Positions 1 to 64,000 of a stretch of 64,000 nucleotides of DNA are shown here, piece after piece. Numbering within the stretch: the first letter of the stretch is position 1; every line of letters starts with the position of its first letter. Made by a program: the position numbers and the translations under genes. Below the pieces are notes generated by a model. That model was not told where the DNA came from and searched no databases. It saw only the letters and a program-made list of their open reading frames with translations. The DNA is taken from sequence record MZ779063.1. One strand, written 5' to 3'.

Positions 1-185
1 ATAATATTTATATTAATATTAATTATTAAATTTATAATTACTTACTAATATAAGTAATATATTAATACAAAATTTTAAAAATTTATAAATAAAAATTTTA
101 TAAAATCTGAATAACCAATTTATATTAATTAAAAAATCAATGACGTTTAAAAATATAATAAATTTGATTGAGGTGTATTAAGATA

Positions 186-1394
186 ATGGGTTTAAATAAA
201 AAACAAGAAGAAGGATTAAGATTAGCTAAAGAATGGTATAATAATGATAGTCATAGGCCTTTTGTATTATCAGGTATTGCTGGAAGTGGGAAGTCATTTA
301 CAATGACTAAAATAATTGATTCTTTAGGCTTACATGAAGCTAATGTTTCTTTTATAGCATATACAGGAATGGCTGCAGGCGTGTTAGTCAAAAGAGGTTT
401 GAATGCTACTACAATCCATAGAACTATTTATAATCATTTTATGGATGAAAAAACTGGTAAAGTGAATTTTAAATTAAAAGATGAATTACCGAGAGATATT
501 AAATTAATAATTATAGACGAAGTTTCAATGGTTCCTATGAAGATGATAGAAGAAATTCAAAGTTTTGGAATACCTATACTATGTTTAGGAGATCCAGCAC
601 AGCTTAAAAGTTTATCAGGAAGAAATGAATTATTAGATAAACCTGATATATTCTTAGATGAACCAGTAAGACAATCATTAGATAATCCTATACTTGTTGC
701 AGCTAATTTAGTTCGTAATGGTAAAGATTTAGAATATGGTTCATATGGAGATAATGTACATGTAATTACTTCAGATGAATTGACTTTAGATATGTATCAG
801 AATGCAGATCAAGTTCTAATGAGCTATAATAGAACAGTGGATCAATTTAATAGATTTTATAGAAGTCAAATATTAAATATTGATGTTGAAAATAATCCAT
901 TTCCTAAAGAAGATGAAAAAATTATTTGTCTAAAGAATAATTGGTCTAAAGTAGTTAATGAAGGTAATATAACTCAGTACTTAACTAATGGTTTGATTGG
1001 TAATATAACTAGATCTGGTAAAAAGAAACCTATGACTAAATCAACTCAGTTGGATTTTAAACCTAAAGGTTTTGAATTAGAAAGGTTTAGTAGAATATAT
1101 TACGATGATTTAATTTTTGAAGGTACTATTGGAGATCAACAAGAACTATTTGATTTAAGATTCAAAGATAATGAAATTAATAAAATATTTAAGAAACGAT
1201 ATGTAACTGAAATGTCTGATTTTGGTATGAAAGTAAATCCATTTAATTTTGCATACGGAATTACTATTCATAAATCTCAAGGTTCTGAATTTGATAATGT
1301 AATAGTATTTAGTGAAAATATGAGTAAAGATAGATTCAAGTCATTATATACAGCTATTACTCGTGCTAAAAAGAATTTAATTGTAGTTCAATAA
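186..1394 (+). CDS. SF1B (RecD/Dda-like) DNA helicase
   Basis: Walker A GIAGSGKS, IIIDEVSM, GDPAQL, TIHKSQGSEF, YTAITRAK. The ORF track starts at TTG 168; ATG 186 follows GAGGTG and is the more likely start. Confidence 0.9.
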   Translation: MGLNKKQEEGLRLAKEWYNNDSHRPFVLSGIAGSGKSFTMTKIIDSLGLHEANVSFIAYTGMAAGVLVKRGLNATTIHRTIYNHFMDEKTGKVNFKLKDELPRDIKLIIIDEVSMVPMKMIEEIQSFGIPILCLGDPAQLKSLSGRNELLDKPDIFLDEPVRQSLDNPILVAANLVRNGKDLEYGSYGDNVHVITSDELTLDMYQNADQVLMSYNRTVDQFNRFYRSQILNIDVENNPFPKEDEKIICLKNNWSKVVNEGNITQYLTNGLIGNITRSGKKKPMTKSTQLDFKPKGFELERFSRIYYDDLIFEGTIGDQQELFDLRFKDNEINKIFKKRYVTEMSDFGMKVNPFNFAYGITIHKSQGSEFDNVIVFSENMSKDRFKSLYTAITRAKKNLIVVQ

Positions 1395-1414
1395 TATGTA
1401 TAAGGATGATATAA

Positions 1415-1666
1415 GTGGATAATAATAATGTAAGTAGTAAAATCAATAAAAATCAATTACAAACAGCAATGAATAATATGACTAAAAATATAAATGGTAT
1501 AAGTAGAAAGATAACAGGACAAGATAAAATTGATGAAATTAATAAACTTAAAAGAGAAAATGAAGAATTACATCGTTTTCTCTTTAAGATCTATCAAGAT
1601 GATGATTTTGATAGAAGAGAATTGAAGAAAATTATATTTAAAGATGTAAATAAAAAATTTAAATAA
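1415..1666 (+). CDS. small coiled-coil hypothetical protein, C-terminal tag family
   Basis: AAGGA RBS; INKLKRENEELHRFL coil; ends DVNKKFK. Confidence 0.75.
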   Translation: MDNNNVSSKINKNQLQTAMNNMTKNINGISRKITGQDKIDEINKLKRENEELHRFLFKIYQDDDFDRRELKKIIFKDVNKKFK

Positions 1667-1668
1667 GG

Positions 1669-1875
1669 GTGATTAATTTGAATTCAGATATCCGAATAGA
1701 TAGAAGTGGCCTTTATATACAATCTAATGAGAAGCAGATGAAAGGACAAATTAAAATTATAGAAGAAAACAAAAAATTAAAAGATTTTATTATTGGTATT
1801 AAAAATAATGGTGGTTATGATGAAAAGGAATTAAATAAAATAGTAAATGAAATTGTTAAGGAGAATTTAAAATAA
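1669..1875 (+). CDS. small coiled-coil hypothetical protein, C-terminal tag family
   Basis: IEENKKLKDFII coil; ends NEIVKENLK; stop overlaps the next ATG. Confidence 0.75.
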   Translation: MINLNSDIRIDRSGLYIQSNEKQMKGQIKIIEENKKLKDFIIGIKNNGGYDEKELNKIVNEIVKENLK

Positions 1876-2330
1876 TGTCAAATGAAAAAGTTATTGCTAA
1901 AGAATTAACTTTAGATCAAAAAATTAAAATGTTAGAACCAAAGATAGATGAAGAGACTTATTTAAGACCATTAAGTCAAGTAGATGAATCTTTTTATAAT
2001 GAGGTTATTAAAGATGAATTAATTGAGAAAATTAATAATGAAGACCATAAATTTGAAAATAATTTCGATTATCATATATTTAAAAATGGACCAATACAAT
2101 TACTAGGTTTCATTTATAAATTTGAATTTAATGAAAATGCAGTAAATGTTAAAAAAGAAAAACCTAATGAAGGTAATATCTATTTTGGAAGCTTTATATT
2201 AAATAATAAAAATAAAAAAGATGATTCAATATATTTACTTAGAGTTGATAGCAGCTTAGTTGATTTCAGTATATTAGAAAATAAAAAATATAAAGAATTT
2301 GGACGTAATTTATTTAAATTAATTAAATAG
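1875..2330 (+). CDS. hypothetical protein
   Basis: Coupled TAATG start; AAGGAG RBS lies inside the upstream gene. Confidence 0.75.
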   Translation: MSNEKVIAKELTLDQKIKMLEPKIDEETYLRPLSQVDESFYNEVIKDELIEKINNEDHKFENNFDYHIFKNGPIQLLGFIYKFEFNENAVNVKKEKPNEGNIYFGSFILNNKNKKDDSIYLLRVDSSLVDFSILENKKYKEFGRNLFKLIK

Positions 2331-2341
2331 GAGTGATATAA

Positions 2342-2620
2342 ATGGATAAAGAAATCGAAGATTTAGCAGGAGGAATAAACAATCTAGAAATTGACCTTAA
2401 AGATATGAATCATAGATTATCTAATGATAGATCAATTATTATTTTTGAGATTGAAAAATTAAATAAAGCTGTAAATGATCTTTATGTATATAATGAAAAT
2501 CTTAAAAAGGAAAATAAACTTCTTAAAGAAGCAATAGTGTCTATTTCTAAGCATACAGAATTTAAGAATGATTATATAAATAAACTGTCTAATGAAATTG
2601 TTAAAGAAAATTTTAAATAA
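2342..2620 (+). CDS. small coiled-coil hypothetical protein, C-terminal tag family
   Basis: AGGAG RBS; LKKENKLLKEAIVSISK; ends NEIVKENFK. Confidence 0.8.
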   Translation: MDKEIEDLAGGINNLEIDLKDMNHRLSNDRSIIIFEIEKLNKAVNDLYVYNENLKKENKLLKEAIVSISKHTEFKNDYINKLSNEIVKENFK

Positions 2621-2640
2621 TAAAGAGATGTGATTTTATT

Positions 2641-2916
2641 TTGAATAATGAAAAAAGTTTAATTAAGCGTATGGAAGAGTTAGAAGAACGTACTAGAATG
2701 AATGAAATTAAATTAAATACTATGAAAGATAATTATCATTATATAAATGACATTATAGGCACATTAATTAATAGAATAGAAAATTCTAATCAAACTAATG
2801 AAAAGAAATTAGATGAAATAAGATTAGAGTTAGTCCGTCTTTCTAACGAATTAAATTCACATTCTGAATTAACTAAAAAGTATCTAAAGAATTTTATCAG
2901 AGATAATCTTAAATAA
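2641..2916 (+). CDS. small coiled-coil hypothetical protein, C-terminal tag family
   Basis: Heptad pattern; ends KNFIRDNLK. Confidence 0.75.
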   Translation: MNNEKSLIKRMEELEERTRMNEIKLNTMKDNYHYINDIIGTLINRIENSNQTNEKKLDEIRLELVRLSNELNSHSELTKKYLKNFIRDNLK

Positions 2917-2920
2917 AGGA

Positions 2921-3202
2921 ATGAAGTGCATGAAGACTATTAAAAGAATAATTGGTTCAGAAGAATTTATCAATACGGTAAAGAAAACTATAGCTAGAAC
3001 TAAGAAAGCAGAAGAGAAATTTTATGATTTAAATAATAGAGTTGATAAAGCTTTATCTTTAGCTAGTAAAGTTGTTGAAGATAATAAAGAAAAAGAAAGA
3101 CAAATTAAAGAGCTAAAAGAAGCTTTATCTAAAGAAAAAATTAATAACAGAAGCATAAAATCCCGATATAATAGATTATTGTATAAAAATGGAGGGAAAT
3201 AA
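2921..3202 (+). CDS. small basic coiled-coil hypothetical protein
   Basis: In operon, heptad pattern; start may be ATG 2930. Confidence 0.7.
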   Translation: MKCMKTIKRIIGSEEFINTVKKTIARTKKAEEKFYDLNNRVDKALSLASKVVEDNKEKERQIKELKEALSKEKINNRSIKSRYNRLLYKNGGK

Positions 3203-3207
3203 TAATT

Positions 3208-3435
3208 ATGAACTCAAATATTAATTTTAATGATAATGGATCATCTATGGATGAACTATATTCAAGAATGCAACTTAGAGCCGCTAAACAAGTAGAAAAA
3301 GATATATTGGGAGATAATGAAAAAGATTCCCTAGAAAAAGAAGTAAAAGAACTTAGAGAACTTGTTCTTGAAGTAGCTAAAAAGTATGATGTTAAAGAAA
3401 TAAAAGAATATCTAGTTAGAAAAAATATGAAATAG
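3208..3435 (+). CDS. small coiled-coil hypothetical protein, C-terminal tag family
   Basis: GGAGG RBS; LEKEVKELRELVLEVAKKYD; ends KEIKEYLVRKNMK. Confidence 0.8.
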   Translation: MNSNINFNDNGSSMDELYSRMQLRAAKQVEKDILGDNEKDSLEKEVKELRELVLEVAKKYDVKEIKEYLVRKNMK

Positions 3436-3460
3436 TGTTTAAGAAAAGAGTTGAATAAAA

Positions 3461-3652
3461 TTGGTTGAAAATGATTTAGATATCTTTAAAGCAATTGAAA
3501 AAGCAACTAATAATATCTTAGATAAAAATGAAAAACTAAAAAGTGAGAATTTAGAACTTAAAGAATTGATATTAGATATTTCTAAAGAATATAATATAAA
3601 AGATAAAAGAATAACTGAAATAAAAGTTGATCTAGCAAAAAATAAGAGGTAA
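3461..3652 (+). CDS. small coiled-coil hypothetical protein
   Basis: LKSENLELKELILDISKEYN matches the coil motif of its upstream neighbours; last gene before a terminator. Confidence 0.7.
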   Translation: MVENDLDIFKAIEKATNNILDKNEKLKSENLELKELILDISKEYNIKDKRITEIKVDLAKNKR

Positions 3653-3675
3653 TGACAAATTAATGTCATTACCTC
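3646..3675. terminator. intrinsic terminator between convergent genes
   Basis: GAGGTAATGAC-N8-GTCATTACCTC, perfect 11-bp stem. Confidence 0.75.
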
Positions 3676-3688
3676 AATTATACTGCTT

Positions 3689-5917
3689 TTAGTCATCATA
3701 TTTATCTTTATATTCATAATAACTATCAAATTGAACTTCTAAACCTGAGAAAGCTGAAATGAATCCCATTCTACCTTCCATATTGATGTTTTCAATATCT
3801 TTAAAATCAACATCTGGTTTACGATAATTGAAATTCTTATTTTTATCTATAAATATTCTAATTCTATTTTCATTTTTAATAATCTTAATATACTTGTTAT
3901 TAATGTCTAATGGAACATGATTAGTTAAAAATAATTGTTTTTCTGATTCATCTTGGAATATTTCTTTAGGTTTTCCAAATACTTTATCAATTTCATAGAA
4001 ACCAGTTTTCATTATACGGTCAGGATCTTTCATAACATCTTCATCATTCAAATCAAAGTAAGGAACATCCCAATTTTCTTGTTGAGAAGCTATCCAAAGC
4101 ATATAACCTGAATTTAGTTGAGTATTATAATCAAATATAATTCCTGCTCCACCAGTTTTATTTTTATTAATTACTTTAAATGTCATAATATAATTTTTAG
4201 GGAATTTGAAATTTTGACTATACACATAGTTCAATGCGTCATCATCAAATTTAGTTGTTCCATCTATGAAACTAATATAACCATAATTACCTAATGATTG
4301 TTTAGATAAAGTTTTATTATAAAATCCGGTATAAGTTTGAGTTTCTACAGGAAATGTGCCATATGATCTTAATGCAACTATCATAGGATTAAAGTATATT
4401 CCTGATCTACTCTCATCATAGAAATAATCAGAATCATCTGGATTTTTAAGTGAATAATTATACTCCAATTCAACATTATACCAATCTTCTTTAGTTACGA
4501 TAAACGTATTATCGAATTCTTCATGACTAATTCCAGCTATTTCAAATTCATCTAAACTAACTTGAATTATTTCATTTGGATCAACGTCATCAACAAAATT
4601 TGTTAATTTGACTTCTATTTCCATTTTCTTAATATTTTTCATATTGTACATCATATGTTTAAGATATGATTTTTGACCTTGAGTATTATAATTTTTATTA
4701 TTTGAAGGGAATATATTTTCTACTTTTTTAACTTTACCTGTATTTGATGTTAATGTGATATCATAAACTAACTTAGCTGTAGGATGATTATTATCTTTAA
4801 AGTTAGTTGAATATCCCATATTAAAAGCAAAGAAATCATAATTTAATAAACGTTTAATATTCATTCTAGGATTTTCATTTTCATCATCTAAAGTTATTTT
4901 AACAAATGATGCAGAATTTTCATCTTCTTTATCAGATTTACTTAAAATATCTCCTTTAACTTCATATAAACCGGTTTCTTGATTAAAACTTACTGAAGAT
5001 AATCTTGTTGATTCAAGATTAGAATGACTTACATCTTCATCATTAGCTTTTCTTAAATCAAATATAGCTGTGGGTGCTTTAAATTGATAGTTCTCTGTAG
5101 CATTAATTACATTAAAACCTTTTCGGTCTGTTATTTTTAATTTAGATGTACCATTTTGTAAAGGTGCAAATAAATATTTCTCTCCTGGTTTAAAGTACAT
5201 TTTACCTTGAAATTTACGTGAAAAACTTTTTTTGTAAAATAGATGTGGTAAAGTTTTTAAACCATCATTATTAAGTGTAAATGGTTCTACTAAATCTTTA
5301 TTATTTGTATCAGGTCTATAGAATTTATGCTCATGAACTTCATGTCTTTCTCTTAGATATCTATCAGAAGTGATATTTTCTAATTTATCTTCAAAATCAG
5401 TTTCAGGTACAAACGGTATAATTCTAGGATCGTTATAACCCGGAGTAACTCTGCCTGATTTTTCTTCAGTACTTTTCATCATATGTTTAAAAATAGGTTT
5501 AGGATTATTCTCAGTGCCTAATATTTCATTTTCTTCATTAATAATCTTATTTAAATCATTAATGACAGTCTCTGGGAAAATTTTTACAGTATCTGTATTA
5601 AATTGATCTACTGTTTGCATATCATTAACAAAAAGTAAAAGATACCAAAGATCAGTAGTTCCATATAGCTCATTAGATAGATATTCAGGTCGATAGTGAT
5701 ATGATTTTGATAAGTCATAATCTATTAAATCTCTTTTAAGTACATTTTCATATTTTTTTAGTAATGGTAAACTAAAGACAGCTTGTTTTTCAAATAAATA
5801 CCATTCTGATATATTATTAAGTAATATTTTATTCGTCTTGGAGTATTCTATTTCATCAGACATTTCAGGTACATCATTTCTACCCATATTGTTATTTCCT
5901 ACGTCACGAATAAGCAA
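3689..5917 (-). CDS. baseplate protein: T4 gp53-like/LysM-like N-terminus plus long beta-rich C-terminal region
   Basis: YHYRPEYLSNELYGTTDLWYLLLFVN resembles the gp53-type RPxxxxxxLYGxxxLYWxLLxxN motif; late-type promoter upstream. Confidence 0.65.
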   Translation of the reverse strand: MLIRDVGNNNMGRNDVPEMSDEIEYSKTNKILLNNISEWYLFEKQAVFSLPLLKKYENVLKRDLIDYDLSKSYHYRPEYLSNELYGTTDLWYLLLFVNDMQTVDQFNTDTVKIFPETVINDLNKIINEENEILGTENNPKPIFKHMMKSTEEKSGRVTPGYNDPRIIPFVPETDFEDKLENITSDRYLRERHEVHEHKFYRPDTNNKDLVEPFTLNNDGLKTLPHLFYKKSFSRKFQGKMYFKPGEKYLFAPLQNGTSKLKITDRKGFNVINATENYQFKAPTAIFDLRKANDEDVSHSNLESTRLSSVSFNQETGLYEVKGDILSKSDKEDENSASFVKITLDDENENPRMNIKRLLNYDFFAFNMGYSTNFKDNNHPTAKLVYDITLTSNTGKVKKVENIFPSNNKNYNTQGQKSYLKHMMYNMKNIKKMEIEVKLTNFVDDVDPNEIIQVSLDEFEIAGISHEEFDNTFIVTKEDWYNVELEYNYSLKNPDDSDYFYDESRSGIYFNPMIVALRSYGTFPVETQTYTGFYNKTLSKQSLGNYGYISFIDGTTKFDDDALNYVYSQNFKFPKNYIMTFKVINKNKTGGAGIIFDYNTQLNSGYMLWIASQQENWDVPYFDLNDEDVMKDPDRIMKTGFYEIDKVFGKPKEIFQDESEKQLFLTNHVPLDINNKYIKIIKNENRIRIFIDKNKNFNYRKPDVDFKDIENINMEGRMGFISAFSGLEVQFDSYYEYKDKYDD

Positions 5918-5950
5918 AATTATTTCACTTCCATTCTTATTTTGTTATAA

Positions 5951-5962
5951 TAAATGCATGTT
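5951..5962 (-). promoter_or_regulatory. late (nvRNAP-type) promoter AACA-N6-TA
   Basis: Minus strand AACATGCATTTA, 34 nt upstream of the start at 5917; matches the AR9 late consensus. Confidence 0.6.
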
Positions 5963-6013
5963 AAAGTTCGAATGAGCATATTAATAAAAAACTAAAAATT
6001 TCAACTAATATTT

Positions 6014-6027
6014 TAAATATATATTAT
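6014..6027 (+). promoter_or_regulatory. early-type promoter TAAATATATATTAT
   Basis: One of 7 exact intergenic copies; followed by hairpin 6033-6064. Confidence 0.7.
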
Positions 6028-6095
6028 TTTAATGAGATTGAGATGGAATTAATCTTAATACTCAAAAATAAAAATTTTTAATTACAAGGAGAGAT

Positions 6096-7646
6096 TTGGA
6101 TATGGCAAAAGTAAAATACTCACAAACAAAATTATTGGTAAGAGGAGCATTTAGATCAGATGAAATTATCAACGTAGTTGGTGATGGCGGAATTGGTAAA
6201 ACACAAATGATGAGAGATATTGCAGAAGAAGATAATATGAACTTCATTACTATCGCTGCAAATAACCTTAAAGAAGGGGAATTATCTTTACCAATGTTAT
6301 CACAAAAAGATAATGAAGTTATCTATGCTCCAATGGATAAAATTAAGTTAGCTAATAGTCTTTTTGAGAGATATAAAGAGTATCAAAGAGAAGGCGGAAA
6401 ACAATATTCACGTAAAGACCTTTCTTTAAAATCTGTTGATGAATTAAAAGAAATTTATGTGAAATTGACTGGTAAAGATGTTGTTGATTATTATGAGGAT
6501 ACTCATGAAAACTATGTTAATAAAGTATTTAACAAAGCTAGAGTTAAAAATGTTAAATATAGTAAAAATGATTTAATGAAAAAATCATTTGATGAATTAA
6601 ATGAAATCTTTGTAGAATTAACTGGTAAAGAATTAAGAGATAAAATTGGTAAAGGTTTCTATATCAAAGAAATTTTAGAAGCAGTTCCAAGACCTTATAC
6701 TCTATTATTTATTGACGAAATTGGACGTACAGACCAACAAGTACAATCAGAGTTAATGAACTTCTTATTAGAACGTCAAGTAAATGGTTATCATTTACCA
6801 CCTAACGTTAAGATTGCATTAGCACAAAACCCATCTTCAGACATGCCAGGATTTGAAGACTCAGAATACGCAGCAACTTCTATGGATAACGCAGTAAGTT
6901 CTCGTATTACATTTGTACACATGGTTCCTGATATTGAAAGTTGGGTAGACTTTGCTACTAAATATAAAGATGGTTCAGAAAAGCAAAATATTCATCCATC
7001 TATTGTTGAGTTCGTAACTGAAAAAGAAAGTACTGAATATTTATTTAGACCTCATAAAGAAGCTGGTAAAGACTTCAATGATACTAACCCACGTTCTTGG
7101 GAAATGATTTCTAATATGTTATATGTATTAGAAGAAGATGATTTATTTAAATTCTCTAATAGTGAAGAAGAGAAACGTAAGAAGAAAGATACTTTACAAT
7201 TCTTCACTGAAGGTAAAATTAATAGTGATTTAGCAAACTTATTTGTTAAATTCTATATTGAAAAACAAGCTAAATTACCTCGTCCAAGTGATATTTTATT
7301 TGAATATGATAAAGGTAAAATGGTTCCTCGTAAAGAATTAGCTAAACAACACATTGAAGCTATTGAAAGTCAATCAACTATTAGACAATTAACATTGAAA
7401 ACTTCAATGATTAACTATCTTAAAAATAATCCTGATTTAGCTGAAGAACAAGTTATTCAAATTGCTGTAGAAGCTTTATTATTAGGTAAAGTTGAAACTA
7501 ATGCTACACCAATTAGATTAATTTCTAGACTTTCAGAATCTACTGAAGAGTCAGACCAAGAATTATATGAGAAATTCACTGATAATGAATTATACAGTGA
7601 TAAAGCATTTGCATTATACGAACAAATGGTAGGAAGCTTAGGATAA
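6096..7646 (+). CDS. MoxR-like AAA+ ATPase
   Basis: GDGGIGKT Walker A, LLFIDEIGR Walker B, AQNP sensor, MDNAVSSR arginine finger, NPRSWE; adjacent to a vWA gene. Confidence 0.85.
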   Translation: MDMAKVKYSQTKLLVRGAFRSDEIINVVGDGGIGKTQMMRDIAEEDNMNFITIAANNLKEGELSLPMLSQKDNEVIYAPMDKIKLANSLFERYKEYQREGGKQYSRKDLSLKSVDELKEIYVKLTGKDVVDYYEDTHENYVNKVFNKARVKNVKYSKNDLMKKSFDELNEIFVELTGKELRDKIGKGFYIKEILEAVPRPYTLLFIDEIGRTDQQVQSELMNFLLERQVNGYHLPPNVKIALAQNPSSDMPGFEDSEYAATSMDNAVSSRITFVHMVPDIESWVDFATKYKDGSEKQNIHPSIVEFVTEKESTEYLFRPHKEAGKDFNDTNPRSWEMISNMLYVLEEDDLFKFSNSEEEKRKKKDTLQFFTEGKINSDLANLFVKFYIEKQAKLPRPSDILFEYDKGKMVPRKELAKQHIEAIESQSTIRQLTLKTSMINYLKNNPDLAEEQVIQIAVEALLLGKVETNATPIRLISRLSESTEESDQELYEKFTDNELYSDKAFALYEQMVGSLG

Positions 7647-7654
7647 CAATTATA

Positions 7655-7683
7655 GATAATGGAGATTATTAGTCTCCATTATC
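7655..7683 (+). terminator. hairpin/terminator
   Basis: GATAATGGAGA/TCTCCATTATC 11-bp stem followed by a T-rich tract. Confidence 0.6.
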
Positions 7684-7710
7684 TTCATTTATTTTTTTAT
7701 AATTAGGAGA

Positions 7711-9648
7711 GTGAATTTGATAATGAATGATAATAGAACAATTAAAGTAATTAGAAAAGAAATATTAGACGAAGTACAAGAATCGATTGTAAATGATAGA
7801 CAGTTAGATAAAAAGAAATTAACGAAGCTTGGAGAAGAATTAATTGAAAATAGTATTTTTGTGTTGTATACTTCTGATGTTGATATTTATGGAGTAATGT
7901 TAATGACTGTAGAAAAGATCATTGACATTGAAATTCCAGAACCAACTTTCTCAGTATTTGATGAAGAAAAAGGTTATAAGATTGGTATTAATCCAGTGTT
8001 ATTAGCCACTATGGTTGATAAAGATGAAGAAATAGTTTCTATGTTCCTACATGAAGTTATCCATGTAGCTCATGGACATTTAATTGAATTTAGAATGTTA
8101 AGAAATAAAGAAGATTCTCAATTAAAAATGTTAAGTCACTTAGGAATGGATTTATCAGTATTTGAAATTGAAGAAGACTTCCAATTAGGTAAACGTGAAG
8201 CTAATACAAGTAAAAAAGTTTTACCTGAAATTGCACCTAATGTAGATAAGATTGAAAAGTATATTCAAGATAAATTTAATAAAACAAATTTTAAATTAAA
8301 TCATAATGATGCTTCTCACTATTATATTAAACAATTAGTAGATATCTACAAAGAAAATAATGAAGAAGATATGTTTGATTCTATGGGTGAATCTATGCAA
8401 AATATGATTCAAGAATCTTCAGAAAAACAGAATGAACGTGATGAAGATTCATTGAATGAAGAAAATGAAATGTTGAAAGACATGTTAGAAGATTTAAAAG
8501 ACATTGAAGATAAAAATGATTTATCTAGTAAATTAGAAGATAATAAACTAGAAGAAAACAAAGTTGATGATTTTGAAAATAAAGCTCAAGATTATATGAA
8601 TAAATTAGATGAAATGAATCAAAATGATGAAGAGAATAGTAATGATACTCAAAATCAGAAAAATATAGAAGAGAAAATGAATGATTTACTAGATTCAATG
8701 AGAAATAATACTTCAGATAATAAATTTAATAGTAAAGATAATAATGATTTATCTGATAAAATACAAGAAATGAAATCAGATATATTAAATCAAATGATTC
8801 AGAATAATATGCAACAGGGTTCTCAAGGTATGCAAGGTGAAGATGGTGGAATGCAAGATGGACAAAATGTTTCTGATATGGGAAGTAACATGACTATGTC
8901 ATCTTCTTTAGATGGAAATTCTAAATATGCAGATAAATTTGATTCCAATCCTCTTGAAGGAGATGCTACAGAGGAAAGAATGAAAGACCAATTGTATGAT
9001 TTATTAGAAAGTGCTAGTAGTAATAGTCGTGGTGATACACCTAATCATATTAAAGAACAAATTGAAATTCTAAAACGTAAACCTAAGATTAAATGGCAAG
9101 ATTATCTTAAAGCTAAAGTAGGTAAAAAACGTTCTTCTAGTACGAAAACTATTTTAAGAAGAAATAGAAGACAACCTTATCGTAGTGATGTACGTGGGAC
9201 TTTACCTGGTAGAAAATTAGGTAAAGTATTTGCGGCTATTGACACTTCAGGTTCAATGGGTAGAAATGAAATTGAAGAAATTATTGCTGAATTGTATTAT
9301 ATTAGTAGTGATATGAAAATTGATTTAGTTTTATTATTCTTTTCAACTGGTGTTGAAGAAGTAGTTGAAGTAAACAGACCAAATCAATTTAATGATTATG
9401 TAATGGGTCGTGGCGGAACTTACTTCAGTTCTGTATTTGATTTCTTAAATGAAACTGATAACAAACGTAAATATTCAGTATCAAAAGATGATACTCTATT
9501 ATTCTTCTCAGATGGTTTTGGAGAACCTGAGGTGGAATACGGTGTATTAACTGATGTTGTTTGGGTTATTACTGAAGATGAAAATAATCTTTCAGTTAGA
9601 GATCCAAAAGGTAAAGTACTAAAATTAGAAATAGATAATAAAAGATAA
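7711..9648 (+). CDS. DUF2201-like HEXXH metallopeptidase plus vWA domain protein (MoxR partner)
   Basis: FLHEVIHVAHGH zincin motif; MIDAS AIDTSGSM, GRGGTYF, FFSDGFG; N/Q/E/M-rich linker; start may be 7717 or 7723. Confidence 0.85.
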   Translation: MNLIMNDNRTIKVIRKEILDEVQESIVNDRQLDKKKLTKLGEELIENSIFVLYTSDVDIYGVMLMTVEKIIDIEIPEPTFSVFDEEKGYKIGINPVLLATMVDKDEEIVSMFLHEVIHVAHGHLIEFRMLRNKEDSQLKMLSHLGMDLSVFEIEEDFQLGKREANTSKKVLPEIAPNVDKIEKYIQDKFNKTNFKLNHNDASHYYIKQLVDIYKENNEEDMFDSMGESMQNMIQESSEKQNERDEDSLNEENEMLKDMLEDLKDIEDKNDLSSKLEDNKLEENKVDDFENKAQDYMNKLDEMNQNDEENSNDTQNQKNIEEKMNDLLDSMRNNTSDNKFNSKDNNDLSDKIQEMKSDILNQMIQNNMQQGSQGMQGEDGGMQDGQNVSDMGSNMTMSSSLDGNSKYADKFDSNPLEGDATEERMKDQLYDLLESASSNSRGDTPNHIKEQIEILKRKPKIKWQDYLKAKVGKKRSSSTKTILRRNRRQPYRSDVRGTLPGRKLGKVFAAIDTSGSMGRNEIEEIIAELYYISSDMKIDLVLLFFSTGVEEVVEVNRPNQFNDYVMGRGGTYFSSVFDFLNETDNKRKYSVSKDDTLLFFSDGFGEPEVEYGVLTDVVWVITEDENNLSVRDPKGKVLKLEIDNKR

Positions 9649-9656
9649 TTCAAATT

Positions 9657-9688
9657 ACGTCAATGGATATTAATTTATCCATTGACGT
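9657..9688 (+). terminator. intrinsic terminator
   Basis: ACGTCAATGGATA/TATCCATTGACGT 13-bp stem followed by T-rich sequence. Confidence 0.7.
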
Positions 9689-9725
9689 TTATATTTAAAA
9701 TTTTTTACTTAAAGGAGATTAAACA

Positions 9726-11789
9726 ATGTTAAAAAAGACTACAGAAAATGAATTAGAAAAGTTATTCAATGTCACTATTTATAATGAAGAATTTTCTAAT
9801 TTAAAACCTATGTATAATAGAAAAGATACTGAAACTAGAACTAAATTAAATGACAATCAAAATTCTAGAGTGTATGAGAATTTAATAAATTTCATTAATT
9901 ATTCTAAAGCAGGAATGACACACATGTTTTTAACTCGTTCTAATAAATATAGAGATAAATATATTGATTTTCTAAGAAATAGACTTGGTAAGGAAGATTT
10001 ATTAGATGAGGTTGAATTTGAATATACAGATAGATATTTCAGATCTTTCATATATAATATAGATATAATTAGAAGAAGTGAATATCAAACACATCAATCT
10101 ATAGAAAATGACTCTAAATTAGAAGATTCATTCTTATTAAGAAATGGAAATACAAATATAGATAGCTTTAAAACGGATAATGGTTTATCTATAGAATTTT
10201 TAGATAAAGATGTAAAGAAAGATTTTTTAGATAAGAACAAACAAATTAGTTTAGAATCTTTGCTAGATATCGATACGATGGTGTCTAATTCATTAAGAAA
10301 GAAATGGTTAAAATCAATTGAAAAAGAAGAATTACCTGATATGAATATTATATTTAAAGAAGTTCCAGAAGTAGTAATTATACTAGCAAACAGTATATAT
10401 GAAAGATCAAATTTCAAATTATCATATGTAGATAGAAGTGTTATTAATATACACGCAGACGTTTCAGATGTTTTGGAATCAATACTAACTTTAATTTCTA
10501 ATTTTAATTATAAATTAATATTAGATTTAATAGATGAAGATTACTTAAGTAAAAATTTAAATCATTTCAAAGCTTCTGAATTTTCTTTATCTGACAATAA
10601 TGACATTGATAATATATTTAGTATAATCGGAATTATTAAAAAACAAACGGACGTTATTAATAAATTTATAGAAAAAAGCAAATCAGATAATCTAGAAGAC
10701 AATATTAATTTAATAATTAAAGAAAATGAAATAGATGATGACTTTGGAGAAATATTAAAAGTTTATATTGATAGTGTATTATCTAAATTTAGAGAATATA
10801 TTGAAGATGATACCAATATATTAAAAGATTCATCTAAGGTTTTAATAGGTGAAAATCTATTTGATTTCTTTATGAAATTAGATGATCTCGAAATTTTAAT
10901 GATTAGAAATATATACAGAGTTTTAGATAGTAATGTATATAATCCTGTAATCAGAGATGTTAAAGAATCACAAGAAAAAGTTATGAATGGAATAGTAGAT
11001 TATTTTAAAAATAATACTAAAAAATTATCTTTAGATTTATCTAATATCGATATAAGTAGATTGAAAGATAGTTCTTTCACATTATTAAACGATTTCATAA
11101 CAAATGGAGAAGTAAGTAATCTTCGTATGAAACCTAATGAAGCTAATATGGAGTATTTCTATAAATTAAGTGTGGATAAAGAATTAAACCGTGACATATT
11201 AAATAGTAATATACAATATATGAAACAGGAATTATTAAAAGGTTTTAATGATAATTCTAAAATGACTTCAAATGCTATTATTGAATTTGATAATTTTAAT
11301 ATTAATTTTGCTGTAATAGAAAATAATTCATATAATAATGAAATAGAAATAATGATGCAAGGAGTTACTTTTAAGAAAAAATTAACTGATGAGGATATTG
11401 CTACTATCTTTTTATATTCACATAAAGAAGTTAGTATATATCAAGACAAAAAATTAGTTATCATGGATAGAAATTATTTCTCTAGAAGAGGTATAAATAA
11501 ATTTATAAATAATATGAATAATGTCTTCACTGATTTAGATGGAGAAAGTTTATCTAAATATATGTCTTTAATTTATAATTTATTATCTTTATCAGATAAT
11601 TCTTTTGAGGAAGATAAAGCAATTTATAATACTCTATATTACAATAAATTTGAATATATTAATAAAGAAAATGAGTTAAAAGTTGATAGTTATATTAATA
11701 TGATTAATAATAAAGATGTAACAGATGATTTTAAAAAGAAATTTAAAAAGGTAAGATCTAAGTATTTAGTTTCTAGAATATTTATTTAA
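9726..11789 (+). CDS. large hypothetical protein with a degenerate C-terminal tag
   Basis: AAGGAG RBS; 687 aa; ends KYLVSRIFI. Confidence 0.8.
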   Translation: MLKKTTENELEKLFNVTIYNEEFSNLKPMYNRKDTETRTKLNDNQNSRVYENLINFINYSKAGMTHMFLTRSNKYRDKYIDFLRNRLGKEDLLDEVEFEYTDRYFRSFIYNIDIIRRSEYQTHQSIENDSKLEDSFLLRNGNTNIDSFKTDNGLSIEFLDKDVKKDFLDKNKQISLESLLDIDTMVSNSLRKKWLKSIEKEELPDMNIIFKEVPEVVIILANSIYERSNFKLSYVDRSVINIHADVSDVLESILTLISNFNYKLILDLIDEDYLSKNLNHFKASEFSLSDNNDIDNIFSIIGIIKKQTDVINKFIEKSKSDNLEDNINLIIKENEIDDDFGEILKVYIDSVLSKFREYIEDDTNILKDSSKVLIGENLFDFFMKLDDLEILMIRNIYRVLDSNVYNPVIRDVKESQEKVMNGIVDYFKNNTKKLSLDLSNIDISRLKDSSFTLLNDFITNGEVSNLRMKPNEANMEYFYKLSVDKELNRDILNSNIQYMKQELLKGFNDNSKMTSNAIIEFDNFNINFAVIENNSYNNEIEIMMQGVTFKKKLTDEDIATIFLYSHKEVSIYQDKKLVIMDRNYFSRRGINKFINNMNNVFTDLDGESLSKYMSLIYNLLSLSDNSFEEDKAIYNTLYYNKFEYINKENELKVDSYINMINNKDVTDDFKKKFKKVRSKYLVSRIFI

Positions 11790-11800
11790 ATATATATTAT
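11787..11800 (+). promoter_or_regulatory. early-type promoter TAAATATATATTAT
   Basis: Exact copy overlapping the upstream stop codon; hairpin 11803-11836 follows. Confidence 0.7.
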
Positions 11801-11861
11801 ATAATTGAGTTGGTAATTGAACTTATCAACTCAATTTAATTTTTAATTAATAGGAGATGAA

Positions 11862-13049
11862 ATGGATATGAGTAAAGCAATAAAAGATTTATTTATCAAT
11901 TACAATATATCTTATATTGAAGTTAATGAAGATCATGAACTTAATGAAATTGATAAAGAAGAATTATTAAAAATATTAGATTTTGATATTAAATTTGAAA
12001 AGGAAGAAATTTTAATAAGTGATAATATTAAAATAAATAATTTTAACGGTAATAAGTTAATAAATTTTGTATTTAATTATTACTATACAGATAATGAATC
12101 ACTAAAAGTATTTTTAAAAGATGTTATTAAAGATATTATTTTATATGGGTATAAAGAAGATAGAAAAATAAGTTTAAATATTTCTCAATTACCTTTAGTA
12201 TTTTATATAAATAAATTCTGTAAAGATAATGGTATTAAAAATATTAAATTCCACTATACTTTTAAAAATTCATATGGAAATTTTTCATTTGGTTTATTAA
12301 AAGAAGAACATCTAGATGAATTTATTGATGATATAGAAGAAATAAGAAATAATAAGTTCTTCAATTTAAATAGTGGATTATTAGATAATGACTTAATAAT
12401 TAATGGAAATGAAAAGAAATTTATGAAGCTAATATCAAGTTTAATAGATTTAGATATGTCACATAAGGGTAATATATTTAAATTAAAAATGATAAATTAT
12501 TTTTATAAATTATTTAATAGTTATATTAATAGTGAAGAAGATTTAGAATATGCAGATGAATTAATGAAGTTTAAAATAGATAGTCTTAAATATGGTGAAT
12601 TTAATAAATATTATCTATATGAAAGATTTATAATCGGTATAGATAATTTATATGAACAAGAATTCTTAGGATATAATACAAGAATGAATTATAATTATTT
12701 TATTGATAAAATACAAAAAATTGAAGATGAAGATGAAGTTAAATATATTTCAAAAATTGTTTTCTTTACATTAATAGATGATATTTATAAGGAAGCATCA
12801 TTCTTTTTATCTTTTAGAACAGTCAATAAATATACTGATATTGCAGTTAAAGAAATATTGAAATTGATTGAAGACAATCTTACAGAAAATCAGAAGAAAC
12901 AATTTGTCAGAGAATATATGAGTATGAAAGATAGTTCATTTTATGCTTCAAATGAAAAATATAATCAAACATCTACACTTGTTAAAATGTCTAAAGGGAA
13001 ATTGAAAAAATTAATTATGAATGAAACAGTTAAAAAGACATTTATTTAA
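11862..13049 (+). CDS. hypothetical protein, C-terminal tag family
   Basis: AGGAG RBS; ends NETVKKTFI. Confidence 0.8.
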   Translation: MDMSKAIKDLFINYNISYIEVNEDHELNEIDKEELLKILDFDIKFEKEEILISDNIKINNFNGNKLINFVFNYYYTDNESLKVFLKDVIKDIILYGYKEDRKISLNISQLPLVFYINKFCKDNGIKNIKFHYTFKNSYGNFSFGLLKEEHLDEFIDDIEEIRNNKFFNLNSGLLDNDLIINGNEKKFMKLISSLIDLDMSHKGNIFKLKMINYFYKLFNSYINSEEDLEYADELMKFKIDSLKYGEFNKYYLYERFIIGIDNLYEQEFLGYNTRMNYNYFIDKIQKIEDEDEVKYISKIVFFTLIDDIYKEASFFLSFRTVNKYTDIAVKEILKLIEDNLTENQKKQFVREYMSMKDSSFYASNEKYNQTSTLVKMSKGKLKKLIMNETVKKTFI

Positions 13050-13063
13050 AGGAGAATCAGCTT

Positions 13064-13777
13064 ATGTTAGTTAAAAAAGAAAAATTAAAGAATAGAAATG
13101 ATATCAGAATAGATCATATTATAAGTATTAATTTAGATGATCCTTCTGCACTTAATATGGTTTCATTCCAATTATTAATAGAAAGTAATATTCTGAGTTG
13201 TTATATTAATAACAACTTAGATACTACTTTATTTACTAAAAAAGAATTAGATAAATATAATAGATTTATAGATTTTGCTATTGATAATTTTGAATCAAAT
13301 GGTTTATTTATAAATAAAAAACCAGATGAATTTCTAACTGGTTTAATAAGAAAAGCTTCTATTTCTAGATTATTTAAAATGATCGATCCAATTGATAAAA
13401 CTATCAGCAATGAAAATTTATTTATTACCAGATTAAAAAATATTAGACATAATATAAATGAAACTGATAGTAAAGATTTAGCTTACTTCTTATATACTAA
13501 CTTTAGAGAAGATGTTCCGTTAGATAGATTAAAAGGTTTAATGTCTAACCCACATTTAACATCATTATCTGAGTATTTAATGAATGGTAATTTAATAATG
13601 GAGATTGATGAGCAATTGTTAAATAAATGGATTATGTTTATTGATTATGAAATAGATGGCCTTAAAGGATCTATTTATCATAGATTAAGACATAGTTTAG
13701 TTAATGTAATCAATAAGTATAATAATATACAAGAAGCTAAAGGTTATTTAGGGTATGAAAGATTAGAATTAGAATAA
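13064..13777 (+). CDS. hypothetical protein
   Basis: AAGGAG RBS; no recognisable motif. Confidence 0.8.
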   Translation: MLVKKEKLKNRNDIRIDHIISINLDDPSALNMVSFQLLIESNILSCYINNNLDTTLFTKKELDKYNRFIDFAIDNFESNGLFINKKPDEFLTGLIRKASISRLFKMIDPIDKTISNENLFITRLKNIRHNINETDSKDLAYFLYTNFREDVPLDRLKGLMSNPHLTSLSEYLMNGNLIMEIDEQLLNKWIMFIDYEIDGLKGSIYHRLRHSLVNVINKYNNIQEAKGYLGYERLELE

Positions 13778-13810
13778 ACTTAAAAAGTTTAGTGAGAAGG
13801 GAAATTTTGA

Positions 13811-14470
13811 ATGAAAAAATTTAGAGATGAATTAATAAATCACTATACAAATTTATTGAGATTCAATGATGATTCTTTTTATTATAGATTAAAAATTAAT
13901 TATTTGAATTTCGATTTCTCTAAAGATGTAAATTTAAGAAAAAATAATGTGTTTAAATTAAATTATAAAATCAGCTTTTTCCTATATTTTAAAATTTTAA
14001 TAAAAGATTTTATTTCAAATAATTTAGATGAAAATGGTGTATCATTATTATTTTCAGATAGTGTTAATAATAATAATTTTATTTCTACATTATTTGTTAA
14101 AAATAATTCTGATATTGAATTGAAACTAGATTTGGGTGTTTATTATGAACTAGATGAAACTAAAATAGTTCTAATAGATTTAAATGAAGAGTTTAATATA
14201 GAATATTCAGATGATAGTATTATAATTCATACAGATGAAGATAATTTTGAAAATGTAGTTTATTCTATTCTAAACAAAATCAAATTCATCTTAGAAGGAA
14301 ATATATATGCATTTAGCATATCTTTATTTGGCAATGGAAAAATAGGAGATAGTAATATATTTTATTTAGAAGAGATTGAAAATATATTTAACTCTAGAAA
14401 AAATAGTATAATTGAAGAACTTTCTGAAAGTGAAGTTAAAAAATATAAAATCAAAGAAGGGTTTAAATAG
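13811..14470 (+). CDS. hypothetical protein, C-terminal tag family
   Basis: Ends EELSESEVKKYKIKEGFK. Confidence 0.8.
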   Translation: MKKFRDELINHYTNLLRFNDDSFYYRLKINYLNFDFSKDVNLRKNNVFKLNYKISFFLYFKILIKDFISNNLDENGVSLLFSDSVNNNNFISTLFVKNNSDIELKLDLGVYYELDETKIVLIDLNEEFNIEYSDDSIIIHTDEDNFENVVYSILNKIKFILEGNIYAFSISLFGNGKIGDSNIFYLEEIENIFNSRKNSIIEELSESEVKKYKIKEGFK

Positions 14471-14472
14471 TA

Positions 14473-15084
14473 ATGGGTGATATTAAATTTAATGAAGAAT
14501 ATATGTCAGTTAAAATTTATAAGTTAATTAATTTGTTTGAGTTTCAACAAACAACTCGTAAAAGAGCATTTTCAAACCATAATTCTGAAAGTGATGAAAA
14601 TGAGCTTAATATGTATATAGGTAAAAATGACAATAAAAATATGATTGACATTTTTACTAATTCTTTCTTTTTATACAATCAATTTAAAGATGTTTGCAGT
14701 TTAGTATTTAACAATGGTAATACTATTATTGCAGAAATTGAGATATTAAATAAAAATAAATTGTCAATTGAAATTAATTCAGAAATCTTAATTGTTGATA
14801 GTGAAATTAAAAATTTCATTATCAAAAATGATTTTAGTGTAGGAGATGGCTTCTTAGGCTTAATTATTGAAAATGATAAAGAAAAAATTCTTAAATTATT
14901 TTTAGAATCATTGTCTGATAGTTATTTTTGGATAAACAAGAAAAGAAGTTTAAATATATCTGATTCTAAAAAAATTAAATTTAAAAAATATTTAGAAGAT
15001 TTATATAAAATGAAAGATTTTTATAGTAAAGAAATCACTGAAAAAGAATATAAAGAAAATATAGTAAAAGATAATTTCAAATAA
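14473..15084 (+). CDS. hypothetical protein, C-terminal tag family (paralog of 15176-15817)
   Basis: Ends YSKEITEKEYKENIVKDNFK. Confidence 0.8.
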   Translation: MGDIKFNEEYMSVKIYKLINLFEFQQTTRKRAFSNHNSESDENELNMYIGKNDNKNMIDIFTNSFFLYNQFKDVCSLVFNNGNTIIAEIEILNKNKLSIEINSEILIVDSEIKNFIIKNDFSVGDGFLGLIIENDKEKILKLFLESLSDSYFWINKKRSLNISDSKKIKFKKYLEDLYKMKDFYSKEITEKEYKENIVKDNFK

Positions 15085-15175
15085 TATAATCCCAATACTT
15101 ATTAATGTAATTAACAAATTTAAAAGATTAAAGATTATTTAGTTTACGAAAGATTAGAACTGGAGTGATATTTTA

Positions 15176-15817
15176 ATGGAAGAGATTTATCTTGATAAAA
15201 GATTTGATAGTGAATATTTTAAAATAAAAACTAGAGATATGATAAACTCTGTAAGATTTACTAAAGAACCAAACTTTGATTTAATTATAAATAACCGTAA
15301 AGAAGAAAAAATTTTATATACTAAAAATGACAGTATTAGAAATTTATTTATTGAATCTTTTATCTTGTATTTAAATAATATTACAGACGTTTATACATTT
15401 AGTATATCAATCAGTAATATTAAGTTAATTTTTAGTTTAAGATACAATCATACGAATAAAGATACCAAATTTTTAATTTATATAATAGAAAATGATAAAT
15501 TTAATTATGAAAAAGATGTATCTGAATTAGAAAAAATATTAAATGACATATCTTCTTTAGTAAATAAAGAATACTATATATCTAAAGGTAGTTTTATAAT
15601 AGACTATTTAGATATAGAAAAAATTGATAAGATATTGTATTACATTAATAAATTAGATGATCTTCGTATAATGTTAGATGATTCAGAAAAAGAAGGAAAA
15701 TCGTATTTAAGTTACAACTCTTTTCTTAAAGAACTTTATTTAAAAAGAAACCTATATTCTAAAAGTATTACTAAAAAGGAATATACTGATAATTTAGTTA
15801 AAGAAAATTTTAAATAA
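15176..15817 (+). CDS. hypothetical protein, C-terminal tag family (paralog of 14473-15084)
   Basis: GGAG RBS; ends YSKSITKKEYTDNLVKENFK. Confidence 0.8.
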   Translation: MEEIYLDKRFDSEYFKIKTRDMINSVRFTKEPNFDLIINNRKEEKILYTKNDSIRNLFIESFILYLNNITDVYTFSISISNIKLIFSLRYNHTNKDTKFLIYIIENDKFNYEKDVSELEKILNDISSLVNKEYYISKGSFIIDYLDIEKIDKILYYINKLDDLRIMLDDSEKEGKSYLSYNSFLKELYLKRNLYSKSITKKEYTDNLVKENFK

Positions 15818-15821
15818 TATA

Positions 15822-15856
15822 ATCCCAATACCTATTACATCAATAGGTATTGGGAT
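15822..15856. terminator. intrinsic terminator between convergent genes
   Basis: ATCCCAATACCTATT/AATAGGTATTGGGAT perfect 15-bp stem. Confidence 0.8.
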
Positions 15857-15872
15857 AAATTTAAATTATTTT

Positions 15873-16169
15873 TTATTTCATGCTGTCTAATTCAGCTAAT
15901 TTTAATTTAGCTTTAGTTGCATATTTTTGACGAATTATGTCACGCCATTTTTTACGAGCACGAGCAGCTTTTTGATATTTAAAATAGATTGGATCTTGAG
16001 CTTCTTTAGCTGCAACTAATGCTAATTGGTTTAATCTACGTTTACGTTTAGTACGTTCATCTAAACGCATGATATTTTGTTCACGTAAAAGAGCTTCATC
16101 AGTTGCTTGCATAATTTGCTCTTCTAGTGGAGTAATGTTATTTTTCATAATGGAAGATCTTCCTTTCAA
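15873..16169 (-). CDS. small basic protein, probably late/virion (head-internal type)
   Basis: Acidic N-terminus (PLEEQ..TDEALLRE) then a very basic helix; RBS before ATG 16148; AACA-like element at 16199-16210. Confidence 0.65.
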   Translation of the reverse strand: MKGRSSIMKNNITPLEEQIMQATDEALLREQNIMRLDERTKRKRRLNQLALVAAKEAQDPIYFKYQKAARARKKWRDIIRQKYATKAKLKLAELDSMK

Positions 16170-16295
16170 TTATTTTTATTATTCATTATAATGATTATAA
16201 GAAATATGTTTTATTTAAGAAATATGAAAAAATTATTGAACCATAATAACTTATCTTATATAAGTATGAATCTATAAGGAGATGAGAATTTATTT

Positions 16296-18230
16296 ATGTC
16301 TAATCAAGATAATAAATATGAACGTAAAAGAGCTATAACAGGATATTTAGAAAATTTAATCAAATTAATTAAAATAAGAAAACCTGATATTGATAATGAA
16401 AAGTTAATTAATACTTGTAGAGAGTATATTAAAAAACATGTAGATCCAGCTTTAATAGAAATATCTGGACAAAAAATGAATGTGGATACAACTTTAAGAC
16501 AAATTATAGATAATAATTTAATTGTAACTGGTTCTGGTTCTATTTATCAGCCTCAATCACAAAGAAAAAATTTAAATGCAGACATGTTAAAAGACTTTAT
16601 AGATTCTCGTAAAGTAGCTAAACATAATATGTTTATATATAAAGGTAAAGATGATGTTTTACATGATAAATATATGAACGAACAAAAAACAATTAAGATC
16701 TTGGCTAACAGTTATTACGGTGCTATGATTCAAAAGAATAGTACATTCTATGATGCTAATTCAGGTCCAGCAACTACATATAGTGGTGTTGATATTGTAA
16801 CTACTTCAGCAATAGCTTTAGAAAGATTTATAGGTGGAAAAATATTCTTTATGAAAATTGATGAAATATATCATTATATATTAAGAATAATCAATGAAGA
16901 ATATAAAGATCATGATATTAAAATAAAAACAATTCCAACTGATATGGAAATTTTAGAAGGTTTAGTTTCTAATGTTGAAGAATCTTTTAGCGAAGAAGAA
17001 TATCTTAAATTAGAAGAAGTATTTAGTAAATTAAGTCAAGAAGATAAAAATAAGGTATATTTCAAAAATAACTTATTTGGTTTAATTGATCATACTGATA
17101 TATTTGAGAATAAAATTAGTAAAATGACTGGTAGAGAAGATTTCTTAGATCCGAACGAACCACCTGAAGATATGATTCCATTATTAGATGAATTATTTGA
17201 AATATTAAAAGATTGGGTTATATACAACTATCAAGATTATAATAGAATGTATAGAATGAATTACAAGAAACGTAGAAGTGTTCTCACAATTGACACAGAT
17301 TCAAATTTCGTTCACTTAGATCCATTATACGAAAAAATGAAATCATTAAAACCTGAAGATTTTCCTTTAGCAGAAAATGGTTTAGAAGATAAATTAGAAG
17401 AACGTGTAGGTAATATATCTATTATTAACTATCAAATAACTAAATTATTAGAATTATCTTACTATGGATTCTGTAAAGATGTAGGATTAGAAGAAGAACA
17501 TTTAGGTTTAATATCAATGAAAAATGAATTTTTACTTGATAAACAATTAACAACAGATAAAAAGAAAACTTATGCATCATCAGTAATTCAACAAGAAGGT
17601 AATTTAATTCAACCTCCAGATTTAGATGTTAAAGGTATGGCTATTAGAAAAGTTAACACTAATAAACGTATTAGAGAATTATTTACTGAAATATTACAAA
17701 AAGATATTTTAGAAAATAAAACTGGTGTAGATCGTATTAAGATAATACGTAAATTTAAAGATATTGAAGAAATGATTAAGAAATCATTAGATAATGGAGA
17801 AATTGAATTCTTAAAACCGTTTAAAGCTAATAATGCTGAAGTTTATAAAGATCCTTATTCTCAAATGGCTTATAGAGCTGCTTTAGCATGGAATATAATG
17901 TTCCCAGAAAAGGAAATAGCACTACCTGCTAAGATATTAGCAGTTAAATTAAATATTAGTACATTTGGAGATATTAAGAATAAGATAACTGATGAAAATA
18001 CTTTAAATAGATTTAGAGAAGTATTTAAGAATGAAAGTTTAGTTAAAAATGGTTTAAATGTAATTGCAGTTGAAGGTAATACAATTCCTGAAGAGTTTAG
18101 ACCTTTTATTGACTATGATAGTATGATTGAAGATCATATTAAACCAGGTAAAGATATTATTGAATCTATAGGAGTTAGAGTATTGGAATCTTCAAATAGC
18201 TCATTTGTATCTAATATGATTAAATTCTAA
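16296..18230 (+). CDS. polB: family B DNA polymerase, C-terminal part (motifs B and C) of a split enzyme
   Basis: KILANSYYG (motif B), TIDTDSNF (motif C), KKTYAS, VKGM; lacks the exonuclease domain and motif A. Confidence 0.85.
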   Translation: MSNQDNKYERKRAITGYLENLIKLIKIRKPDIDNEKLINTCREYIKKHVDPALIEISGQKMNVDTTLRQIIDNNLIVTGSGSIYQPQSQRKNLNADMLKDFIDSRKVAKHNMFIYKGKDDVLHDKYMNEQKTIKILANSYYGAMIQKNSTFYDANSGPATTYSGVDIVTTSAIALERFIGGKIFFMKIDEIYHYILRIINEEYKDHDIKIKTIPTDMEILEGLVSNVEESFSEEEYLKLEEVFSKLSQEDKNKVYFKNNLFGLIDHTDIFENKISKMTGREDFLDPNEPPEDMIPLLDELFEILKDWVIYNYQDYNRMYRMNYKKRRSVLTIDTDSNFVHLDPLYEKMKSLKPEDFPLAENGLEDKLEERVGNISIINYQITKLLELSYYGFCKDVGLEEEHLGLISMKNEFLLDKQLTTDKKKTYASSVIQQEGNLIQPPDLDVKGMAIRKVNTNKRIRELFTEILQKDILENKTGVDRIKIIRKFKDIEEMIKKSLDNGEIEFLKPFKANNAEVYKDPYSQMAYRAALAWNIMFPEKEIALPAKILAVKLNISTFGDIKNKITDENTLNRFREVFKNESLVKNGLNVIAVEGNTIPEEFRPFIDYDSMIEDHIKPGKDIIESIGVRVLESSNSSFVSNMIKF

Positions 18231-18252
18231 ATAATTGAATGAGGTATTTATT

Positions 18253-18831
18253 ATGGAAAAATACTATAAATTTAATTTATTTGAGTGCATACTAAAAAAT
18301 ATTGGTATGCACTCAGATGAATATGAAAATTTGATAAGTAATATAAATAAAAATTTTACATCTTTATATTTTTATGACTATGAGATTAATAATAGTGATA
18401 TAGATAAATTGATATATGATAACATTCAAAAACAATTAATTGATGATAGTTATTTTTTATTTGAAATCAATAATAAAGAAGAAAGACTATTAGTTGATTT
18501 TGAAAATAACCTTTTATATGATAAATATAATGAGAAAATAGGAATGGTTTCTTTAAATAGAATTACTTCTTCTAGAGTAAATTTATTTTCAGATTTTGAG
18601 AATAAATATAGAGATTTAATATTTATGGAAAAAGAAGATATAAAATATGAAAATTTAATTGATATGGGATTTAATATTGTTACTACTTTTGAAATTTCTA
18701 CTGTATGTAAAAATAAAATAAATAATTTTAGTTACTTTGGTTTTGATATTAAAGATAATAAAAATAAGCTATTAATTGAATGTGATGAAAAAGAATTCAA
18801 AATTAATAAAGTTAAGAATAATTTTATATAA
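18253..18831 (+). CDS. hypothetical protein, C-terminal tag family
   Basis: GAGG RBS before ATG 18253 (ORF track starts at 18235); ends KINKVKNNFI. Confidence 0.75.
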   Translation: MEKYYKFNLFECILKNIGMHSDEYENLISNINKNFTSLYFYDYEINNSDIDKLIYDNIQKQLIDDSYFLFEINNKEERLLVDFENNLLYDKYNEKIGMVSLNRITSSRVNLFSDFENKYRDLIFMEKEDIKYENLIDMGFNIVTTFEISTVCKNKINNFSYFGFDIKDNKNKLLIECDEKEFKINKVKNNFI

Positions 18832-18859
18832 TTAGAAAAGTTAAAAGATAAATTTATTA

Positions 18860-19609
18860 ATGATTATGAATAAGGAGACTTTGAATTTTATGTATAAAGA
18901 AAATGAAATGAATACAGGTCATATAGTTGCTGATTGTGATGAAGTTTTAGTAAATATTTCCCCTAAGATAGTTCAATTAATGCATGAAGATTTTGATTAT
19001 TACAGTCAATTCTTTAGACTATCTCCAGAGTATAATTACGGTACTCATTACAATACAGTTCTTAATCGTCCTGAATATTATATTGACCAATGGTTAGTAA
19101 GAAAAGATGTTTATGAAAGATTCTCTGAAGATGAAGTTAATGAAGCTAGAAATAGATTACAAGATGAAATTATATTTAAAAAAGATTTATACGATACGTT
19201 AGAACCAACAAATTTAGCTAGAAGTTTATCGTATACAATTAATACACCTTTAATGAATAAATTATCAATTGTAACTAAAACTTCTGATAATAACTTAAAA
19301 TCTAAAGAGAAATTTTTGAAAACTTTATTTAGAGGAAGTATGGAAAAGGTTGATATCTATTATCTTGAATCAGATGAGAAGAAATCAGATGTAATTAATA
19401 CATTAGGTTATGTTACTAGAATATATGAGGATGAAGTTAGTAATATTAAAGACATTATTATGAATTGTGATAATGTTATGCAAACTGGCATCGATATTCC
19501 TTCATTAGGATATAACCAAAAATTAGATGAAGCAACTATTATGAAAGCTAAAGAAAAAGAAATAGACTTAAATTATTTTAGTTATATGAGTAATAGTTTA
19601 GTTAATTAA
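18860..19609 (+). CDS. HAD-superfamily phosphatase, 5'(3')-deoxyribonucleotidase-like
   Basis: HIVADCDEVLV motif I (DxD), IVTKT motif II, RIYEDEVSN motif IV. Confidence 0.7.
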   Translation: MIMNKETLNFMYKENEMNTGHIVADCDEVLVNISPKIVQLMHEDFDYYSQFFRLSPEYNYGTHYNTVLNRPEYYIDQWLVRKDVYERFSEDEVNEARNRLQDEIIFKKDLYDTLEPTNLARSLSYTINTPLMNKLSIVTKTSDNNLKSKEKFLKTLFRGSMEKVDIYYLESDEKKSDVINTLGYVTRIYEDEVSNIKDIIMNCDNVMQTGIDIPSLGYNQKLDEATIMKAKEKEIDLNYFSYMSNSLVN

Positions 19610-19617
19610 TAATTATC

Positions 19618-19650
19618 GCCATGTTAAGTTTATAGCTTAACATGGCTTTT
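19618..19650 (+). terminator. intrinsic terminator
   Basis: GCCATGTTAAG/CTTAACATGGC 11-bp stem plus TTTT. Confidence 0.75.
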
Positions 19651-19698
19651 ATATATTTATTTTTTTTTTATAAAATAAGATTGGAAGTGAAATGTTAG

Positions 19699-21210
19699 AT
19701 GAAAATAGATATGATCAACGTTGATCAAATTATTACAGCCTATGAAGCTAAAGAAGTTACCAATCCTATTTTCTTTGATTCAGGAACTTTACCTAAAGAA
19801 GACGGTTTATTCTCATATGAAATATTTGGTTTAATAGGTACTGATGAAAGAAAGAATAATGTGGGTTGGATTAATTTAGGTGGTAAATACTTAAATCCTG
19901 TAGCTTATAAAGCTATGAAAGAATTAGATAAGAATATCGATTTATGTATTCAAGGATCTGATTACTTTAAAATTGAAAAAGGACAATTAGTTCCAGATGA
20001 AAATGGTGAAACTGGATTAAATTTCCTATACGATAATTATGAAAATCTTAAATTTAGAAAAAATGATTCTCGTATCCGAAATGAAAAAATTGATATGCTT
20101 AAAAACACTCCTAAAGATAGAATATTCACAGATAAATGGTTAGTTATTCCTGCTTTCTATCGTGACTTTAACCCTAATGAAACTTCAGGAGAAATTCAAG
20201 ATACTGAAGAAATAAATGATATGTATGCGAGTATTTTAAGATCTGTAGATTCAATTAGTTTTAACTCATTTGATTTTGTAGCTAATACGACTAAATATAA
20301 TATTCAAAATAAATTATTTGAAATATACGTTAAATTAACTTCAGGTGAACTATCAGGTAAAACTGGTATGATGCAAAGAAATATTTTAGGTAAGACAGTA
20401 GATAATAGTACTCGTTCAGTTATTTCATCACCTAAAATCAATTCAAATAAATGGAATGAAATGCAAATTGAATTCGGTCAATTAGGTGTTCCATTAACTC
20501 AATTAGTAACATTGTTCTTACCTTTCTTTAGTAAATATATTATAGACTTTATTGAAATTCATAAAGATGCTTTCCAAACTGCTACTGGAACTGATGAAAA
20601 GGAATTAACATTAGAAGAAGTATATGAACAATTTGATGATAAATCTATTAAGAATATGTTAGAATACTTTATTAAAGACCCTAATGAAAGATTTAGTCCT
20701 ATATATGTAAATGATAGACAAGGTAAACGTCATAAAGTTAAATTATTTGAAAATACTTTAGGTAGAACTTTTACTGTAATTGATTTACTTTATATAGCTG
20801 CTACAGAAATATGTGAAGATAAGTATGTAGTTTATTCAAGATATCCTATTGAAAATTTCTTGAATGTGGCTCCTGCTAAAATTAAAATACTAACTACAGT
20901 TGATACAATTCCAGAAATTACTTTAGATGATATTGTACTTAAAGATTATCCTAAAGTTGTTCATGAATATCCTGTTGATGAAGATGTATTTATAGATACT
21001 GCTATTATACACAACAGTTATGCCGGAGCACTTGGTGCAGATTTTGACGGTGATATGATCTCTATTAGATCTTTATGGACAGTTGAAGCTAATAAAGAAG
21101 CTAATAAACTTCTTAATAAGAAAACTAACTATCTAAACTACACTGGTAATTCAGTACGTAATTTGGGTAACGAATCGGTACAAGCTTTATATTCATTAAC
21201 TAAAGAATAA
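19699..21210 (+). CDS. rpoC: phage multisubunit RNA polymerase beta-prime N-terminal/catalytic subunit
   Basis: DGLFSYEIFG, LGKTVDNSTRSVI, SRYP, GADFDGDM catalytic motif; virion versus non-virion RNAP not resolved. Confidence 0.9.
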   Translation: MKIDMINVDQIITAYEAKEVTNPIFFDSGTLPKEDGLFSYEIFGLIGTDERKNNVGWINLGGKYLNPVAYKAMKELDKNIDLCIQGSDYFKIEKGQLVPDENGETGLNFLYDNYENLKFRKNDSRIRNEKIDMLKNTPKDRIFTDKWLVIPAFYRDFNPNETSGEIQDTEEINDMYASILRSVDSISFNSFDFVANTTKYNIQNKLFEIYVKLTSGELSGKTGMMQRNILGKTVDNSTRSVISSPKINSNKWNEMQIEFGQLGVPLTQLVTLFLPFFSKYIIDFIEIHKDAFQTATGTDEKELTLEEVYEQFDDKSIKNMLEYFIKDPNERFSPIYVNDRQGKRHKVKLFENTLGRTFTVIDLLYIAATEICEDKYVVYSRYPIENFLNVAPAKIKILTTVDTIPEITLDDIVLKDYPKVVHEYPVDEDVFIDTAIIHNSYAGALGADFDGDMISIRSLWTVEANKEANKLLNKKTNYLNYTGNSVRNLGNESVQALYSLTKE

Positions 21211-21222
21211 ATTTAAAAAAAT

Positions 21223-21253
21223 GAGGTAACGGACAATTATAGTTCGTTACCTC
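21223..21253 (+). terminator. intrinsic terminator
   Basis: GAGGTAACG/CGTTACCTC stem; outer arms match the hairpin at 3646. Confidence 0.7.
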
Positions 21254-21286
21254 TATTATATTGCAAAAATGTATCTAATGATATTT

Positions 21287-21300
21287 TAAATATATATTAT
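21287..21300 (+). promoter_or_regulatory. early-type promoter TAAATATATATTAT
   Basis: Exact copy; hairpin 21309-21330 follows. Confidence 0.7.
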
Positions 21301-21355
21301 AATTATGAAGTTGATAATTATTAATCAACTAATTTAAATAAAAGGATGATTTAAT

Positions 21356-21655
21356 ATGAATGAAATTAAAATAATGGATACTGAACTACTACAGGAAGCT
21401 GTAGAAGGAAAAGAGAATAACGGTGGAGGTTACGAACATACTCGTACCGTTTTCGAATTCCAAGGAAAACAAGGAGTTTTCGAAGACACTTCTTGTGGTG
21501 ATTTCGGTAGCAGATTCTTCATGGAATGGGATGGAAAAATGGCTATGTGGGGAAGTATGATTGATGAAGAACTCGAATACAGTGAATTCGATGAACAAGA
21601 ACAATCAGAACTTCTAAAGTATTTTAGAGTTCCTGTTTTTGAAGAAACAATCTAG
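21356..21655 (+). CDS. small acidic monocistronic early protein
   Basis: AAGGA RBS; own promoter and terminator; about 24 D/E versus 8 K/R. Confidence 0.85.
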   Translation: MNEIKIMDTELLQEAVEGKENNGGGYEHTRTVFEFQGKQGVFEDTSCGDFGSRFFMEWDGKMAMWGSMIDEELEYSEFDEQEQSELLKYFRVPVFEETI

Positions 21656-21690
21656 GACATTAATGTCCTAGATTTCTTTTATTTTTTTTT
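21649..21690 (+). terminator. intrinsic terminator
   Basis: AATCTAGGACA/TGTCCTAGATT stem overlapping the stop codon, followed by a long T tract. Confidence 0.8.
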
Positions 21691-21714
21691 TCTAAAAATA
21701 TTCTATTTTATGAT

Positions 21715-21728
21715 TAAATATATATTAT
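21715..21728 (+). promoter_or_regulatory. early-type promoter TAAATATATATTAT
   Basis: Exact copy; no clear downstream hairpin. Confidence 0.7.
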
Positions 21729-21814
21729 AAAAATAGATGTAATTAAATATATTGAAAGATGTTGTTTTATATGTAAAGTTTTAGAAGAATCTAATAAGGG
21801 AGCTGAAATAGATA

Positions 21815-22297
21815 ATGATATATTACAAAAATAAAGTAAATGGTGAAATATACGAAGTTAATGATATTCATAGAAAAGATGATGCTTTTTATTATGTGTT
21901 TGGTAATGAATTTAAAAAAGAAAGAATAGGATTATATGAATCAGTGGGTAAAAAAATTGATTTATTTGATAAAGATAAAGGACATAAAGAATTAAACTTC
22001 CAATTAAATTATGACTCATCTAGATTATTTTTAGTTACACATATGAAATATGATAATAATAATCCTTTTGCACCTAAAGCAGTAGATTTAAAGAATCAAA
22101 ATTTTGTCGCATCCGATTCTTCAGAAGATCTTTACTATATATTATATAAAAGAATGTGTAATGCAATAGATATACCTTTATTAAATTATAATGTATTATT
22201 AAAAGAATTTAATTTTGATAATGAAGATATATTTAAAATAATATCAGAAGATTGTAAAGAAGTAAAAGATTTTAAAATTAGAAATCTTTTTAAATAA
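21815..22297 (+). CDS. hypothetical protein, tag family (close paralog of 23025-23516)
   Basis: Starts YYKNKVNGEIYEV; ends KDFKIRNLFK. Confidence 0.8.
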   Translation: MIYYKNKVNGEIYEVNDIHRKDDAFYYVFGNEFKKERIGLYESVGKKIDLFDKDKGHKELNFQLNYDSSRLFLVTHMKYDNNNPFAPKAVDLKNQNFVASDSSEDLYYILYKRMCNAIDIPLLNYNVLLKEFNFDNEDIFKIISEDCKEVKDFKIRNLFK

Positions 22298-22312
22298 AAG
22301 GAGAAATTTTAA

Positions 22313-23014
22313 ATGGAAAATATTAAATTGTATAAAAATCTAGAAAATGGTGATAAATTTACTTTATCTAAAGATGAAATTAATAATGGTAGATTTCTTT
22401 ATAAAGTCATGAAACAAATAAAAAGTAGTTTTTACCCATATTATAATTATGAAGACCAACCCATTACAACCAATGGAAACTCTTATTTAATTAATAAACA
22501 ACTGAATTTTCATTTTTATACACATTCTGATATTATTATAAATTTTAAAAATTTAATTGGAATAGATGAAGATATAATAATTAAGAGTAATGAAAATAAA
22601 GAAAGAAATATTTCATCTTCAATTGTTTGTTTCTCTGATTCCAATACAGATAATGATGGAATTTATGAAAATATATTTCAAATTGTTTTAAATACAAAAA
22701 AGACTAAGAAAATAATTCGTATGCTAGATAAATATAAAAGTGATAAATATAAAATATCTTCCTGTACAATGGATAAAAATGAAGTACATTTTAAAGTTAG
22801 TTTCAAACAAGATTATTTGTCTGATAAGAATAATGACGTTTATGATTCTCTAGATGAATTAATATATTATATATTAAAAGATCTTAGAATTAAGATCGAC
22901 AATTCGTATATGTATTTTATGGATTATCTAAGATGGAATTTGGAATTTATTGCTGAAGAAATTACTGATGAGGAAGAAATTAAAAATTACTTAATTAAAG
23001 AAAAATTTAAATAA
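22313..23014 (+). CDS. hypothetical protein, tag family
   Basis: Starts LYKNLENGDKFTL; ends EEITDEEEIKNYLIKEKFK. Confidence 0.8.
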   Translation: MENIKLYKNLENGDKFTLSKDEINNGRFLYKVMKQIKSSFYPYYNYEDQPITTNGNSYLINKQLNFHFYTHSDIIINFKNLIGIDEDIIIKSNENKERNISSSIVCFSDSNTDNDGIYENIFQIVLNTKKTKKIIRMLDKYKSDKYKISSCTMDKNEVHFKVSFKQDYLSDKNNDVYDSLDELIYYILKDLRIKIDNSYMYFMDYLRWNLEFIAEEITDEEEIKNYLIKEKFK

Positions 23015-23024
23015 GGAAGTGTAA

Positions 23025-23516
23025 ATGGATATGATATATTATAAAAATAAAGTAAATGGTGAAATATATGAAGTTAATAATATTCATAGAAAAGATGATG
23101 CATTTTATTATGTATTCAATAATGAATTTAAAAAAGAGAATTCGTCTTTTTATAAATCTTATGGTAAAAATATTGATTTATATGATGAAGACGTAGGAAG
23201 TATAAAATTGGAGTTTTTCTTAATTTATGATTCTATTAATCTTAATTTAACTACACACTTTTCTTGGGATTTTAATAATATTCCTTTTATACCTAAAATT
23301 ATAGAATTAACAAACCAAAATCTTGTCATATCAGACTCTTCAATTGATCTTTATTATTTATTCTATAAAAGAATATGTGATGTGATAGATATAAATATGG
23401 CATATTATAATATTCCATTAGAAAAATTTAATTTTGATAATGGAGATATATTTGAAATAATTTCAGAAGATTGTAAAGAAGTAAAAGATCTTAAAGTTAG
23501 AAATCATTTTAGATAA
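23025..23516 (+). CDS. hypothetical protein, tag family (close paralog of 21815-22297)
   Basis: Starts YYKNKVNGEIYEV; ends KDLKVRNHFR. Confidence 0.8.
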   Translation: MDMIYYKNKVNGEIYEVNNIHRKDDAFYYVFNNEFKKENSSFYKSYGKNIDLYDEDVGSIKLEFFLIYDSINLNLTTHFSWDFNNIPFIPKIIELTNQNLVISDSSIDLYYLFYKRICDVIDINMAYYNIPLEKFNFDNGDIFEIISEDCKEVKDLKVRNHFR

Positions 23517-23521
23517 GGAGA

Positions 23522-23707
23522 TTGATAAATATGAGAAAAGAAATTAGAAAAAATGAAAGTAAACAATTGACTTTACAAGAAAAATGGGAAATTGATGCAG
23601 AATTATACAGAGAGAAAAATAAAGACAAGAAAAAAATAAAAGGGCCAATTATAGGAAAGAAAGTTTCTAAAGAAGAAATGGAAAGAATCTTAAAAGGAGA
23701 AGAATAA
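23522..23707 (+). CDS. small basic hypothetical protein
   Basis: AAGGAG RBS; true start probably ATG 23531. Confidence 0.7.
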   Translation: MINMRKEIRKNESKQLTLQEKWEIDAELYREKNKDKKKIKGPIIGKKVSKEEMERILKGEE

Positions 23708-23708
23708 A

Positions 23709-24362
23709 ATGTTTAATCACAATATCTTACTATATAAACCTATTAGCATTGATTATAATGATTTTATTGAGTTAAACAAAGAAAAATATAAAAATGATAG
23801 AGAATATATTAAAATGATAAATGTATTTAACTTAATGGAACTGTTAAAAATAGACTCTTTTAAAGATAAAACTTTCTTTGAAACTGAATGTAAATTAAAA
23901 TTAAGAGGTTATGATGAATATAAAAATATAAAAGTGGTTTACAATCAATCATTAGACAGTGATCCAATATTCTCTAATTTAAAAAACTTTAATGCAGAAT
24001 TAGATATTATAAGTAAAGAAAGAGATAATACTTATATGACTGAAGAATTATTATATGAATACAATATGATGAAAATGAGCACACATATAAATGATAAAGC
24101 TAACACTATTACAATTAAAATAAAAAATTTCATTAATTCAAATAAAGAAAATTTTAATAACGATTTTGAATTCCTTATTAAAGAATTTGAAAATAATTTA
24201 TTAAAGAATTTAACAGACCTCCATAAATATGAAGACTTACAACTTCTAATTAATAGTGAATATCACAGTTTAAAAGATATTAGTGTATATAATGAAAAAA
24301 TATTTAGACCTGCTACTGATAAAGAGTTTAAGAATTATTTAGTTAAAAAAGGATTTAGATGA
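23709..24362 (+). CDS. hypothetical protein, tag family
   Basis: Ends FRPATDKEFKNYLVKKGFR. Confidence 0.8.
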   Translation: MFNHNILLYKPISIDYNDFIELNKEKYKNDREYIKMINVFNLMELLKIDSFKDKTFFETECKLKLRGYDEYKNIKVVYNQSLDSDPIFSNLKNFNAELDIISKERDNTYMTEELLYEYNMMKMSTHINDKANTITIKIKNFINSNKENFNNDFEFLIKEFENNLLKNLTDLHKYEDLQLLINSEYHSLKDISVYNEKIFRPATDKEFKNYLVKKGFR

Positions 24363-24372
24363 AAATATGTAT

Positions 24373-24386
24373 TAAATATATATTAT
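24373..24386 (+). promoter_or_regulatory. early-type promoter TAAATATATATTAT
   Basis: Exact copy; perfect hairpin 24393-24423 follows. Confidence 0.7.
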
Positions 24387-24455
24387 AAAAATGAGATAAT
24401 GAATTAATATAATTCATTATCTCTATATTAATTTAATTAGGAGAGTGAAAAAGAT

Positions 24456-25064
24456 ATGGATTTAAAAGAGAATAAATTTTATTATAATAAAGATATTAAT
24501 GAGCTTTTTATAATTGGTAAGGATGAAAGTGATATTAACGATAAGATAAATAAATTCTATTATAAAAAATTATTAGAAAAAAATTTAGATTATCATGGTT
24601 TAATTAATAATCTTTATTATAATAGAAATATAAATTTTGATTTAATGGATGATGACGATATATATTTTAGTAATATGTATAATGGAATTAGAGAATATAT
24701 TAAGGTGAGTTATGTAGAATTTTCATGTACAAATTTTGAAGATAATGAAGTAATATTACAGTTAGATACTTTTATTGATAAAAGCAATGATAAAAATCTT
24801 TTAGAAGTTCATAAAGATTCGCATGGTGTTACCATAACAATGGTAAAAGGTTTTTATGAAAAAGATCTTATAAATTATAATGAATACAAAAATATTTTAG
24901 ACAAATTATCTGATCTGTTTGACACAATGCTTAAAGAAGAAAATGATGGAAATATTAAAATCTTTATAAATGATATTGATATATTTGAACCTTATGCATA
25001 TTTTAGAGAGTTAGAAGACGAAAGAGGAATTAAAAATATTTTGGTTAAGAAAAATTTTATATAA
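24456..25064 (+). CDS. hypothetical protein, tag family
   Basis: Starts FYYNKDINELFII; ends YFRELEDERGIKNILVKKNFI. Confidence 0.8.
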   Translation: MDLKENKFYYNKDINELFIIGKDESDINDKINKFYYKKLLEKNLDYHGLINNLYYNRNINFDLMDDDDIYFSNMYNGIREYIKVSYVEFSCTNFEDNEVILQLDTFIDKSNDKNLLEVHKDSHGVTITMVKGFYEKDLINYNEYKNILDKLSDLFDTMLKEENDGNIKIFINDIDIFEPYAYFRELEDERGIKNILVKKNFI

Positions 25065-25078
25065 AGGAGATAGATATA

Positions 25079-25705
25079 ATGGATGTAAATGAATATATAA
25101 ATAATCATGATTTTTATAGAGTTGGGAATGACGGTCAAGTATTTGTATTTAATAAAGATATATCAAAAGATGAATTAAATTCTAAAATATTTTCTAAATT
25201 ATTTGCATGCGAAAATATAGGAATTTTATTGTCTGAATATGGTTATTATGTAATAGATGAATATAATGTATTCTTAAGAAATAATGATAAAATATTATTA
25301 GTTGAAAATATGACTATTGATCTAAGTTTAATTAAAGATGATCTAATTGAATTAAATTTTGCATTAATTATTAAATCTAGTCTTCCTTCAAAAATTGGTC
25401 CTTTTGAAAAAGATAAAGGTAATCATGATGATTTTTATTATTATGATACTATTATTCAAATAGAAAATAAAGATAACTTTCAACATGAATTAATTTCCCA
25501 TATAACAAATCATTTTAATAAAATGAGTGATGTTGATTTAATGCTTTTAACTGCTAAAAATGAAATTAAATTTAATAAAGATTATAGTATTAATAAAAAA
25601 TGTATTGATTTTAAATGTAATTTTAATGAAATTTATAAAATACTTAATAAATTAGAAGATGAAAAAGAAATTAAGAAATATCTAACTAAAGAAAATTTTA
25701 AATAA
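25079..25705 (+). CDS. hypothetical protein, tag family
   Basis: Starts FYRVGNDGQVFVF; ends LEDEKEIKKYLTKENFK. Confidence 0.8.
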   Translation: MDVNEYINNHDFYRVGNDGQVFVFNKDISKDELNSKIFSKLFACENIGILLSEYGYYVIDEYNVFLRNNDKILLVENMTIDLSLIKDDLIELNFALIIKSSLPSKIGPFEKDKGNHDDFYYYDTIIQIENKDNFQHELISHITNHFNKMSDVDLMLLTAKNEIKFNKDYSINKKCIDFKCNFNEIYKILNKLEDEKEIKKYLTKENFK

Positions 25706-25718
25706 GGATAGAATAAAT

Positions 25719-26282
25719 ATGAATTTAGATAATATTGTAATATTAAAAAAGAAAAATGATGGTAAATTTGACAATAACAAATTTATAGAATTTAATCATA
25801 ATAATATTGATAATGATGAAATATTAAGTCTTTCTTTAATTACTCTATATACAAGCGTATATGCATTTTATATAAAAAGTGATATAAAATATGACAATTT
25901 TGTTAGTTATTTAGCTAATTTTTATTTAGAAATAGATGGGTATTTAAAAGGACCTTTAAATATAACACATGATGAAAATAATAGAATGCTTATAATTTAT
26001 AAAGGAAGACTACCACAAGATATTTTCAAAGTTAGAGAATTTAACGTAAATACTAAATTATATGCGTATTTAATTAAAGATGATGAATACAATACGGTAG
26101 AAGATGATCTAATCGAATCAGTAATCAATGGATCAGAATATATAATGAATAGTGAAAGAATTAAGCCAAAAATTATTATTAATGGAGCATATAAGGATAT
26201 TACGAATGTATTAAATTATTTTGAAAAACTTACTGATGAAAAAGAAATTAAAAAATATCTAATTAAAAAAAATTTTAAGTAG
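25719..26282 (+). CDS. hypothetical protein, tag family
   Basis: Ends YFEKLTDEKEIKKYLIKKNFK. Confidence 0.8.
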   Translation: MNLDNIVILKKKNDGKFDNNKFIEFNHNNIDNDEILSLSLITLYTSVYAFYIKSDIKYDNFVSYLANFYLEIDGYLKGPLNITHDENNRMLIIYKGRLPQDIFKVREFNVNTKLYAYLIKDDEYNTVEDDLIESVINGSEYIMNSERIKPKIIINGAYKDITNVLNYFEKLTDEKEIKKYLIKKNFK

Positions 26283-26299
26283 AATAAGGAGGATTAAAT

Positions 26300-26923
26300 T
26301 TGGATAAGTCATTATATGTATCGGATATATTCGATGAGAAAGTTATAGGAAGAAAGGATCTTAATAAAGATGAACTTTTTGATTTGTCATTTAATACAAT
26401 TTTAAATAATTCTGCTGACACTAGATTTAATAAAGAAGGAATTAGGTTAATGTTATCATTTTCAAAGGGATTAATTTTAAAATTTGATTATGCAGACAAA
26501 TATTTTTATGTGAAAGATTTTATATTTTTAATAGAAAAAGTTGATGGTAACTATGAATTTAATTTTACATTAAGTATTCCAGAATTTGCAGACAGTGAAA
26601 TTGAAATTGAATTAGGAATTTTTGAATCGGATAAAGGTCATAGAGAATTTTATTTTAATGATTTTTCTTATTATAAAGAAGGAAAAACTTTATTAGAAAG
26701 AGCTAAAGAATATTTAATATACGATATTTTTAATAATTATGGTGTTATTTTTAGTATTTTTTCATTAAAAGACAAAAATAGAATTTTAACAGACGATAAT
26801 TTTATCATAGATAATAATGATATAGATGAAATTTATAGTCTAAAAAATATAGATAACGTATTTAGAGAAGTAACAAACGAAAAAGAAATTAAAGAATACT
26901 TAGTTCAGAAAGGATTTAGATAA
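26300..26923 (+). CDS. hypothetical protein, tag family
   Basis: AAGGAGG RBS with TTG start; ends FREVTNEKEIKEYLVQKGFR. Confidence 0.8.
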   Translation: MDKSLYVSDIFDEKVIGRKDLNKDELFDLSFNTILNNSADTRFNKEGIRLMLSFSKGLILKFDYADKYFYVKDFIFLIEKVDGNYEFNFTLSIPEFADSEIEIELGIFESDKGHREFYFNDFSYYKEGKTLLERAKEYLIYDIFNNYGVIFSIFSLKDKNRILTDDNFIIDNNDIDEIYSLKNIDNVFREVTNEKEIKEYLVQKGFR

Positions 26924-26924
26924 A

Positions 26925-27536
26925 ATGAAAATAGACTTAGAATCTTATGAATACTATTACCATGATGAAGAAAAAATATTAGTTCCAGTATCATTAGATA
27001 TGAAGAAAGAAAATGCAAATGAGTTAATGACGTTTGAATATTATAAGAAAGTTTTTAAAAGTTTTAATCATAATATATTTCATAAAAGAATTCACGATGA
27101 TAATATACTATTTAGTACTCGATTAAATAAAGTGATTAACAAAAGTACTGGTATATCAATACCTGCTTATGATTTATATATACATTTTGAAATAGATAAC
27201 TCATTAAATATTATTTCCTTAGAATTAAGTTTTTCAATGGATACAAATCACTTTGATTTATTTAGAACATTCTATAAAGATAAAATAGAAGTTATAAATT
27301 TTTCAAAGACAGATTTTTTAAACTATAATCAAAATGTAGATAATTTAGAAGATAAAATGGCATGTCTATTAGCTAAATTATTCTTTGATATGCACAATGA
27401 TGAAAATGAAGATATTGAAATATATGTAGATAATTTTTACCATGAATCACTAGACATAGCTAAGCCATATAAATATTTTAGATTGATGGGAGAAAAAGAA
27501 ATAAAAAATCTAGCAACTAAAAAAACTTTTAAATAA
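26925..27536 (+). CDS. hypothetical protein, tag family (similar to 24456-25064)
   Basis: Ends PYKYFRLMGEKEIKNLATKKTFK. Confidence 0.8.
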   Translation: MKIDLESYEYYYHDEEKILVPVSLDMKKENANELMTFEYYKKVFKSFNHNIFHKRIHDDNILFSTRLNKVINKSTGISIPAYDLYIHFEIDNSLNIISLELSFSMDTNHFDLFRTFYKDKIEVINFSKTDFLNYNQNVDNLEDKMACLLAKLFFDMHNDENEDIEIYVDNFYHESLDIAKPYKYFRLMGEKEIKNLATKKTFK

Positions 27537-27593
27537 TTTAATTAACTTTCTTTTATATTAATAAATACAATGAAAGAGAGTTGAATATAATAA

Positions 27594-28373
27594 ATGTCTG
27601 AAACTAATGAAATTGATTTAATATCACAAATCAATGATATGATGGATGAATATAAGATGTTAGTAAAATTTAAAGATAAAATGGAAAATAAAGAAATTCA
27701 ATTAGAAAATCGTATACAGGATTTAACTAAGAATTTGAAATATCCTAAACATACATTCGTATCTAATATGGAAGCTAACATTATTAGTGTAGAAAAAGAA
27801 ATTAAAGACACTATTATGCAAATGAAAAATGTTAAAAAAGATATTATTGACTTAACTATGAAAGCTCAGAAAATGGCTGAAGATGATGAATCTGAAGATA
27901 ATTATAAAACTCTTGCTAAAAATGTACTTAATGAGCTTAATAATATGTCTAATAAAGATATTTTAAACAGTATGATGGAACCTGAAGAAGTAAATGATGA
28001 AGATACTGATTTTAGTGAAGAATTAGATGCAAAATTATCGCAATTAGATGAAGAAGAGAAATCTATCAATAAAGAAGTAGATCAAAAAGAAGAATTGAGT
28101 CAAGAAATTAATGAGTTAGATCAACAAGATTTATCTTCTATATTAAAAGTCTATAAAGGTACATTACAATTCTTTGTTATAGGAGATTCTCCTGAAGAAT
28201 ATGAATTAGTAGTTGCCGATATGGATATGAATATTATTGAAGAAGATGAAATGGAAGATGAATATCCAGAATTATTTACTATGACTAGAGATCTTATCTT
28301 TGAAGATATTGAAGGTAATGATGAAATAGTTAAAGATGAATTTGGTAATATTTATCAAAAAGCAGAATTTTAA
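27594..28373 (+). CDS. acidic coiled-coil hypothetical protein
   Basis: N-terminal heptads and a very D/E-rich C-terminal half. Confidence 0.8.
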   Translation: MSETNEIDLISQINDMMDEYKMLVKFKDKMENKEIQLENRIQDLTKNLKYPKHTFVSNMEANIISVEKEIKDTIMQMKNVKKDIIDLTMKAQKMAEDDESEDNYKTLAKNVLNELNNMSNKDILNSMMEPEEVNDEDTDFSEELDAKLSQLDEEEKSINKEVDQKEELSQEINELDQQDLSSILKVYKGTLQFFVIGDSPEEYELVVADMDMNIIEEDEMEDEYPELFTMTRDLIFEDIEGNDEIVKDEFGNIYQKAEF

Positions 28374-28380
28374 ATTATTT

Positions 28381-28416
28381 TACCCCATAATATATTAATG
28401 CAATGTATTATGGGTA
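28381..28416 (+). terminator. hairpin/terminator
   Basis: TACCCCATAATA/TATTATGGGTA stem with one bulge. Confidence 0.55.
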
Positions 28417-28442
28417 TCTATTATATAGGAGATGAATTAGGT

Positions 28443-28568
28443 ATGCTAAAAAGATTATATGAATTATTAACTAGAAAAAGATTTGAAAAGAAACTATATG
28501 AATTTAAATTTAGTTATCAAGACCATGAGCATCTTAATGAAGTTCATGAATTTAGTAAAAACAATTAA
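28443..28568 (+). CDS. 41-aa small protein not in the ORF track
   Basis: AGGAG upstream; MLKRLYELLTRKRFEKKLYEFKFSYQDHEHLNEVHEFSKNN; fills the intergenic gap and its stop overlaps the next RBS. Confidence 0.55.
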   Translation: MLKRLYELLTRKRFEKKLYEFKFSYQDHEHLNEVHEFSKNN

Positions 28569-28571
28569 GGA

Positions 28572-28982
28572 GTGATATTATTGCTATCAGAATACAGATT
28601 AAATAGTAATAAAGAAAATATTAAACAACTATTAAGAGATTATGGTTTTAAAAAAGATTCTTATACTAAAGCTTTAATATATAGAAAACGTGTAACTGAT
28701 CCGAATGATATTTTATTCATAGTGGCTGAAGTGGTTATTGAAACTAATTCAGATCTAGTTAAATTAAATTACTATGATAGTAAACATAATAGATTTAATC
28801 CTTCTAATGAGTCGCCAGAAGTTCAAAAAGGTTTAAGTATATTAGAAGATATGAAAGAAAAAGAATTATTAATTGAACCAGAATTAACTCAAAATAAAGA
28901 AGAAAAAGAAGTTCTCGATAGACTTAAAGAACAACGTGAAGAAATGGAAAATGGTCAAGTATCACCCAATTCTGAAAATTAG
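28572..28982 (+). CDS. hypothetical protein
   Basis: AAGGAG RBS; true start probably TTG 28581. Confidence 0.75.
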   Translation: MILLLSEYRLNSNKENIKQLLRDYGFKKDSYTKALIYRKRVTDPNDILFIVAEVVIETNSDLVKLNYYDSKHNRFNPSNESPEVQKGLSILEDMKEKELLIEPELTQNKEEKEVLDRLKEQREEMENGQVSPNSEN

Positions 28983-28984
28983 AA

Positions 28985-28998
28985 TAAATATATATTAT
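28985..28998 (+). promoter_or_regulatory. early-type promoter TAAATATATATTAT
   Basis: Exact copy; hairpin 29008-29037 follows. Confidence 0.7.
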
Positions 28999-29062
28999 AA
29001 AAATGTTATCCCAATACTATTAAATTAGTATTGGGATTATTATAATAAAAGGAGTTAAATAA

Positions 29063-29839
29063 ATGGAGAAAATTAACAAATACTACATTAGTAAATCGAA
29101 AGATGAATTTATAGAATTAACTTTCAATGAAAATGAAACACTCTATTTTGACTTTAAGTGGAAAGTTTTAAGTGAGCTATTCACTACAATGCAAATAAAT
29201 TATAATAAGAGATTTCTTATATCTCATGAAGAACATGATGACAATGGTTTAGTTGGTCTTAGAATAAATTTCAATGCTTTTCCCACAGTTAAATACAAAT
29301 ATAAAGGTAAGAAAAATAAAATGGAACTTCTTATATACGCTATAATACGCTTTAGTCTAAATGAAGAAGACGATAATTATATTAAGTTTAAAGCTGTTCC
29401 TTTATATAATAATAGTGAAATAGGGAAAAGATTATTTAGTAAAAGATCTGGTATATTTGATGATAATGGTGAACTAGATTTACCGCATGACTTTAATGAA
29501 GAAGTTATGATTCGCTTTTTAAAATATTTTAAAAGCCATATACAAAAAGGAAAAAGACCTTTAGAACTCAAGGACGATTTACACAAGATGTTTACTACTA
29601 CAAATAAATTAATTTTTGAATTACTAGATCAGATACAAGATCATTCAGATATTGAATTTCTTATTGCACCCGATTGGGATTTTAGTGGTAAAGAAATGGA
29701 AAAAGAAAAAGGTTTTAGTTTTGAAAAAGAATATGATAAGTATATCAGTTTAAATGATTTCGATGTTGATGCATATTTTAGAGAAATAACTGATGAGAAA
29801 GAGATTAAAAAATTTAAAGTTAAGAAAGGATTTTCCTAA
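29063..29839 (+). CDS. tag-family paralog (29063-33880 array)
   Basis: Starts KYYISKSKDEFIEL; contains LDQIQDHSDIEF; ends YFREITDEKEIKKFKVKKGFS. Confidence 0.8.
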   Translation: MEKINKYYISKSKDEFIELTFNENETLYFDFKWKVLSELFTTMQINYNKRFLISHEEHDDNGLVGLRINFNAFPTVKYKYKGKKNKMELLIYAIIRFSLNEEDDNYIKFKAVPLYNNSEIGKRLFSKRSGIFDDNGELDLPHDFNEEVMIRFLKYFKSHIQKGKRPLELKDDLHKMFTTTNKLIFELLDQIQDHSDIEFLIAPDWDFSGKEMEKEKGFSFEKEYDKYISLNDFDVDAYFREITDEKEIKKFKVKKGFS

Positions 29840-29840
29840 T

Positions 29841-30659
29841 ATGAAAAATAATACAAAATATTTTATAGATAAAAAAAGAGATGAATTAATTGAAATTGAT
29901 AAAGAATATCTTAATCGATATGAGTATATTGCACACGTATTAACTGTCATTGATATGAATAAGCTTTTATATATTGAAGATCATGCTAGATCCTTTATAA
30001 ATGGTATTAATATTGAAGAAAATGATGTGGGAAATGGATTGACTTTTAATAATATAGAAATTCATAATAATATCCATTTCAAAAATATAAATAGTAAAAA
30101 TAATGCGTATAAAAATTTTAATACCGATTTTTATATAAACTTCTTTATTGATAGAATGGATAAAGTTAAAACTCAGAATTTTAAGTTAAAATTTAATTTT
30201 TATAATTCAATATATAAAGAATATTTTAATAAAATTACCAATAATTTATTAAATGAAGATAATTTAGTCAATGAAGGAGTAAATAAAGAAATAAGATCTC
30301 TTATGAATTTTGAATTATTTAAAAAAGAGTTATATAATACTAAATACAATAATAGTGAATATTTAAATCTTTTTGAAAATTCATCATATATGAAGGACAA
30401 TGTTATTGGATTTATAAATAAATTTGAAGGATTATTTTCTAGTGTAATATACCAAAATAACCTTAGTGTATTAATGACTCTTTATGAAATAAAATACATG
30501 TATGAAGATGACATAGATTTTTATATTAATTTTTATAATGAAAATTATGGTTTAGTTAATATATTAGAATTAATCGAAAGTGATGAAAATGATTTATTTA
30601 AAGAAATTAAAACAGAAAAAGAAATGAAAGCGTTTAAAGTTAGAAAAGGATTCAAATAA
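29841..30659 (+). CDS. tag-family paralog (29063-33880 array)
   Basis: ATG 29841 uses AAAGGA inside the upstream tag (ORF track starts at 29793); starts KYFIDKKRDELIEI; ends FKEIKTEKEMKAFKVRKGFK. Confidence 0.8.
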   Translation: MKNNTKYFIDKKRDELIEIDKEYLNRYEYIAHVLTVIDMNKLLYIEDHARSFINGINIEENDVGNGLTFNNIEIHNNIHFKNINSKNNAYKNFNTDFYINFFIDRMDKVKTQNFKLKFNFYNSIYKEYFNKITNNLLNEDNLVNEGVNKEIRSLMNFELFKKELYNTKYNNSEYLNLFENSSYMKDNVIGFINKFEGLFSSVIYQNNLSVLMTLYEIKYMYEDDIDFYINFYNENYGLVNILELIESDENDLFKEIKTEKEMKAFKVRKGFK

Positions 30660-30680
30660 TATAAAGAAAGGATTTTTGTA

Positions 30681-31421
30681 ATGGAATATAATAATTACTA
30701 TAGATATAAATTAGATGGAAAAATACTTCACTTTGATATGGATAGAACTGATTTACGTAGAGATAAATTGGCTGAAATATTTACTAAAGTTAAGATGGAA
30801 TATATTTATAAAGATAAAAAAATGATTAAAAAAGCAAGAAACTTTATTTACCGATCTAATCTTTCTTTAGAGTATTCTCATTTTAAAGATAAAGTATTTG
30901 TAATCAAACAAATTTCTAAAATGCTAAGTAAAAACAATGTAAGGGATTTATTAATTTACGATACGGATCTTAGTTTAGAATTTAATTCTATTTTAGACGG
31001 TGGTATATTTAAAAAAGATTTTCCAGAAGGATCCTTTTATGAAAAAATAGAAAGTAATATGAATAGAAAATATTTAATTTTAAGTGATAATATAAGACAC
31101 ACTAGTGAAAGTTTTGTTGATTTATATGATAAAGATTATATTTTAAATTTTGAAGAAGTAGAATTGCTAGTCAAAGAATTTAATAAAACTCTTTTAAATT
31201 ATCTTATGGATTTAATGAGTTATGGAAATCTAGAATTAAAAGTTAGAAAATCGGAGTTAGCATATTTTATGACAGGAATATATACAAAAATGGAAGAAAA
31301 CGAAGATAAGTTATTCCCTATATTTGATTATAAATTTTTACTTAATGAATCTGGATTATTTGAAGAGATTACAGATGAGAAAGTTATTAAAGAATATTTA
31401 GTGAAAAATAATTTTAAATAA
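30681..31421 (+). CDS. tag-family paralog (29063-33880 array)
   Basis: Starts YYRYKLDGKILHF; ends FEEITDEKVIKEYLVKNNFK. Confidence 0.8.
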   Translation: MEYNNYYRYKLDGKILHFDMDRTDLRRDKLAEIFTKVKMEYIYKDKKMIKKARNFIYRSNLSLEYSHFKDKVFVIKQISKMLSKNNVRDLLIYDTDLSLEFNSILDGGIFKKDFPEGSFYEKIESNMNRKYLILSDNIRHTSESFVDLYDKDYILNFEEVELLVKEFNKTLLNYLMDLMSYGNLELKVRKSELAYFMTGIYTKMEENEDKLFPIFDYKFLLNESGLFEEITDEKVIKEYLVKNNFK

Positions 31422-31437
31422 AAAGGAGATCAATGTA

Positions 31438-32220
31438 ATGAGTATAAATAAAAGTCATAAAAAATATTTTTTGAGTAAAATGACAGATGATTTATTTGAA
31501 GTTACTAACTTATACAGATATAATATAAATGAAGATTATTTATATCTACCTCAATTACTTTCTAATTTACAAGTAAAAAGTAATGAAGAAATAAATATAC
31601 TTTCTGAAGAGATTGTTGGTAAAGATGATAATGGAGAGAATTTATGGTCAGGAACTATATCAGCTGGATATATTTTTCCAGTTATCAAATATAATGTTAA
31701 TAATAAAAAGACAACGAATATACTTATTATTGATTTTGATATTATTTTCAACGAATCAATAGAAAATGAAAACTATTTAAAAGTTAGAATTGAAAATCCA
31801 TACTCTTCAGGTATAAATTCAATAATTTTTAATAGCGTTATTGGCAATATATTAGATGAATCCAATTCTTTAAAAGTGCCTTTTAGATTTCATATAAATA
31901 GCATGGAAGATTTAATATCAGATTTTAATAATGGTACAGAAAATAATTTTAGAAATAATAAAGATTTATACCAAATATTAGTTGAAGTAAATAGTTCTAT
32001 ATTGGAACTTTTATCACAAATTAGAGATCATTTTGATATAGAATTCTTTGTATCAGATTCTTGTTTCTCGCATATACCGGAGAATGATAAAAGAGATAAT
32101 GATGATATAGATGATAGATACTATAATTTATTTGACGAATATAAAATATCTGGAGTATTTGAAGAGATTATGGATGAAAAGATTATTAAAAAATATTTAG
32201 TGAAAAATAATTTTAAATAG
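31438..32220 (+). CDS. tag-family paralog (29063-33880 array)
   Basis: Starts KKYFLSKMTDDLFEV; contains LSQIRDHFDIEF; ends FEEIMDEKIIKKYLVKNNFK. Confidence 0.8.
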   Translation: MSINKSHKKYFLSKMTDDLFEVTNLYRYNINEDYLYLPQLLSNLQVKSNEEINILSEEIVGKDDNGENLWSGTISAGYIFPVIKYNVNNKKTTNILIIDFDIIFNESIENENYLKVRIENPYSSGINSIIFNSVIGNILDESNSLKVPFRFHINSMEDLISDFNNGTENNFRNNKDLYQILVEVNSSILELLSQIRDHFDIEFFVSDSCFSHIPENDKRDNDDIDDRYYNLFDEYKISGVFEEIMDEKIIKKYLVKNNFK

Positions 32221-32235
32221 AAGGAGATCAATATA

Positions 32236-33030
32236 ATGGGTGTAATTAAAAGTGATAAAAAATATTTCTTATGTAAAATAAATGATGAATTATTTGAAGT
32301 TGATAAAAATCATAGAGATTCATTTTTATATGACTATTTACCTTTAATAATAGCTGAAAAAATAATTAATTCGACTGAAAAAGATTCATATGAAACTAGA
32401 GCAATGGATGTTTATTATAAAAAAGAAGATAATGTAATTGAAGGTAATTTAAAATTTTTAGCAAGATGTTTACTTCCTGTCCTGTATAATTTCAATAATA
32501 AAAATTCATTTAAAACCGTTATGACTCTCGCAAATTTTAAATTTAAAAGGGATGCTAATAAATCTACTTTTAGTATAGATAAAAATAGTGTTAATGATAA
32601 AATACTATTTCAAATGAGACCTTTAGGAAATGAAATTGATGATATTTTATTTAATAGTATTATAAGTGACCTTTTGAACGAAGATGACGAAATAGAAATG
32701 AAACAAATGTTATTAGTTGGTAATTTTGAAAAATTATTAAACGAAATTGATAGTCAAAATATAAAACATCATGATGATTTTAAAATTTTAATCAAAGATA
32801 TATTCAATATTTATCTTAATTTATTAAAATCCTTAAGACATCATCTTAATATTGAATTTTTCTTTTCTGAATCTTCTTTTCTAGACACGTTAAATGTTTA
32901 TAATTTTGATATTATTAATAAAGATAGTTATAAAATAAATATTTTTGAAGATGATTTAGATGGAATATTTGAAGAAATTACCGATGAAAAATTTGTTAGA
33001 GAATATTTAGTGAAAAATAATTTTAAATAA
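32236..33030 (+). CDS. tag-family paralog (29063-33880 array)
   Basis: Starts KKYFLCKINDELFEV; contains LKSLRHHLNIEF; ends FEEITDEKFVREYLVKNNFK. Confidence 0.8.
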   Translation: MGVIKSDKKYFLCKINDELFEVDKNHRDSFLYDYLPLIIAEKIINSTEKDSYETRAMDVYYKKEDNVIEGNLKFLARCLLPVLYNFNNKNSFKTVMTLANFKFKRDANKSTFSIDKNSVNDKILFQMRPLGNEIDDILFNSIISDLLNEDDEIEMKQMLLVGNFEKLLNEIDSQNIKHHDDFKILIKDIFNIYLNLLKSLRHHLNIEFFFSESSFLDTLNVYNFDIINKDSYKINIFEDDLDGIFEEITDEKFVREYLVKNNFK

Positions 33031-33043
33031 AGGAGTTAATATA

Positions 33044-33880
33044 ATGAGTGATGTATATTATGAATATAAATTGAGAAATAAAATATTTAAGTTTAATGAT
33101 GAAATTGAAGATTTAAGCGATACCGGTATTAAGAACTTTATAACATATGAAAATAATATTTTAAGCAATTTATTGACAAATATATTAATTGATCATACTG
33201 TCTATGGTTTTATACCGAATATATCCTATGAAGAAAATAAAAATGATGGTGTTGATAAAGAATATGTAAAAAAGGTAAATTTAAGTATTTTAAAACATTT
33301 ACCCTTAGTATCATACAGTGTAGGTAATTCAAATATATTAAATGATTTTTCTTTAAATGTCAATTCTGTTGTTGATATTTATAAAAAAGGAAATTTCGAA
33401 GATGAAGAAGGCAATAAAATGATTATACCTAAAGAAAATTTTAAATTGGAGACAAATATAAATATTGATAATTTAGGTGGAAAAATCGATCATGAATTAT
33501 TTAATAAAATATGTGGAGATATTTTTGATCAAGACGAGAATTTTTTATTTTATAAAATGTATGATCATATATTAGAGGAAAATTCTATGTCACTATATGA
33601 GAATATAGGAAATATAAATAATAAATTGGTTTATGAAATTATACTCCGTTTAAATAATAATATTTTATCATTATTTGAAAAAATCAGAAGTCATTTAGAC
33701 GTGAGATTTTATTTAAGAGATAAAGACTTTTATCTTTTCAGTAATGGAGAAATAGACAAAGATTCATTAAGTGACGAATATATTGAAATATCTGAATTTT
33801 TAGGAAAATCATCTTTATTTAAAAAGATTACAGATGAGAAGATTATTAAAAATTATGAAATAAAAGAAAACTTCAAATAA
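33044..33880 (+). CDS. tag-family paralog (29063-33880 array)
   Basis: Starts YYEYKLRNKIFKF; contains FEKIRSHLDVRF; ends FKKITDEKIIKNYEIKENFK. Confidence 0.8.
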   Translation: MSDVYYEYKLRNKIFKFNDEIEDLSDTGIKNFITYENNILSNLLTNILIDHTVYGFIPNISYEENKNDGVDKEYVKKVNLSILKHLPLVSYSVGNSNILNDFSLNVNSVVDIYKKGNFEDEEGNKMIIPKENFKLETNINIDNLGGKIDHELFNKICGDIFDQDENFLFYKMYDHILEENSMSLYENIGNINNKLVYEIILRLNNNILSLFEKIRSHLDVRFYLRDKDFYLFSNGEIDKDSLSDEYIEISEFLGKSSLFKKITDEKIIKNYEIKENFK

Positions 33881-33936
33881 AATTAAAAATTTATAGTAAC
33901 GGAAATATATTTATCAATAGGAGTTGAAACTGGATA

Positions 33937-36672
33937 ATGAAGATTAAAAGATTAAAGTTAAAGAATTTTATCGGTATTTATGCTGGTATGGGATTAAAAG
34001 AAGTTGAAATTGATTTTAGTAAAAGTAAAAATAATATGATTATGCTTCTTGGAGATAACGCTTCAGGTAAGACGACAGTTATGTCTAATCTTAATCCATA
34101 TAGAGAAACTAATGATCAACGTAAAACTATAGTATTAGAAGATGAAAAAGGTATAAAAGAGATTGATTATATTAAGGGTAATGATGTTTATGAAATTAAA
34201 CATCATTATGGTAAAAACAGTTCTCAAAATAAATCATTCATTAAGAAAAATGGTGAAGAACTTAATGAAAATGGTGGTATTAAATTATTCAATGAAATAG
34301 TAGATAAAGAATTAGGTGTATCTAAAGAATACTTTACTGTAGGTCGTTTAGGTGATAACGTATCAAACTTCATTGACTATACTACAGGTGATCGTAAATC
34401 ATATATCAATAAATTTGTACCTAATATTGATAGATACTTAGAAGCTTATAAAGTAGCTAATGAGAAATTAAAAATTATTACTAAAGATTTAAAATCACTT
34501 AGATTTGATTTAGACAAATATAAAGAATTTGATGAAATCAAAAAAGAAAAAGAGAATTTAGAAACTTTAATTGATCAATTACAAAATGAACTTGATGAAG
34601 CTAATAAAGATAAAACAACTCATGAAACTAAAATGAATTCTATCATGGAAGATAAGTACAAAGAGATTCATCCAACTGAATATAAAAATCAATTAATTAA
34701 TGAAATTAATGAACTTAATCAAGAATTAGAAAAAGAAAGAAAGTTAAAAGAAGATAATGAGAATTTAAATAAATATACTATTGAATCCGCTAATGAGAAA
34801 AAAGATAAAATAGATACTATATTAAATAATACTAATAATGAGTTGACTTCTGTTGAGAAAGATAAAGAGAATAATCAAGATAAATTAGATGATTTAATCA
34901 GTAGAAAATCTAAAATAGAATCTCGTATGAATGCTATCAAATTTAATGAAGATTATGATGCTTCTGATGAAATTGATTCAATTCTTGAAGGATATAAAGA
35001 AGATTTAGAAGGTATTAAAGATGATGTAGATATTTCTAGAGGGTCTTTTGTAAGTGAATTCGGTTTACAAATTAAAGATAATATTAAAGAGGATTCATTA
35101 AGATTATATGTAAATGATTTAATTTCTAAGGTAGATAATTTTAAAGAATTTATTAATGATAATGAATTTAAATATGGTTCTATTCGTGGAGATTTTGAAA
35201 GTGAAATTAAAGATAATAATGAAAAAATTTCTATGAACCAGAATGAATTTAATGAAATTAATACTAAGCTTAATCAAATTAAAGGTAAATCAGACTTATT
35301 AAAAATATTAGATCAAAAAGATCATGAACACTATAATGAATGTGTATTTGTTCCTTTAGTAGCTGACTTTAAAGATAATGAATTTGATTCAATTTCTGAA
35401 TTAGAAAATAAAGGTAATCAACTTTATAAAGATAATCAAGAATTAGAAAAAGATAATAGATTATTATCTAATCATATTGATTTATTACGTAAATTTAATG
35501 ACATACTTAATAGCAGAAATGGTTTAATTGAATATATTGGTTTTGAAATGATTGATATTGATAGTATTGAAGAAATATTTACTAATGGTAATACATTCTC
35601 TAGTGAACTAAATAGACTTAATTCATTAATTGAAAAGACAAATGAAATTCGTACTAATGAAACTAATAGAGATAAATTGACTATTGAATTAGAGAGAAAA
35701 GAAAATGCTCTTAAAGAAGATTATTCTAATAAGAAAATATTAGATCAATATAAAGAAGATAAAGAAGATTTAGTTAAACAAATTGAAGAAATTAAAAATA
35801 AAAATAATGAAATTTCTGAGAATCTTAATTATCTTAATGGTCGTAAAGAAAAAGCAATTACTAACTTAAATATTATTAATGAATTTATTAATCTAACAGA
35901 GAGATCTGAAGAAATTAAATTAAAAATGAAAGATAAAAATGATATAGTTGATGACATTGATAAGGATCTTTCAAAATTAAGTAATTTATATGAACTTAAT
36001 CAAAAAGCAGACAATAAGATTCAATCTATTAAAGATAATTTAACTATGAAGAAAAATGATTTAGAATCTACTAAAGAAAAATACTTTGCAGTTAATTCTA
36101 TTATTACTAAGATTGATGAAATTGAATCAGTGTTATGGAAATATAATATGGTGGTAGACTCATTAAATCCTAAGAAAGACTCTATACCATTAATATTCAT
36201 TACTAATTATCTTAAAGATATTGCAGTAAGTACTAATGAATTACTTTCAGTTGCTTATAATAATTCATTTAAAATTGACTTTGACTTAACAGATAAAGAT
36301 TTCTTTATTAATGTGTATAAAGGTAATGGAACTGAACTTAAGGATATTAAAGAAGCTTCTCAAGGAGAAACAGCTTTAACTAATATTAGTTTATCATTAT
36401 CATTATTAAACAAAGTATCTCAAGATTATAATATTCTATACTTAGATGAAATGGATTCAACATTAGATTCTAATAATAGAAGAAGATTTGTTGATGTGAT
36501 TGACAGACAAATTGAATTAATGGGTCTAGAGCAAGTATTCTTAATTAGTCATAATGATGAATTTTATAGTGCTAATATTGACTTAATTTTACTTAAAGGA
36601 TATGAAAGTAAAATTGACATTAATAATGAAGAAATGATGCAAGGTAAAAATGTATTATTTAAAGTAAACTAA
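33937..36672 (+). CDS. sbcC: SbcC/Rad50/T4 gp46-like SMC ATPase (recombination nuclease subunit)
   Basis: GDNASGKTT Walker A, long coiled coil, ASQGE signature, LYLDEMDS Walker B, LISH H-loop. Confidence 0.9.
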   Translation: MKIKRLKLKNFIGIYAGMGLKEVEIDFSKSKNNMIMLLGDNASGKTTVMSNLNPYRETNDQRKTIVLEDEKGIKEIDYIKGNDVYEIKHHYGKNSSQNKSFIKKNGEELNENGGIKLFNEIVDKELGVSKEYFTVGRLGDNVSNFIDYTTGDRKSYINKFVPNIDRYLEAYKVANEKLKIITKDLKSLRFDLDKYKEFDEIKKEKENLETLIDQLQNELDEANKDKTTHETKMNSIMEDKYKEIHPTEYKNQLINEINELNQELEKERKLKEDNENLNKYTIESANEKKDKIDTILNNTNNELTSVEKDKENNQDKLDDLISRKSKIESRMNAIKFNEDYDASDEIDSILEGYKEDLEGIKDDVDISRGSFVSEFGLQIKDNIKEDSLRLYVNDLISKVDNFKEFINDNEFKYGSIRGDFESEIKDNNEKISMNQNEFNEINTKLNQIKGKSDLLKILDQKDHEHYNECVFVPLVADFKDNEFDSISELENKGNQLYKDNQELEKDNRLLSNHIDLLRKFNDILNSRNGLIEYIGFEMIDIDSIEEIFTNGNTFSSELNRLNSLIEKTNEIRTNETNRDKLTIELERKENALKEDYSNKKILDQYKEDKEDLVKQIEEIKNKNNEISENLNYLNGRKEKAITNLNIINEFINLTERSEEIKLKMKDKNDIVDDIDKDLSKLSNLYELNQKADNKIQSIKDNLTMKKNDLESTKEKYFAVNSIITKIDEIESVLWKYNMVVDSLNPKKDSIPLIFITNYLKDIAVSTNELLSVAYNNSFKIDFDLTDKDFFINVYKGNGTELKDIKEASQGETALTNISLSLSLLNKVSQDYNILYLDEMDSTLDSNNRRRFVDVIDRQIELMGLEQVFLISHNDEFYSANIDLILLKGYESKIDINNEEMMQGKNVLFKVN

Positions 36673-36708
36673 AATCTGTTATTAAAAATTTGAGAGGAGT
36701 AACTCTAT

Positions 36709-36996
36709 TTGATTCTTAATGTTAATAAGACTTTAGATGCTAAATTGGAAAAAGAAATGTATGATGATATTAGAACTGCATTCATTGATAGTACGTTAAC
36801 ACCAATCCGTTATAAAAAATTAGAAGATTTATGTGAAATCCATAATAAAGATATAAAACTTTATTATAACCATGATATGATAGAATCTAAAGAATTAAGA
36901 AAAAGTTTGATTAGATTTTATAAAGAAAATAATTTAGATGAAGACGAATTCATTATAAAGATTAAAAAAGAAGTTATTAAAGATACATTTAAATAG
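36709..36996 (+). CDS. small hypothetical protein, C-terminal tag family
   Basis: GAGGAG RBS with TTG start; ends KKEVIKDTFK. Confidence 0.75.
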   Translation: MILNVNKTLDAKLEKEMYDDIRTAFIDSTLTPIRYKKLEDLCEIHNKDIKLYYNHDMIESKELRKSLIRFYKENNLDEDEFIIKIKKEVIKDTFK

Positions 36997-37012
36997 AAAA
37001 GGACGGTTTTAT

Positions 37013-37165
37013 ATGGATAAAAAGAAATTATGGATATTGACAGGTATAACTTTTTTAACATCTCTCACAGTAAATTTCATTATTTTATATTATAAAGATA
37101 AATATAAAATGGATGATATTGATACAGCAGAAGATCCATTTATGAAAGGTCCATTATTTATATAA
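37013..37165 (+). CDS. 50-aa single-pass membrane protein not in the ORF track
   Basis: AAAGGA RBS; MDKKKLWILTGITFLTSLTVNFIILYYKDKYKMDDIDTAEDPFMKGPLFI; terminator follows. Confidence 0.65.
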   Translation: MDKKKLWILTGITFLTSLTVNFIILYYKDKYKMDDIDTAEDPFMKGPLFI

Positions 37166-37174
37166 TTTAAATAT

Positions 37175-37212
37175 TGCCAAACATTCTTTAAATAGAGTGT
37201 TTGGCATTTTAT
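37175..37212 (+). terminator. intrinsic terminator
   Basis: TGCCAAACATTCT/AGAGTGTTTGGCA stem (one G-U) plus T tract. Confidence 0.75.
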
Positions 37213-37288
37213 ATTTTAATTTTTTATGAAATCTAAGTAACGATTAAATTATCAAAGTAGCAATTGAATTGAGGAGTGTTCAAAGATA

Positions 37289-39010
37289 ATGGGTAGATTT
37301 ATTAAATCAACATATTTAAATAAAAAAGAGACACATTCAGGAAAAGAAAAAGTAGTAATGGTAGTTAAAGAAGAAGACGGTAATAAAAAACATATGGAAA
37401 TAACTGATCCAATGATGCATTATTATGTAACTAAAGATGAACATTGGTTACCACCTAATAAAATTGTAGGTTCTATTGAAAAAGATAAAGTAAGAACTGT
37501 TACTTGTAAGCATAAAGATATTATCAAATCAGTAGTTAAAGAAGCTGGTAATGCTCAAGATAAAGCAGAATATGATAGAATTATGAAATCAGGTAATTGG
37601 CAAGAATATAGAAAATTAAAAGATTTTCATTTATTAAATAATGCTCATGGATCTGATATTAATATAGAAGATTATAATATTAATGAGTATATTAAAAAGA
37701 ATTTAGATAGTAAAGTCGGTATAGATATATGTCTATTCGATATTGAGGTTGATGGTTCTCAAGTAACAGGCTTCCCAGATCCTGAAAAAGCTGAAGCAGA
37801 GATAAATATTATAACTGTAGTGGATTGGAGTAAGAAAAAAGTATTAACATTCGCTCTTAAATATGACACTGATACTTATAGAGAAACTATGAAAGATCAA
37901 GATAAGTTAATTAAAGACTTAAATGAAATCTATAATAATGAAAATAGTGAAATTGGTAAAGATTTAGGTTTAGAATTTGAAATATATGAATTAGATACAG
38001 AAATGCAAGTAATTAAATCTTTCTTATACTATATTAATGAAATTAGTAAACCTGATATATGTACAGCATGGAATCTAGATTATGACTTCCCTGCAATATT
38101 TGAACGTATTAGAGCTAATGGAGAAGATCCTGCAGATTATTTCTGTTCTAAAGAATTTGAAGATAAAAAAGCATATTATAAATTAGATAAAAATGCTACT
38201 GATATGGCTAATAGATCTTCTACATTTGAGACTAATTCTTATACTAACTGGATTGACCAATTAGCTTTATATGCAAATATTAATAAACCTAATGGTGCTT
38301 TGGAATCAGTTAAGTTAAATGATATTGGAGAAAAAGAAGCGAGAGTTACTAAAGATGTTTATGAAGGTTCTATCTCTGATTTACATTTTAGAGATTATTA
38401 CACATTTATACTTTATAATATTAAAGATACTGTATTAGCTGCATTAATTGAACATAACACTAATATGTTTGATTTATTATTCTCTATTGTAGATATGACT
38501 AGAACAAGACCTAGTAAAGCACTTAAGAAAACTATTTGTTTAAGAAATCGTAGTTCAGTATTCTTTGAAAATCAAGGATATGTATTAAGTAATAACCACT
38601 CAAAATTATTATCAGATCCGAATGCAGATAAAATTCGTGGTGGATTTGTAGCAGATATGATGTTAATTGAACGTAATGGTGATACATTAGTTAAAGGTAG
38701 AGATATTAGATCTAATAGATTATTTAGTAATGTTTGTGACTTTGACTTGAGTGCTCTATACCCATCTATTATTAGAGCATATAATATAACACCTGAAGGA
38801 CATGTGGGTAAAATGAATATTCTTGATAAAGATAGAATAACAGTGCCTAAGTATGAGGAAGATAAAGATAACTATGATTTTAATACTGAATTCGTAAGTA
38901 AGTTTAACAGTCAAGATAGTGTTGCTTTTGCTCAAGAATTTCATGGTTTACCTCCTCTTATTAAAGCATCTGATGACATTATTAAAGAATTAGAGGAGGA
39001 AATTGGTTAA
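37289..39010 (+). CDS. polB: family B DNA polymerase, N-terminal part (3'-5' exonuclease plus motif A) of a split enzyme
   Basis: ExoI LFDIEVD, ExoII AWNLDYDF, ExoIII YNIKDT, motif A DFDLSALYPSII; ends before motif B. Confidence 0.9.
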   Translation: MGRFIKSTYLNKKETHSGKEKVVMVVKEEDGNKKHMEITDPMMHYYVTKDEHWLPPNKIVGSIEKDKVRTVTCKHKDIIKSVVKEAGNAQDKAEYDRIMKSGNWQEYRKLKDFHLLNNAHGSDINIEDYNINEYIKKNLDSKVGIDICLFDIEVDGSQVTGFPDPEKAEAEINIITVVDWSKKKVLTFALKYDTDTYRETMKDQDKLIKDLNEIYNNENSEIGKDLGLEFEIYELDTEMQVIKSFLYYINEISKPDICTAWNLDYDFPAIFERIRANGEDPADYFCSKEFEDKKAYYKLDKNATDMANRSSTFETNSYTNWIDQLALYANINKPNGALESVKLNDIGEKEARVTKDVYEGSISDLHFRDYYTFILYNIKDTVLAALIEHNTNMFDLLFSIVDMTRTRPSKALKKTICLRNRSSVFFENQGYVLSNNHSKLLSDPNADKIRGGFVADMMLIERNGDTLVKGRDIRSNRLFSNVCDFDLSALYPSIIRAYNITPEGHVGKMNILDKDRITVPKYEEDKDNYDFNTEFVSKFNSQDSVAFAQEFHGLPPLIKASDDIIKELEEEIG

Positions 39011-39792
39011 TGTCTATTATTATTGAAGAATCAAAAATAGTAAATAAATTAGTAATGACTTTTGAAGAAATATCTAAGCTATTCAATAATATTGTTGATG
39101 GAAGTAAGTATATTAGTTTAAATAAAAATATTATAACAAATCATTCTAAGTCAGATGATAATCCTAATTCAGTTGAAGTGGAAATTATAGAAGATAATCC
39201 AATTTACGATTATCTTCTACCTATTGAAAATTGTGTTTTTAGTGTAGAAGACTTTATTGAAGTAAGAAAGAATAAGGGAGATAAAATTGTTAAAGTTGAA
39301 TTTTTCAATGAAATCGATAATAGTGGTATTAAAATAACTAGAGAATCTGATTTAGAAACTACTATTAATGGTGATGAGTTTGATGAAGATTTATTAGATG
39401 AAGAATTAAATTATTCATTGGATGCTATTAATTATTTTAGTTCTTTTGAACCAAGTCTAAATTTCAAATTAGATAATGATAGTTTATTGGAAATTAAGGA
39501 AAGAAAACCTTCTGAGTTCTTTAAGTTTATATTTACTGAAGATGATGTTATTGTTAAAGATCCTTATTATATTTATAATGAAGAAGACTACCTTATTGAT
39601 TTTAGAACTTCTAAAAAGTATTTATTAGGATTAAAATATAAAAAGACTAAAGGAGAAACAGTTTGTCCATTAGTTAAAATAGATGTATACGCCCCAGAAA
39701 CAACTGTATATAGTGAATTGATTATGATAAAATTTTCAATTTACCAAGACAAATTTGTTGCAAAATTGAAGAATTTAGTTTATAATATATAA
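39010..39792 (+). CDS. hypothetical protein translationally coupled to the polB N-terminal gene
   Basis: TAATG overlap with GAGGAGG RBS inside the upstream gene. Confidence 0.8.
   Translation: MSIIIEESKIVNKLVMTFEEISKLFNNIVDGSKYISLNKNIITNHSKSDDNPNSVEVEIIEDNPIYDYLLPIENCVFSVEDFIEVRKNKGDKIVKVEFFNEIDNSGIKITRESDLETTINGDEFDEDLLDEELNYSLDAINYFSSFEPSLNFKLDNDSLLEIKERKPSEFFKFIFTEDDVIVKDPYYIYNEEDYLIDFRTSKKYLLGLKYKKTKGETVCPLVKIDVYAPETTVYSELIMIKFSIYQDKFVAKLKNLVYNI
39699..39710 (+). promoter_or_regulatory. candidate late promoter for the portal gene
   Basis: AACAACTGTATA (AACA-N6-TA-T) inside the upstream CDS, about 150 nt before the portal start. Confidence 0.4.
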
Positions 39793-39835
39793 TGTGAAAA
39801 AATACTTATAAATTAAGAGAAAATTCTAAAAAGTA

Positions 39836-42298
39836 TTGAAAAGGAGTGTTTTGAATTTGGCTGATGAGAATAAAACTCAGAGAAGTATAAATAATCTCAA
39901 CAGAGATATGGTCAGAGGATTAGGCGATGAAGAAAATCCTAAGAACTTATCTGACAATATAAATGATTTTGATGATAGACTAAAAAAGATAAGACGTAAA
40001 AGTAATCATGGTAATAGTAATGGTGATATTCTATCTTTAGCATCTAAAGTAAACGGTAAAAGTAGAAATGTTAGAAAATCTAATACCGGTGATGATAAAA
40101 AAGATTTCATTAAAGATTTTATAGAAGAGAATATTGAAAATCAAGATTTTTCATCTGAAATTGCTAGAGTATCTAGATACGATGACTATAGAATTATAGA
40201 TAAATTTATACCTGAAATATCAACAAGTATTGATGTATTCGCTACTTCTATTATTGCACCTGATGATACTTCTAAATTATCATTGATGTATCGTTATGGT
40301 GATACAAATAATAAAGATGAATCAGAAAATAAAGAAGTTTTAAATGAATTAGATAGAATTGTAAAGAAATATAATTTGGACAATTTGACATATACTTCTA
40401 TTCGTGATGGTTTATTATTAGGTGATGTATTCTATATTATTAAAGATACTAAGTCTGATTTTGAAGAAATACTTAATGAAAATGATGACGTATTAGGAAG
40501 AGAAACACGAGATGAACAAAAAGTAATTAATGAATCATTTATTGACCAGAATCTTAAAGAATCTGATTTAGACACTATAATTAATGAATTTAATAATCAA
40601 TTTGAAAAGCCTATTAAAGATGAAGATCAATTAAATGAACAGAGAACTAATTTTAAAAATGAAATATTAAAGAGTATTAATGAGAATGTAGCTTTCTTTG
40701 AAAATTCTTCTGAATTACTCTCTGATATAGGTAAATACAAAGGTTCTAATGACTTACAATCATTTTTAAATAAAGCAGATAACAAAAATAAATCTAGTAA
40801 ATTAAAATCTGGTTCAGTTTATTTTAGATCCGTAGAACCCGAAGACATGATTAAATTAGAAATTGATGGTATGTGTATTGGTTATCTTTATATTGAACCT
40901 GATTCTGGAACTGATTTAAGAGGAGGAGCTAATCCTTTATTATCTGCTATGAATAATTTAATGGGAGATGGATACCAGAAGCAAGGTCAAACAGGATCAC
41001 CTTCAGGTGGTATGGGAATTACTAACTTAGATCCTGTTACTGGTGGCGTTGCAGGAAATAATATGTCTAGTAATTCTAAAAATCCTAATTCAGGAATGAA
41101 TGCTACATCTGGATCATATTATGAAAATGGAAATACTGTTATGGCATATCAAGGTTTAGTTGATGTTATAGTTAAAGGTATATCTCAAAAGATTAATATG
41201 GACTTCATTAATAAAAATGATTCATTTAAAGATATCATATATAGATTAATCCGTAAGAATTATATTATTGAAAATGGTATTAAAATGACTTTCTTAGAAG
41301 CTGATGAAGTGTTTCATCATAAATTAGACAGTCAAAAAACTTATGGAGTTTCTAAACTTAATAAATCATTATTCTTTGCTAAATTATATTTAAGTACTTT
41401 AATAACTACAATGATGGTTAAATTAAATCAATCAAGAGATAGACGTGTATTTAGAGTTAATGCAGGTTTAGATGATGATTATGAAGGAACTGTAGAAGAA
41501 ATAATTCGTAATGTGAGACAAAACGAAATGTCTACAGGATTATTTGGTGACGGAACTTCAGTTCAAACATTATTCAATCAAGTAGGTAACTTAGAAAACA
41601 TGTACATTCCTCAAAATAAAGAAGGTACTTCACCTTTAGAAATAGATACAATCTCTGGTATTCAAGTTGATATTAATGATGAGTTCTTAGAATGGCTTAA
41701 GAAATCAGTTATATCAGGTACAGGAGTTCCTTTAAACTATATTGATGCTGAAACTGAAACTGATTACGCACGTTCATTATCAATGCAGAATAATAACTTT
41801 GTCAGACGTGTAGTTAATTATCAAAAATCTTTCGGTGAATTTTATACTGAAGTATTAAGAAAACTTTATTATTTAGAAAATGTAAGTAAAAATAAAAAAG
41901 AAAATGAAGAATTAAGTAATAGAATACAAGAAATTGAAGCATACTTCCCAGCACCAGTATTCTTAAACTTAGGAAACCTTAATGAAGAAGTTGGAGCCGT
42001 TACGCAAATGATAGACTTCTTAGTTCCTTTATATACTTCAGAAGCTTCTGGTGACGAAGAAGAAGATGATAACGAAAAACTAAAACGTCTATTCCGTAAA
42101 GAATTAGTTCAACAAGAATTCATGTCTAATTTAGATTACGATAGATATGAAGATATTATTAACAATATTAAAGATGAAATAAATAAAGATAAAAGAAAAA
42201 ATGACATGGTAAATAATAATAATACTGATGAAGACGATTTATCTTCTTCAGATGACTCTGAAAATAATTCAAGCGATAATTTTGAGGATGATTTCTAA
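39836..42298 (+). CDS. portal protein (T4 gp20-like)
   Basis: QSRDRRVFRVNAG, ENMYIPQ, LEIDTISG and FLEWLKKSVISGTGVP align with gp20 RAPERRIFYIDVG, EDFWLPR, TEITTLPG and YFKKKLYRALNVP; likely start TTG 39857 after AAGGAG. Confidence 0.8.
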   Translation: MKRSVLNLADENKTQRSINNLNRDMVRGLGDEENPKNLSDNINDFDDRLKKIRRKSNHGNSNGDILSLASKVNGKSRNVRKSNTGDDKKDFIKDFIEENIENQDFSSEIARVSRYDDYRIIDKFIPEISTSIDVFATSIIAPDDTSKLSLMYRYGDTNNKDESENKEVLNELDRIVKKYNLDNLTYTSIRDGLLLGDVFYIIKDTKSDFEEILNENDDVLGRETRDEQKVINESFIDQNLKESDLDTIINEFNNQFEKPIKDEDQLNEQRTNFKNEILKSINENVAFFENSSELLSDIGKYKGSNDLQSFLNKADNKNKSSKLKSGSVYFRSVEPEDMIKLEIDGMCIGYLYIEPDSGTDLRGGANPLLSAMNNLMGDGYQKQGQTGSPSGGMGITNLDPVTGGVAGNNMSSNSKNPNSGMNATSGSYYENGNTVMAYQGLVDVIVKGISQKINMDFINKNDSFKDIIYRLIRKNYIIENGIKMTFLEADEVFHHKLDSQKTYGVSKLNKSLFFAKLYLSTLITTMMVKLNQSRDRRVFRVNAGLDDDYEGTVEEIIRNVRQNEMSTGLFGDGTSVQTLFNQVGNLENMYIPQNKEGTSPLEIDTISGIQVDINDEFLEWLKKSVISGTGVPLNYIDAETETDYARSLSMQNNNFVRRVVNYQKSFGEFYTEVLRKLYYLENVSKNKKENEELSNRIQEIEAYFPAPVFLNLGNLNEEVGAVTQMIDFLVPLYTSEASGDEEEDDNEKLKRLFRKELVQQEFMSNLDYDRYEDIINNIKDEINKDKRKNDMVNNNNTDEDDLSSSDDSENNSSDNFEDDF

Positions 42299-42309
42299 TA
42301 TTGACATTT

Positions 42310-42339
42310 GAATAACGGATTAAATACAATTCGTTATTC
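42310..42339 (+). terminator. hairpin after portal
   Basis: GAATAACG/CGTTATTC stem; TATATTAT early-core motif follows at 42345-42352. Confidence 0.55.
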
Positions 42340-42398
42340 AAATTTATATTATATAAGTGTAGTACAGAATATTTATTTATAAGGAGAATGAATTAGAT

Positions 42399-44312
42399 AT
42401 GACAAATGAAGAAATTGTTTTAGATTTAAAATTAGGTAAGTATAATGATTATTTACACTCAGATAATTATTTTGAAATTTTAGAAGATTTAAAGAAAGAT
42501 ATTATTAGTAATCCTCAAAAAAGAATGGAAGACTATTTTGAAGACAATATATCTAAAAGTAATTATTTCACTTTATTAGTATTAGGTAAACCTTTTAGAG
42601 ATATGAATAAAGAGTTTACGGAAGAATACTTAGTTAATCCAACTGATATTGAAGATTATTATGATTATTTTGACAAAGTTGTTGTTAATTTTATTCATGA
42701 AGGACATGACCCAATAAAAGTTAGTCAATCTATTGCATTTATTATTGATGAATTAACTATATTTTCAAATGAATATATTTTACCTTTAGATGGACCATCT
42801 ATTTCATTATACGATATTATGAGATTGGCTAATGAAGATAAAGAAGTAGAAAAATTAATTAACTTTGATAAAGAAGATATTGACCCTAGCTTAAACTATC
42901 AGCAAATTATCAATGAAGTTCAAAAACCTAATATGCATAAATTAATTGATCGTATTAAATCTGATAAAGAAAATGATTATAAAACTTTCTTACATTCAGG
43001 AACAGGTATTAATAAGATACAATTGAATGAGGTTTTAAGTTTCGTAGGATACAAACCAGATATTCGTGGCGATGTTGTAACTGATATTATTGATACCTCA
43101 TTCATGCGTGGTTTAAAAGATACAACACAATTTGCTATTGATGCAGAATCTTCATTAAACGCATTAATGAACTCTAAGAATAAAGTACGTGAATCAGGAT
43201 ACTTAAACCGTAAAATTACTTTATTAACTTCAGATTTAAAATTATCAGAAAATGAAGATTGTGAAAGTAAACATTTTGTTTACGTTAATATGAATAGTCA
43301 AGATAAATTAGATAGATTTAATGATAGATTCTATTATGATGATACAGATCAAGAATTAAAATTAATTAATTCTAAAGAAGATAGTCATTTAATAGGACAG
43401 ATTGTTCCATTACGTTCTCCTATCACATGTGCTGAATCTAAAGGAAAAATATGCCAAACTTGTTACGGTAAACGTTTATATAACATTAATAGAAACTTAT
43501 CTGTAGGTATATTGGCTACATTAAGATTAACAGAACCTATGACTCAAAAATTATTATCAACAAAACACTTACAAGCAGTACAATTATCTGAATTCTCTTG
43601 GCCAGATATCTTTAAAGAACACTTTGAATTCTCTGGAGATAATATTGTTCCACGTAATGAAAAGACTAAAGTTATTATTGATGAAATGATTATTAATGAA
43701 GATTATGAATATGGAAGATATAAAGCTAACAGTTTTAAATTTAAAGTAGGTACTAAAACTCATACTGTTAAATCACCTGTAACTCTTAAAATACCAGATC
43801 AAAATATTGAGACTATGGATAAGTTTTATGATGAAGAAGAAAATGCATTTATATTCAGTATGAAAGACTTAAAAGAGAATTTCTTATTTAATATTAAAAT
43901 TAAAAATGAAGGTGTTGCTGACCCACTTCTTAAAATACGTTCTATATTAGAAAGTACTAAATACATTAGAAATGATTATGAAGAAAATAACTATCAAGCA
44001 ATGTTTAATGATGTAACAGATTTATTACTTAAATCAGGTACAGACGTTATGAGTGTTCATTTAGAAACTATTATTAGAAACATGGTATTCTTAAATGAAG
44101 ATTATAAAGAAAGAACTAAATATAGAGATCCTGAATTTGAACCTGATATTGAATTGAAAAATGTAGGTAGTGCTATTTTAAGTTCACCTTCGCCAGTACA
44201 ATCATTAATCTTTGAGAAGATTAAAGCACAATTAAGTACTGATGAAACTAATAACTTCTTCAGTAAAGATGGAGACTCAATGTTCGATCCGTTATTTGAT
44301 TTTGATATTTAA
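42399..44312 (+). CDS. rpoC: phage multisubunit RNA polymerase beta-prime C-terminal subunit (probably non-virion RNAP)
   Basis: ESGYLNRK bridge-helix end, RSPITC..CQTCYG zinc site, EPMTQKLLSTKH trigger-loop equivalent, HLETIIRNM; early-core motif upstream. Confidence 0.9.
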   Translation: MTNEEIVLDLKLGKYNDYLHSDNYFEILEDLKKDIISNPQKRMEDYFEDNISKSNYFTLLVLGKPFRDMNKEFTEEYLVNPTDIEDYYDYFDKVVVNFIHEGHDPIKVSQSIAFIIDELTIFSNEYILPLDGPSISLYDIMRLANEDKEVEKLINFDKEDIDPSLNYQQIINEVQKPNMHKLIDRIKSDKENDYKTFLHSGTGINKIQLNEVLSFVGYKPDIRGDVVTDIIDTSFMRGLKDTTQFAIDAESSLNALMNSKNKVRESGYLNRKITLLTSDLKLSENEDCESKHFVYVNMNSQDKLDRFNDRFYYDDTDQELKLINSKEDSHLIGQIVPLRSPITCAESKGKICQTCYGKRLYNINRNLSVGILATLRLTEPMTQKLLSTKHLQAVQLSEFSWPDIFKEHFEFSGDNIVPRNEKTKVIIDEMIINEDYEYGRYKANSFKFKVGTKTHTVKSPVTLKIPDQNIETMDKFYDEEENAFIFSMKDLKENFLFNIKIKNEGVADPLLKIRSILESTKYIRNDYEENNYQAMFNDVTDLLLKSGTDVMSVHLETIIRNMVFLNEDYKERTKYRDPEFEPDIELKNVGSAILSSPSPVQSLIFEKIKAQLSTDETNNFFSKDGDSMFDPLFDFDI

Positions 44313-44325
44313 AACAATATAATTC

Positions 44326-44357
44326 AACCAAACTTCTATTAACTTAGGAGTTTGGTT
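44326..44357 (+). terminator. hairpin/terminator
   Basis: AACCAAACTTCTA/TAGGAGTTTGGTT stem. Confidence 0.6.
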
Positions 44358-44386
44358 ATATATAATAACTCTAGGAGGAATTTAAT

Positions 44387-44677
44387 ATGGAAAATGTACC
44401 AGAATATAGTTTATTAGGGATATATAATTTTAATTATGATAAAGAGAAATTAATAATGTCTATAATAAAAAATTGTCATATTGTCTTTAACACTATTAAT
44501 GAGGATGGAGAAAGAGATATTTATTTATTATCTGATTTAGAAATTAGTGAGGATGGTATATTTTCTTTTGTATTAACTAAAGATGATTTACCGGTATCAG
44601 TTCATAATTTTTCAATTAAAGAGGTATATGATTTTGATGAACTTAATAAATTGATAATGAAAGAAATTAATTCTTAA
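44387..44677 (+). CDS. small acidic hypothetical protein
   Basis: AGGAGG RBS; 96 aa. Confidence 0.8.
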   Translation: MENVPEYSLLGIYNFNYDKEKLIMSIIKNCHIVFNTINEDGERDIYLLSDLEISEDGIFSFVLTKDDLPVSVHNFSIKEVYDFDELNKLIMKEINS

Positions 44678-44744
44678 AAAATTAATTTTTTATAATAACT
44701 GATAGATATAAAATTTTAAAGCAAAAAGGAGAATTTAATTTAAC

Positions 44745-45191
44745 ATGGAAATTTTCAAATTAAAAGAATTAGAAGGTAAACAAGAACAAACAATCGAATT
44801 AACTGGTGATGATAAAAACCTTAAAGAAATTAGAGAAGCATTCTTTAATAGTCAATCAGGTACTTATATGGTAAATAAAACTATCAATGATAATATTGAA
44901 GAATTCTTCAAACATGCTGAAGATGATGTAACTGTAGATGATGTTTATAAACTTAATGTAATTGTTGAAGATGATAAACAAATTACTTTAGTTAAAGCTG
45001 AAAAAGATGATCAATTTAAGAAAGGTTGTTTCTACATGGTATTTGACTTAATGGGTTCTGTACCTGTTTATACTGATTTAGAAAATCCTGAAGCTACATT
45101 TGATTTATCCGGTATGTTTAAAGAAAATGGTTTTGATTTCTTTAAAACTATTGCAGAAGTATTCCCTACTACTATTGAGCTTAAACAATAA
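44745..45191 (+). CDS. acidic hypothetical protein
   Basis: AAGGAG RBS; 148 aa. Confidence 0.8.
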   Translation: MEIFKLKELEGKQEQTIELTGDDKNLKEIREAFFNSQSGTYMVNKTINDNIEEFFKHAEDDVTVDDVYKLNVIVEDDKQITLVKAEKDDQFKKGCFYMVFDLMGSVPVYTDLENPEATFDLSGMFKENGFDFFKTIAEVFPTTIELKQ

Positions 45192-45208
45192 AGAAAGAAG
45201 CTGATACT

Positions 45209-46756
45209 ATGGTAGTATTAAATGAAACAAGAAAAATAAAAGTATCTGTATATCCTACTCGTATATTAGTTGAAAATTACGAGTTAGGATTTTGTTCTGC
45301 AATAGAAAGTTATCTATCAGTATGGGATAAAATATATCATAAACATACTTATAAAGCTTTCAAATATGATGAAGAAAATAAAACTATATCTTTTCCAGCA
45401 GGTATTAATACTAAATTATTATTACAGTCATTAAAAAATCATGGAGAAATTGATTATCAAGATTTCAGAGCAGTTGAAAATTTATTCTTTAAACCTAAAC
45501 CAAATTATGATGTTAAAATGAATTTTAAACCTAGAGATCTTCTACAAAGAAAAGCTATAGAATTCTTAAATTCATTTAGTATATATGATCCATCAACACA
45601 AAAATTCCTTTCATTACAAACTGGTGAAGGTAAAACTTTCTGTGCTTTAAAATCAGTCATTGACAGAGAATTAGTACCTATGATTTTTGTTAATAACAAT
45701 AAACTTAAAGAGCAATGGGAAGAAAAAATAAAAGAGTACACTAATGTTGATAATGAAAAAATATATGTGATTCAAGGGAGATCAAGTATTAATAAACTAT
45801 TTAAAATGAAATCTAAAGAAAGAAATAAAATAGATTTCTATATAGTAATGTATAAAACGTTAAATTCTTTTATTCAAGAAGATGAAGAAAGATTACAAGA
45901 ATTACTATTAAAAACTAAAGTAGGTATTAAGATATTTGATGAAGCACATTTAGATTTTCGAAGCTTAACTAATATTGATATACAAACAGATTTACCGTCA
46001 ATATACTTATCAGCTACACCTAGAAGATCTGATAAATCAGAAAATATGGTATTTAGTAATATATTCTTAAAAACACCTATATTTAGTTCTGATAATTACG
46101 ACAGACAGATAGCTAATAATAGAAAAATACCATCTAAATATCATGATGTATTTATTATCAGATGGAATAGTAATCCTAAAGAAGTTGAATTAGCTGATTT
46201 CATGAAAGCTTCTAAACGTAATGGTCTTAATGTAAATCATTATAGTAAATACTTAATTGAAGAAGATAAAAGAAGAAAAGAATACTTTGATATTGTATTT
46301 AATATTATTAATAATGTCATTATGAAAGAAGAAGTTAAAAAGACTGTAGTTATGTTTAAATTAAAGAATATGATAGATGATTTTTATTCATATTTAGAAG
46401 ATAAACTTGGACCTGAAGGATTAGAATTTTTAAATTGTATTAGATACTATGATGGTATTGATAAAGAAGAAAAAGATAAAGTATTAGAATCTAACTTAAT
46501 TATTACAACTGATTTATCTCTAGGTACTGGAATAGATATACCTGATTTAAAAGCTGTAATTAATACAGTTCCTTTATCAAGTGAAAGTAAAGTAACTCAA
46601 ATTATGGGTAGATTAAGATATATTGAAAATGAAAAATTAATGTTCTTTGATCTAATTGATCATGGATTTAAGAAATTAGTTTCTCAAGGAAGTAATAGAT
46701 TAAGAAATGTATATAAGAAGAAAGCTTTAAATATAACTGATTTTAAAATTAAATAA
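45209..46756 (+). CDS. SF2 DExH helicase (UvsW/ResIII-like)
   Basis: LQTGEGKT, IFDEAH, LSATP, LGTGIDIP, QIMGRL. Confidence 0.9.
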   Translation: MVVLNETRKIKVSVYPTRILVENYELGFCSAIESYLSVWDKIYHKHTYKAFKYDEENKTISFPAGINTKLLLQSLKNHGEIDYQDFRAVENLFFKPKPNYDVKMNFKPRDLLQRKAIEFLNSFSIYDPSTQKFLSLQTGEGKTFCALKSVIDRELVPMIFVNNNKLKEQWEEKIKEYTNVDNEKIYVIQGRSSINKLFKMKSKERNKIDFYIVMYKTLNSFIQEDEERLQELLLKTKVGIKIFDEAHLDFRSLTNIDIQTDLPSIYLSATPRRSDKSENMVFSNIFLKTPIFSSDNYDRQIANNRKIPSKYHDVFIIRWNSNPKEVELADFMKASKRNGLNVNHYSKYLIEEDKRRKEYFDIVFNIINNVIMKEEVKKTVVMFKLKNMIDDFYSYLEDKLGPEGLEFLNCIRYYDGIDKEEKDKVLESNLIITTDLSLGTGIDIPDLKAVINTVPLSSESKVTQIMGRLRYIENEKLMFFDLIDHGFKKLVSQGSNRLRNVYKKKALNITDFKIK

Positions 46757-46776
46757 TGAAAGGTTGTTGAGGTATT

Positions 46777-47487
46777 GTGTCCATTATATCTCGTGGAGAG
46801 GCTATTGATAATTATCAATACCTCAATGAATTATTTATAAGTTTTAGAAAAGAAATTAATGAATTTTTATTTAGTGAGATATTTAAAATTAATCATACTG
46901 ATTTTAAAAACTCTATTATAGGTAGTGTTAATTCAGAATTTAAAGTTAAGGAAGAAAAAGATTCAATATGCTTATTATTAGAAGATAAATTTATTGAATT
47001 CGACCTTTATGAAGGATTTATTATCCTTTACAACTTTAAAGAGAATATTAGTTTAATGAAAGAAAAAATTGATATCCAAAAATCTATAATAGAAAATAAA
47101 TTAGATACTAGATATAATTCTAATAATAAACTTAAAAATAAGAATAAAAAGCTTAATAATGAAATAACTGAAAAGAATAATGAACTTAATGAAAGAATTA
47201 AATTAGGTGTTTTAACTAATGCATTACTAAATATGTTAAGAATGCCCAATTCATTTAAATTAAAAGAAGAAATAGATGAACTTAATAAAAGTATTGAGAA
47301 AAATAATCTAATTATAGAGAATAATGATAGTAATATAAAATTATTAGAAGAAGATAAGAAAGATATTAGTAAATATGATTTTAGGTTTGCTAATGATAAA
47401 TATCTATTCAATAAGATTAGTGAGTTTGTACAGTACTTTAAAAATGAATATGGTTTTGAATTTTATATTAAAAATGATACTATATAA
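46777..47487 (+). CDS. coiled-coil hypothetical protein
   Basis: GAGG RBS with GTG start; central heptads. Confidence 0.7.
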   Translation: MSIISRGEAIDNYQYLNELFISFRKEINEFLFSEIFKINHTDFKNSIIGSVNSEFKVKEEKDSICLLLEDKFIEFDLYEGFIILYNFKENISLMKEKIDIQKSIIENKLDTRYNSNNKLKNKNKKLNNEITEKNNELNERIKLGVLTNALLNMLRMPNSFKLKEEIDELNKSIEKNNLIIENNDSNIKLLEEDKKDISKYDFRFANDKYLFNKISEFVQYFKNEYGFEFYIKNDTI

Positions 47488-47498
47488 GGAGTAAATAT

Positions 47499-48131
47499 AT
47501 GAATACAGAACTAAGCAAATTAAGTTTAGAAGAGTTGAGTGATTTAAAAGAAGAAGTCAATAGATTTTTTAATAACGATTTATTTAAATTTCCTAATGCA
47601 GGAATCACATCTAATTTATCTTTACCTGCAAAGTATTATAATCTTTTATTAGTTAATATTATAGAAGACAGTAAACTAAAATTTACTTTATACGGTATCG
47701 ATATGATTATTTTTGATTTAGATACATTAGAAGTATCAATGAGCGATAAATATGAACACAATATGGGTTTAGCTGAAGAAACTCTAATTTCTAATTATGA
47801 AGGATTTACTGAAAAAGACAAATTTTTAGATTCTATAGAAGATGAGAAAAATATACTAAAAGATAAATTTATATTTGAAAATAATATTAGTTCTATTAAT
47901 AAAGAAATAGAAAATATTGAATCATTATTTGGTATCAAGTTTAAATTTATCGAAGATTTTGATGGTTATAAATTAGAAAGAAATCAAGATAATGAAGATA
48001 CAGAAGAAACTGAAAAAGAAAATATAATTGAAGATAATAAAATTGCTAAAGAAAGTAATGAACATGAAATTACACATAGTAAAAAAGATTCTTTAATTAA
48101 AAGAATAATTAAGAGAGTGGTGAAATTTTAA
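47499..48131 (+). CDS. hypothetical protein
   Basis: AAGGAG RBS. Confidence 0.75.
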   Translation: MNTELSKLSLEELSDLKEEVNRFFNNDLFKFPNAGITSNLSLPAKYYNLLLVNIIEDSKLKFTLYGIDMIIFDLDTLEVSMSDKYEHNMGLAEETLISNYEGFTEKDKFLDSIEDEKNILKDKFIFENNISSINKEIENIESLFGIKFKFIEDFDGYKLERNQDNEDTEETEKENIIEDNKIAKESNEHEITHSKKDSLIKRIIKRVVKF

Positions 48132-48731
48132 ATGACTGAAGAAAAATTACCTGCATTAAATATTATTGCTTCTGCAGTAACTACTACACCTAAGACTAAT
48201 ACAGAATTTATTAATATGACATTTATGGTAGATAACCCTAAATTTAAAGATATGTATTTAGAATTTTCTGATATTGATTTATCAGAAGTATTTAAAAACG
48301 AAATGCTTAAAGAAGCTTATGAAAACGGTCAATTAGCAGAATATACTAAAATTGATCAGACTTTAGATAATTATAATATTAGAATGATTAAAGATGATAC
48401 AGTTATACAAATACAACGTATTAGAGATTACTTTGAAGAATTATCTGAATATGCTGATAAATTAATATTCTGGGTTGATGAGATTACTTTATGGTCTCAG
48501 TTAATAGAATTAGTTTATGGAGGTTCATCAGATAACACATATGAATTACCTTCATATATTGACTTCCAACCTATTGACATAAAATCAGTAGTTAGAATGT
48601 CAGCTATAAGAGATAATGATTATTCATATGCAGAAGAATTAATGGGAACAAGTGAATCACTAACAGATTCATCTTTATCAATTTCATCATTCTTATTAAC
48701 ATTCATTAAAAATGCTGGAATATTAAAATAA
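48132..48731 (+). CDS. possible inactive DEDD (Rv2179c-like) exonuclease-fold protein
   Basis: MYLEFSDIDLSEV and FWVD..LW..LIEL.YG..LPSYIDFQPIDIKS resemble Rv2179c-like nucleases, but the catalytic DxE is replaced by ASA. Confidence 0.35.
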   Translation: MTEEKLPALNIIASAVTTTPKTNTEFINMTFMVDNPKFKDMYLEFSDIDLSEVFKNEMLKEAYENGQLAEYTKIDQTLDNYNIRMIKDDTVIQIQRIRDYFEELSEYADKLIFWVDEITLWSQLIELVYGGSSDNTYELPSYIDFQPIDIKSVVRMSAIRDNDYSYAEELMGTSESLTDSSLSISSFLLTFIKNAGILK

Positions 48732-48736
48732 ATTTT

Positions 48737-48750
48737 TAAATATATATTAT
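48737..48750 (+). promoter_or_regulatory. early-type promoter TAAATATATATTAT
   Basis: Exact copy; hairpin 48756-48784 follows. Confidence 0.7.
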
Positions 48751-48801
48751 AAAGATGTATTAGTAATGGAATATTATTAATATAAATAATTTAAATGGAG
48801 A

Positions 48802-50052
48802 GTGTCAGATATTATGTTAACAAATTTTAAAGATCATTTACACAGAGGCGGAAACCTTTCAGTTTCAATTTATACTTTATTTACTAGAAAGAATAAAAAT
48901 ACTGGTAATGCTATTAATGGTGAGTATATTAACACGTATCAATCAAGTCAATATAACGGTGTTCCTTTCTTAAGTGAAATTGAAAATAATGGTAATCATT
49001 ATATTTCTTTCTCTTATAACAAATTTCAACAAGGTCAAGCACCTATTCGTGAAGATGTATTAATTAGTTATCCACATTTACAAGAATTTAATAATTTCTT
49101 AAAAGCAACTTATACAAGTATTAGTGAGAATTTTAATAATATTTTCTCTAATAATCAAGTTAATCCAGATTATCAACAACATATTTGGCAATCACCAAAA
49201 TTAGTATCTGGTAAAGAAATTGCTATTGCTCCTGCAGTAATTCAAAATAATAGAACTAATAATTTTGAAATTGGTTTTAATATTATGGTAAATGATACTA
49301 ATAAATATGATTTTGTATCAGCTAATACATTTATCAGTTTAGTTAATTTATTAGTTAGAATTACTAATGATCCATTAACATTCAGAAATCAATGTGTGCA
49401 AGCAGAAATGCAAGCTAAAGAAATTGAAAATAATCAACTATTAAAAGGATTATTAAGAGCTCAAGGTTTACCTACAGACATGAGTAATCATCATATGGAT
49501 GAAAAATCAGCTCAAGGCAATGCTCCACGTAATAATAACTTTAATAACAACAATGGTGGAGGTTTCAATAATAATAATAATCAATTCGGTAATTTCGGTG
49601 GTAATAAAGGAAATTTTAACCAAGCTCCACAACAACAAAATAACTTTAATCAACAGCAACAGAGTCAACCTCAAGGAAATCCTTTTGGAAATTTTAATCA
49701 ACCTCAACCACAACAGAATCAACAACCAGCACAACAAAATGATAACCCTTTTAATGTAAGTCAACAACCAGTACAACAAAGTAGTAGTAATCCATTTGAT
49801 GCTGGTCAAACGGATCAAATTAGTGATGATGATTTACCATTTGAAACTAAAGAAACACCACAACAAGATGATAGACAAATTGATAAATCTAACATGTTTA
49901 AAGATGCTGAAGTTAACAAAGAATCAGGTTCTTTAGAAGACTTATCAAATACAGTAAATAATGAAAGTGAAGGTAAAGCTAGTTCTTTACTAGATGATTT
50001 CATTAAAAAAGGTAAAGAATCAGAACAAGAAGATGATGATTTAGGAATTTAA
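48802..50052 (+). CDS. putative single-stranded DNA-binding protein
   Basis: Globular N-terminal domain, G/N/Q-rich linker, NPF..ISDDDLPF SSB-type tail (internal) and acidic end DDDLGI; start may be ATG 48814. Confidence 0.55.
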   Translation: MSDIMLTNFKDHLHRGGNLSVSIYTLFTRKNKNTGNAINGEYINTYQSSQYNGVPFLSEIENNGNHYISFSYNKFQQGQAPIREDVLISYPHLQEFNNFLKATYTSISENFNNIFSNNQVNPDYQQHIWQSPKLVSGKEIAIAPAVIQNNRTNNFEIGFNIMVNDTNKYDFVSANTFISLVNLLVRITNDPLTFRNQCVQAEMQAKEIENNQLLKGLLRAQGLPTDMSNHHMDEKSAQGNAPRNNNFNNNNGGGFNNNNNQFGNFGGNKGNFNQAPQQQNNFNQQQQSQPQGNPFGNFNQPQPQQNQQPAQQNDNPFNVSQQPVQQSSSNPFDAGQTDQISDDDLPFETKETPQQDDRQIDKSNMFKDAEVNKESGSLEDLSNTVNNESEGKASSLLDDFIKKGKESEQEDDDLGI

Positions 50053-50062
50053 GAATTAAATA

Positions 50063-50106
50063 ATATATGGTCTAATATGGATAAATATCTGTATTAGATC
50101 ATATAT
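50063..50106 (+). terminator. long hairpin terminator
   Basis: About 21-bp stem with G-U pairs, followed by a T-rich tract. Confidence 0.65.
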
Positions 50107-50136
50107 ACCTTTTATTTTTTATAAAAAATAAATAAA

Positions 50137-50988
50137 GTGAGTGAATATTATATGGCAAATAAAAAGGATCTAAGTGAGTTAGAAAGAATTATAAGTAGTA
50201 TGGACACTATTGACGTTAGAGAAGTTTTTAAAGATGTAAGAAGTTCAGATAATGTTAATGAAGAAGATGATCTAAATTCATCTAAATACAAAGGCGATAT
50301 TAAAGGTTTAGTAACTAAAGAAGAGTATGAAAATCTTCCTTATTTAGGTAAACGTGCTATTCAGTTTATGGAAAATATTGCAGCTGATAAAGAAAATTTA
50401 GATTTTGAATCTTATTTTGAAAGATATGCAAAAGCATATGGTAAAGATGAAATTGATTCATTTAAAAACACTATGTATAGACTTAAAAGTAGTAAGGTTT
50501 TTACAATACAATCATTAATGACGATTACCGAAGCTATTGACTATAAAGTTCATATAATAACTGAAGAATTTAAAGGTATGGATGAATTAAGATTATATGA
50601 ACCTAAAAGAAAAGTTAAATCTTCTAGATTTATGGGTAAATTAAATTTTGATTTAATGCCAGATGTTATATATGAAGACTTTATATTGGAGTTTGTAGAG
50701 TTTTTAGAAGAATTAGGAAAAGAAGGATATACATTTGAAATGTTATTTGGAGAACTTGAAAATAATTCTGATGAGAAAAATCCTATAAGCAAAATTAAAT
50801 CATCTATGGATAAAATGATTAAACAAGGTAAACTAACTTGGAAAACTATGGAAACTATAACAGAGTCTCTAGGTATGAGTATCAAAGTTGATTTTATAAA
50901 AGAAGTTATTGACACTGATGAAGTTAATAAAATTGATGCATCTAATCAAATACATCTAGAAGATGATAATATAATTCATAAAAAATAA
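50137..50988 (+). CDS. putative DNA-binding protein with two XRE-like HTH repeats
   Basis: FTIQSLMTITEAIDYKVHI and LTWKTMETITESLGMSIKV repeat the XRE C-terminal helix-strand pattern. Confidence 0.45.
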   Translation: MSEYYMANKKDLSELERIISSMDTIDVREVFKDVRSSDNVNEEDDLNSSKYKGDIKGLVTKEEYENLPYLGKRAIQFMENIAADKENLDFESYFERYAKAYGKDEIDSFKNTMYRLKSSKVFTIQSLMTITEAIDYKVHIITEEFKGMDELRLYEPKRKVKSSRFMGKLNFDLMPDVIYEDFILEFVEFLEELGKEGYTFEMLFGELENNSDEKNPISKIKSSMDKMIKQGKLTWKTMETITESLGMSIKVDFIKEVIDTDEVNKIDASNQIHLEDDNIIHKK

Positions 50989-50994
50989 AATATA

Positions 50995-51026
50995 TCCCCT
51001 AACCTTATTAATTTAAGGTTAGGGGA
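50995..51026. terminator. bidirectional terminator at the +/- block junction
   Basis: TCCCCTAACCTTA/TAAGGTTAGGGGA perfect 13-bp stem. Confidence 0.8.
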
Positions 51027-51042
51027 ATTTATATCATTTTTT

Positions 51043-52713
51043 TTATTCTGTAGCTTCTTCTTCTGGAGATTCTTCTACTTGTGAAGTAGAAATATTAATA
51101 TTAATATCTTTACTTATACTGTCAGAAATAACATTAACTTTAGCAGTTCCTGCAGCTTTAGCAGTCACGAGTCCATCGTTATTAACTGAAGCAAATTCAG
51201 AACCTTCAGTAATAGAATAACTTACAGGGTTTCCTTTAGGATCTGTAGTTACATTTAATTGTTGAGTTTCATTGTCTTTCATATCAATACTATCAGGAGT
51301 AACTGTTAGACTTTTAGTCTTTACTCTAGTTACATTAACATTAACTGTCTTACTAATAGAATCAGAACTTACTTTAACTTTAGCAGTTCCTACAGTTTTA
51401 GCAGTTACAAGACCACTATCATTAACTGAAGCAAATTCAGATCCTTCAGTAATAGAATAACTTACATTGTTTGTAGATGGTTGAATTTTAACGTCTAACT
51501 GTTGAGTTGATTCTGCATCTATGTTAACTTCTTCTGGAGTAACAGTTAGACTTTTAGTCTTTAAACGACTTACATTAACTTCTACATTTTTAGAAACATT
51601 GTCTGATTTAACTGTCACATTTGCAGTTCCTTCAGAAATACCAGTAATATTTCCTTTATTATCTAATGAAGCAAATTCAGAACCGTCTTTTAATTCAAAG
51701 CTTACTTTTCTTCCTTCAGGTTCAGTAGTAACTTCTAATTTTTGAGTTTCTTCTGCTTCAATATTAACTGTCTCTGGAGTAACAGTTAAGCTTTTAGTTT
51801 GATTGATACTTTCAAATTTTCCGTTTTTAGGATTATAAACGGAATATTCAATTTTTTTATCAATTTCGTTTTGTACTGTTTCTTCACTTAATATGCGAAT
51901 ATTGAAATTAACAATATTATCTTGAATACTTCTCTCATGTACTTTAACTAAGACTTCACCAGTTTTACTAAAGAATAATAAACGATTTTTATCTGATTGG
52001 TATCTAGCATAACTTTCATCACTAATATTTACAGATAATAATTGTAAAAGGTTTTCTTTAGCTACAGGAGTAACTTCTTTAGTATCGAAATCTTTATAAC
52101 CTAAGATTTTATCTAAAGGTAAAACAGATTCTTTAAGAACGTTAATATCTTGTTGTAATTGAACAAGACGTCCTGTAAATTTACCGTATTCTTTAACTTT
52201 AATAAAGATTGAATCTTTAACACGTTCAAAGATATTTTTATGTCCTTCAGAAATAGCAATATCATACTTTTCTGAAGCATCTTTAGGGAAGTATAATTTA
52301 AGTTCATATTCTTCATTAACTTCTAAATCAGAAGTAGGTAAACTTAAAATTTCAGATTTAACATCTTTAGCAGTATAAGTTTTAACTACAGACTTATCTG
52401 AAAGTTTGATTAAGTCAAATTTTAATAATCCCAATACATCACGAGCATCTACAGGATTAATATAGAAAGGTACATTAATAAACTTACCAGTTTCTCCTTC
52501 AGATTTGAAGTAAACTGTTCTTCTATCATATTTAATTTTACCAGTTTCAGGAAGAGGTTGAACATCAGTAACAGTCCAACCAGCTTGTTTTAAGCTAGCT
52601 AGATCATTACTAGAAAGAATAACGTTTTCACGAGGTCCACGTTCACCTAAACCTAAAAATGGAATTAATTTTTCATCTAATAATTTTACTTTAAAGTAGT
52701 TAGTAGTAGCCAT
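51043..52713 (-). CDS. virion protein with three Ig-like (BIG2) domains
   Basis: Three TKSLTVTP..(V/I)..L.V..SV...G.VTA...GTA.V.V repeats. Confidence 0.85.
   Translation of the reverse strand: MATTNYFKVKLLDEKLIPFLGLGERGPRENVILSSNDLASLKQAGWTVTDVQPLPETGKIKYDRRTVYFKSEGETGKFINVPFYINPVDARDVLGLLKFDLIKLSDKSVVKTYTAKDVKSEILSLPTSDLEVNEEYELKLYFPKDASEKYDIAISEGHKNIFERVKDSIFIKVKEYGKFTGRLVQLQQDINVLKESVLPLDKILGYKDFDTKEVTPVAKENLLQLLSVNISDESYARYQSDKNRLLFFSKTGEVLVKVHERSIQDNIVNFNIRILSEETVQNEIDKKIEYSVYNPKNGKFESINQTKSLTVTPETVNIEAEETQKLEVTTEPEGRKVSFELKDGSEFASLDNKGNITGISEGTANVTVKSDNVSKNVEVNVSRLKTKSLTVTPEEVNIDAESTQQLDVKIQPSTNNVSYSITEGSEFASVNDSGLVTAKTVGTAKVKVSSDSISKTVNVNVTRVKTKSLTVTPDSIDMKDNETQQLNVTTDPKGNPVSYSITEGSEFASVNNDGLVTAKAAGTAKVNVISDSISKDININISTSQVEESPEEEATE
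51085..51800 (-). repeat. three tandem Ig-like domain repeats of about 80 aa
   Basis: Recurring gaagcaaattcagaa and aacagttagacttttagt DNA blocks. Confidence 0.8.
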
Positions 52714-52736
52714 TCTTAGAATTCACTTTCCTTTCT

Positions 52737-53288
52737 TTATTTTTCTAATAGTAAATCAATTAAATCTTGTTTACGAGCATTTTTATTATACTCAATTCCT
52801 TTAGAATCTAATTCTTCTTTAAGCTCAGCTACAGTGAATTCATTTAAATCTTCTTCTGTAACCTCAACTTCTTCAGAATCTTTTTCTTCTACTTTCTTAT
52901 CTTCTTTTTCATCGATAGTAGAAGCTTCTTCTTCAGAACTTTGTTCTTCTTTAGTTTCTTCTTTTACTTCGTCTGATACTTCGCTATCTGTTCCTTCATC
53001 CACTTGCTTCTCTTTGCTGCTGCTTTGTTTTTCTTGTGATTGCGTATCATTTGATTCAGAAACTGTTTCATTTTTATCTTCACTTTTATCTTCTTTTTTA
53101 TTTGATTTATCGCTTGGATATACATAGTCTTCATCAACAATTGTTACTTGTAAACCTAAACGTCTAAATAAACGAATTTGTGAACCTGAAGCACGGAAAG
53201 GTTTAACAAAAGGACCTTTACCTTTACCAGGTACAAATGCTTTTTCATTAATAATAATGAAATTATTATCTTCATTGAAATTTAACAT
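52737..53288 (-). CDS. late protein with acidic linker and C-terminal HeH/Rho-N-like domain
   Basis: DLNEFTVAELKEELDSKGIEYNKNARKQDLIDLL; N-terminal motif shared with neighbouring virion genes. Confidence 0.7.
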   Translation of the reverse strand: MLNFNEDNNFIIINEKAFVPGKGKGPFVKPFRASGSQIRLFRRLGLQVTIVDEDYVYPSDKSNKKEDKSEDKNETVSESNDTQSQEKQSSSKEKQVDEGTDSEVSDEVKEETKEEQSSEEEASTIDEKEDKKVEEKDSEEVEVTEEDLNEFTVAELKEELDSKGIEYNKNARKQDLIDLLLEK

Positions 53289-53360
53289 AAATTAGTAATC
53301 TCCTTTACCATATTTTATTTTATAAATAAAAGTTAAGGAAGGATCTTATAAAAATCCTTC

Positions 53361-54158
53361 TTAACTAAATGTTCCCCATGCGTTACCAATACGTTGTCCT
53401 TTACCATTTGATTTACCAATTGGCACGTATACATATTGTCCCTTAAATTTACCTGAAACCCAGATAAGACCATCAAAGTCTTGGATTTCTTCGTATTTAA
53501 TAGAGTCGCCTTTTTTCATGAATGGACCTGTAGGCCATCCAGTCCATGGACCATTTTTACGAGTAATAATTCCTGAAGCAACATTACATTTGAAAGTAGC
53601 TTTTTCAGTTTTCCATAGAATACCTGCTGAATTACGTTTCCATTTAGCAGATGTAACAGCTTTCTTAGGAGCTGCTTTCTTAACTACTTTTTTCTTAGGA
53701 GCTGCTTTCTTAGTAGTTGCTTTTTTAGTAGCTGTACTACTAAAGGCTGGACGAATTACTCCCCAAAATCCTGTATAATCATGGAATACTTTAGCTGCAG
53801 GTGAACCATTGCTACCTGCGTTAAACCAGTTTTGGTCAACTGAATAGAAATTGTTTAAGTTAGCTGAAGTAATAATACCTGTATGACCATAAACATCATA
53901 TGGAGGATTAGCCCAAATAGCTATATCTCCTGGTTGAGGTAAGAATGATGGAGTATTTTTAATAAGTTTCCATCCTGAAGGCATTGTATTATCTTTAAGA
54001 TCTTTAGCATTACCCCAAGGCCAGAATTTTCCATCAGTTAAATAGTGACAATAACCAATAGTCAAATCCATACATTGAGCACCATAAGCTCCATCCATGT
54101 CAAGTCTACGACCAATACGATTATTAACCCAATTCAAAGCTTGAGTTTTAGTTTTCAT
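53361..54158 (-). CDS. endolysin: CHAP plus SH3b (SH3_5)
   Basis: YGAQCMDL catalytic Cys, YGHTG catalytic His, DQNW; K/A-rich linker; lysostaphin-like SH3b. Confidence 0.92.
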   Translation of the reverse strand: MKTKTQALNWVNNRIGRRLDMDGAYGAQCMDLTIGYCHYLTDGKFWPWGNAKDLKDNTMPSGWKLIKNTPSFLPQPGDIAIWANPPYDVYGHTGIITSANLNNFYSVDQNWFNAGSNGSPAAKVFHDYTGFWGVIRPAFSSTATKKATTKKAAPKKKVVKKAAPKKAVTSAKWKRNSAGILWKTEKATFKCNVASGIITRKNGPWTGWPTGPFMKKGDSIKYEEIQDFDGLIWVSGKFKGQYVYVPIGKSNGKGQRIGNAWGTFS

Positions 54159-54200
54159 ATTTTATTCAAACCCTTTCGATAATTTTTATTTATTTCTTTA

Positions 54201-54212
54201 TATTTAGTTGTT
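54201..54212 (-). promoter_or_regulatory. late promoter AACA-N6-TA
   Basis: Minus strand AACAACTAAATA, 43 nt upstream of 54158. Confidence 0.6.
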
Positions 54213-54250
54213 CTTTTATAAAAATAATATGTTTCATAATAGTATAAAAA

Positions 54251-54293
54251 TATATACCCTAACGAATCTTTAATATGATCGTTAGGGTATATA
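54251..54293 (-). terminator. terminator between the two lysin genes
   Basis: TATATACCCTAACGA/TCGTTAGGGTATATA 15-bp stem. Confidence 0.75.
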
Positions 54294-54323
54294 AAATTAT
54301 AATTTAAATTATAGAATCATTTA

Positions 54324-55274
54324 TTAGCTAAATGTTCCCCATGCTGGACCAATACGTTTACCGTTACCATTTGATTTACCCACTGGTACGTATACATATT
54401 GTCCCTTAAATTTACCTGAAACCCAAATATATCCGTTAAAATCTTGGATTTCATCATATTTAATAGTGTCACCTTTAGACATACGAGGACCTTGAGGCCA
54501 TCCAGTCCATGGACCATTTTTACGAGTAATAATTCCTACAGATACACCACATTTGAAAGTAGCTTTTTCAGTTTTCCATAGAATACCTGCTGAATTACGT
54601 TTCCAAGTAGTTGAAGTTTCAGTACTTGTTTTCTTAGGTTTAGCAGGTGCTTTAGTTGTAGTAGTAGATTTAGTCGCTGTTGAAGTTTTAGCTGTAGAAG
54701 TAGCACCATTTTTCATATAAGCTAGAACCTTTTTATCTACATTAGAAACACTACGAGACATACCGCATGCAGCTAATAAGTTACCTGGATCTTGTTTGTC
54801 TGCTTGAATATCTTGATGACCTGGCATATTTGTACTTGCATTAACTTTATATTCTTTACATAAGAAAGCAAGAATACGACAATAGTTATCAAATGATTTT
54901 AATGAACGACTTCTATTAGAGAAGTAACATCCTTCAACACCAATAGCACCGTCATTAGCATCAATACCATACCAAGCATTATCAGTTGGTGTATTATACA
55001 TAACATGCCATGCTTTTTCATCTAAAGGAACACAAATAATACATTCTTTATCATCAACAAAAATATGAGCTGATGCTGTATAGTTCCAATCGATATTATA
55101 TGAATTACGATAGTAATCAACATTATTTTGAGCTGTTGTGTTAGGGTTTCCTGTGTCATGAGCAACAATAAATTTAGGTCCGTTAAGCTTATCTCCAGCT
55201 CTACGAGTACCTATTGGTAAAAAATCAGTATAAACAGGAACACCGTTCCATGTACCGATATGTTTTTTAGCCAT
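54324..55274 (-). CDS. endolysin: N-acetylmuramoyl-L-alanine amidase (Amidase_2) plus SH3b
   Basis: VAHDTGN, SAHIFVD, GVEGC, PGHQDI..DPG zinc-amidase motifs; same SH3b as 53361-54158. Confidence 0.92.
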   Translation of the reverse strand: MAKKHIGTWNGVPVYTDFLPIGTRRAGDKLNGPKFIVAHDTGNPNTTAQNNVDYYRNSYNIDWNYTASAHIFVDDKECIICVPLDEKAWHVMYNTPTDNAWYGIDANDGAIGVEGCYFSNRSRSLKSFDNYCRILAFLCKEYKVNASTNMPGHQDIQADKQDPGNLLAACGMSRSVSNVDKKVLAYMKNGATSTAKTSTATKSTTTTKAPAKPKKTSTETSTTWKRNSAGILWKTEKATFKCGVSVGIITRKNGPWTGWPQGPRMSKGDTIKYDEIQDFNGYIWVSGKFKGQYVYVPVGKSNGNGKRIGPAWGTFS

Positions 55275-55322
55275 AAAAAATTTCCTCCTTGATATTTATA
55301 TTACTAATTAAAGTAATTTCTA

Positions 55323-55334
55323 TATTTAAGTGTT
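55323..55334 (-). promoter_or_regulatory. late promoter AACA-N6-TA
   Basis: Minus strand AACACTTAAATA, 49 nt upstream of 55274. Confidence 0.6.
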
Positions 55335-55342
55335 CTATATTT

Positions 55343-57691
55343 TTAATACTTGATTTCTGTAGATACGATTAATTTATTTTGATATCTTCCACCTCTAGTA
55401 TAAACTTTACTATCAGCGTCACCTACATTAATACTATTTTCAGATCCATAACCTATACATTCATCTAAGAATAAATTACCTCCTGATGAAGCTTGGAAGT
55501 CTTTTCCTTGATAACTTTCAAATGCGATACATCCTAAATTCCACGATTGTGTACCTTCATTTACATCAGCTACATTACCTCCATCATTTCTTCCATATAT
55601 ACCATTTATTCTAATGATTTTTAAACCTTCATGAGTAGTTGATCCGTTATTTGATTTAACGCCATTCAATCCTTTATCAGTTCCATTATCCATTCCTATA
55701 CAATTAATTTCTATTATATTAGGTTTAGAACCATCAGCTCCAATATGGTAATTTAAACCGTCAAAACTATTATAATTACCTTTACAGCTATCAAGAATAA
55801 TATCTTTTCCACCAACAATAGCAAGACCATTGTAATTTGAAGCAGAATGATAAAAATTACATTTCTTAAAGAATGCACTATTATTTGAAGTTAAATTCAA
55901 TTCAACACAGTTTCTTCCACCATATATATTTAAATTTTCAAAATATATATTCGAAGCTAGACTTGTTAACTGTATATTTGAAGAAGATATTAAAGGTATT
56001 ACATTACTATTTGAAGGTTTATTATCATTAATATTTGAATAAACTTTAGTACCATCAGTAAACCATGAATTAGGCGTGCTTTCAACTTCATCAATACTAT
56101 TTACTTTCTTTATATCAATACTATTATCTAGAGTTACAACTTTATCGGTAGAAGATCTACTAAATTCATAAGTTCTATTTTTATCAGAAGTTAGTGTCCA
56201 TGAAGGTTCATCAGCCATAATAATATTCACATTATTACCTGTACCTATTATATTAATACTCTTATTAAATGCTTTTGTAATTAATGTACCGCCTATTCTA
56301 AAATAGTTACCATCAGCAACCATAATTGTATCATTATCATTGACTTTAGGTATTGCTACTTTAAAAGATTTAAATGGTTTTTCATTAGATAAACCGTCAT
56401 TAGAATCATTGCCATTAACAGAATCTAAATAGTAGGTAGTTCCACCTGTAAGTCTATTAACGGTTATATCATATTTTACATCAAAAGTGCCTTTTCCATC
56501 AGTAACAATTCTATTTTTTAATATTTCATTACCATAATTGAAATCATTAGGTTTTCTAACTGTTATTGGAAGTGTAGGTGCATAATTACCATCAAGACCG
56601 GGTAAACCTTGTAGACCTTGACTTCCAATTTGTCCAGTATCCCCTTTTTCACCTTTTAATCCATTTAACTGTTCTTCAGTAAAATCAGAGTACTCGAAAG
56701 GATTTCCTTTTTCACCTTTTAATAGATCTAATTGTTCTTGAGTAAAATCAGAATATTCAAAAGGGTCACCTTTTTCACCTTTTAACTCAGATAACTGTTC
56801 TTGAGTAAAATCAGAGTACTCGAAAGGATCTCCTTTTAATCCATTTAACTGCTCTTCAGTAAAATCAGAGTATTTGAAGGGGTCGCCTTTAGGACCTTGC
56901 ATACCTGGATCACCTTTATACATCTCAGCATTTTCTACCATGTAATTCTTAAGATTTTCTTTATAATCTAATAATTTATTTTCAAAATCTTCTATTTTAC
57001 TGTTAAATGAATCTTGTGCTAATTTTAATTCTTCAGATTTATCTTTTATGAGATTTAATTTTTCTTCAACTTTAACTACATCATTTTCCATATTCTTAAC
57101 ATAGTTTGTAGTCTCACTAAGTTTTTCCATTTCATCATTAAGACTCATTGTATTGTTATAATTACTATTGAATTGTTCTCTTACAGTTTCAAAATCAGAT
57201 AGAGTATTTTTCATATTACTCAATTTGTTATTCATATCTTCTATTGTTGAAATTACTTCTTCTTTTTCAGATTTTAAATCTAATTTTTTATCTTCAATAC
57301 TATATTTAAAACTATCTAGCTCACTCAAATATGAATTAAGATTATCATCATCAATTAAATTTTCTTTGATTAAGTTAAGTTTTTCTCCTGCTTTTTCATT
57401 AATATTATTTATATCAGTAGATATTATTTTTATTTGTTTAAAAGCTTCATTCACTTGAAGATATTTCTGTTTTATAAAATCTTCAATAGAGAAATAATCA
57501 GCTACGTCATATTCTCCATCTGAATTTAAATCAACATATTCATTTTTATTTACCTTTACATATTGAATATTCATTAAATCATAATAATCTAATGTATTTC
57601 TATCAACATAATAAGGTTTATTTATAGGTCCCATACCTTTACCTGGAATATAAGTTTTTTGAGGAACTATAATTAGTATACTATCTTCCAT
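55343..57691 (-). CDS. fibre/spike-like virion protein: coiled coil, collagen-like repeats and right-handed beta-helix (possible depolymerase)
   Basis: G-X-Y triplets interrupted by FEYSDFT(E/Q)EQL repeats; [16 protein letters not shown] and N/G-ladder beta-helix C-terminus. Confidence 0.7.
56641..56893 (-). repeat. four 54-63 nt tandem repeats encoding (GEK)[18 protein letters not shown]
   Basis: Repeated aaaatcagagta(c/t)tcgaa blocks. Confidence 0.85.
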
Positions 57692-57870
57692 ACTATATTT
57701 CCACTCCTTTAAATTTGATCTGTAAAATCCCCCTAATATATTTTTAAATCGATGATTATTCTATTCTTATAATTATTGGCTCATCGTTTAAAGTTATATA
57801 TTAGGGGAACTAATTTTAGTCGAAAAAACTAACGAAAATTAATTTTTATTATATAATAATGTTATAAATT

Positions 57871-59796
57871 TTAACCATTAATAATTTTAAAAATATTTTC
57901 GTTTAATAAATCTCTTTCTAATCTACTTTCTTCAGAAAGTTTTTCCATTAATTCTTCTTCTGTATATTTATCAAAAGATACAGAATTATATCCATTAATA
58001 GAAATAGAAGATTCATTAACTTGAATTGATTTATTTACATTTAGATCATTAATGCTTTCTTCTAAGAATTTTTTAAGGCGTGTTTCATCTTTATTAGGTA
58101 CATTTTCATAAGCTTCAAACACTATATCTTCATAGTATTCTTCTAATGATTCTTCAAAACCTTCATAAAGTGAATCATCTTTATTTTTTAATTGGAAATT
58201 AATATTTTCTTCTAGTAATTCTAAATTAACTTCTTCAGATAATCTTTCTTTAACATCTTCGTTAACTTCATCTAAAGGATTAAGATAGTTTTCTAATAAA
58301 CCTGATTCTGATTCATTATTAACACGTTGAATTGTATTCATATTGAATTCTTTTTCTAAGTTTTCTAAAGTTATTTCATTATCTGTATAAAATTCTTTAA
58401 GAACTTTATTTACTTTAGGTTCAACTACAATAACTTTCTTAAATCCTAAACCGAAATCAACTTTATCAACTAATAATGAAGAAGGATTATATACTTTAGG
58501 AACTTCATCCATATAAGATTCTTTACTAATAACGATATCAACACGTTTACCTAAAGATTCAGATAAAGCATTTGTATATCTAATTAAGTCTTTAATTGTG
58601 TAAGTTTCATTAACTTCTTCTTCATTAATAACTTTAGTTTTAAATTCAATATCAGTAGATCCACAATTTTCACATACTAATTCTTCTTCATTAACGTTAG
58701 GATCAACTGTTTCTTGAACTCCACATTCGTTACAAATTACTTCTCCAACTTCTTTAGAAGTTTTTAAAGCTTCTTCAAGTTCTCCATTACAATTTTCACA
58801 TACTAATTCATTTGATTCATTCATTGTTAGATTGCTTCCACAATTTTCACAAACAGCTTTTCCATTTTCAATTTTACCAGTTTCACTTAAAATACGTCTA
58901 ACAGTTTCAATTGATTCATTAGTAACAAAAATTTGTTTTTCATTTTCGTTCTCTAATTTAAATGTATTTAATAGAGTTTCATGAATTTTCTCTGCATGAT
59001 TTTTAAATGATTTAACTACAGCAAAATCAGAATCTTCTCTCATATATACGTATGGGAAAGCTTGATTATTTTTATCATCAACATAATTTTCATTAGCAAT
59101 TATATTTTGTTTTTCAGTATTAACTTCTTTAGATTCTGGAGTACCTATAGCATATCCTACTTCAGCAGGAGTGTCTAATATTCCATTTTTTAAATCTACA
59201 AAAGTAAATTCAGGAACTGGATCTTTATCGTATAAATAAGTTTCAGTAACTGCTCCTCCAACACTTGGAGAACCATTTGCAGCAGACAAACCTCCATCAC
59301 TAACAGAACTTGCATTGGTATTTGCATTAGAAGTACTTACTGAATAAGTCGCATGTGGACCAAAAGTAGTAGGAACCATCATTTGAGAATCTAAGAATTT
59401 AGCTCTTAATTCAGAATATCCTGGTTGTTTCTTATCTTCATCATCGTCTTCTTTTTCATCTTCGAATAAATAATCTTCTTCAACAGAAATTTCAGGATCT
59501 GAATTAGCTACATCAGTAATGATAACTTCATCTTTATCAGCCACGATTGGTTGATCGTAATCAGGATGATCCGAATCAATTACTTGAACATCATCTTCAT
59601 CTTCAGCATCTTCAATTTCATCAAGATCATCAGATTCCTCATCATCAATTTCTTCTTCATCTTCATTAATTATTTCGTTAAACATTTCTTCTAATTCTTC
59701 ATCATCTTCAGGAATGTCACGTTTTAATTCTTCATTTTCATCATCATTTAAATCATCTTCAAATAATAACATATCATTTTTATTTTCTTCAGACAT
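57871..59796 (-). CDS. very acidic late protein with two zinc ribbons (prohead core/inner-head candidate)
   Basis: CENCGS..VCENCNG and CNECG..VCENCGS; many [ILV]-N-E and L-E-E motifs. Confidence 0.6.
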   Translation of the reverse strand: MSEENKNDMLLFEDDLNDDENEELKRDIPEDDEELEEMFNEIINEDEEEIDDEESDDLDEIEDAEDEDDVQVIDSDHPDYDQPIVADKDEVIITDVANSDPEISVEEDYLFEDEKEDDDEDKKQPGYSELRAKFLDSQMMVPTTFGPHATYSVSTSNANTNASSVSDGGLSAANGSPSVGGAVTETYLYDKDPVPEFTFVDLKNGILDTPAEVGYAIGTPESKEVNTEKQNIIANENYVDDKNNQAFPYVYMREDSDFAVVKSFKNHAEKIHETLLNTFKLENENEKQIFVTNESIETVRRILSETGKIENGKAVCENCGSNLTMNESNELVCENCNGELEEALKTSKEVGEVICNECGVQETVDPNVNEEELVCENCGSTDIEFKTKVINEEEVNETYTIKDLIRYTNALSESLGKRVDIVISKESYMDEVPKVYNPSSLLVDKVDFGLGFKKVIVVEPKVNKVLKEFYTDNEITLENLEKEFNMNTIQRVNNESESGLLENYLNPLDEVNEDVKERLSEEVNLELLEENINFQLKNKDDSLYEGFEESLEEYYEDIVFEAYENVPNKDETRLKKFLEESINDLNVNKSIQVNESSISINGYNSVSFDKYTEEELMEKLSEESRLERDLLNENIFKIING

Positions 59797-59816
59797 TTTT
59801 AAATATCCTCCTTAAA

Positions 59817-61085
59817 TTATTTTCTAAAAGTTCCTTCAATACTATCTTTAATAATAAATAATATACATGGAAGTAATACATAATCTTCCATATTCATATC
59901 ATATTTATCATCATAGTAATTAAACACTTTACTTAATATTTTTTCTTCTATCTTTTCATCATTCATATACATTGAGACTAATTTATATCTATCATCAAAG
60001 TAAGTTAAACTTTTAGTGCCTTGATAGTCTTCATTAACTTCATTGATCTTAGTTAAATTACTTAACTCTATAAAATCATTTAATCCATCTAATACTTTAG
60101 TATCTTCTATACTTTTATGAACGAAGCTTATTTCTTTATACTTCTCTCTAAACATTTTTAAGAAATTATCCTTAGTGTCGTTAAGAGTAATAACATTAGG
60201 TAAAGTCTTTTTATCCTTTAATTTTTCATATAGAGAGAATTTATAATTCTTTTGATTTATTCTTTCATTCTTAGGATTTTTATCTTTATAAGGTAATATA
60301 TTAGAAAGATAAGTACTAGATTTTACTAATAGATTATTGTCATAAATAAATCTGGATAAATTCAAATCAATATATTTAGTTGATGCGACTGCACTAAATT
60401 CATCTTCATAGTAAATAAAAGTATTTAATGAAGAATTATAGAAATGATCAATAAATATTTGTGAAAATTCATCAGCGTATTTAATGCTATGATTGACTTG
60501 ATAGAAATCTTCTTCTAGTATCAATGATTTATTATCTGTTCCAATATTGGAAAATACTGTTCTATATACGTTTGATACCTGATTTTCAATATCTTCTGTA
60601 TTAACATTAAAATTCTGATATTGTATTTTATAGTAAGCGGAATTCTCTAATGAACTCATTTCTACATTAGTTACACGATATATTCTACTAGTTGCATTTT
60701 CTTTAGACTGATATTGAAATACAATAAAATCATCTGGTAAAGGTTCAATAGTACCTGGCAATATAACTGCTTCAGATTCTAAATCTTTTTCAGTTCCCCA
60801 TTCCTCATCCCATTCAATTGTAGGATTCATTTCAGCTACATTATATAAAGGGAAGTCTTTTAATTTATTATATTTCAAAGGAGAATTATCTCCAATAATT
60901 TCTTCAACATTATCTAGTGAACGATCAGAAGTAGATTTCTCATGATCTTTACTATAGTATGTAACAAAACTAGGAGCTCCTGCTTGAAACTTACTATATT
61001 TTTCTGTACCGGATAAATATGAGGATACGTAACTATTTACAATATCTTTTGGTTGTAATTCATCATTTGATATAAATGTACCCAT
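59817..61085 (-). CDS. conserved jumbo-phage virion structural protein
   Basis: PSFVTYYS..SPLKYNKLKDFPLY..EAVILPGTIEPLPDDFI pattern, as I recall from phiKZ/AR9-like virion proteins; late promoter upstream. Confidence 0.55.
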   Translation of the reverse strand: MGTFISNDELQPKDIVNSYVSSYLSGTEKYSKFQAGAPSFVTYYSKDHEKSTSDRSLDNVEEIIGDNSPLKYNKLKDFPLYNVAEMNPTIEWDEEWGTEKDLESEAVILPGTIEPLPDDFIVFQYQSKENATSRIYRVTNVEMSSLENSAYYKIQYQNFNVNTEDIENQVSNVYRTVFSNIGTDNKSLILEEDFYQVNHSIKYADEFSQIFIDHFYNSSLNTFIYYEDEFSAVASTKYIDLNLSRFIYDNNLLVKSSTYLSNILPYKDKNPKNERINQKNYKFSLYEKLKDKKTLPNVITLNDTKDNFLKMFREKYKEISFVHKSIEDTKVLDGLNDFIELSNLTKINEVNEDYQGTKSLTYFDDRYKLVSMYMNDEKIEEKILSKVFNYYDDKYDMNMEDYVLLPCILFIIKDSIEGTFRK

Positions 61086-61124
61086 ATATTCTCATTATCC
61101 TCACTTTCTTTATTAAATTTCGTA

Positions 61125-61136
61125 TATGGTATTGTT
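61125..61136 (-). promoter_or_regulatory. late promoter AACA-N6-TA
   Basis: Minus strand AACAATACCATA, 40 nt upstream of 61085. Confidence 0.6.
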
Positions 61137-61163
61137 ATCTTTGAATTTTGTTTTAATATAATA

Positions 61164-61202
61164 ATCCCAATACCTTAATATTATATTAATAGGTATTGGG
61201 AT
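61164..61202 (-). terminator. intrinsic terminator (CCCAATA family)
   Basis: ATCCCAATACCT/AGGTATTGGGAT 12-bp stem. Confidence 0.75.
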
Positions 61203-61220
61203 AAAATATTTTATAAAAAA

Positions 61221-61730
61221 TTAAAGACCAAATTCTTTATCTAAAGATTCTTCTAAAGAACTAATATCTTCATTAGTTTGTTCTTCTTCTTTAACAGCTT
61301 CAAATAAGCTAAATAAAGCTTCTTCAACAGGACTTACAACTGAATCAATTTTATTTTCCATAGCTTCATTTAATTTAGTAGGTAATTTTTTGAATAGAGC
61401 GATGTATTTCTTTTCATTATTTCTAGCCCAGGCTTCTGCTTTTTTAGGACTTTGGAAAGCACATACTCGAATAAAACGATTTAAAATAGATGTTTTACCT
61501 TTAGCATCAATTACTCTGTAAGTAAATATAACTGTTCCATCTTCATGAGCATCTAAAGCAAATTCATTTTCATCAAATTTTTTACCTTTAGCGATAACTT
61601 TAGCTTTCTTTTTAGTAGCACGTGCTATGAATTTTTCCTCTGTATCTTTATCAGAAGGGTTTACCATTTTTCTTAATGTATCCTTCACATTAGCTTCATT
61701 TAATAATGTTTCTTGTAAAAAATCTTCCAT
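61221..61730 (-). CDS. late head-internal-type protein, paralog of 61772-62332
   Basis: Acidic termini (LQETLLNEA; SLEESLDKEFGL) around a basic core ending AEAWARNNEKKYIALFKK. Confidence 0.65.
   Translation of the reverse strand: MEDFLQETLLNEANVKDTLRKMVNPSDKDTEEKFIARATKKKAKVIAKGKKFDENEFALDAHEDGTVIFTYRVIDAKGKTSILNRFIRVCAFQSPKKAEAWARNNEKKYIALFKKLPTKLNEAMENKIDSVVSPVEEALFSLFEAVKEEEQTNEDISSLEESLDKEFGL
61228..61259. repeat. perfect 32-nt direct repeat, copy 1 (copy 2 at 62289-62320)
   Basis: ccaaattctttatctaaagattcttctaaaga, encoding SLEESLDKEFG. Confidence 0.9.
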
Positions 61731-61771
61731 AATTATAATTCCTACTTTCGTAATTTATTTTTCTATATAAT

Positions 61772-62332
61772 TTAGTTTAATTTAAATTCCTCATCTAATA
61801 TTTTTTCTAAATTTTCAATAACTTTATCATCTTCATCAATTTCAGGTTTCTTATCAGGAGCTTTCTTGAAGATAGATACAAATTTATTTCCATTACTTTG
61901 AACCCATTTTTGTGCTTCTTTGAAACGATCTGCAACTATTCCAATAGGTATTCTTCGAATTTTATCTTTACCTTTATATTTAACAGGTACTTCTAAAGCA
62001 GCGTTTTTACCACCAGTACGTTTGGCCACTACTACAATATTGCTTGAATCAATTCTAATACCATTACTTTTAGCTTTTATTTTAAAATTCATACAAGCTT
62101 TAGCAAAATCCGCTTCAAGCGTATCAGGTTCAACAATTCCTTCTTGAACTGCAATATCCGAAGTATTACCGCAATCTTCACATACTAATTGACCTGATTC
62201 ATTTGGAGACATTTTAGAACCACATTCTTCACAAATAGGCTCTTCTTTATCAGTATCAATATCACGATTTAATTCTTCATTAACTAAACCAAATTCTTTA
62301 TCTAAAGATTCTTCTAAAGATTTAAAATCCAT
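61772..62332 (-). CDS. late head-internal-type protein with zinc ribbon, paralog of 61221-61730
   Basis: Starts MDFKSLEESLDKEFGL; CEECGS..VCEDCG; basic core ending AQKWVQSNGNKFVSIFKK. Confidence 0.65.
   Translation of the reverse strand: MDFKSLEESLDKEFGLVNEELNRDIDTDKEEPICEECGSKMSPNESGQLVCEDCGNTSDIAVQEGIVEPDTLEADFAKACMNFKIKAKSNGIRIDSSNIVVVAKRTGGKNAALEVPVKYKGKDKIRRIPIGIVADRFKEAQKWVQSNGNKFVSIFKKAPDKKPEIDEDDKVIENLEKILDEEFKLN
62289..62320. repeat. perfect 32-nt direct repeat, copy 2
   Basis: Identical to 61228-61259. Confidence 0.9.
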
Positions 62333-62365
62333 TATATTTTCCTCATTTCTATTTATATTTATTAA

Positions 62366-62377
62366 TATTAATGTGTT
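62366..62377 (-). promoter_or_regulatory. late promoter AACA-N6-TA
   Basis: Minus strand AACACATTAATA, 34 nt upstream of 62332. Confidence 0.6.
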
Positions 62378-62387
62378 ATCTTAAATA

Positions 62388-62424
62388 AATTGCCCTAATG
62401 ACAATTTTTATCATTAGGACAATT
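62388..62424 (-). terminator. terminator after the RNAP beta gene
   Basis: AATTGCCCTAATGA/TCATTAGGACAATT stem with one mismatch. Confidence 0.6.
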
Positions 62425-62428
62425 AAAA

Positions 62429-64000
62429 TTATAGCATATCTTTTACTTTACGTTTTAATTCTATTAAAGCTTTATTAGTTGCCAACATTAAATAAATATC
62501 AGTAGTCATACGAGATACGATACTTAATGGAGAGAATATAGCTTCGATTTCTTCGTCAGGTCTATATTCTGCATAAGGAGATTCATTAGGAGGAGTAACA
62601 TCAGCAATAACTGTTTTACATGCTCCATAGAAACTAATCTTATCACCGATACTCATATCATCTTCATATTCTGTGAAAATTTCAATAAGTACTCCATCCA
62701 CTTTTTCACCTTTAATTTTCTCACTATTAATTTTCTCTACAGCTGGAATATCTACATCTAAACCAGGTAATGTAGATTTATTATCTTTAACTGCATTTTT
62801 GTATTCTCTATATTTACTCTTAGATTTATTAATATAACCATTAACTAATTTAGCTAATGTAGGAGACATATTTTCAATATCATCATTATAATAGATATTT
62901 ACTTTTTTAATTTCTCCAGTATATTTAGATCTAACAGCTCTATTAGAAATATCTTGTATTTCTTGTTCAAATTCAGAACCGATTTTATCTAATAAAGAAC
63001 CAATACCTTCATCATCAAATGAATTCTCAAATATCATTAATGGATCTCCTGTACGTACATTTTGACCTTCCTTAACAATATATTGAATATTTGTATTAGA
63101 AGCTAAATTAACTGTTTTCTTCATAGTAACTTTAGTTGACATTGCTTCAGACATACTGTTAGAAATAATAGAACTATCTTCGTACGTGCCATAGCTTGAA
63201 GCAACTGCAACTTTAGATAATTTACCAGCAGCAAATTGAATATCATTATTACTGCCAGATCCTGCAAAGTAACTATCATTTTTAGCCAATACTTGTCCTT
63301 TATTAAATTTCTTACCTACTTCAAATTGTGGGGTAAGTTTATTATTTTGATAGAAACCGCCATTAGAGTTTTTAGCAAGTTTTTCAGATATATCAATTAC
63401 ATCTTTATCCCCATTAATGTATTCAACAAGCATTAATCCTGTTTTCTCATTGATAGAAGTTACTTTCCCATCTTCTTTAGCTTTAAATGCAAAAGTATCT
63501 GAAATTTGATACGCTAAAGATTTATCTACACCAGATCCAACTAATGGACGATCATTTGTTTTAGTAGCGATTAAATGCTTAGCCTGAGTTCCTGTCATTC
63601 CTATACGAGGTGAATCTGCATGTCTACTAGTATATGGGTTTAATAATTCTAATGGAGTGTATAAAGCTGTATCACTTACATCTTTCTTACTACCATCAGT
63701 ATATCCACGAGTAGATTTAATCTGTGTATCATATGAAAGTTGTCTAACTATACCTACCTTATTACTGTCAGGTGTGCTTATTCCTAATATACCTTGCATA
63801 CTTTCGTCATAAGAACGAATATCAGGTTCATATGATTGTTCAGAGTTACGTCCAGCAGGACCTTTAAACGTAACAGAAGTCATCTTATCTATTTCTAAGT
63901 TAGGGTTTAAATCAGATACTTCATCTACTGTAGGTTGTTCCATAATAGTTTTAATTAATTGATCTTGTTTAACTGAAATATTCTTAGGATTTTTATTATT
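62429..64000 (-). CDS. rpoB: phage multisubunit RNA polymerase beta subunit, C-terminal portion (5' end lies beyond the window)
   Basis: TPDSNKVGIV, MTGTQAKH, YGTYEDS, GDKISFYGACKTVI and FSPLSIVSRM match beta conserved regions; the frame stays open from 63943 to the window edge (NNKNPKNISVKQDQLIKTI). Confidence 0.9.
   Translation of the reverse strand, partial: NNKNPKNISVKQDQLIKTIMEQPTVDEVSDLNPNLEIDKMTSVTFKGPAGRNSEQSYEPDIRSYDESMQGILGISTPDSNKVGIVRQLSYDTQIKSTRGYTDGSKKDVSDTALYTPLELLNPYTSRHADSPRIGMTGTQAKHLIATKTNDRPLVGSGVDKSLAYQISDTFAFKAKEDGKVTSINEKTGLMLVEYINGDKDVIDISEKLAKNSNGGFYQNNKLTPQFEVGKKFNKGQVLAKNDSYFAGSGSNNDIQFAAGKLSKVAVASSYGTYEDSSIISNSMSEAMSTKVTMKKTVNLASNTNIQYIVKEGQNVRTGDPLMIFENSFDDEGIGSLLDKIGSEFEQEIQDISNRAVRSKYTGEIKKVNIYYNDDIENMSPTLAKLVNGYINKSKSKYREYKNAVKDNKSTLPGLDVDIPAVEKINSEKIKGEKVDGVLIEIFTEYEDDMSIGDKISFYGACKTVIADVTPPNESPYAEYRPDEEIEAIFSPLSIVSRMTTDIYLMLATNKALIELKRKVKDML

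Follow-up and report, generated by a model that had tools for sequence, protein, structure and literature searches.

Among jumbo phages, lineage-specific paralogues are exemplified by a zinc-ribbon expansion of about 35 copies in Bacillus phage G (PMC7824862). The C-terminal module that we describe here in the Staphylococcus jumbo phage vB_SauM-UFV_DC4 (hereafter DC4) recalls that expansion, which likewise comprises dozens of copies in one narrow lineage, mostly hypothetical and thought to serve host conflicts (PMC7824862). In contrast to the phage G copies, those of DC4 keep only a 20-residue terminal module and a short N-terminal motif, their bodies diverge past sequence recognition with the module held at a fixed distance from the C-terminus, and the proteins that bear it belong to no Pfam, PHROGs or NCBIfam family. 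A second point of reference is provided by the poxvirus ankyrin-repeat proteins, in which variable bodies are joined to a conserved C-terminal PRANC/F-box-like domain that plugs into one machinery. The likeness is one of design only, namely many paralogues, diversifying bodies that bind targets (putatively so in DC4) and one constant C-terminal piece, whereas in DC4 the host is bacterial, the module is shorter, neither sequence nor fold is related and the partner is putative.

Several described systems also rely on short terminal elements. The cargo-loading peptides of encapsulins and the capsid-targeting sequence of phage T4 are terminal peptides on cargo that is made with the shell and ends inside it. 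The DC4 tail resembles them as a short terminal peptide carried by different proteins where the shell is of the HK97 type, but its bearers appear to be early proteins, none was found in a shallow virion proteome and the tail is modeled within a fold. Signals of the ssrA and MuA types, which are recognized by ClpX, lie at the extreme C-terminus, those of the MuA type with basic residues before the end. The DC4 tail is equally terminal (89/89 matches), but it mostly ends in Lys or Arg, spans about 20 residues and is predicted to be helical and packed. Proteins such as MinD and FtsA carry C-terminal membrane-targeting helices, and SAP/HeH is a helix-turn motif. Like the former, the DC4 tail is a short basic C-terminal helix, but its amphipathicity does not exceed that of random peptides; unlike the latter, the C-terminal pieces from DC4 have no Pfam match.

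The window analyzed here comprises bases 1-64000 of DC4 (MZ779063.1), a stretch of 64,000 nucleotides. The original prediction listed 27 + strand ORFs with a common C-terminal motif, and all 27 stop positions are real ORF ends with a tail of the stated type. Strong and weak members were defined with a C-terminus-anchored weight matrix and leave-one-out scoring, which divided the 27 into 21 strong matches and 6 looser variants (ORFs ending at 1666, 1875, 2620, 2916, 11789 and 13049). Of three ORFs singled out earlier as looser, those ending at 1666 and 11789 are indeed weak, but the one ending at 22297 scores as strong (21.5). Across the whole genome we found 34 strong and about 9 weak members, all on the + strand. 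The set had been placed at 1415-36996, where bearers do lie, but it is not restricted to that interval because the genome holds about 16 further copies between 126 and 200 kb. The window holds most of this multigene set, which numbers about 35-43 bearer genes per genome; the bearers represent about 40 early genes, or some 15% (about one-seventh) of DC4 genes. As predicted, none of the polymerase, RNAP, helicase, SbcC-like, portal and - strand genes carries the tail. The enrichment over shuffled sequence also held: genome-wide, 30 of the 290 gene-like ORFs end in the six-residue core, versus 0.12 expected from 500 residue shuffles, among which the highest count was 2. A second expectation, derived from the internal rate of the core (34 matches in 77,358 positions), was 0.13. 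We conclude that the C-terminal motif is genuine and occurs far above chance.

Table 1. Tail-bearing ORFs and early promoters in the DC4 window, with scores from the C-terminus-anchored weight matrix.
Coordinates (strand)	Feature	Length (aa)	Score	Remarks
1415..1666 (+)	ORF, loose tail	83	below threshold	V at -6 and F at -2 kept; SA1 orthologue has same ending type
1669..1875 (+)	ORF, weak tail	68	2.1	SA1 orthologue ends alike
2342..2620 (+)	ORF, weak tail	92	7.3	SA1 orthologue scores 9.4
2641..2916 (+)	ORF, weakest tail	91	-4.8	just under threshold; L replaces F at -2
3208..3435 (+)	ORF, strong tail	75	18.7	SA1 orthologue scores 30.6
9726..11789 (+)	clade-specific protein, variant tail	687	5.3	ending retained in orthologues only 33-36% identical overall
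11788..11800 (+)	exact AR9-type early promoter 13-mer			G at +1; heads unit 11862-15817
11862..13049 (+)	clade-specific protein, variant tail	395	0.6	
13811..14470 (+)	bearer	219	25.7	in MarsHill and PB50, not in SA1
14473..15084 (+)	bearer	203	35.7	
15176..15817 (+)	bearer	213	26.3	
18235..18831 (+)	bearer	198	20.2	between DNA polymerase and deoxyribonucleotidase genes
21716..21728 (+)	exact early promoter 13-mer			87 nt upstream of array 21815-24362
21815..22297 (+)	bearer	160	21.5	paralogue of 23025-23516, 65% identical
22313..23014 (+)	bearer	233	28.9	
23025..23516 (+)	bearer	163	22.8	
23709..24362 (+)	bearer	217	19.9	second structure model
24374..24386 (+)	exact early promoter 13-mer			70 nt upstream of array 24456-28982; predicted transcript begins with hairpin
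24456..25064 (+)	bearer	202	29.5	
25079..25705 (+)	bearer	208	37.8	profile link to 26300-26923, probability 86%
25719..26282 (+)	bearer	187	38.8	orthologues only in Staphylococcus jumbo phages
26300..26923 (+)	bearer	207	24.5	
26925..27536 (+)	bearer	203	23.9	
28986..28998 (+)	exact early promoter 13-mer			65 nt upstream of array 29063-37165
29063..29839 (+)	bearer, 260-aa family	258	34.2	
29793..30659 (+)	bearer	272-288	21.2	annotated start 29841; profile link to 29063 family, probability 93%
30681..31421 (+)	bearer	246	37.7	
31438..32220 (+)	bearer	260	37.5	confident structure model
32236..33030 (+)	bearer	264	31.0	
33044..33880 (+)	bearer	278	28.8	
36709..36996 (+)	bearer	95	14.2	follows SbcC-like gene; relatives have variant endings there

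The motif was first described as a six-residue core that is often extended. The core is enriched as described, but the conserved block is longer and covers positions -20 to -1, with no conservation signal upstream of -20 among the 34 strong DC4 members. Within these members, V, I or T occupies -6 in 34/34, F occupies -2 in 32/34, and K or R is found at -10 in 32/34, at -5 in 31/34 and as the final residue in 27/34. Further upstream, K at -13 (27/34) is flanked by E at -14 (23/34) and -12 (24/34). A position-weight scan of 159,411 windows returned 89 matches, all 89 with exactly one residue after the near-invariant Phe and none at an internal, non-terminal site. The last 13 residues are basic (net +2.8), while the bodies are acidic (net -6.6). 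In its hydrophobic spacing, with Asn or Gly ahead of the final aromatic residue, the tail is reminiscent of a capped helix.

Synonymous codon variation had been taken as a sign of selection on the peptide, and the variation is indeed seen, with dN/dS and codon identity in agreement. Across 42 orthologue pairs (NG86), dS was about equal in the tail (0.36) and the body (0.39), whereas dN was 0.089 in the tail and 0.18 in the body, which corresponds to dN/dS of 0.25 and 0.46, respectively. Where paralogue tails share an amino acid, the codon is shared in 71.7% of cases versus 68.8% expected from codon usage, and replacements within the tail (K/R, V/I, I/Y) keep chemistry rather than bases. The bodies of the bearers diverge so fast that most paralogues are unrecognizable by sequence. 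Tails are 61% identical where bodies are 29% identical, and tail identity is 35% in pairs with no detectable body similarity, as compared to 7.6% for random 20-mers. The final 7 residues of the 395-aa protein do not change even among orthologues with about 30% overall identity. Thus, the last 18-20 residues are under purifying selection at the level of the peptide and not of the DNA.

Bearer genes form tandem arrays on the same strand with similar gene sizes, at 13811-15817, 21815-24362, 24456-27536 and 29063-33880. Four bearer-holding units have an exact match to the AR9 early promoter consensus (PMC5312081), AAATATATATTAT-(6N)-G, located 62-87 nt ahead of their first gene. Based on this promoter identity with AR9, the arrays are probably transcribed early. 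The module was found only in the ten sequenced Staphylococcus jumbo phages, and the relatives of DC4 carry 12-17 bearers per syntenic 50 kb, with copy number and content varying. Same-strand tandem arrays of similar-sized genes, confinement to one clade and copy number that varies between relatives together mark a lineage-specific expansion. In the regions of AR9 and Listeria phage LPJP1 that were read, about 41 kb per genome, the motif does not occur, and searching a phage collection with the tail returned no phage outside the Staphylococcus jumbo phages. Because of these absences, the module is a feature of the Staphylococcus clade and not of AR9-like phages. In line with the original prediction, which took the motif to be undescribed for AR9-like phages, we found no prior description of the module in the literature searched.

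We also investigated how the bearers are related to one another. Their assignment to several otherwise dissimilar families is accurate for sequence, but the 200-aa array is connected to the 260-aa array in structure searches, and an N-terminal motif is common. With tails removed, BLAST and hhalign join subsets only (the 29063 group with 29793, and 25079 with 26300), and an hhalign match between the two arrays extends 66 columns upstream from the tail. In Foldseek searches, the 200-aa and 260-aa arrays match the same predicted structures (probability 0.99-1.0, TM 0.3-0.5), although confidence is low for one query model and common tail letters may inflate the 3Di+AA scores. The model of the 23709..24362 product is poor (pLDDT 49), and its best BFVD matches include entries of the 260-aa family. 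A regular expression for an N-terminal hairpin motif, composed after seeing the data, matches 18/43 bearers and 19/247 other proteins. The AF2 model of the 31438..32220 product (pLDDT 82.4, pTM 0.85) places the tail as a short strand (241-244) and a capped terminal helix (247-259) inside a compact alpha/beta fold, with pLDDT of 89, 89 and 72 for the tail blocks. This confident model speaks against the earlier picture of an address peptide appended to unrelated folds. Most bearers of 140-290 aa may share one ancestor, which would have comprised an N-terminal hairpin, a pre-tail helix-strand and the tail; we suspect that the tail pairs with the hairpin. Searches of Pfam-A, PHROGs v4 and NCBIfam revealed no family common to the 27 proteins, only isolated weak matches to single members. 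The A3 profile had no match among PDB sequences at E up to 1, the best Foldseek match in the PDB had an E of 0.17 with TM of about 0.1-0.2, and eight 40-residue C-terminal pieces gave no SAP, HeH or other Pfam match at E up to 10.

The reading that we favor, while holding it at slightly short of even, is that the bearers form one early multigene family, specific to the clade and hyper-diverging, whose constant C-terminus acts as a docking handle. The conserved Lys/Glu face of the tail, its Phe and its free carboxylate would dock onto one common putative partner, from the host or from among the early or injected proteins of the phage, and the acidic variable body would give target specificity. 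Such a combination of variable bodies with a constant tail would fit a battery of host-takeover or counter-defense proteins. As judged from sequence, the conservation of exposed-type K/E positions on bodies that have diverged beyond recognition is consistent with a shared reader. The original prediction of a terminal signal read by one receptor is thus retained in part, in that the terminal register and the selection on the peptide fit, but a free peptide does not fit a tail that is modeled within the fold. Roles as a free sorting signal, degron or membrane anchor are all less likely than one as a docking handle. It is rather doubtful, though conceivable, that the tail is a true terminal address, such that one host or phage receptor reads the Phe-x-COOH and basic helix of about 40 early proteins. 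If so, about 15% of phage genes would converge on one hub that places, activates or passes on diversifying host-takeover or counter-defense effectors, and a linear C-terminal docking code would be known for the first time from the early proteome of a phage. Jumbo phages are rich in unannotated early genes, and the tail is a simple, checkable mark that joins about one-seventh of the genome and ties together genes that sequence searches do not relate. If it is a docking handle, then its partner would offer a way into the functions of about 40 orphan proteins together and would show how a phage organizes a fast-evolving effector repertoire.

Since the tail lies inside the fold in the AF2 model, purely structural constraint could account for its conservation, with the tail nucleating the folding or capping the end of a single fast-diverging paralogue family that has no common receptor. 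We consider this explanation unlikely but a serious contender, since a strand and helix within a compact fold (pTM 0.85) are what it predicts, the equal-sized tandem genes, common N-terminal motif and structural cross-matches suggest one family, and the similarity between arrays reaches well upstream of the tail. However, the exposure-type K (-13, -10, -5) and E (-14, -12) are 68-85% conserved among otherwise dissimilar paralogues, and the end-point is invariant in 89/89 matches, a fixity that a terminal helix does not need. Furthermore, strong tails occur on proteins of 75 aa and 95 aa and variant tails on proteins of 395 aa and 687 aa, none of which fits a 200-260-aa fold; the 75-aa ORF (3208..3435) is too short to hold it. 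Even if only structural, the tail would provide an annotation rule for the Staphylococcus jumbo phage clade and would cleanly illustrate how the termini of a family can outlast all other similarity.

In comparison to a docking handle, the remaining explanations fare poorly. It is improbable that the tail is a timing or degradation tag through which a host AAA+ protease or unfoldase removes or unfolds early proteins on schedule. The strictly terminal position with a free carboxylate (89/89 matches), which known ClpX-type tags share, the early promoters of the genes and the basic stretch ahead of the end would all suit such a tag, but 27/34 tails end in K or R rather than in a non-polar residue as in the ssrA type, and the module is predicted to be helical (pLDDT 72-89) and part of a fold rather than a floppy end. 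We hold it to be quite improbable that the tail is a free sorting signal by which proteins are packaged into the capsid and then ejected into the next cell, like the cargo-loading peptides of HK97-fold shells. A short terminal peptide common to proteins of very different length would suit sorting, and the phage does package proteins such as its virion RNA polymerase. However, the arrays lie behind early rather than late promoters, the tail is modeled within a fold, and no bearer is among the 15 DC4 virion proteins detected by LC-MS (PMC10638138), which is a weak negative from a shallow data set; because of the promoters and the virion data, capsid loading and ejection, an option in the original prediction, is disfavored. 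Membrane targeting, another of its options, is disfavored because the hydrophobic moment of the tail (0.24) is no higher than that of random proteome 13-mers (0.27, sd 0.14). The net charge of +2.8 and several hydrophobic positions in the last 13 residues would suit an amphipathic helix that takes early proteins to the cell membrane, but mean hydrophobicity is -0.33, and we regard this role as very improbable. Finally, a signal at the nucleic-acid level (a recombination box or regulatory site) or gene conversion, with the peptide as a by-product, is close to refuted. The tail-coding DNA is AT-rich and present as about 40 repeats in a single orientation, which would suit such a signal, but its synonymous divergence equals that of the bodies, codon sharing is near expectation and replacements preserve the chemistry of the tail and not its bases.

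All 27 stop positions named in the original prediction proved to be plus-strand ORF ends that carry the described C-terminal ending, and, as was also claimed, none of the enzymes or minus-strand virion genes has it. The window corresponds exactly to bases 1-64000 of Staphylococcus phage vB_SauM-UFV_DC4 (MZ779063.1). Across the genome of this jumbo phage, DC4 (263 kb, G+C 24.5%), in which the sequence outside the window was covered as separate, unjoined pieces, the six-residue core of this ending terminates 30 of 290 gene-like ORFs, compared with 0.12 expected from residue shuffles and 0.13 expected from the internal frequency of the pattern, which rules out chance or composition as the source of the shared ending. 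Conservation extends beyond the core: information content is high from position -20 to -1 and falls to background farther upstream. Using a weight matrix of this tail anchored at the C terminus, with leave-one-out scoring, we identified 34 strong bearers in DC4 (scores 11-39) and approximately nine further weak bearers, and the top score for an internal window was 7.4 (n = 64,105 windows, same matrix). All of these bearers have plus-strand genes, which lie at 1.4-37 kb and 126-200 kb. Among the strong bearers, position -6 is Val, Ile or Thr in all 34, Phe occupies -2 in 32/34, Lys or Arg is found at -10 in 32/34 and at -5 in 31/34, and -3 is Asn, Thr, Gly or Ser in 30/34; Lys at -13 (27/34) and Glu at -12 (24/34) and -14 (23/34) are also frequent. 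The window contains 21 strong bearers and six looser variants, which end at 1666, 1875, 2620, 2916, 11789 and 13049; the ORFs ending at 1666 and 11789 had been correctly called looser matches, and the one ending at 22297, also called looser, is not among the six. Two large proteins (395 and 687 residues) have variant endings that are retained in orthologues only ~30-36% identical overall, which indicates that they are real bearers.

When every 17-residue window was scanned in 1,164 ORFs from the DC4 genome and from ~50 kb each of the relatives Machias, SA1, MarsHill and PB50, exactly one residue lay beyond the Phe column in 89/89 matches, and no internal, shifted or extended copy of the tail was found in the 159,411 windows. 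Codons at conserved tail positions track genome-wide usage, and DC4 paralogue tails that share an amino acid use the same codon in 71.7% of cases, versus 68.8% expected from codon usage. For 42 orthologue pairs (Nei-Gojobori), dN was 0.089 in the tail versus 0.18 in the body, i.e., the remainder of the bearer, at similar dS (0.36 and 0.39, respectively). These results indicate that the constraint acts on the peptide, as the original prediction had proposed from synonymous variation, and rule out both a DNA or RNA element as the cause of tail conservation and gene conversion as the process that maintains it. Tail identity is 61% where body identity is 29%, and it is 35% between proteins that lack detectable body similarity, versus 7.6% for random 20-mers.

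We also examined how widely the tail is distributed. DC4 has nine Staphylococcus jumbo phage relatives (S6, PALS_2, Madawaska, MarsHill, Machias, PB50, SA1, LY01 and AH12); outside this clade, the Bacillus AR9/PBS1 group and Listeria phage LPJP1 come next, with ~45% identity in a piece of the beta-prime subunit of the virion RNA polymerase. When 50,697 phage records were searched by tblastn with one tail, only the ten Staphylococcus jumbo phages matched. A tail profile searched against 1.84 billion representative proteins gave 13 matches at E up to 0.001, comprising 11 clade proteins matched at their extreme end and two unrelated repeat proteins matched by chance, and scans of IMG/VR, GTDB genomes and JGI metagenomes found no relatives of the tail. 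In the single 41-kb region covered in each of the LPJP1 and AR9 genomes, neither the tail ending nor any other repeated ending was seen. The syntenic site, flanked by the virion RNA polymerase and SbcC-like genes, is occupied by four untagged genes in LPJP1 and by a few small genes in AR9; with no tagged genes there, we conclude that the tandem arrays of bearer genes are an expansion specific to the Staphylococcus jumbo phage clade. Array content varies within the clade, with 12-17 bearers per syntenic 50 kb. SA1 lacks the bearer trio at 13811-15817, which follows 13064-13777; Machias has a single short untagged gene in its place, PB50 one bearer and MarsHill two. Even close relatives differ through gain and loss of array genes.

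The early promoter consensus of AR9, which is read by the injected virion RNA polymerase, consists of a 13-mer, six bases and then G (PMC5312081). The exact 13-mer occurs seven times in the window, in each case intergenic, on the plus strand and 52-87 nt upstream of a gene, and the G is present in six of the seven copies. Because exact copies head bearer-holding units (table), the bearer arrays are predicted to be transcribed early. The early arrays also include untagged genes, at least four of which recur at the corresponding position in relatives, and the tail is thus not general to the early accessory genes of DC4. Predicted early transcripts, taken to start at the +1 G, open with a hairpin no more than 3 nt from the 5' end (-10 to -17 kcal/mol, z -3.3 to -5.3). 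These hairpins may be 5'-terminal stabilising stem-loops; some had been called terminators by a simple terminator scan.

Features of the predicted early transcription units in the window
Feature	Position	Strand	Remark
Early promoter heading bearer-holding unit	11788	+	exact AR9 13-mer
Early promoter heading bearer-holding unit	21716	+	exact AR9 13-mer
Early promoter heading bearer-holding unit	24374	+	exact AR9 13-mer
Early promoter heading bearer-holding unit	28986	+	exact AR9 13-mer
Untagged gene within early array	1875-2330		counterpart in relatives
Untagged gene within early array	2921-3202		counterpart in relatives
Untagged gene within early array	13064-13777		counterpart in relatives
Untagged gene within early array	27594-28373		counterpart in relatives
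Untagged gene within early array	28572-28982		
5' hairpin	6034-6063		stable
5' hairpin	11807-11832		stable
5' hairpin	24393-24423		stable
5' hairpin	29008-29037		stable
5' hairpin	21309-21330		weaker
5' hairpin	48757-48783		weaker

The bearers had been described as otherwise dissimilar families, which largely holds at the level of sequence: with tails removed, BLAST, hhalign on orthologue profiles and an iterated segment HMM linked just a few subfamilies. Structural matches and an N-terminal motif nevertheless suggest kinship. Searches of Pfam, PHROGs, NCBIfam, PDB sequences and PDB folds returned no curated family match for the bearers, and a SAP/HeH likeness of the tail was rejected for want of Pfam support. 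The N-terminal motif, in which an aromatic pair leads through a turn into a second hydrophobic stretch, occurs in 18/43 bearers versus 19/247 other proteins, in a test that is weak because the pattern was composed after inspection of the data. It lies within the first 25 residues, e.g., in the bearers that begin at 21815, 23025, 24456, 29063, 31438 and 32236, and is also found in DC4 171866-173717. An AlphaFold2 model of the 260-residue bearer 31438-32220 (14 sequences, pLDDT 82.4, pTM 0.85) is a compact alpha/beta protein in which the motif forms an N-terminal beta-hairpin (strands 8-13 and 19-23), with a long helix at 175-198 and a strand at 201-205. No PDB counterpart of this model was found, and its BFVD matches were all unnamed entries, identifiable as Staphylococcus-clade proteins from their sequence identity to the query; among them is one of 206 residues (16% identity, TM 0.41-0.48). 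The model of the 217-residue bearer 23709-24362 is poor (pLDDT 49) and was used solely for a cross-match check, in which the best BFVD matches included the 286- and 258-residue entries matched by the first model (probability 0.99). When the profiles of the two arrays were compared, 66 columns running upstream from the tail could be aligned. There is thus moderate evidence that the bearers of 140-290 residues form one hyper-diverged superfamily; those of 75, 95, 395 and 687 residues cannot have the same whole fold.

The module is constant, strictly terminal and selected as a peptide, and it is carried by fast-evolving proteins that, we infer from their promoters, belong to the early class. We tentatively read the tail as a putative docking handle, whereby the constant C terminus would dock each bearer onto one partner common to all bearers and the acidic, variable body would supply specificity (net charge -6.6 for the body and +2.8 for the tail). 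Four observations favour this reading: residues of exposed type are conserved, the distance to the carboxylate does not vary, the module is carried by proteins of widely differing size, and the bodies show an arms-race signature. The main rival, which we consider unlikely, is that the tail is a purely structural terminal cap kept by descent; in the 31438-32220 model, the tail follows a loop and consists of a strand (241-244) and a helix (247-259). Four other readings are each weakened by specific results. A degron is improbable, and a capsid cargo signal is about equally so; no bearer is among the 15 DC4 virion proteins of the published LC-MS data set, which is shallow (PMC10638138). A membrane helix is very improbable, and its amphipathic form was rejected because the hydrophobic moment of the tail is no higher than random. 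That the tail is a nucleic-acid signal is scarcely credible.

Lineage-specific multigene families with a constant terminal piece are already known in other viruses. The novelty here lies in the instance itself, the strictness of its C-terminal register and its scale within a phage; no description of the shared tail was found in the searchable literature, which included the genome papers of DC4, MarsHill and PALS2 and a broad survey of jumbo phages.

Two deposited names in the window are misleading: 'rpoC1 subunit gamma' (19699-21210) is the N-terminal part of the beta-prime subunit of the virion RNA polymerase, and 'smc1' (33937-36672) denotes the SbcC-like ATPase. At 62429-63943, the ORF is just the end of a 4.25-kb gene (62429-66682 in the record), which encodes an RNA polymerase beta subunit detected in the virion, according to the DC4 paper. 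Among the minus-strand genes, the lysin-type neighbours 53361-54158 and 54324-55274 share a 68-residue C-terminal domain that is 85% identical and presumably involved in cell-wall binding, and the last 22 residues of the two proteins are near-identical. The 183-residue protein encoded at 52737-53288 (minus strand) resembles the 782-residue tail-fibre-like protein encoded at 55343-57691 (minus strand) over 52 N-terminal residues (33% identity, E 1e-6).

What the first reader, a model, noticed from the sequence alone, without database searches (positions are those of the whole stretch)
21815..33880. Conserved N- and C-terminal brackets around hypervariable cores: a polymorphic cargo array
Seen: about 11 tagged ORFs also start with a shared pattern, aromatic-aromatic-x-x-K-x-x-(D/G)-(E/K)-(L/I)-(F/Y)-x-(V/I/F). 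Examples are YYKNKVNGEIYEV, FYYNKDINELFII, KYYISKSKDEFIEL, KYFIDKKRDELIEI, KYFLSKMTDDLFEV, KYFLCKINDELFEV and YYRYKLDGKILHF. They end with F-(E/R/K)-E-I before the tag, and the 130-250 aa between is highly divergent. Inference: the N-terminal beta-hairpin and C-terminal strand/helix may fold into one discontinuous docking domain carrying a variable inserted payload. That would resemble polymorphic effector or anti-defence cassettes, here filling about 12 kb under three early promoters.
Basis: partly seen in the sequence, partly recalled or inferred. Interest (0 to 1): 0.72.

Follow-up and report, generated by a model that had tools for sequence, protein, structure and literature searches.

The report
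Tagged early-gene family in Staphylococcus jumbo phage
A 12-kb run of 15 early genes in a Staphylococcus jumbo phage belongs to an undescribed, fast-evolving family of 37 phage proteins that keep the same short start and the same 20-residue tail around very different middles; what they do is unknown, most likely host take-over or counter-defence.

Summary
The window is Staphylococcus phage vB_SauM-UFV_DC4 (bases 1-64000). Between the virion RNA polymerase beta' gene and an SbcC-like ATPase gene lie 15 ORFs ending in the same 20-residue tail.

Tails are 45% identical between paralogs and middles about 20%. For 93 of 105 pairs the middles show no similarity above shuffled sequences.

The family is larger than the array. 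37 of 261 genes carry the tail, always at the exact C-terminus, mostly behind AR9-type early promoters. Three such promoters drive the array.

The family occurs only in Staphylococcus jumbo phages and has no Pfam, PHROG or PDB relative.

The "docking domain plus inserted payload" reading is only partly supported:
- Several members are full-length paralogs.
- One AlphaFold model is a single globular fold with hairpin, strand and terminal helix as predicted.
- Seventeen tagged proteins lack the N-terminal aromatic pair that marks the motif.
- N/C contact could not be measured.

Orthologs show purifying selection (dN/dS 0.45 in middles, about 0.3 at the ends). Recombination inside the tail-coding DNA adds and removes whole genes. 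Function is inferred, not shown.

The parts
21713..21740 (+). Early-promoter-like site 1, which heads the unit 21815-24362. A terminator-like hairpin of the preceding gene lies at 21649-21674.
   Evidence: The 20-nt motif is shared with sites 2 and 3 and contains the core of the early promoters annotated in the AR9 record. Hairpin.
21815..22297 (+). Tagged ORF, 160 aa, sub-group A. N-motif and tail both present.
   Evidence: It is 66% identical to 23025-23516.
22313..23014 (+). Tagged ORF, 233 aa, sub-group B. Loose N-terminal hairpin only.
23025..23516 (+). Tagged ORF, 163 aa, sub-group A. Recent duplicate of 21815-22297.
   Evidence: DNA repeats D6, D9
23531..23707 (+). Small untagged ORF (58-61 aa) inside the array.
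23709..24362 (+). Tagged ORF, 217 aa, sub-group C. Its middle links to sub-groups N and K.
24371..24423 (+). Early-promoter-like site 2, followed by a 14-bp-stem hairpin at 24393-24423. It heads the unit 24456-28373.
24456..25064 (+). Tagged ORF, 202 aa, sub-group D. N-motif present. Full-length paralog of 26925-27536.
25079..25705 (+). Tagged ORF, 208 aa, sub-group E. Full-length paralog of 26300-26923.
   Evidence: The AlphaFold model failed.
25719..26282 (+). Tagged ORF, 187 aa, sub-group F.
26300..26923 (+). Tagged ORF, 207 aa, sub-group G.
26925..27536 (+). Tagged ORF, 203 aa, sub-group H.
27594..28373 (+). Untagged 259-aa gene. It resembles AR9 gp141 at both termini, by eye only with no alignment run. 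I read it as the older resident of this slot.
28398..28982 (+). Untagged small ORFs: a 56-aa leftover of a gene that is 113-136 aa in S6, PB50, SA1 and LY01, and a conserved 133-aa gene at 28581-28982.
28983..29037 (+). Early-promoter-like site 3, followed by a 12-bp-stem hairpin at 29008-29037. It heads the unit from 29063 through the SbcC-like gene to the terminator-like hairpin at 37175-37206.
29063..29839 (+). Tagged ORF, 258 aa, sub-group I. N-motif present.
29841..30659 (+). Tagged ORF, 272 aa, sub-group J. N-motif present. The mechanical ORF starts at 29793; the annotated start is 29841.
30681..31421 (+). Tagged ORF, 246 aa, sub-group K. N-motif present. Its C-terminal 85 aa are 36% identical to 31438-32220.
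31438..32220 (+). Tagged ORF, 260 aa, sub-group I. This is the modelled member.
32236..33030 (+). Tagged ORF, 264 aa, sub-group I.
33044..33880 (+). Tagged ORF, 278 aa, sub-group I. It holds an internal tail-like stretch inside an insertion.
33937..36672 (+). SbcC/SMC-like ATPase, 911 aa, annotated 'virion associated protein' in relatives. It is the conserved right-hand neighbour of the array.
19699..21210 (+). Virion RNA polymerase beta' N-terminal part. It is the conserved left-hand neighbour of the array.
13811..18831 (+). Four more tail-bearing genes outside the stated range: 13811-14470, 14473-15084, 15176-15817 and 18235-18831.
1669..3435 (+). Three small tail-bearing genes (68-92 aa) without the N-motif: 1669-1875, 2342-2620 and 3208-3435.
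36709..36996 (+). A 95-aa tail-bearing gene just after the SbcC-like gene.

Best explanation
The array is the largest cluster of a clade-specific superfamily of soluble, early-expressed phage proteins. DC4 has 37 members, and 15 of them are here.

Origin (inferred). The family grew by repeated tandem duplication in the slot between the virion RNA polymerase beta' gene and the SbcC-like ATPase gene. The middles then diverged fast, mostly past the reach of sequence comparison.

What is kept (shown). Two short segments stay under stronger constraint: an N-terminal aromatic beta-hairpin, and a C-terminal strand plus helix that always ends one residue after a phenylalanine.

Likely role (inferred). 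The C-terminal segment is a shared handle that gives all members one common property, most simply binding to one common phage or host partner. The hairpin and adjoining strand are part of the common fold frame. The diversified middles recognise different targets during the first minutes of infection, in host take-over or counter-defence.

Dynamics (shown). The 60-nt tail-coding DNA also serves as a homology patch. Recombination within it deletes, inserts and reshuffles whole genes between related phages.

In short: conservation, the extent of the family, promoter motifs, selection figures and the recombination junction are shown. Early expression, a shared partner and the take-over or counter-defence role are inferred.
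For: - Identity: the window is 100% identical to MZ779063.1.
- Tail: an iterated profile finds it on 37 of 261 genes, all on the + strand and all at the exact C-terminus. One of about 200 internal decoys is hit.
- Column counts: F at -2 in 34/37, K at -10 in 30/37, K at -13 in 28/37.
- Protein-level constraint: codons vary synonymously. dS in the tail (0.27) is close to dS in the middles (0.33), while dN is half (0.078 against 0.151).
- N and C ends go together: an aromatic pair lies in residues 2-14 of 20/37 tagged against 17/224 untagged proteins, p=2e-10.
- Full-length paralogy inside sub-groups, plus weak chains between sub-groups.
- AlphaFold model of 31438-32220: pLDDT 75.9, pTM 0.80, one alpha/beta globule. 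The hairpin and the C-terminal strand-helix are among its most confident parts.
- Predicted-structure library: same-group members TM 0.66-0.91; a 206-aa member of another group TM 0.37-0.43.
- Selection: dN/dS is 0.45 in middles, 0.33 and 0.29 at the ends, and 0.19-0.20 in the neighbouring conserved genes.
- Early promoters: three 20-nt sites match the early promoters annotated in AR9. 29/37 tagged against 99/224 untagged genes lie in predicted early units, p=1e-4.
- Lineage-specific expansion: AR9 has five small untagged genes in the same slot.
- Restricted range: the family appears only in Staphylococcus jumbo phages among 50,697 phage records and 1.8 billion representative proteins.
- Recombination: the PB50 junction is 86% like gene D before the tail and 72/72 identical to the Machias F-G junction from mid-tail on.
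- Array size ranges from 7 to 15 tagged genes in eight genomes.
Against: - No function is shown. No member matches any Pfam, PHROG or solved structure.
- Common descent of all sub-groups is not proven. Most core-only profile comparisons are negative.
- The only cross-group structural match is weak, and I identified its sub-group from its length alone.
- The second model failed (pLDDT 34.6).
- Early expression rests on a promoter motif, not on transcripts of this phage.
- dN/dS below 1 gives no sign of an arms race at the level of whole middles.
- A shared binding partner for the tail is pure inference.
Confidence: 0.6

Rival explanations
1. The N-terminal hairpin and the C-terminal strand/helix fold together into one small discontinuous docking domain, and the middles are unrelated payload domains inserted into it.
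For: - Predicted secondary structure of the ends is as proposed, and they are among the most confident parts of the model.
- A low-confidence acidic linker (residues 213-220) precedes the C-terminal unit.
- The N and C elements co-occur.
- Most middles have no detectable similarity.
Against: - The model is one globule (pTM 0.80).
- Sub-groups are full-length paralogs.
- The cross-group TM of 0.37-0.43 exceeds what about 45 shared end residues could give.
- 17/37 tagged proteins lack the aromatic pair, and three of them have only 68-92 residues.
- Contact between the ends could not be measured.
Confidence: 0.2
2. The tail is a free-standing linear signal read from the free C-terminus. It would be an address for sorting (capsid packaging, membrane, a protease or chaperone) and would work independently of the rest of the protein. 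This overlaps with the 'shared handle' part of the best explanation.
For: - The tail is always at the exact C-terminus, with F at -2 in 34/37.
- It occurs on proteins of 68 to 297 residues, with and without the N-motif.
- It is more constrained than the middles.
Against: - None of the array proteins is among the 15 proteins found in DC4 virions, although that survey was shallow (PMC10638138, Table 3).
- Genes for packaged proteins are usually late, and these sit behind early-type promoters.
- The close relative PALS_2 is listed as lacking chimallin, so a phage-nucleus import signal is unlikely (10.1101/2023.02.24.529968).
- No known signal of this form was recovered by any library search.
Confidence: 0.3
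3. The conservation is at nucleic-acid level. The 3' ends of the genes would be kept alike as recombination, translation-coupling or RNA elements, and the shared peptide would be a by-product.
For: - The tail-coding 60-70 nt is a dispersed direct repeat of 62-85% identity.
- A crossover lies inside it.
- Tails of neighbouring genes resemble each other and are exchanged between phages.
Against: - Synonymous and conservative codon changes are common in the tail.
- dS in the tail (0.27) is about that of the middles (0.33), while dN is halved.
- The same peptide is kept in clusters 150 kb apart, with lower DNA identity.
Confidence: 0.07
4. Chance or composition. In a 20-25% G+C genome rich in K, N, I, Y and F, such ends arise without selection.
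For: The 8-nt promoter core alone is no commoner than in shuffled sequence (37 found, 38.7 expected). Genome composition is extreme.
Against: - The relaxed N-motif occurs 9 times, always at an N-terminus of a tagged array gene, and nowhere else in 261 proteins.
- Tail identity is 45% against an 8% control.
- The decoy hit rate is 1 in about 200.
Confidence: 0.01

Closest known systems
Lineage-specific multigene families of large DNA viruses with a variable body and a short conserved C-terminal docking motif. The example I have in mind is the poxvirus ankyrin-repeat proteins with a C-terminal PRANC/F-box-like motif (from general knowledge; not retrieved by any tool here).
   Same: There are many paralogs in tandem arrays. 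They evolve fast and vary in number between close relatives. A short C-terminal segment is the best-conserved part, which suggests one shared partner and many targets.
   Different: There are no ankyrin repeats and no PRANC/F-box match (Pfam searches). The host is bacterial. An N-terminal motif is also conserved. The partner is unknown.
Polymorphic toxin and immunity cassette arrays (Rhs, CdiA-CT with orphan modules; SUKH/Imm poly-immunity loci).
   Same: Arrays of divergent cassettes are bounded by a short conserved coding motif, and that motif also acts as a recombination site.
   Different: Here both ends are conserved and the long part varies. There is no large delivery region, no toxin or immunity domain, and no alternating toxin/immunity pairs. 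Every gene is a stand-alone tagged ORF separated by 1-21 nt.
Hyperplastic early-gene regions of T4-type phages, with repeated promoter-stem-loop cassettes that mediate gene shuffling (from general knowledge).
   Same: Small early genes of unknown function are packed behind early promoters that are followed by stem-loops. Repeated sequence at gene borders drives gain and loss.
   Different: The repeated patch here is inside the coding sequence and is kept as a peptide. The genes are paralogs of one another rather than unrelated ORFs.
Early transcription units of Bacillus phage AR9/PBS1, transcribed by the injected virion RNA polymerase.
   Same: The promoter core is the same as in the AR9 record's annotated early promoters. 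The genome neighbourhood is the same: beta' N-part, this slot, SbcC-like ATPase, DNA polymerase.
   Different: AR9 has five small untagged genes in the slot. No tail-bearing ORF was found in 33 kb around it.

Membership tests
Polymorphic toxin / effector cassettes (Rhs, CdiA-CT and the like) | A recognisable toxin or effector domain in the variable part | tested here: not met
   No Pfam family reaches its cut-off for any of the 15 array proteins or the other tagged proteins. PHROGs (10 array members scanned) gave only one weak hit, to a family of unknown function.
Polymorphic toxin / effector cassettes (Rhs, CdiA-CT and the like) | A cognate immunity gene directly after each variable module | tested here: not met
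   Each gene is followed after 1-21 nt by another full tagged gene of similar size. There are no alternating small partner ORFs.
Polymorphic toxin / effector cassettes (Rhs, CdiA-CT and the like) | Recombination at the conserved boundary motif that exchanges cassettes | tested here: met
   The PB50 junction switches parent inside the tail-coding DNA. Tails are exchanged between neighbours.
SUKH / Imm poly-immunity arrays | SMI1/KNR4 or another Imm-family domain | tested here: not met
   No such Pfam hit. No PDB fold match with E<0.2.
Viral families with a variable body and a C-terminal docking motif (ANK/PRANC type) | Ankyrin repeats and a PRANC/F-box-like C-terminus | tested here: not met
   No Pfam match. 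This is an analogy of design only.
AR9-type early (virion RNA polymerase) transcription units | An upstream promoter with the AR9 early core | tested here: met
   Three intergenic sites share a 20-nt motif that contains the core seen in three early promoters annotated in NC_031039. The MarsHill preprint reports the same 8-nt core upstream of 29 genes (10.1101/2020.12.14.422802).
AR9-type early (virion RNA polymerase) transcription units | Transcripts appear early in infection | not testable with these tools
   No expression data for these phages were on hand.
Virion-packaged (injected) proteins | Detected in purified particles | tested here: not met
   The DC4 particle proteome lists 15 proteins and none from UFVDC4_00025-00042 (PMC10638138, Table 3). 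Only 26 peptides were mapped, so absence is weak evidence.
   Structure prediction returns secondary structure and confidence only, and no coordinates were placed in /data.
   Sequence profiles find no link for most sub-group pairs. Sub-groups are full-length paralogs. One cross-group structural match has TM 0.37-0.43. The second model failed.

The most novel reading that the evidence does not exclude
The 20-residue C-terminal tail is a dedicated address or handle that marks about one gene in seven of this phage. It would couple some 37 different early proteins to one phage or host machine, with the diversified middles as target-specific adaptors. That would be a bacteriophage counterpart of the 'many adaptors, one docking motif' families of large eukaryotic viruses.
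Probability: 0.25. Interest if true: 0.8.

Novelty: new variant of a known kind. Interest (0 to 1): 0.58.

Why it matters
About 14% of the genes of a 263-kb phage of an important pathogen share one terminal peptide, yet every database record calls them 'hypothetical'. None of the three genome papers I read mentions the family.

If the tail is a common handle, it gives a single entry point to a large block of the early 'dark matter' of jumbo phages. Identifying the partner of one short peptide would organise 37 genes at once.

The tail-coding DNA acting as a recombination patch also shows concretely how hyperplastic early regions gain and lose genes.

If the family turns out to be only a fast-diverging fold whose ends are its most stable parts, it is still a new protein family with no solved relative.

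Tried and rejected
- Pfam, PHROGs and PDB-sequence searches of all array members and the other tagged proteins found nothing above threshold.
- Foldseek of the good model against the PDB gave a best E of 0.23 and TM of 0.25 or less.
- A profile search of 1.84 billion representative proteins with the sub-group I alignment gave 7 hits, all the same sub-group in Staphylococcus jumbo phages.
- Word-indexed searches gave only 3-9 close orthologs each. Alignments were therefore shallow, and the second AlphaFold job (25079-25705) failed at pLDDT 34.6. I did not use that model for fold search.
- Core-only BLAST, iterative HMM and profile-profile comparisons, including C-proximal and N-proximal slices, added only weak links between sub-groups.
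- Charge and pI: tagged proteins (median pI 5.4) do not differ from the rest, so there is no special DNA-mimic signal.
- The 8-nt promoter core alone is not enriched over shuffles. Only the extended intergenic motif is informative.
- Sigma-70 promoter scan: no enrichment, 178 found against 165 expected.
- Phage-nucleus import signal: rejected, because PALS_2 is listed as lacking chimallin.
- Literature: two full-text searches and three genome papers gave no description of the family.
- I looked for model coordinates to measure N/C contacts and none are provided.

Full report
**Where we are.** The window is bases 1-64000 of Staphylococcus phage vB_SauM-UFV_DC4 (MZ779063.1, 100% identity). DC4 is a 263-kb, 25% G+C jumbo phage of the AR9/PBS1 type with split multisubunit RNA polymerases. 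The finding's interval lies between the N-terminal part of the virion RNA polymerase beta' subunit (19699-21210) and a 911-residue SbcC/SMC-like ATPase (33937-36672). The DNA polymerase gene follows. The same order holds in S6, PB50, MarsHill, Machias, SA1, LY01 and AR9. Every gene of the interval is 'hypothetical protein' in every record.

**The observation.** The interval holds 15 ORFs of 160-278 residues with a common 20-residue C-terminal tail. They are interrupted by untagged genes at 23531-23707, 27594-28373 and 28398/28581-28982.
- Column counts for the 15 tails: F at -2 in 15, K at -10 in 14, K at -13 in 13, E at -14 in 12, D at -15 in 11.
- Codons for the same residue differ between copies, and replacements are conservative, so the conservation is in the peptide.
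The pattern as written fits 3 ORFs.
- With one conservative alternative per column the pattern fits 9, and nothing else in any position of 261 DC4 proteins.
- A leave-one-out matrix ranks array members in the top 7.
- The other six members start with a looser aromatic strand-turn-strand.
- Between the 15 paralogs the last 20 residues are 45% identical on average, against 8% for other proteins of the phage.
- The middles are about 20% identical after optimal alignment, and 93 of 105 pairs are indistinguishable from shuffles at Z<3.

The count of clear N-motifs is 9 rather than 11.

**The family is larger than the array.** An iterated profile of the tail, searched against the last 22 residues of all 261 genes, converges on 37 genes. 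One of about 200 internal decoy segments is hit.
- All 37 are on the + strand and carry the tail at the exact C-terminus. F is at -2 in 34, and K is the last residue in 27.
- They cluster at 1.7-3.4 kb, 13.8-18.8 kb, 21.8-33.9 kb, 36.7 kb, 164-175 kb and 193-200 kb.
- Many members outside the array also begin with the aromatic hairpin.
- An aromatic pair in residues 2-14 occurs in 20/37 tagged and 17/224 untagged proteins (odds ratio 14, p=2e-10).
- Seventeen tagged proteins lack it, including proteins of 68, 75, 92 and 95 residues.

The tail and the hairpin usually travel together, but the tail can stand alone.

**Relations among the middles.** I removed 28 N-terminal and 24 C-terminal residues and clustered the array proteins of seven phages. 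This gives 14 sub-groups, A to N.
- Within sub-groups the proteins are homologous end to end.
- 29063, 31438, 32236 and 33044 (sub-group I) align over their whole length at about 30% identity.
- 25079 and 26300 do the same, as do 24456 and 26925.
- 21815 and 23025 are a recent duplicate at 66% identity.
- Core-only profile comparisons add E-G (85% probability), C-N (80%), C-N-K by iteration, a weak I-J link (26%) and a weak A-E link (27%).
- Merged super-groups do not link further.

At sequence level there are about seven to nine unrelated-looking core types. With only 3-21 closely related sequences per profile, this does not exclude common descent.

**Structure.**
- With a 12-sequence alignment, AlphaFold2 models 31438-32220 at mean pLDDT 75.9 and pTM 0.80 as one alpha/beta globule.
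- Strands 8-13 and 19-23 form the N-terminal hairpin. Next come a helix, a five-stranded sheet region and several helices.
- A low-confidence acidic loop follows (residues 213-220), then a short strand at 241-244 (the 'FEEI' segment) and a helix at 247-259 (the tail).
- The hairpin and the C-terminal unit are among the most confident blocks, at 89 and 85-90.
- No solved structure resembles the model. The best Foldseek E is 0.23 and TM is 0.25 or less. A sequence profile finds nothing in the PDB.
- Against predicted viral structures, four sub-group I proteins match at TM 0.66-0.91.
- A 206-residue protein matches at TM 0.37/0.43 (probability 1.0), and a 215-residue protein at 0.26/0.28.
- By length and accession series these two are an E-type and a B-type member. 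That identification is my inference.
- About 45 shared end residues cannot give TM 0.43 on a 206-residue target. At least I and that member share more than the ends.
- The second model (25079-25705) failed at pLDDT 34.6 and was not used.
- The tool returns no coordinates, so the key test, contact between hairpin and terminal strand/helix, could not be run.

**Selection.** I compared DC4 genes with their orthologs in five phages by the Nei-Gojobori method.

| Segment | dN | dS | dN/dS |
|---|---|---|---|
| First 28 codons | 0.072 | 0.220 | 0.33 |
| Middles | 0.151 | 0.333 | 0.45 |
| Last 24 codons | 0.078 | 0.273 | 0.29 |
| SbcC-like gene (neighbour) | 0.088 | 0.453 | 0.19 |
| Untagged gene 27594-28373 | 0.085 | 0.427 | 0.20 |

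The middles change about twice as fast as the ends and are about twice less constrained than the neighbours. They are still under purifying selection, so 'hypervariable' overstates it. Similar dS in tail and middle argues against a nucleic-acid-level constraint.

**Transcription signals.**
- The only long intergenic gaps of the array (159, 93 and 80 nt) each hold the same 20-nt motif. It contains the core of the early promoters annotated in the AR9 record.
- The MarsHill preprint reports the same 8-nt core upstream of 29 genes (10.1101/2020.12.14.422802).
- All other gaps are 1-57 nt, and most carry a ribosome-binding site.
- Long hairpins follow promoters 2 and 3. Terminator-like hairpins lie at 21649-21674, 28384-28414 and 37175-37206.
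- Genome-wide, 37 intergenic sites match the 13-nt core with at most one mismatch.
- 29 of 37 tagged genes lie in the units behind them, against 99 of 224 untagged genes (p=1e-4).

Actual timing is not shown.

**Origin and dynamics.**
- AR9 has only five small untagged genes in this slot and no tail-bearing ORF in 33 kb. One of them, gp141, resembles the untagged gene 27594-28373 at both termini. That is by eye; I ran no alignment.
- The tagged genes are therefore a lineage-specific expansion on both sides of an older resident.
- Searches of 50,697 phage records, 5.8 billion protein clusters and 1.84 billion representatives find relatives only in Staphylococcus jumbo phages and a few metagenome contigs.
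- Array content differs between relatives by whole genes: 15 tagged genes in DC4, 14 in S6 and MarsHill, 13 in PB50, 12 in Machias, 9 in SA1, 7 in LY01 and 10 in a metagenome contig.
- The tail-coding 60-70 nt is a dispersed direct repeat of 62-85% identity.
- In PB50, gene D is followed directly by gene G. The junction is 86% identical to DC4 gene D up to the tail. From mid-tail on it is identical at 72 of 72 positions to the F-G junction of Machias.
- A crossover inside the tail-coding DNA therefore removed, or in the other direction added, the genes between.
- Tails of neighbouring genes also resemble each other and are exchanged between phages.

**What it most likely is.** It is a clade-specific, early-expressed, fast-diverging superfamily that grew by tandem duplication.
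- The ends are kept either because they frame the fold or because they provide a common property.
- The strict C-terminal position of the tail, its presence on proteins of very different size, and its stronger constraint make a shared handle for one partner the most economical reading.
- The early position and the gain and loss between close relatives fit host take-over or counter-defence.
- None of that function is shown.

Against other readings:
- The DC4 particle proteome (15 proteins, 26 peptides) contains none of the array proteins (PMC10638138). This weakly argues against packaging.
- PALS_2 lacks chimallin (10.1101/2023.02.24.529968). This argues against a nucleus-import signal.
- Charge and pI are unremarkable.

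**Comparison with known systems.** The design recalls viral multigene families with a variable body and a conserved C-terminal docking motif. It also recalls cassette arrays that recombine at a conserved boundary motif. Every defining domain of those families was searched for and not found, so these are analogies and not memberships. The promoter-hairpin units and recombination-driven gene turnover recall the hyperplastic early regions of T4-type phages. Here, however, the repeated patch is a coding peptide.

**Novelty and verdict.**
- The family is not in Pfam or PHROGs, has no solved relative, and is not mentioned in the DC4, MarsHill or jumbo-phage overview papers I read.
- I rate it a new variant of a known kind: a viral lineage-specific multigene family with an unusually sharp, genome-wide terminal tag.
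Its structural interpretation is partly supported and partly contradicted. Its functional guess remains open.

**Self-check under the operators' line.**
- In notebook entry 1 I summarised the tail as a 20-position pattern string. The line asks for column shares rather than a majority string. The counts are and only those are used here.
- Consensus lines printed by the alignment tools were not used.
The rest of the phage genome was read locus by locus, not assembled.

Noticed in passing
L007:7180-7345 (PB50), compared with L009:10420-10585, window:24945-25110 and window:26165-26330: The PB50 D-to-G gene junction is a mosaic. It follows gene D (86%) up to the tail, then is 72/72 identical to the Machias F-to-G junction. 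The crossover lies inside the tail-coding DNA.
   Followed up: yes
window 33392-33446, inside ORF 33044-33880: An internal tail-like stretch (a copy of DNA repeat family D5) sits within an insertion that the three paralogs lack. It may be a trace of an old recombination or gene fusion.
   Followed up: no
window 24393-24423 and 29008-29037: Long perfect hairpins (14 and 12 bp stems) lie directly downstream of early-promoter-like sites 2 and 3. They look like 5'-leader structures, or promoter-stem-loop units of the kind described in T4-type hyperplastic regions.
   Followed up: partly
window 28373-28581: DC4 lacks most of a gene that is 113-136 aa in S6, PB50, SA1 and LY01, together with a 41-aa ORF next to it. 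This is one deletion, and a 56-aa ORF (28398-28568) is left.
   Followed up: partly
window 1669-3435, 13811-18831 and 36709-36996; L004 3306-13677 and 32169-38743: Another 22 genes carry the same C-terminal tail. Several begin with the same aromatic hairpin, and three small ones (68-92 aa) do not.
   Followed up: yes
window 29793-29841: The mechanical ORF of the tenth tagged gene starts 48 nt inside the previous gene. The annotated start at 29841 leaves a 1-nt gap, as at 23707/23709 and 26923/26925. This suggests translational coupling.
   Followed up: no
window 19699-21210, compared with L008 946-4082 and L009 4649-6481: The virion RNA polymerase beta' N-part is uninterrupted in DC4, S6, PALS_2 and SA1. 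In MarsHill and Machias it is annotated as joined from three pieces, and the MarsHill interval also holds an annotated homing endonuclease gene.
   Followed up: no
window 15873-16148 (- strand): This lone minus-strand 91-aa gene (UFVDC4_00019) sits among plus-strand tagged genes. It is one of the 15 proteins detected in DC4 particles (PMC10638138, Table 3).
   Followed up: no
window about 50000-52000: GC and AT skew change sign and coding switches to the minus strand. This is a boundary between the early plus-strand block and a block of large minus-strand genes.
   Followed up: no
L013 (ENA ERZ27252336, contig k141_911626): A metagenome contig of 37.5 kb carries a 10-member version of the array in the same neighbourhood. 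More relatives therefore exist in public assemblies than in the phage collection.
   Followed up: partly
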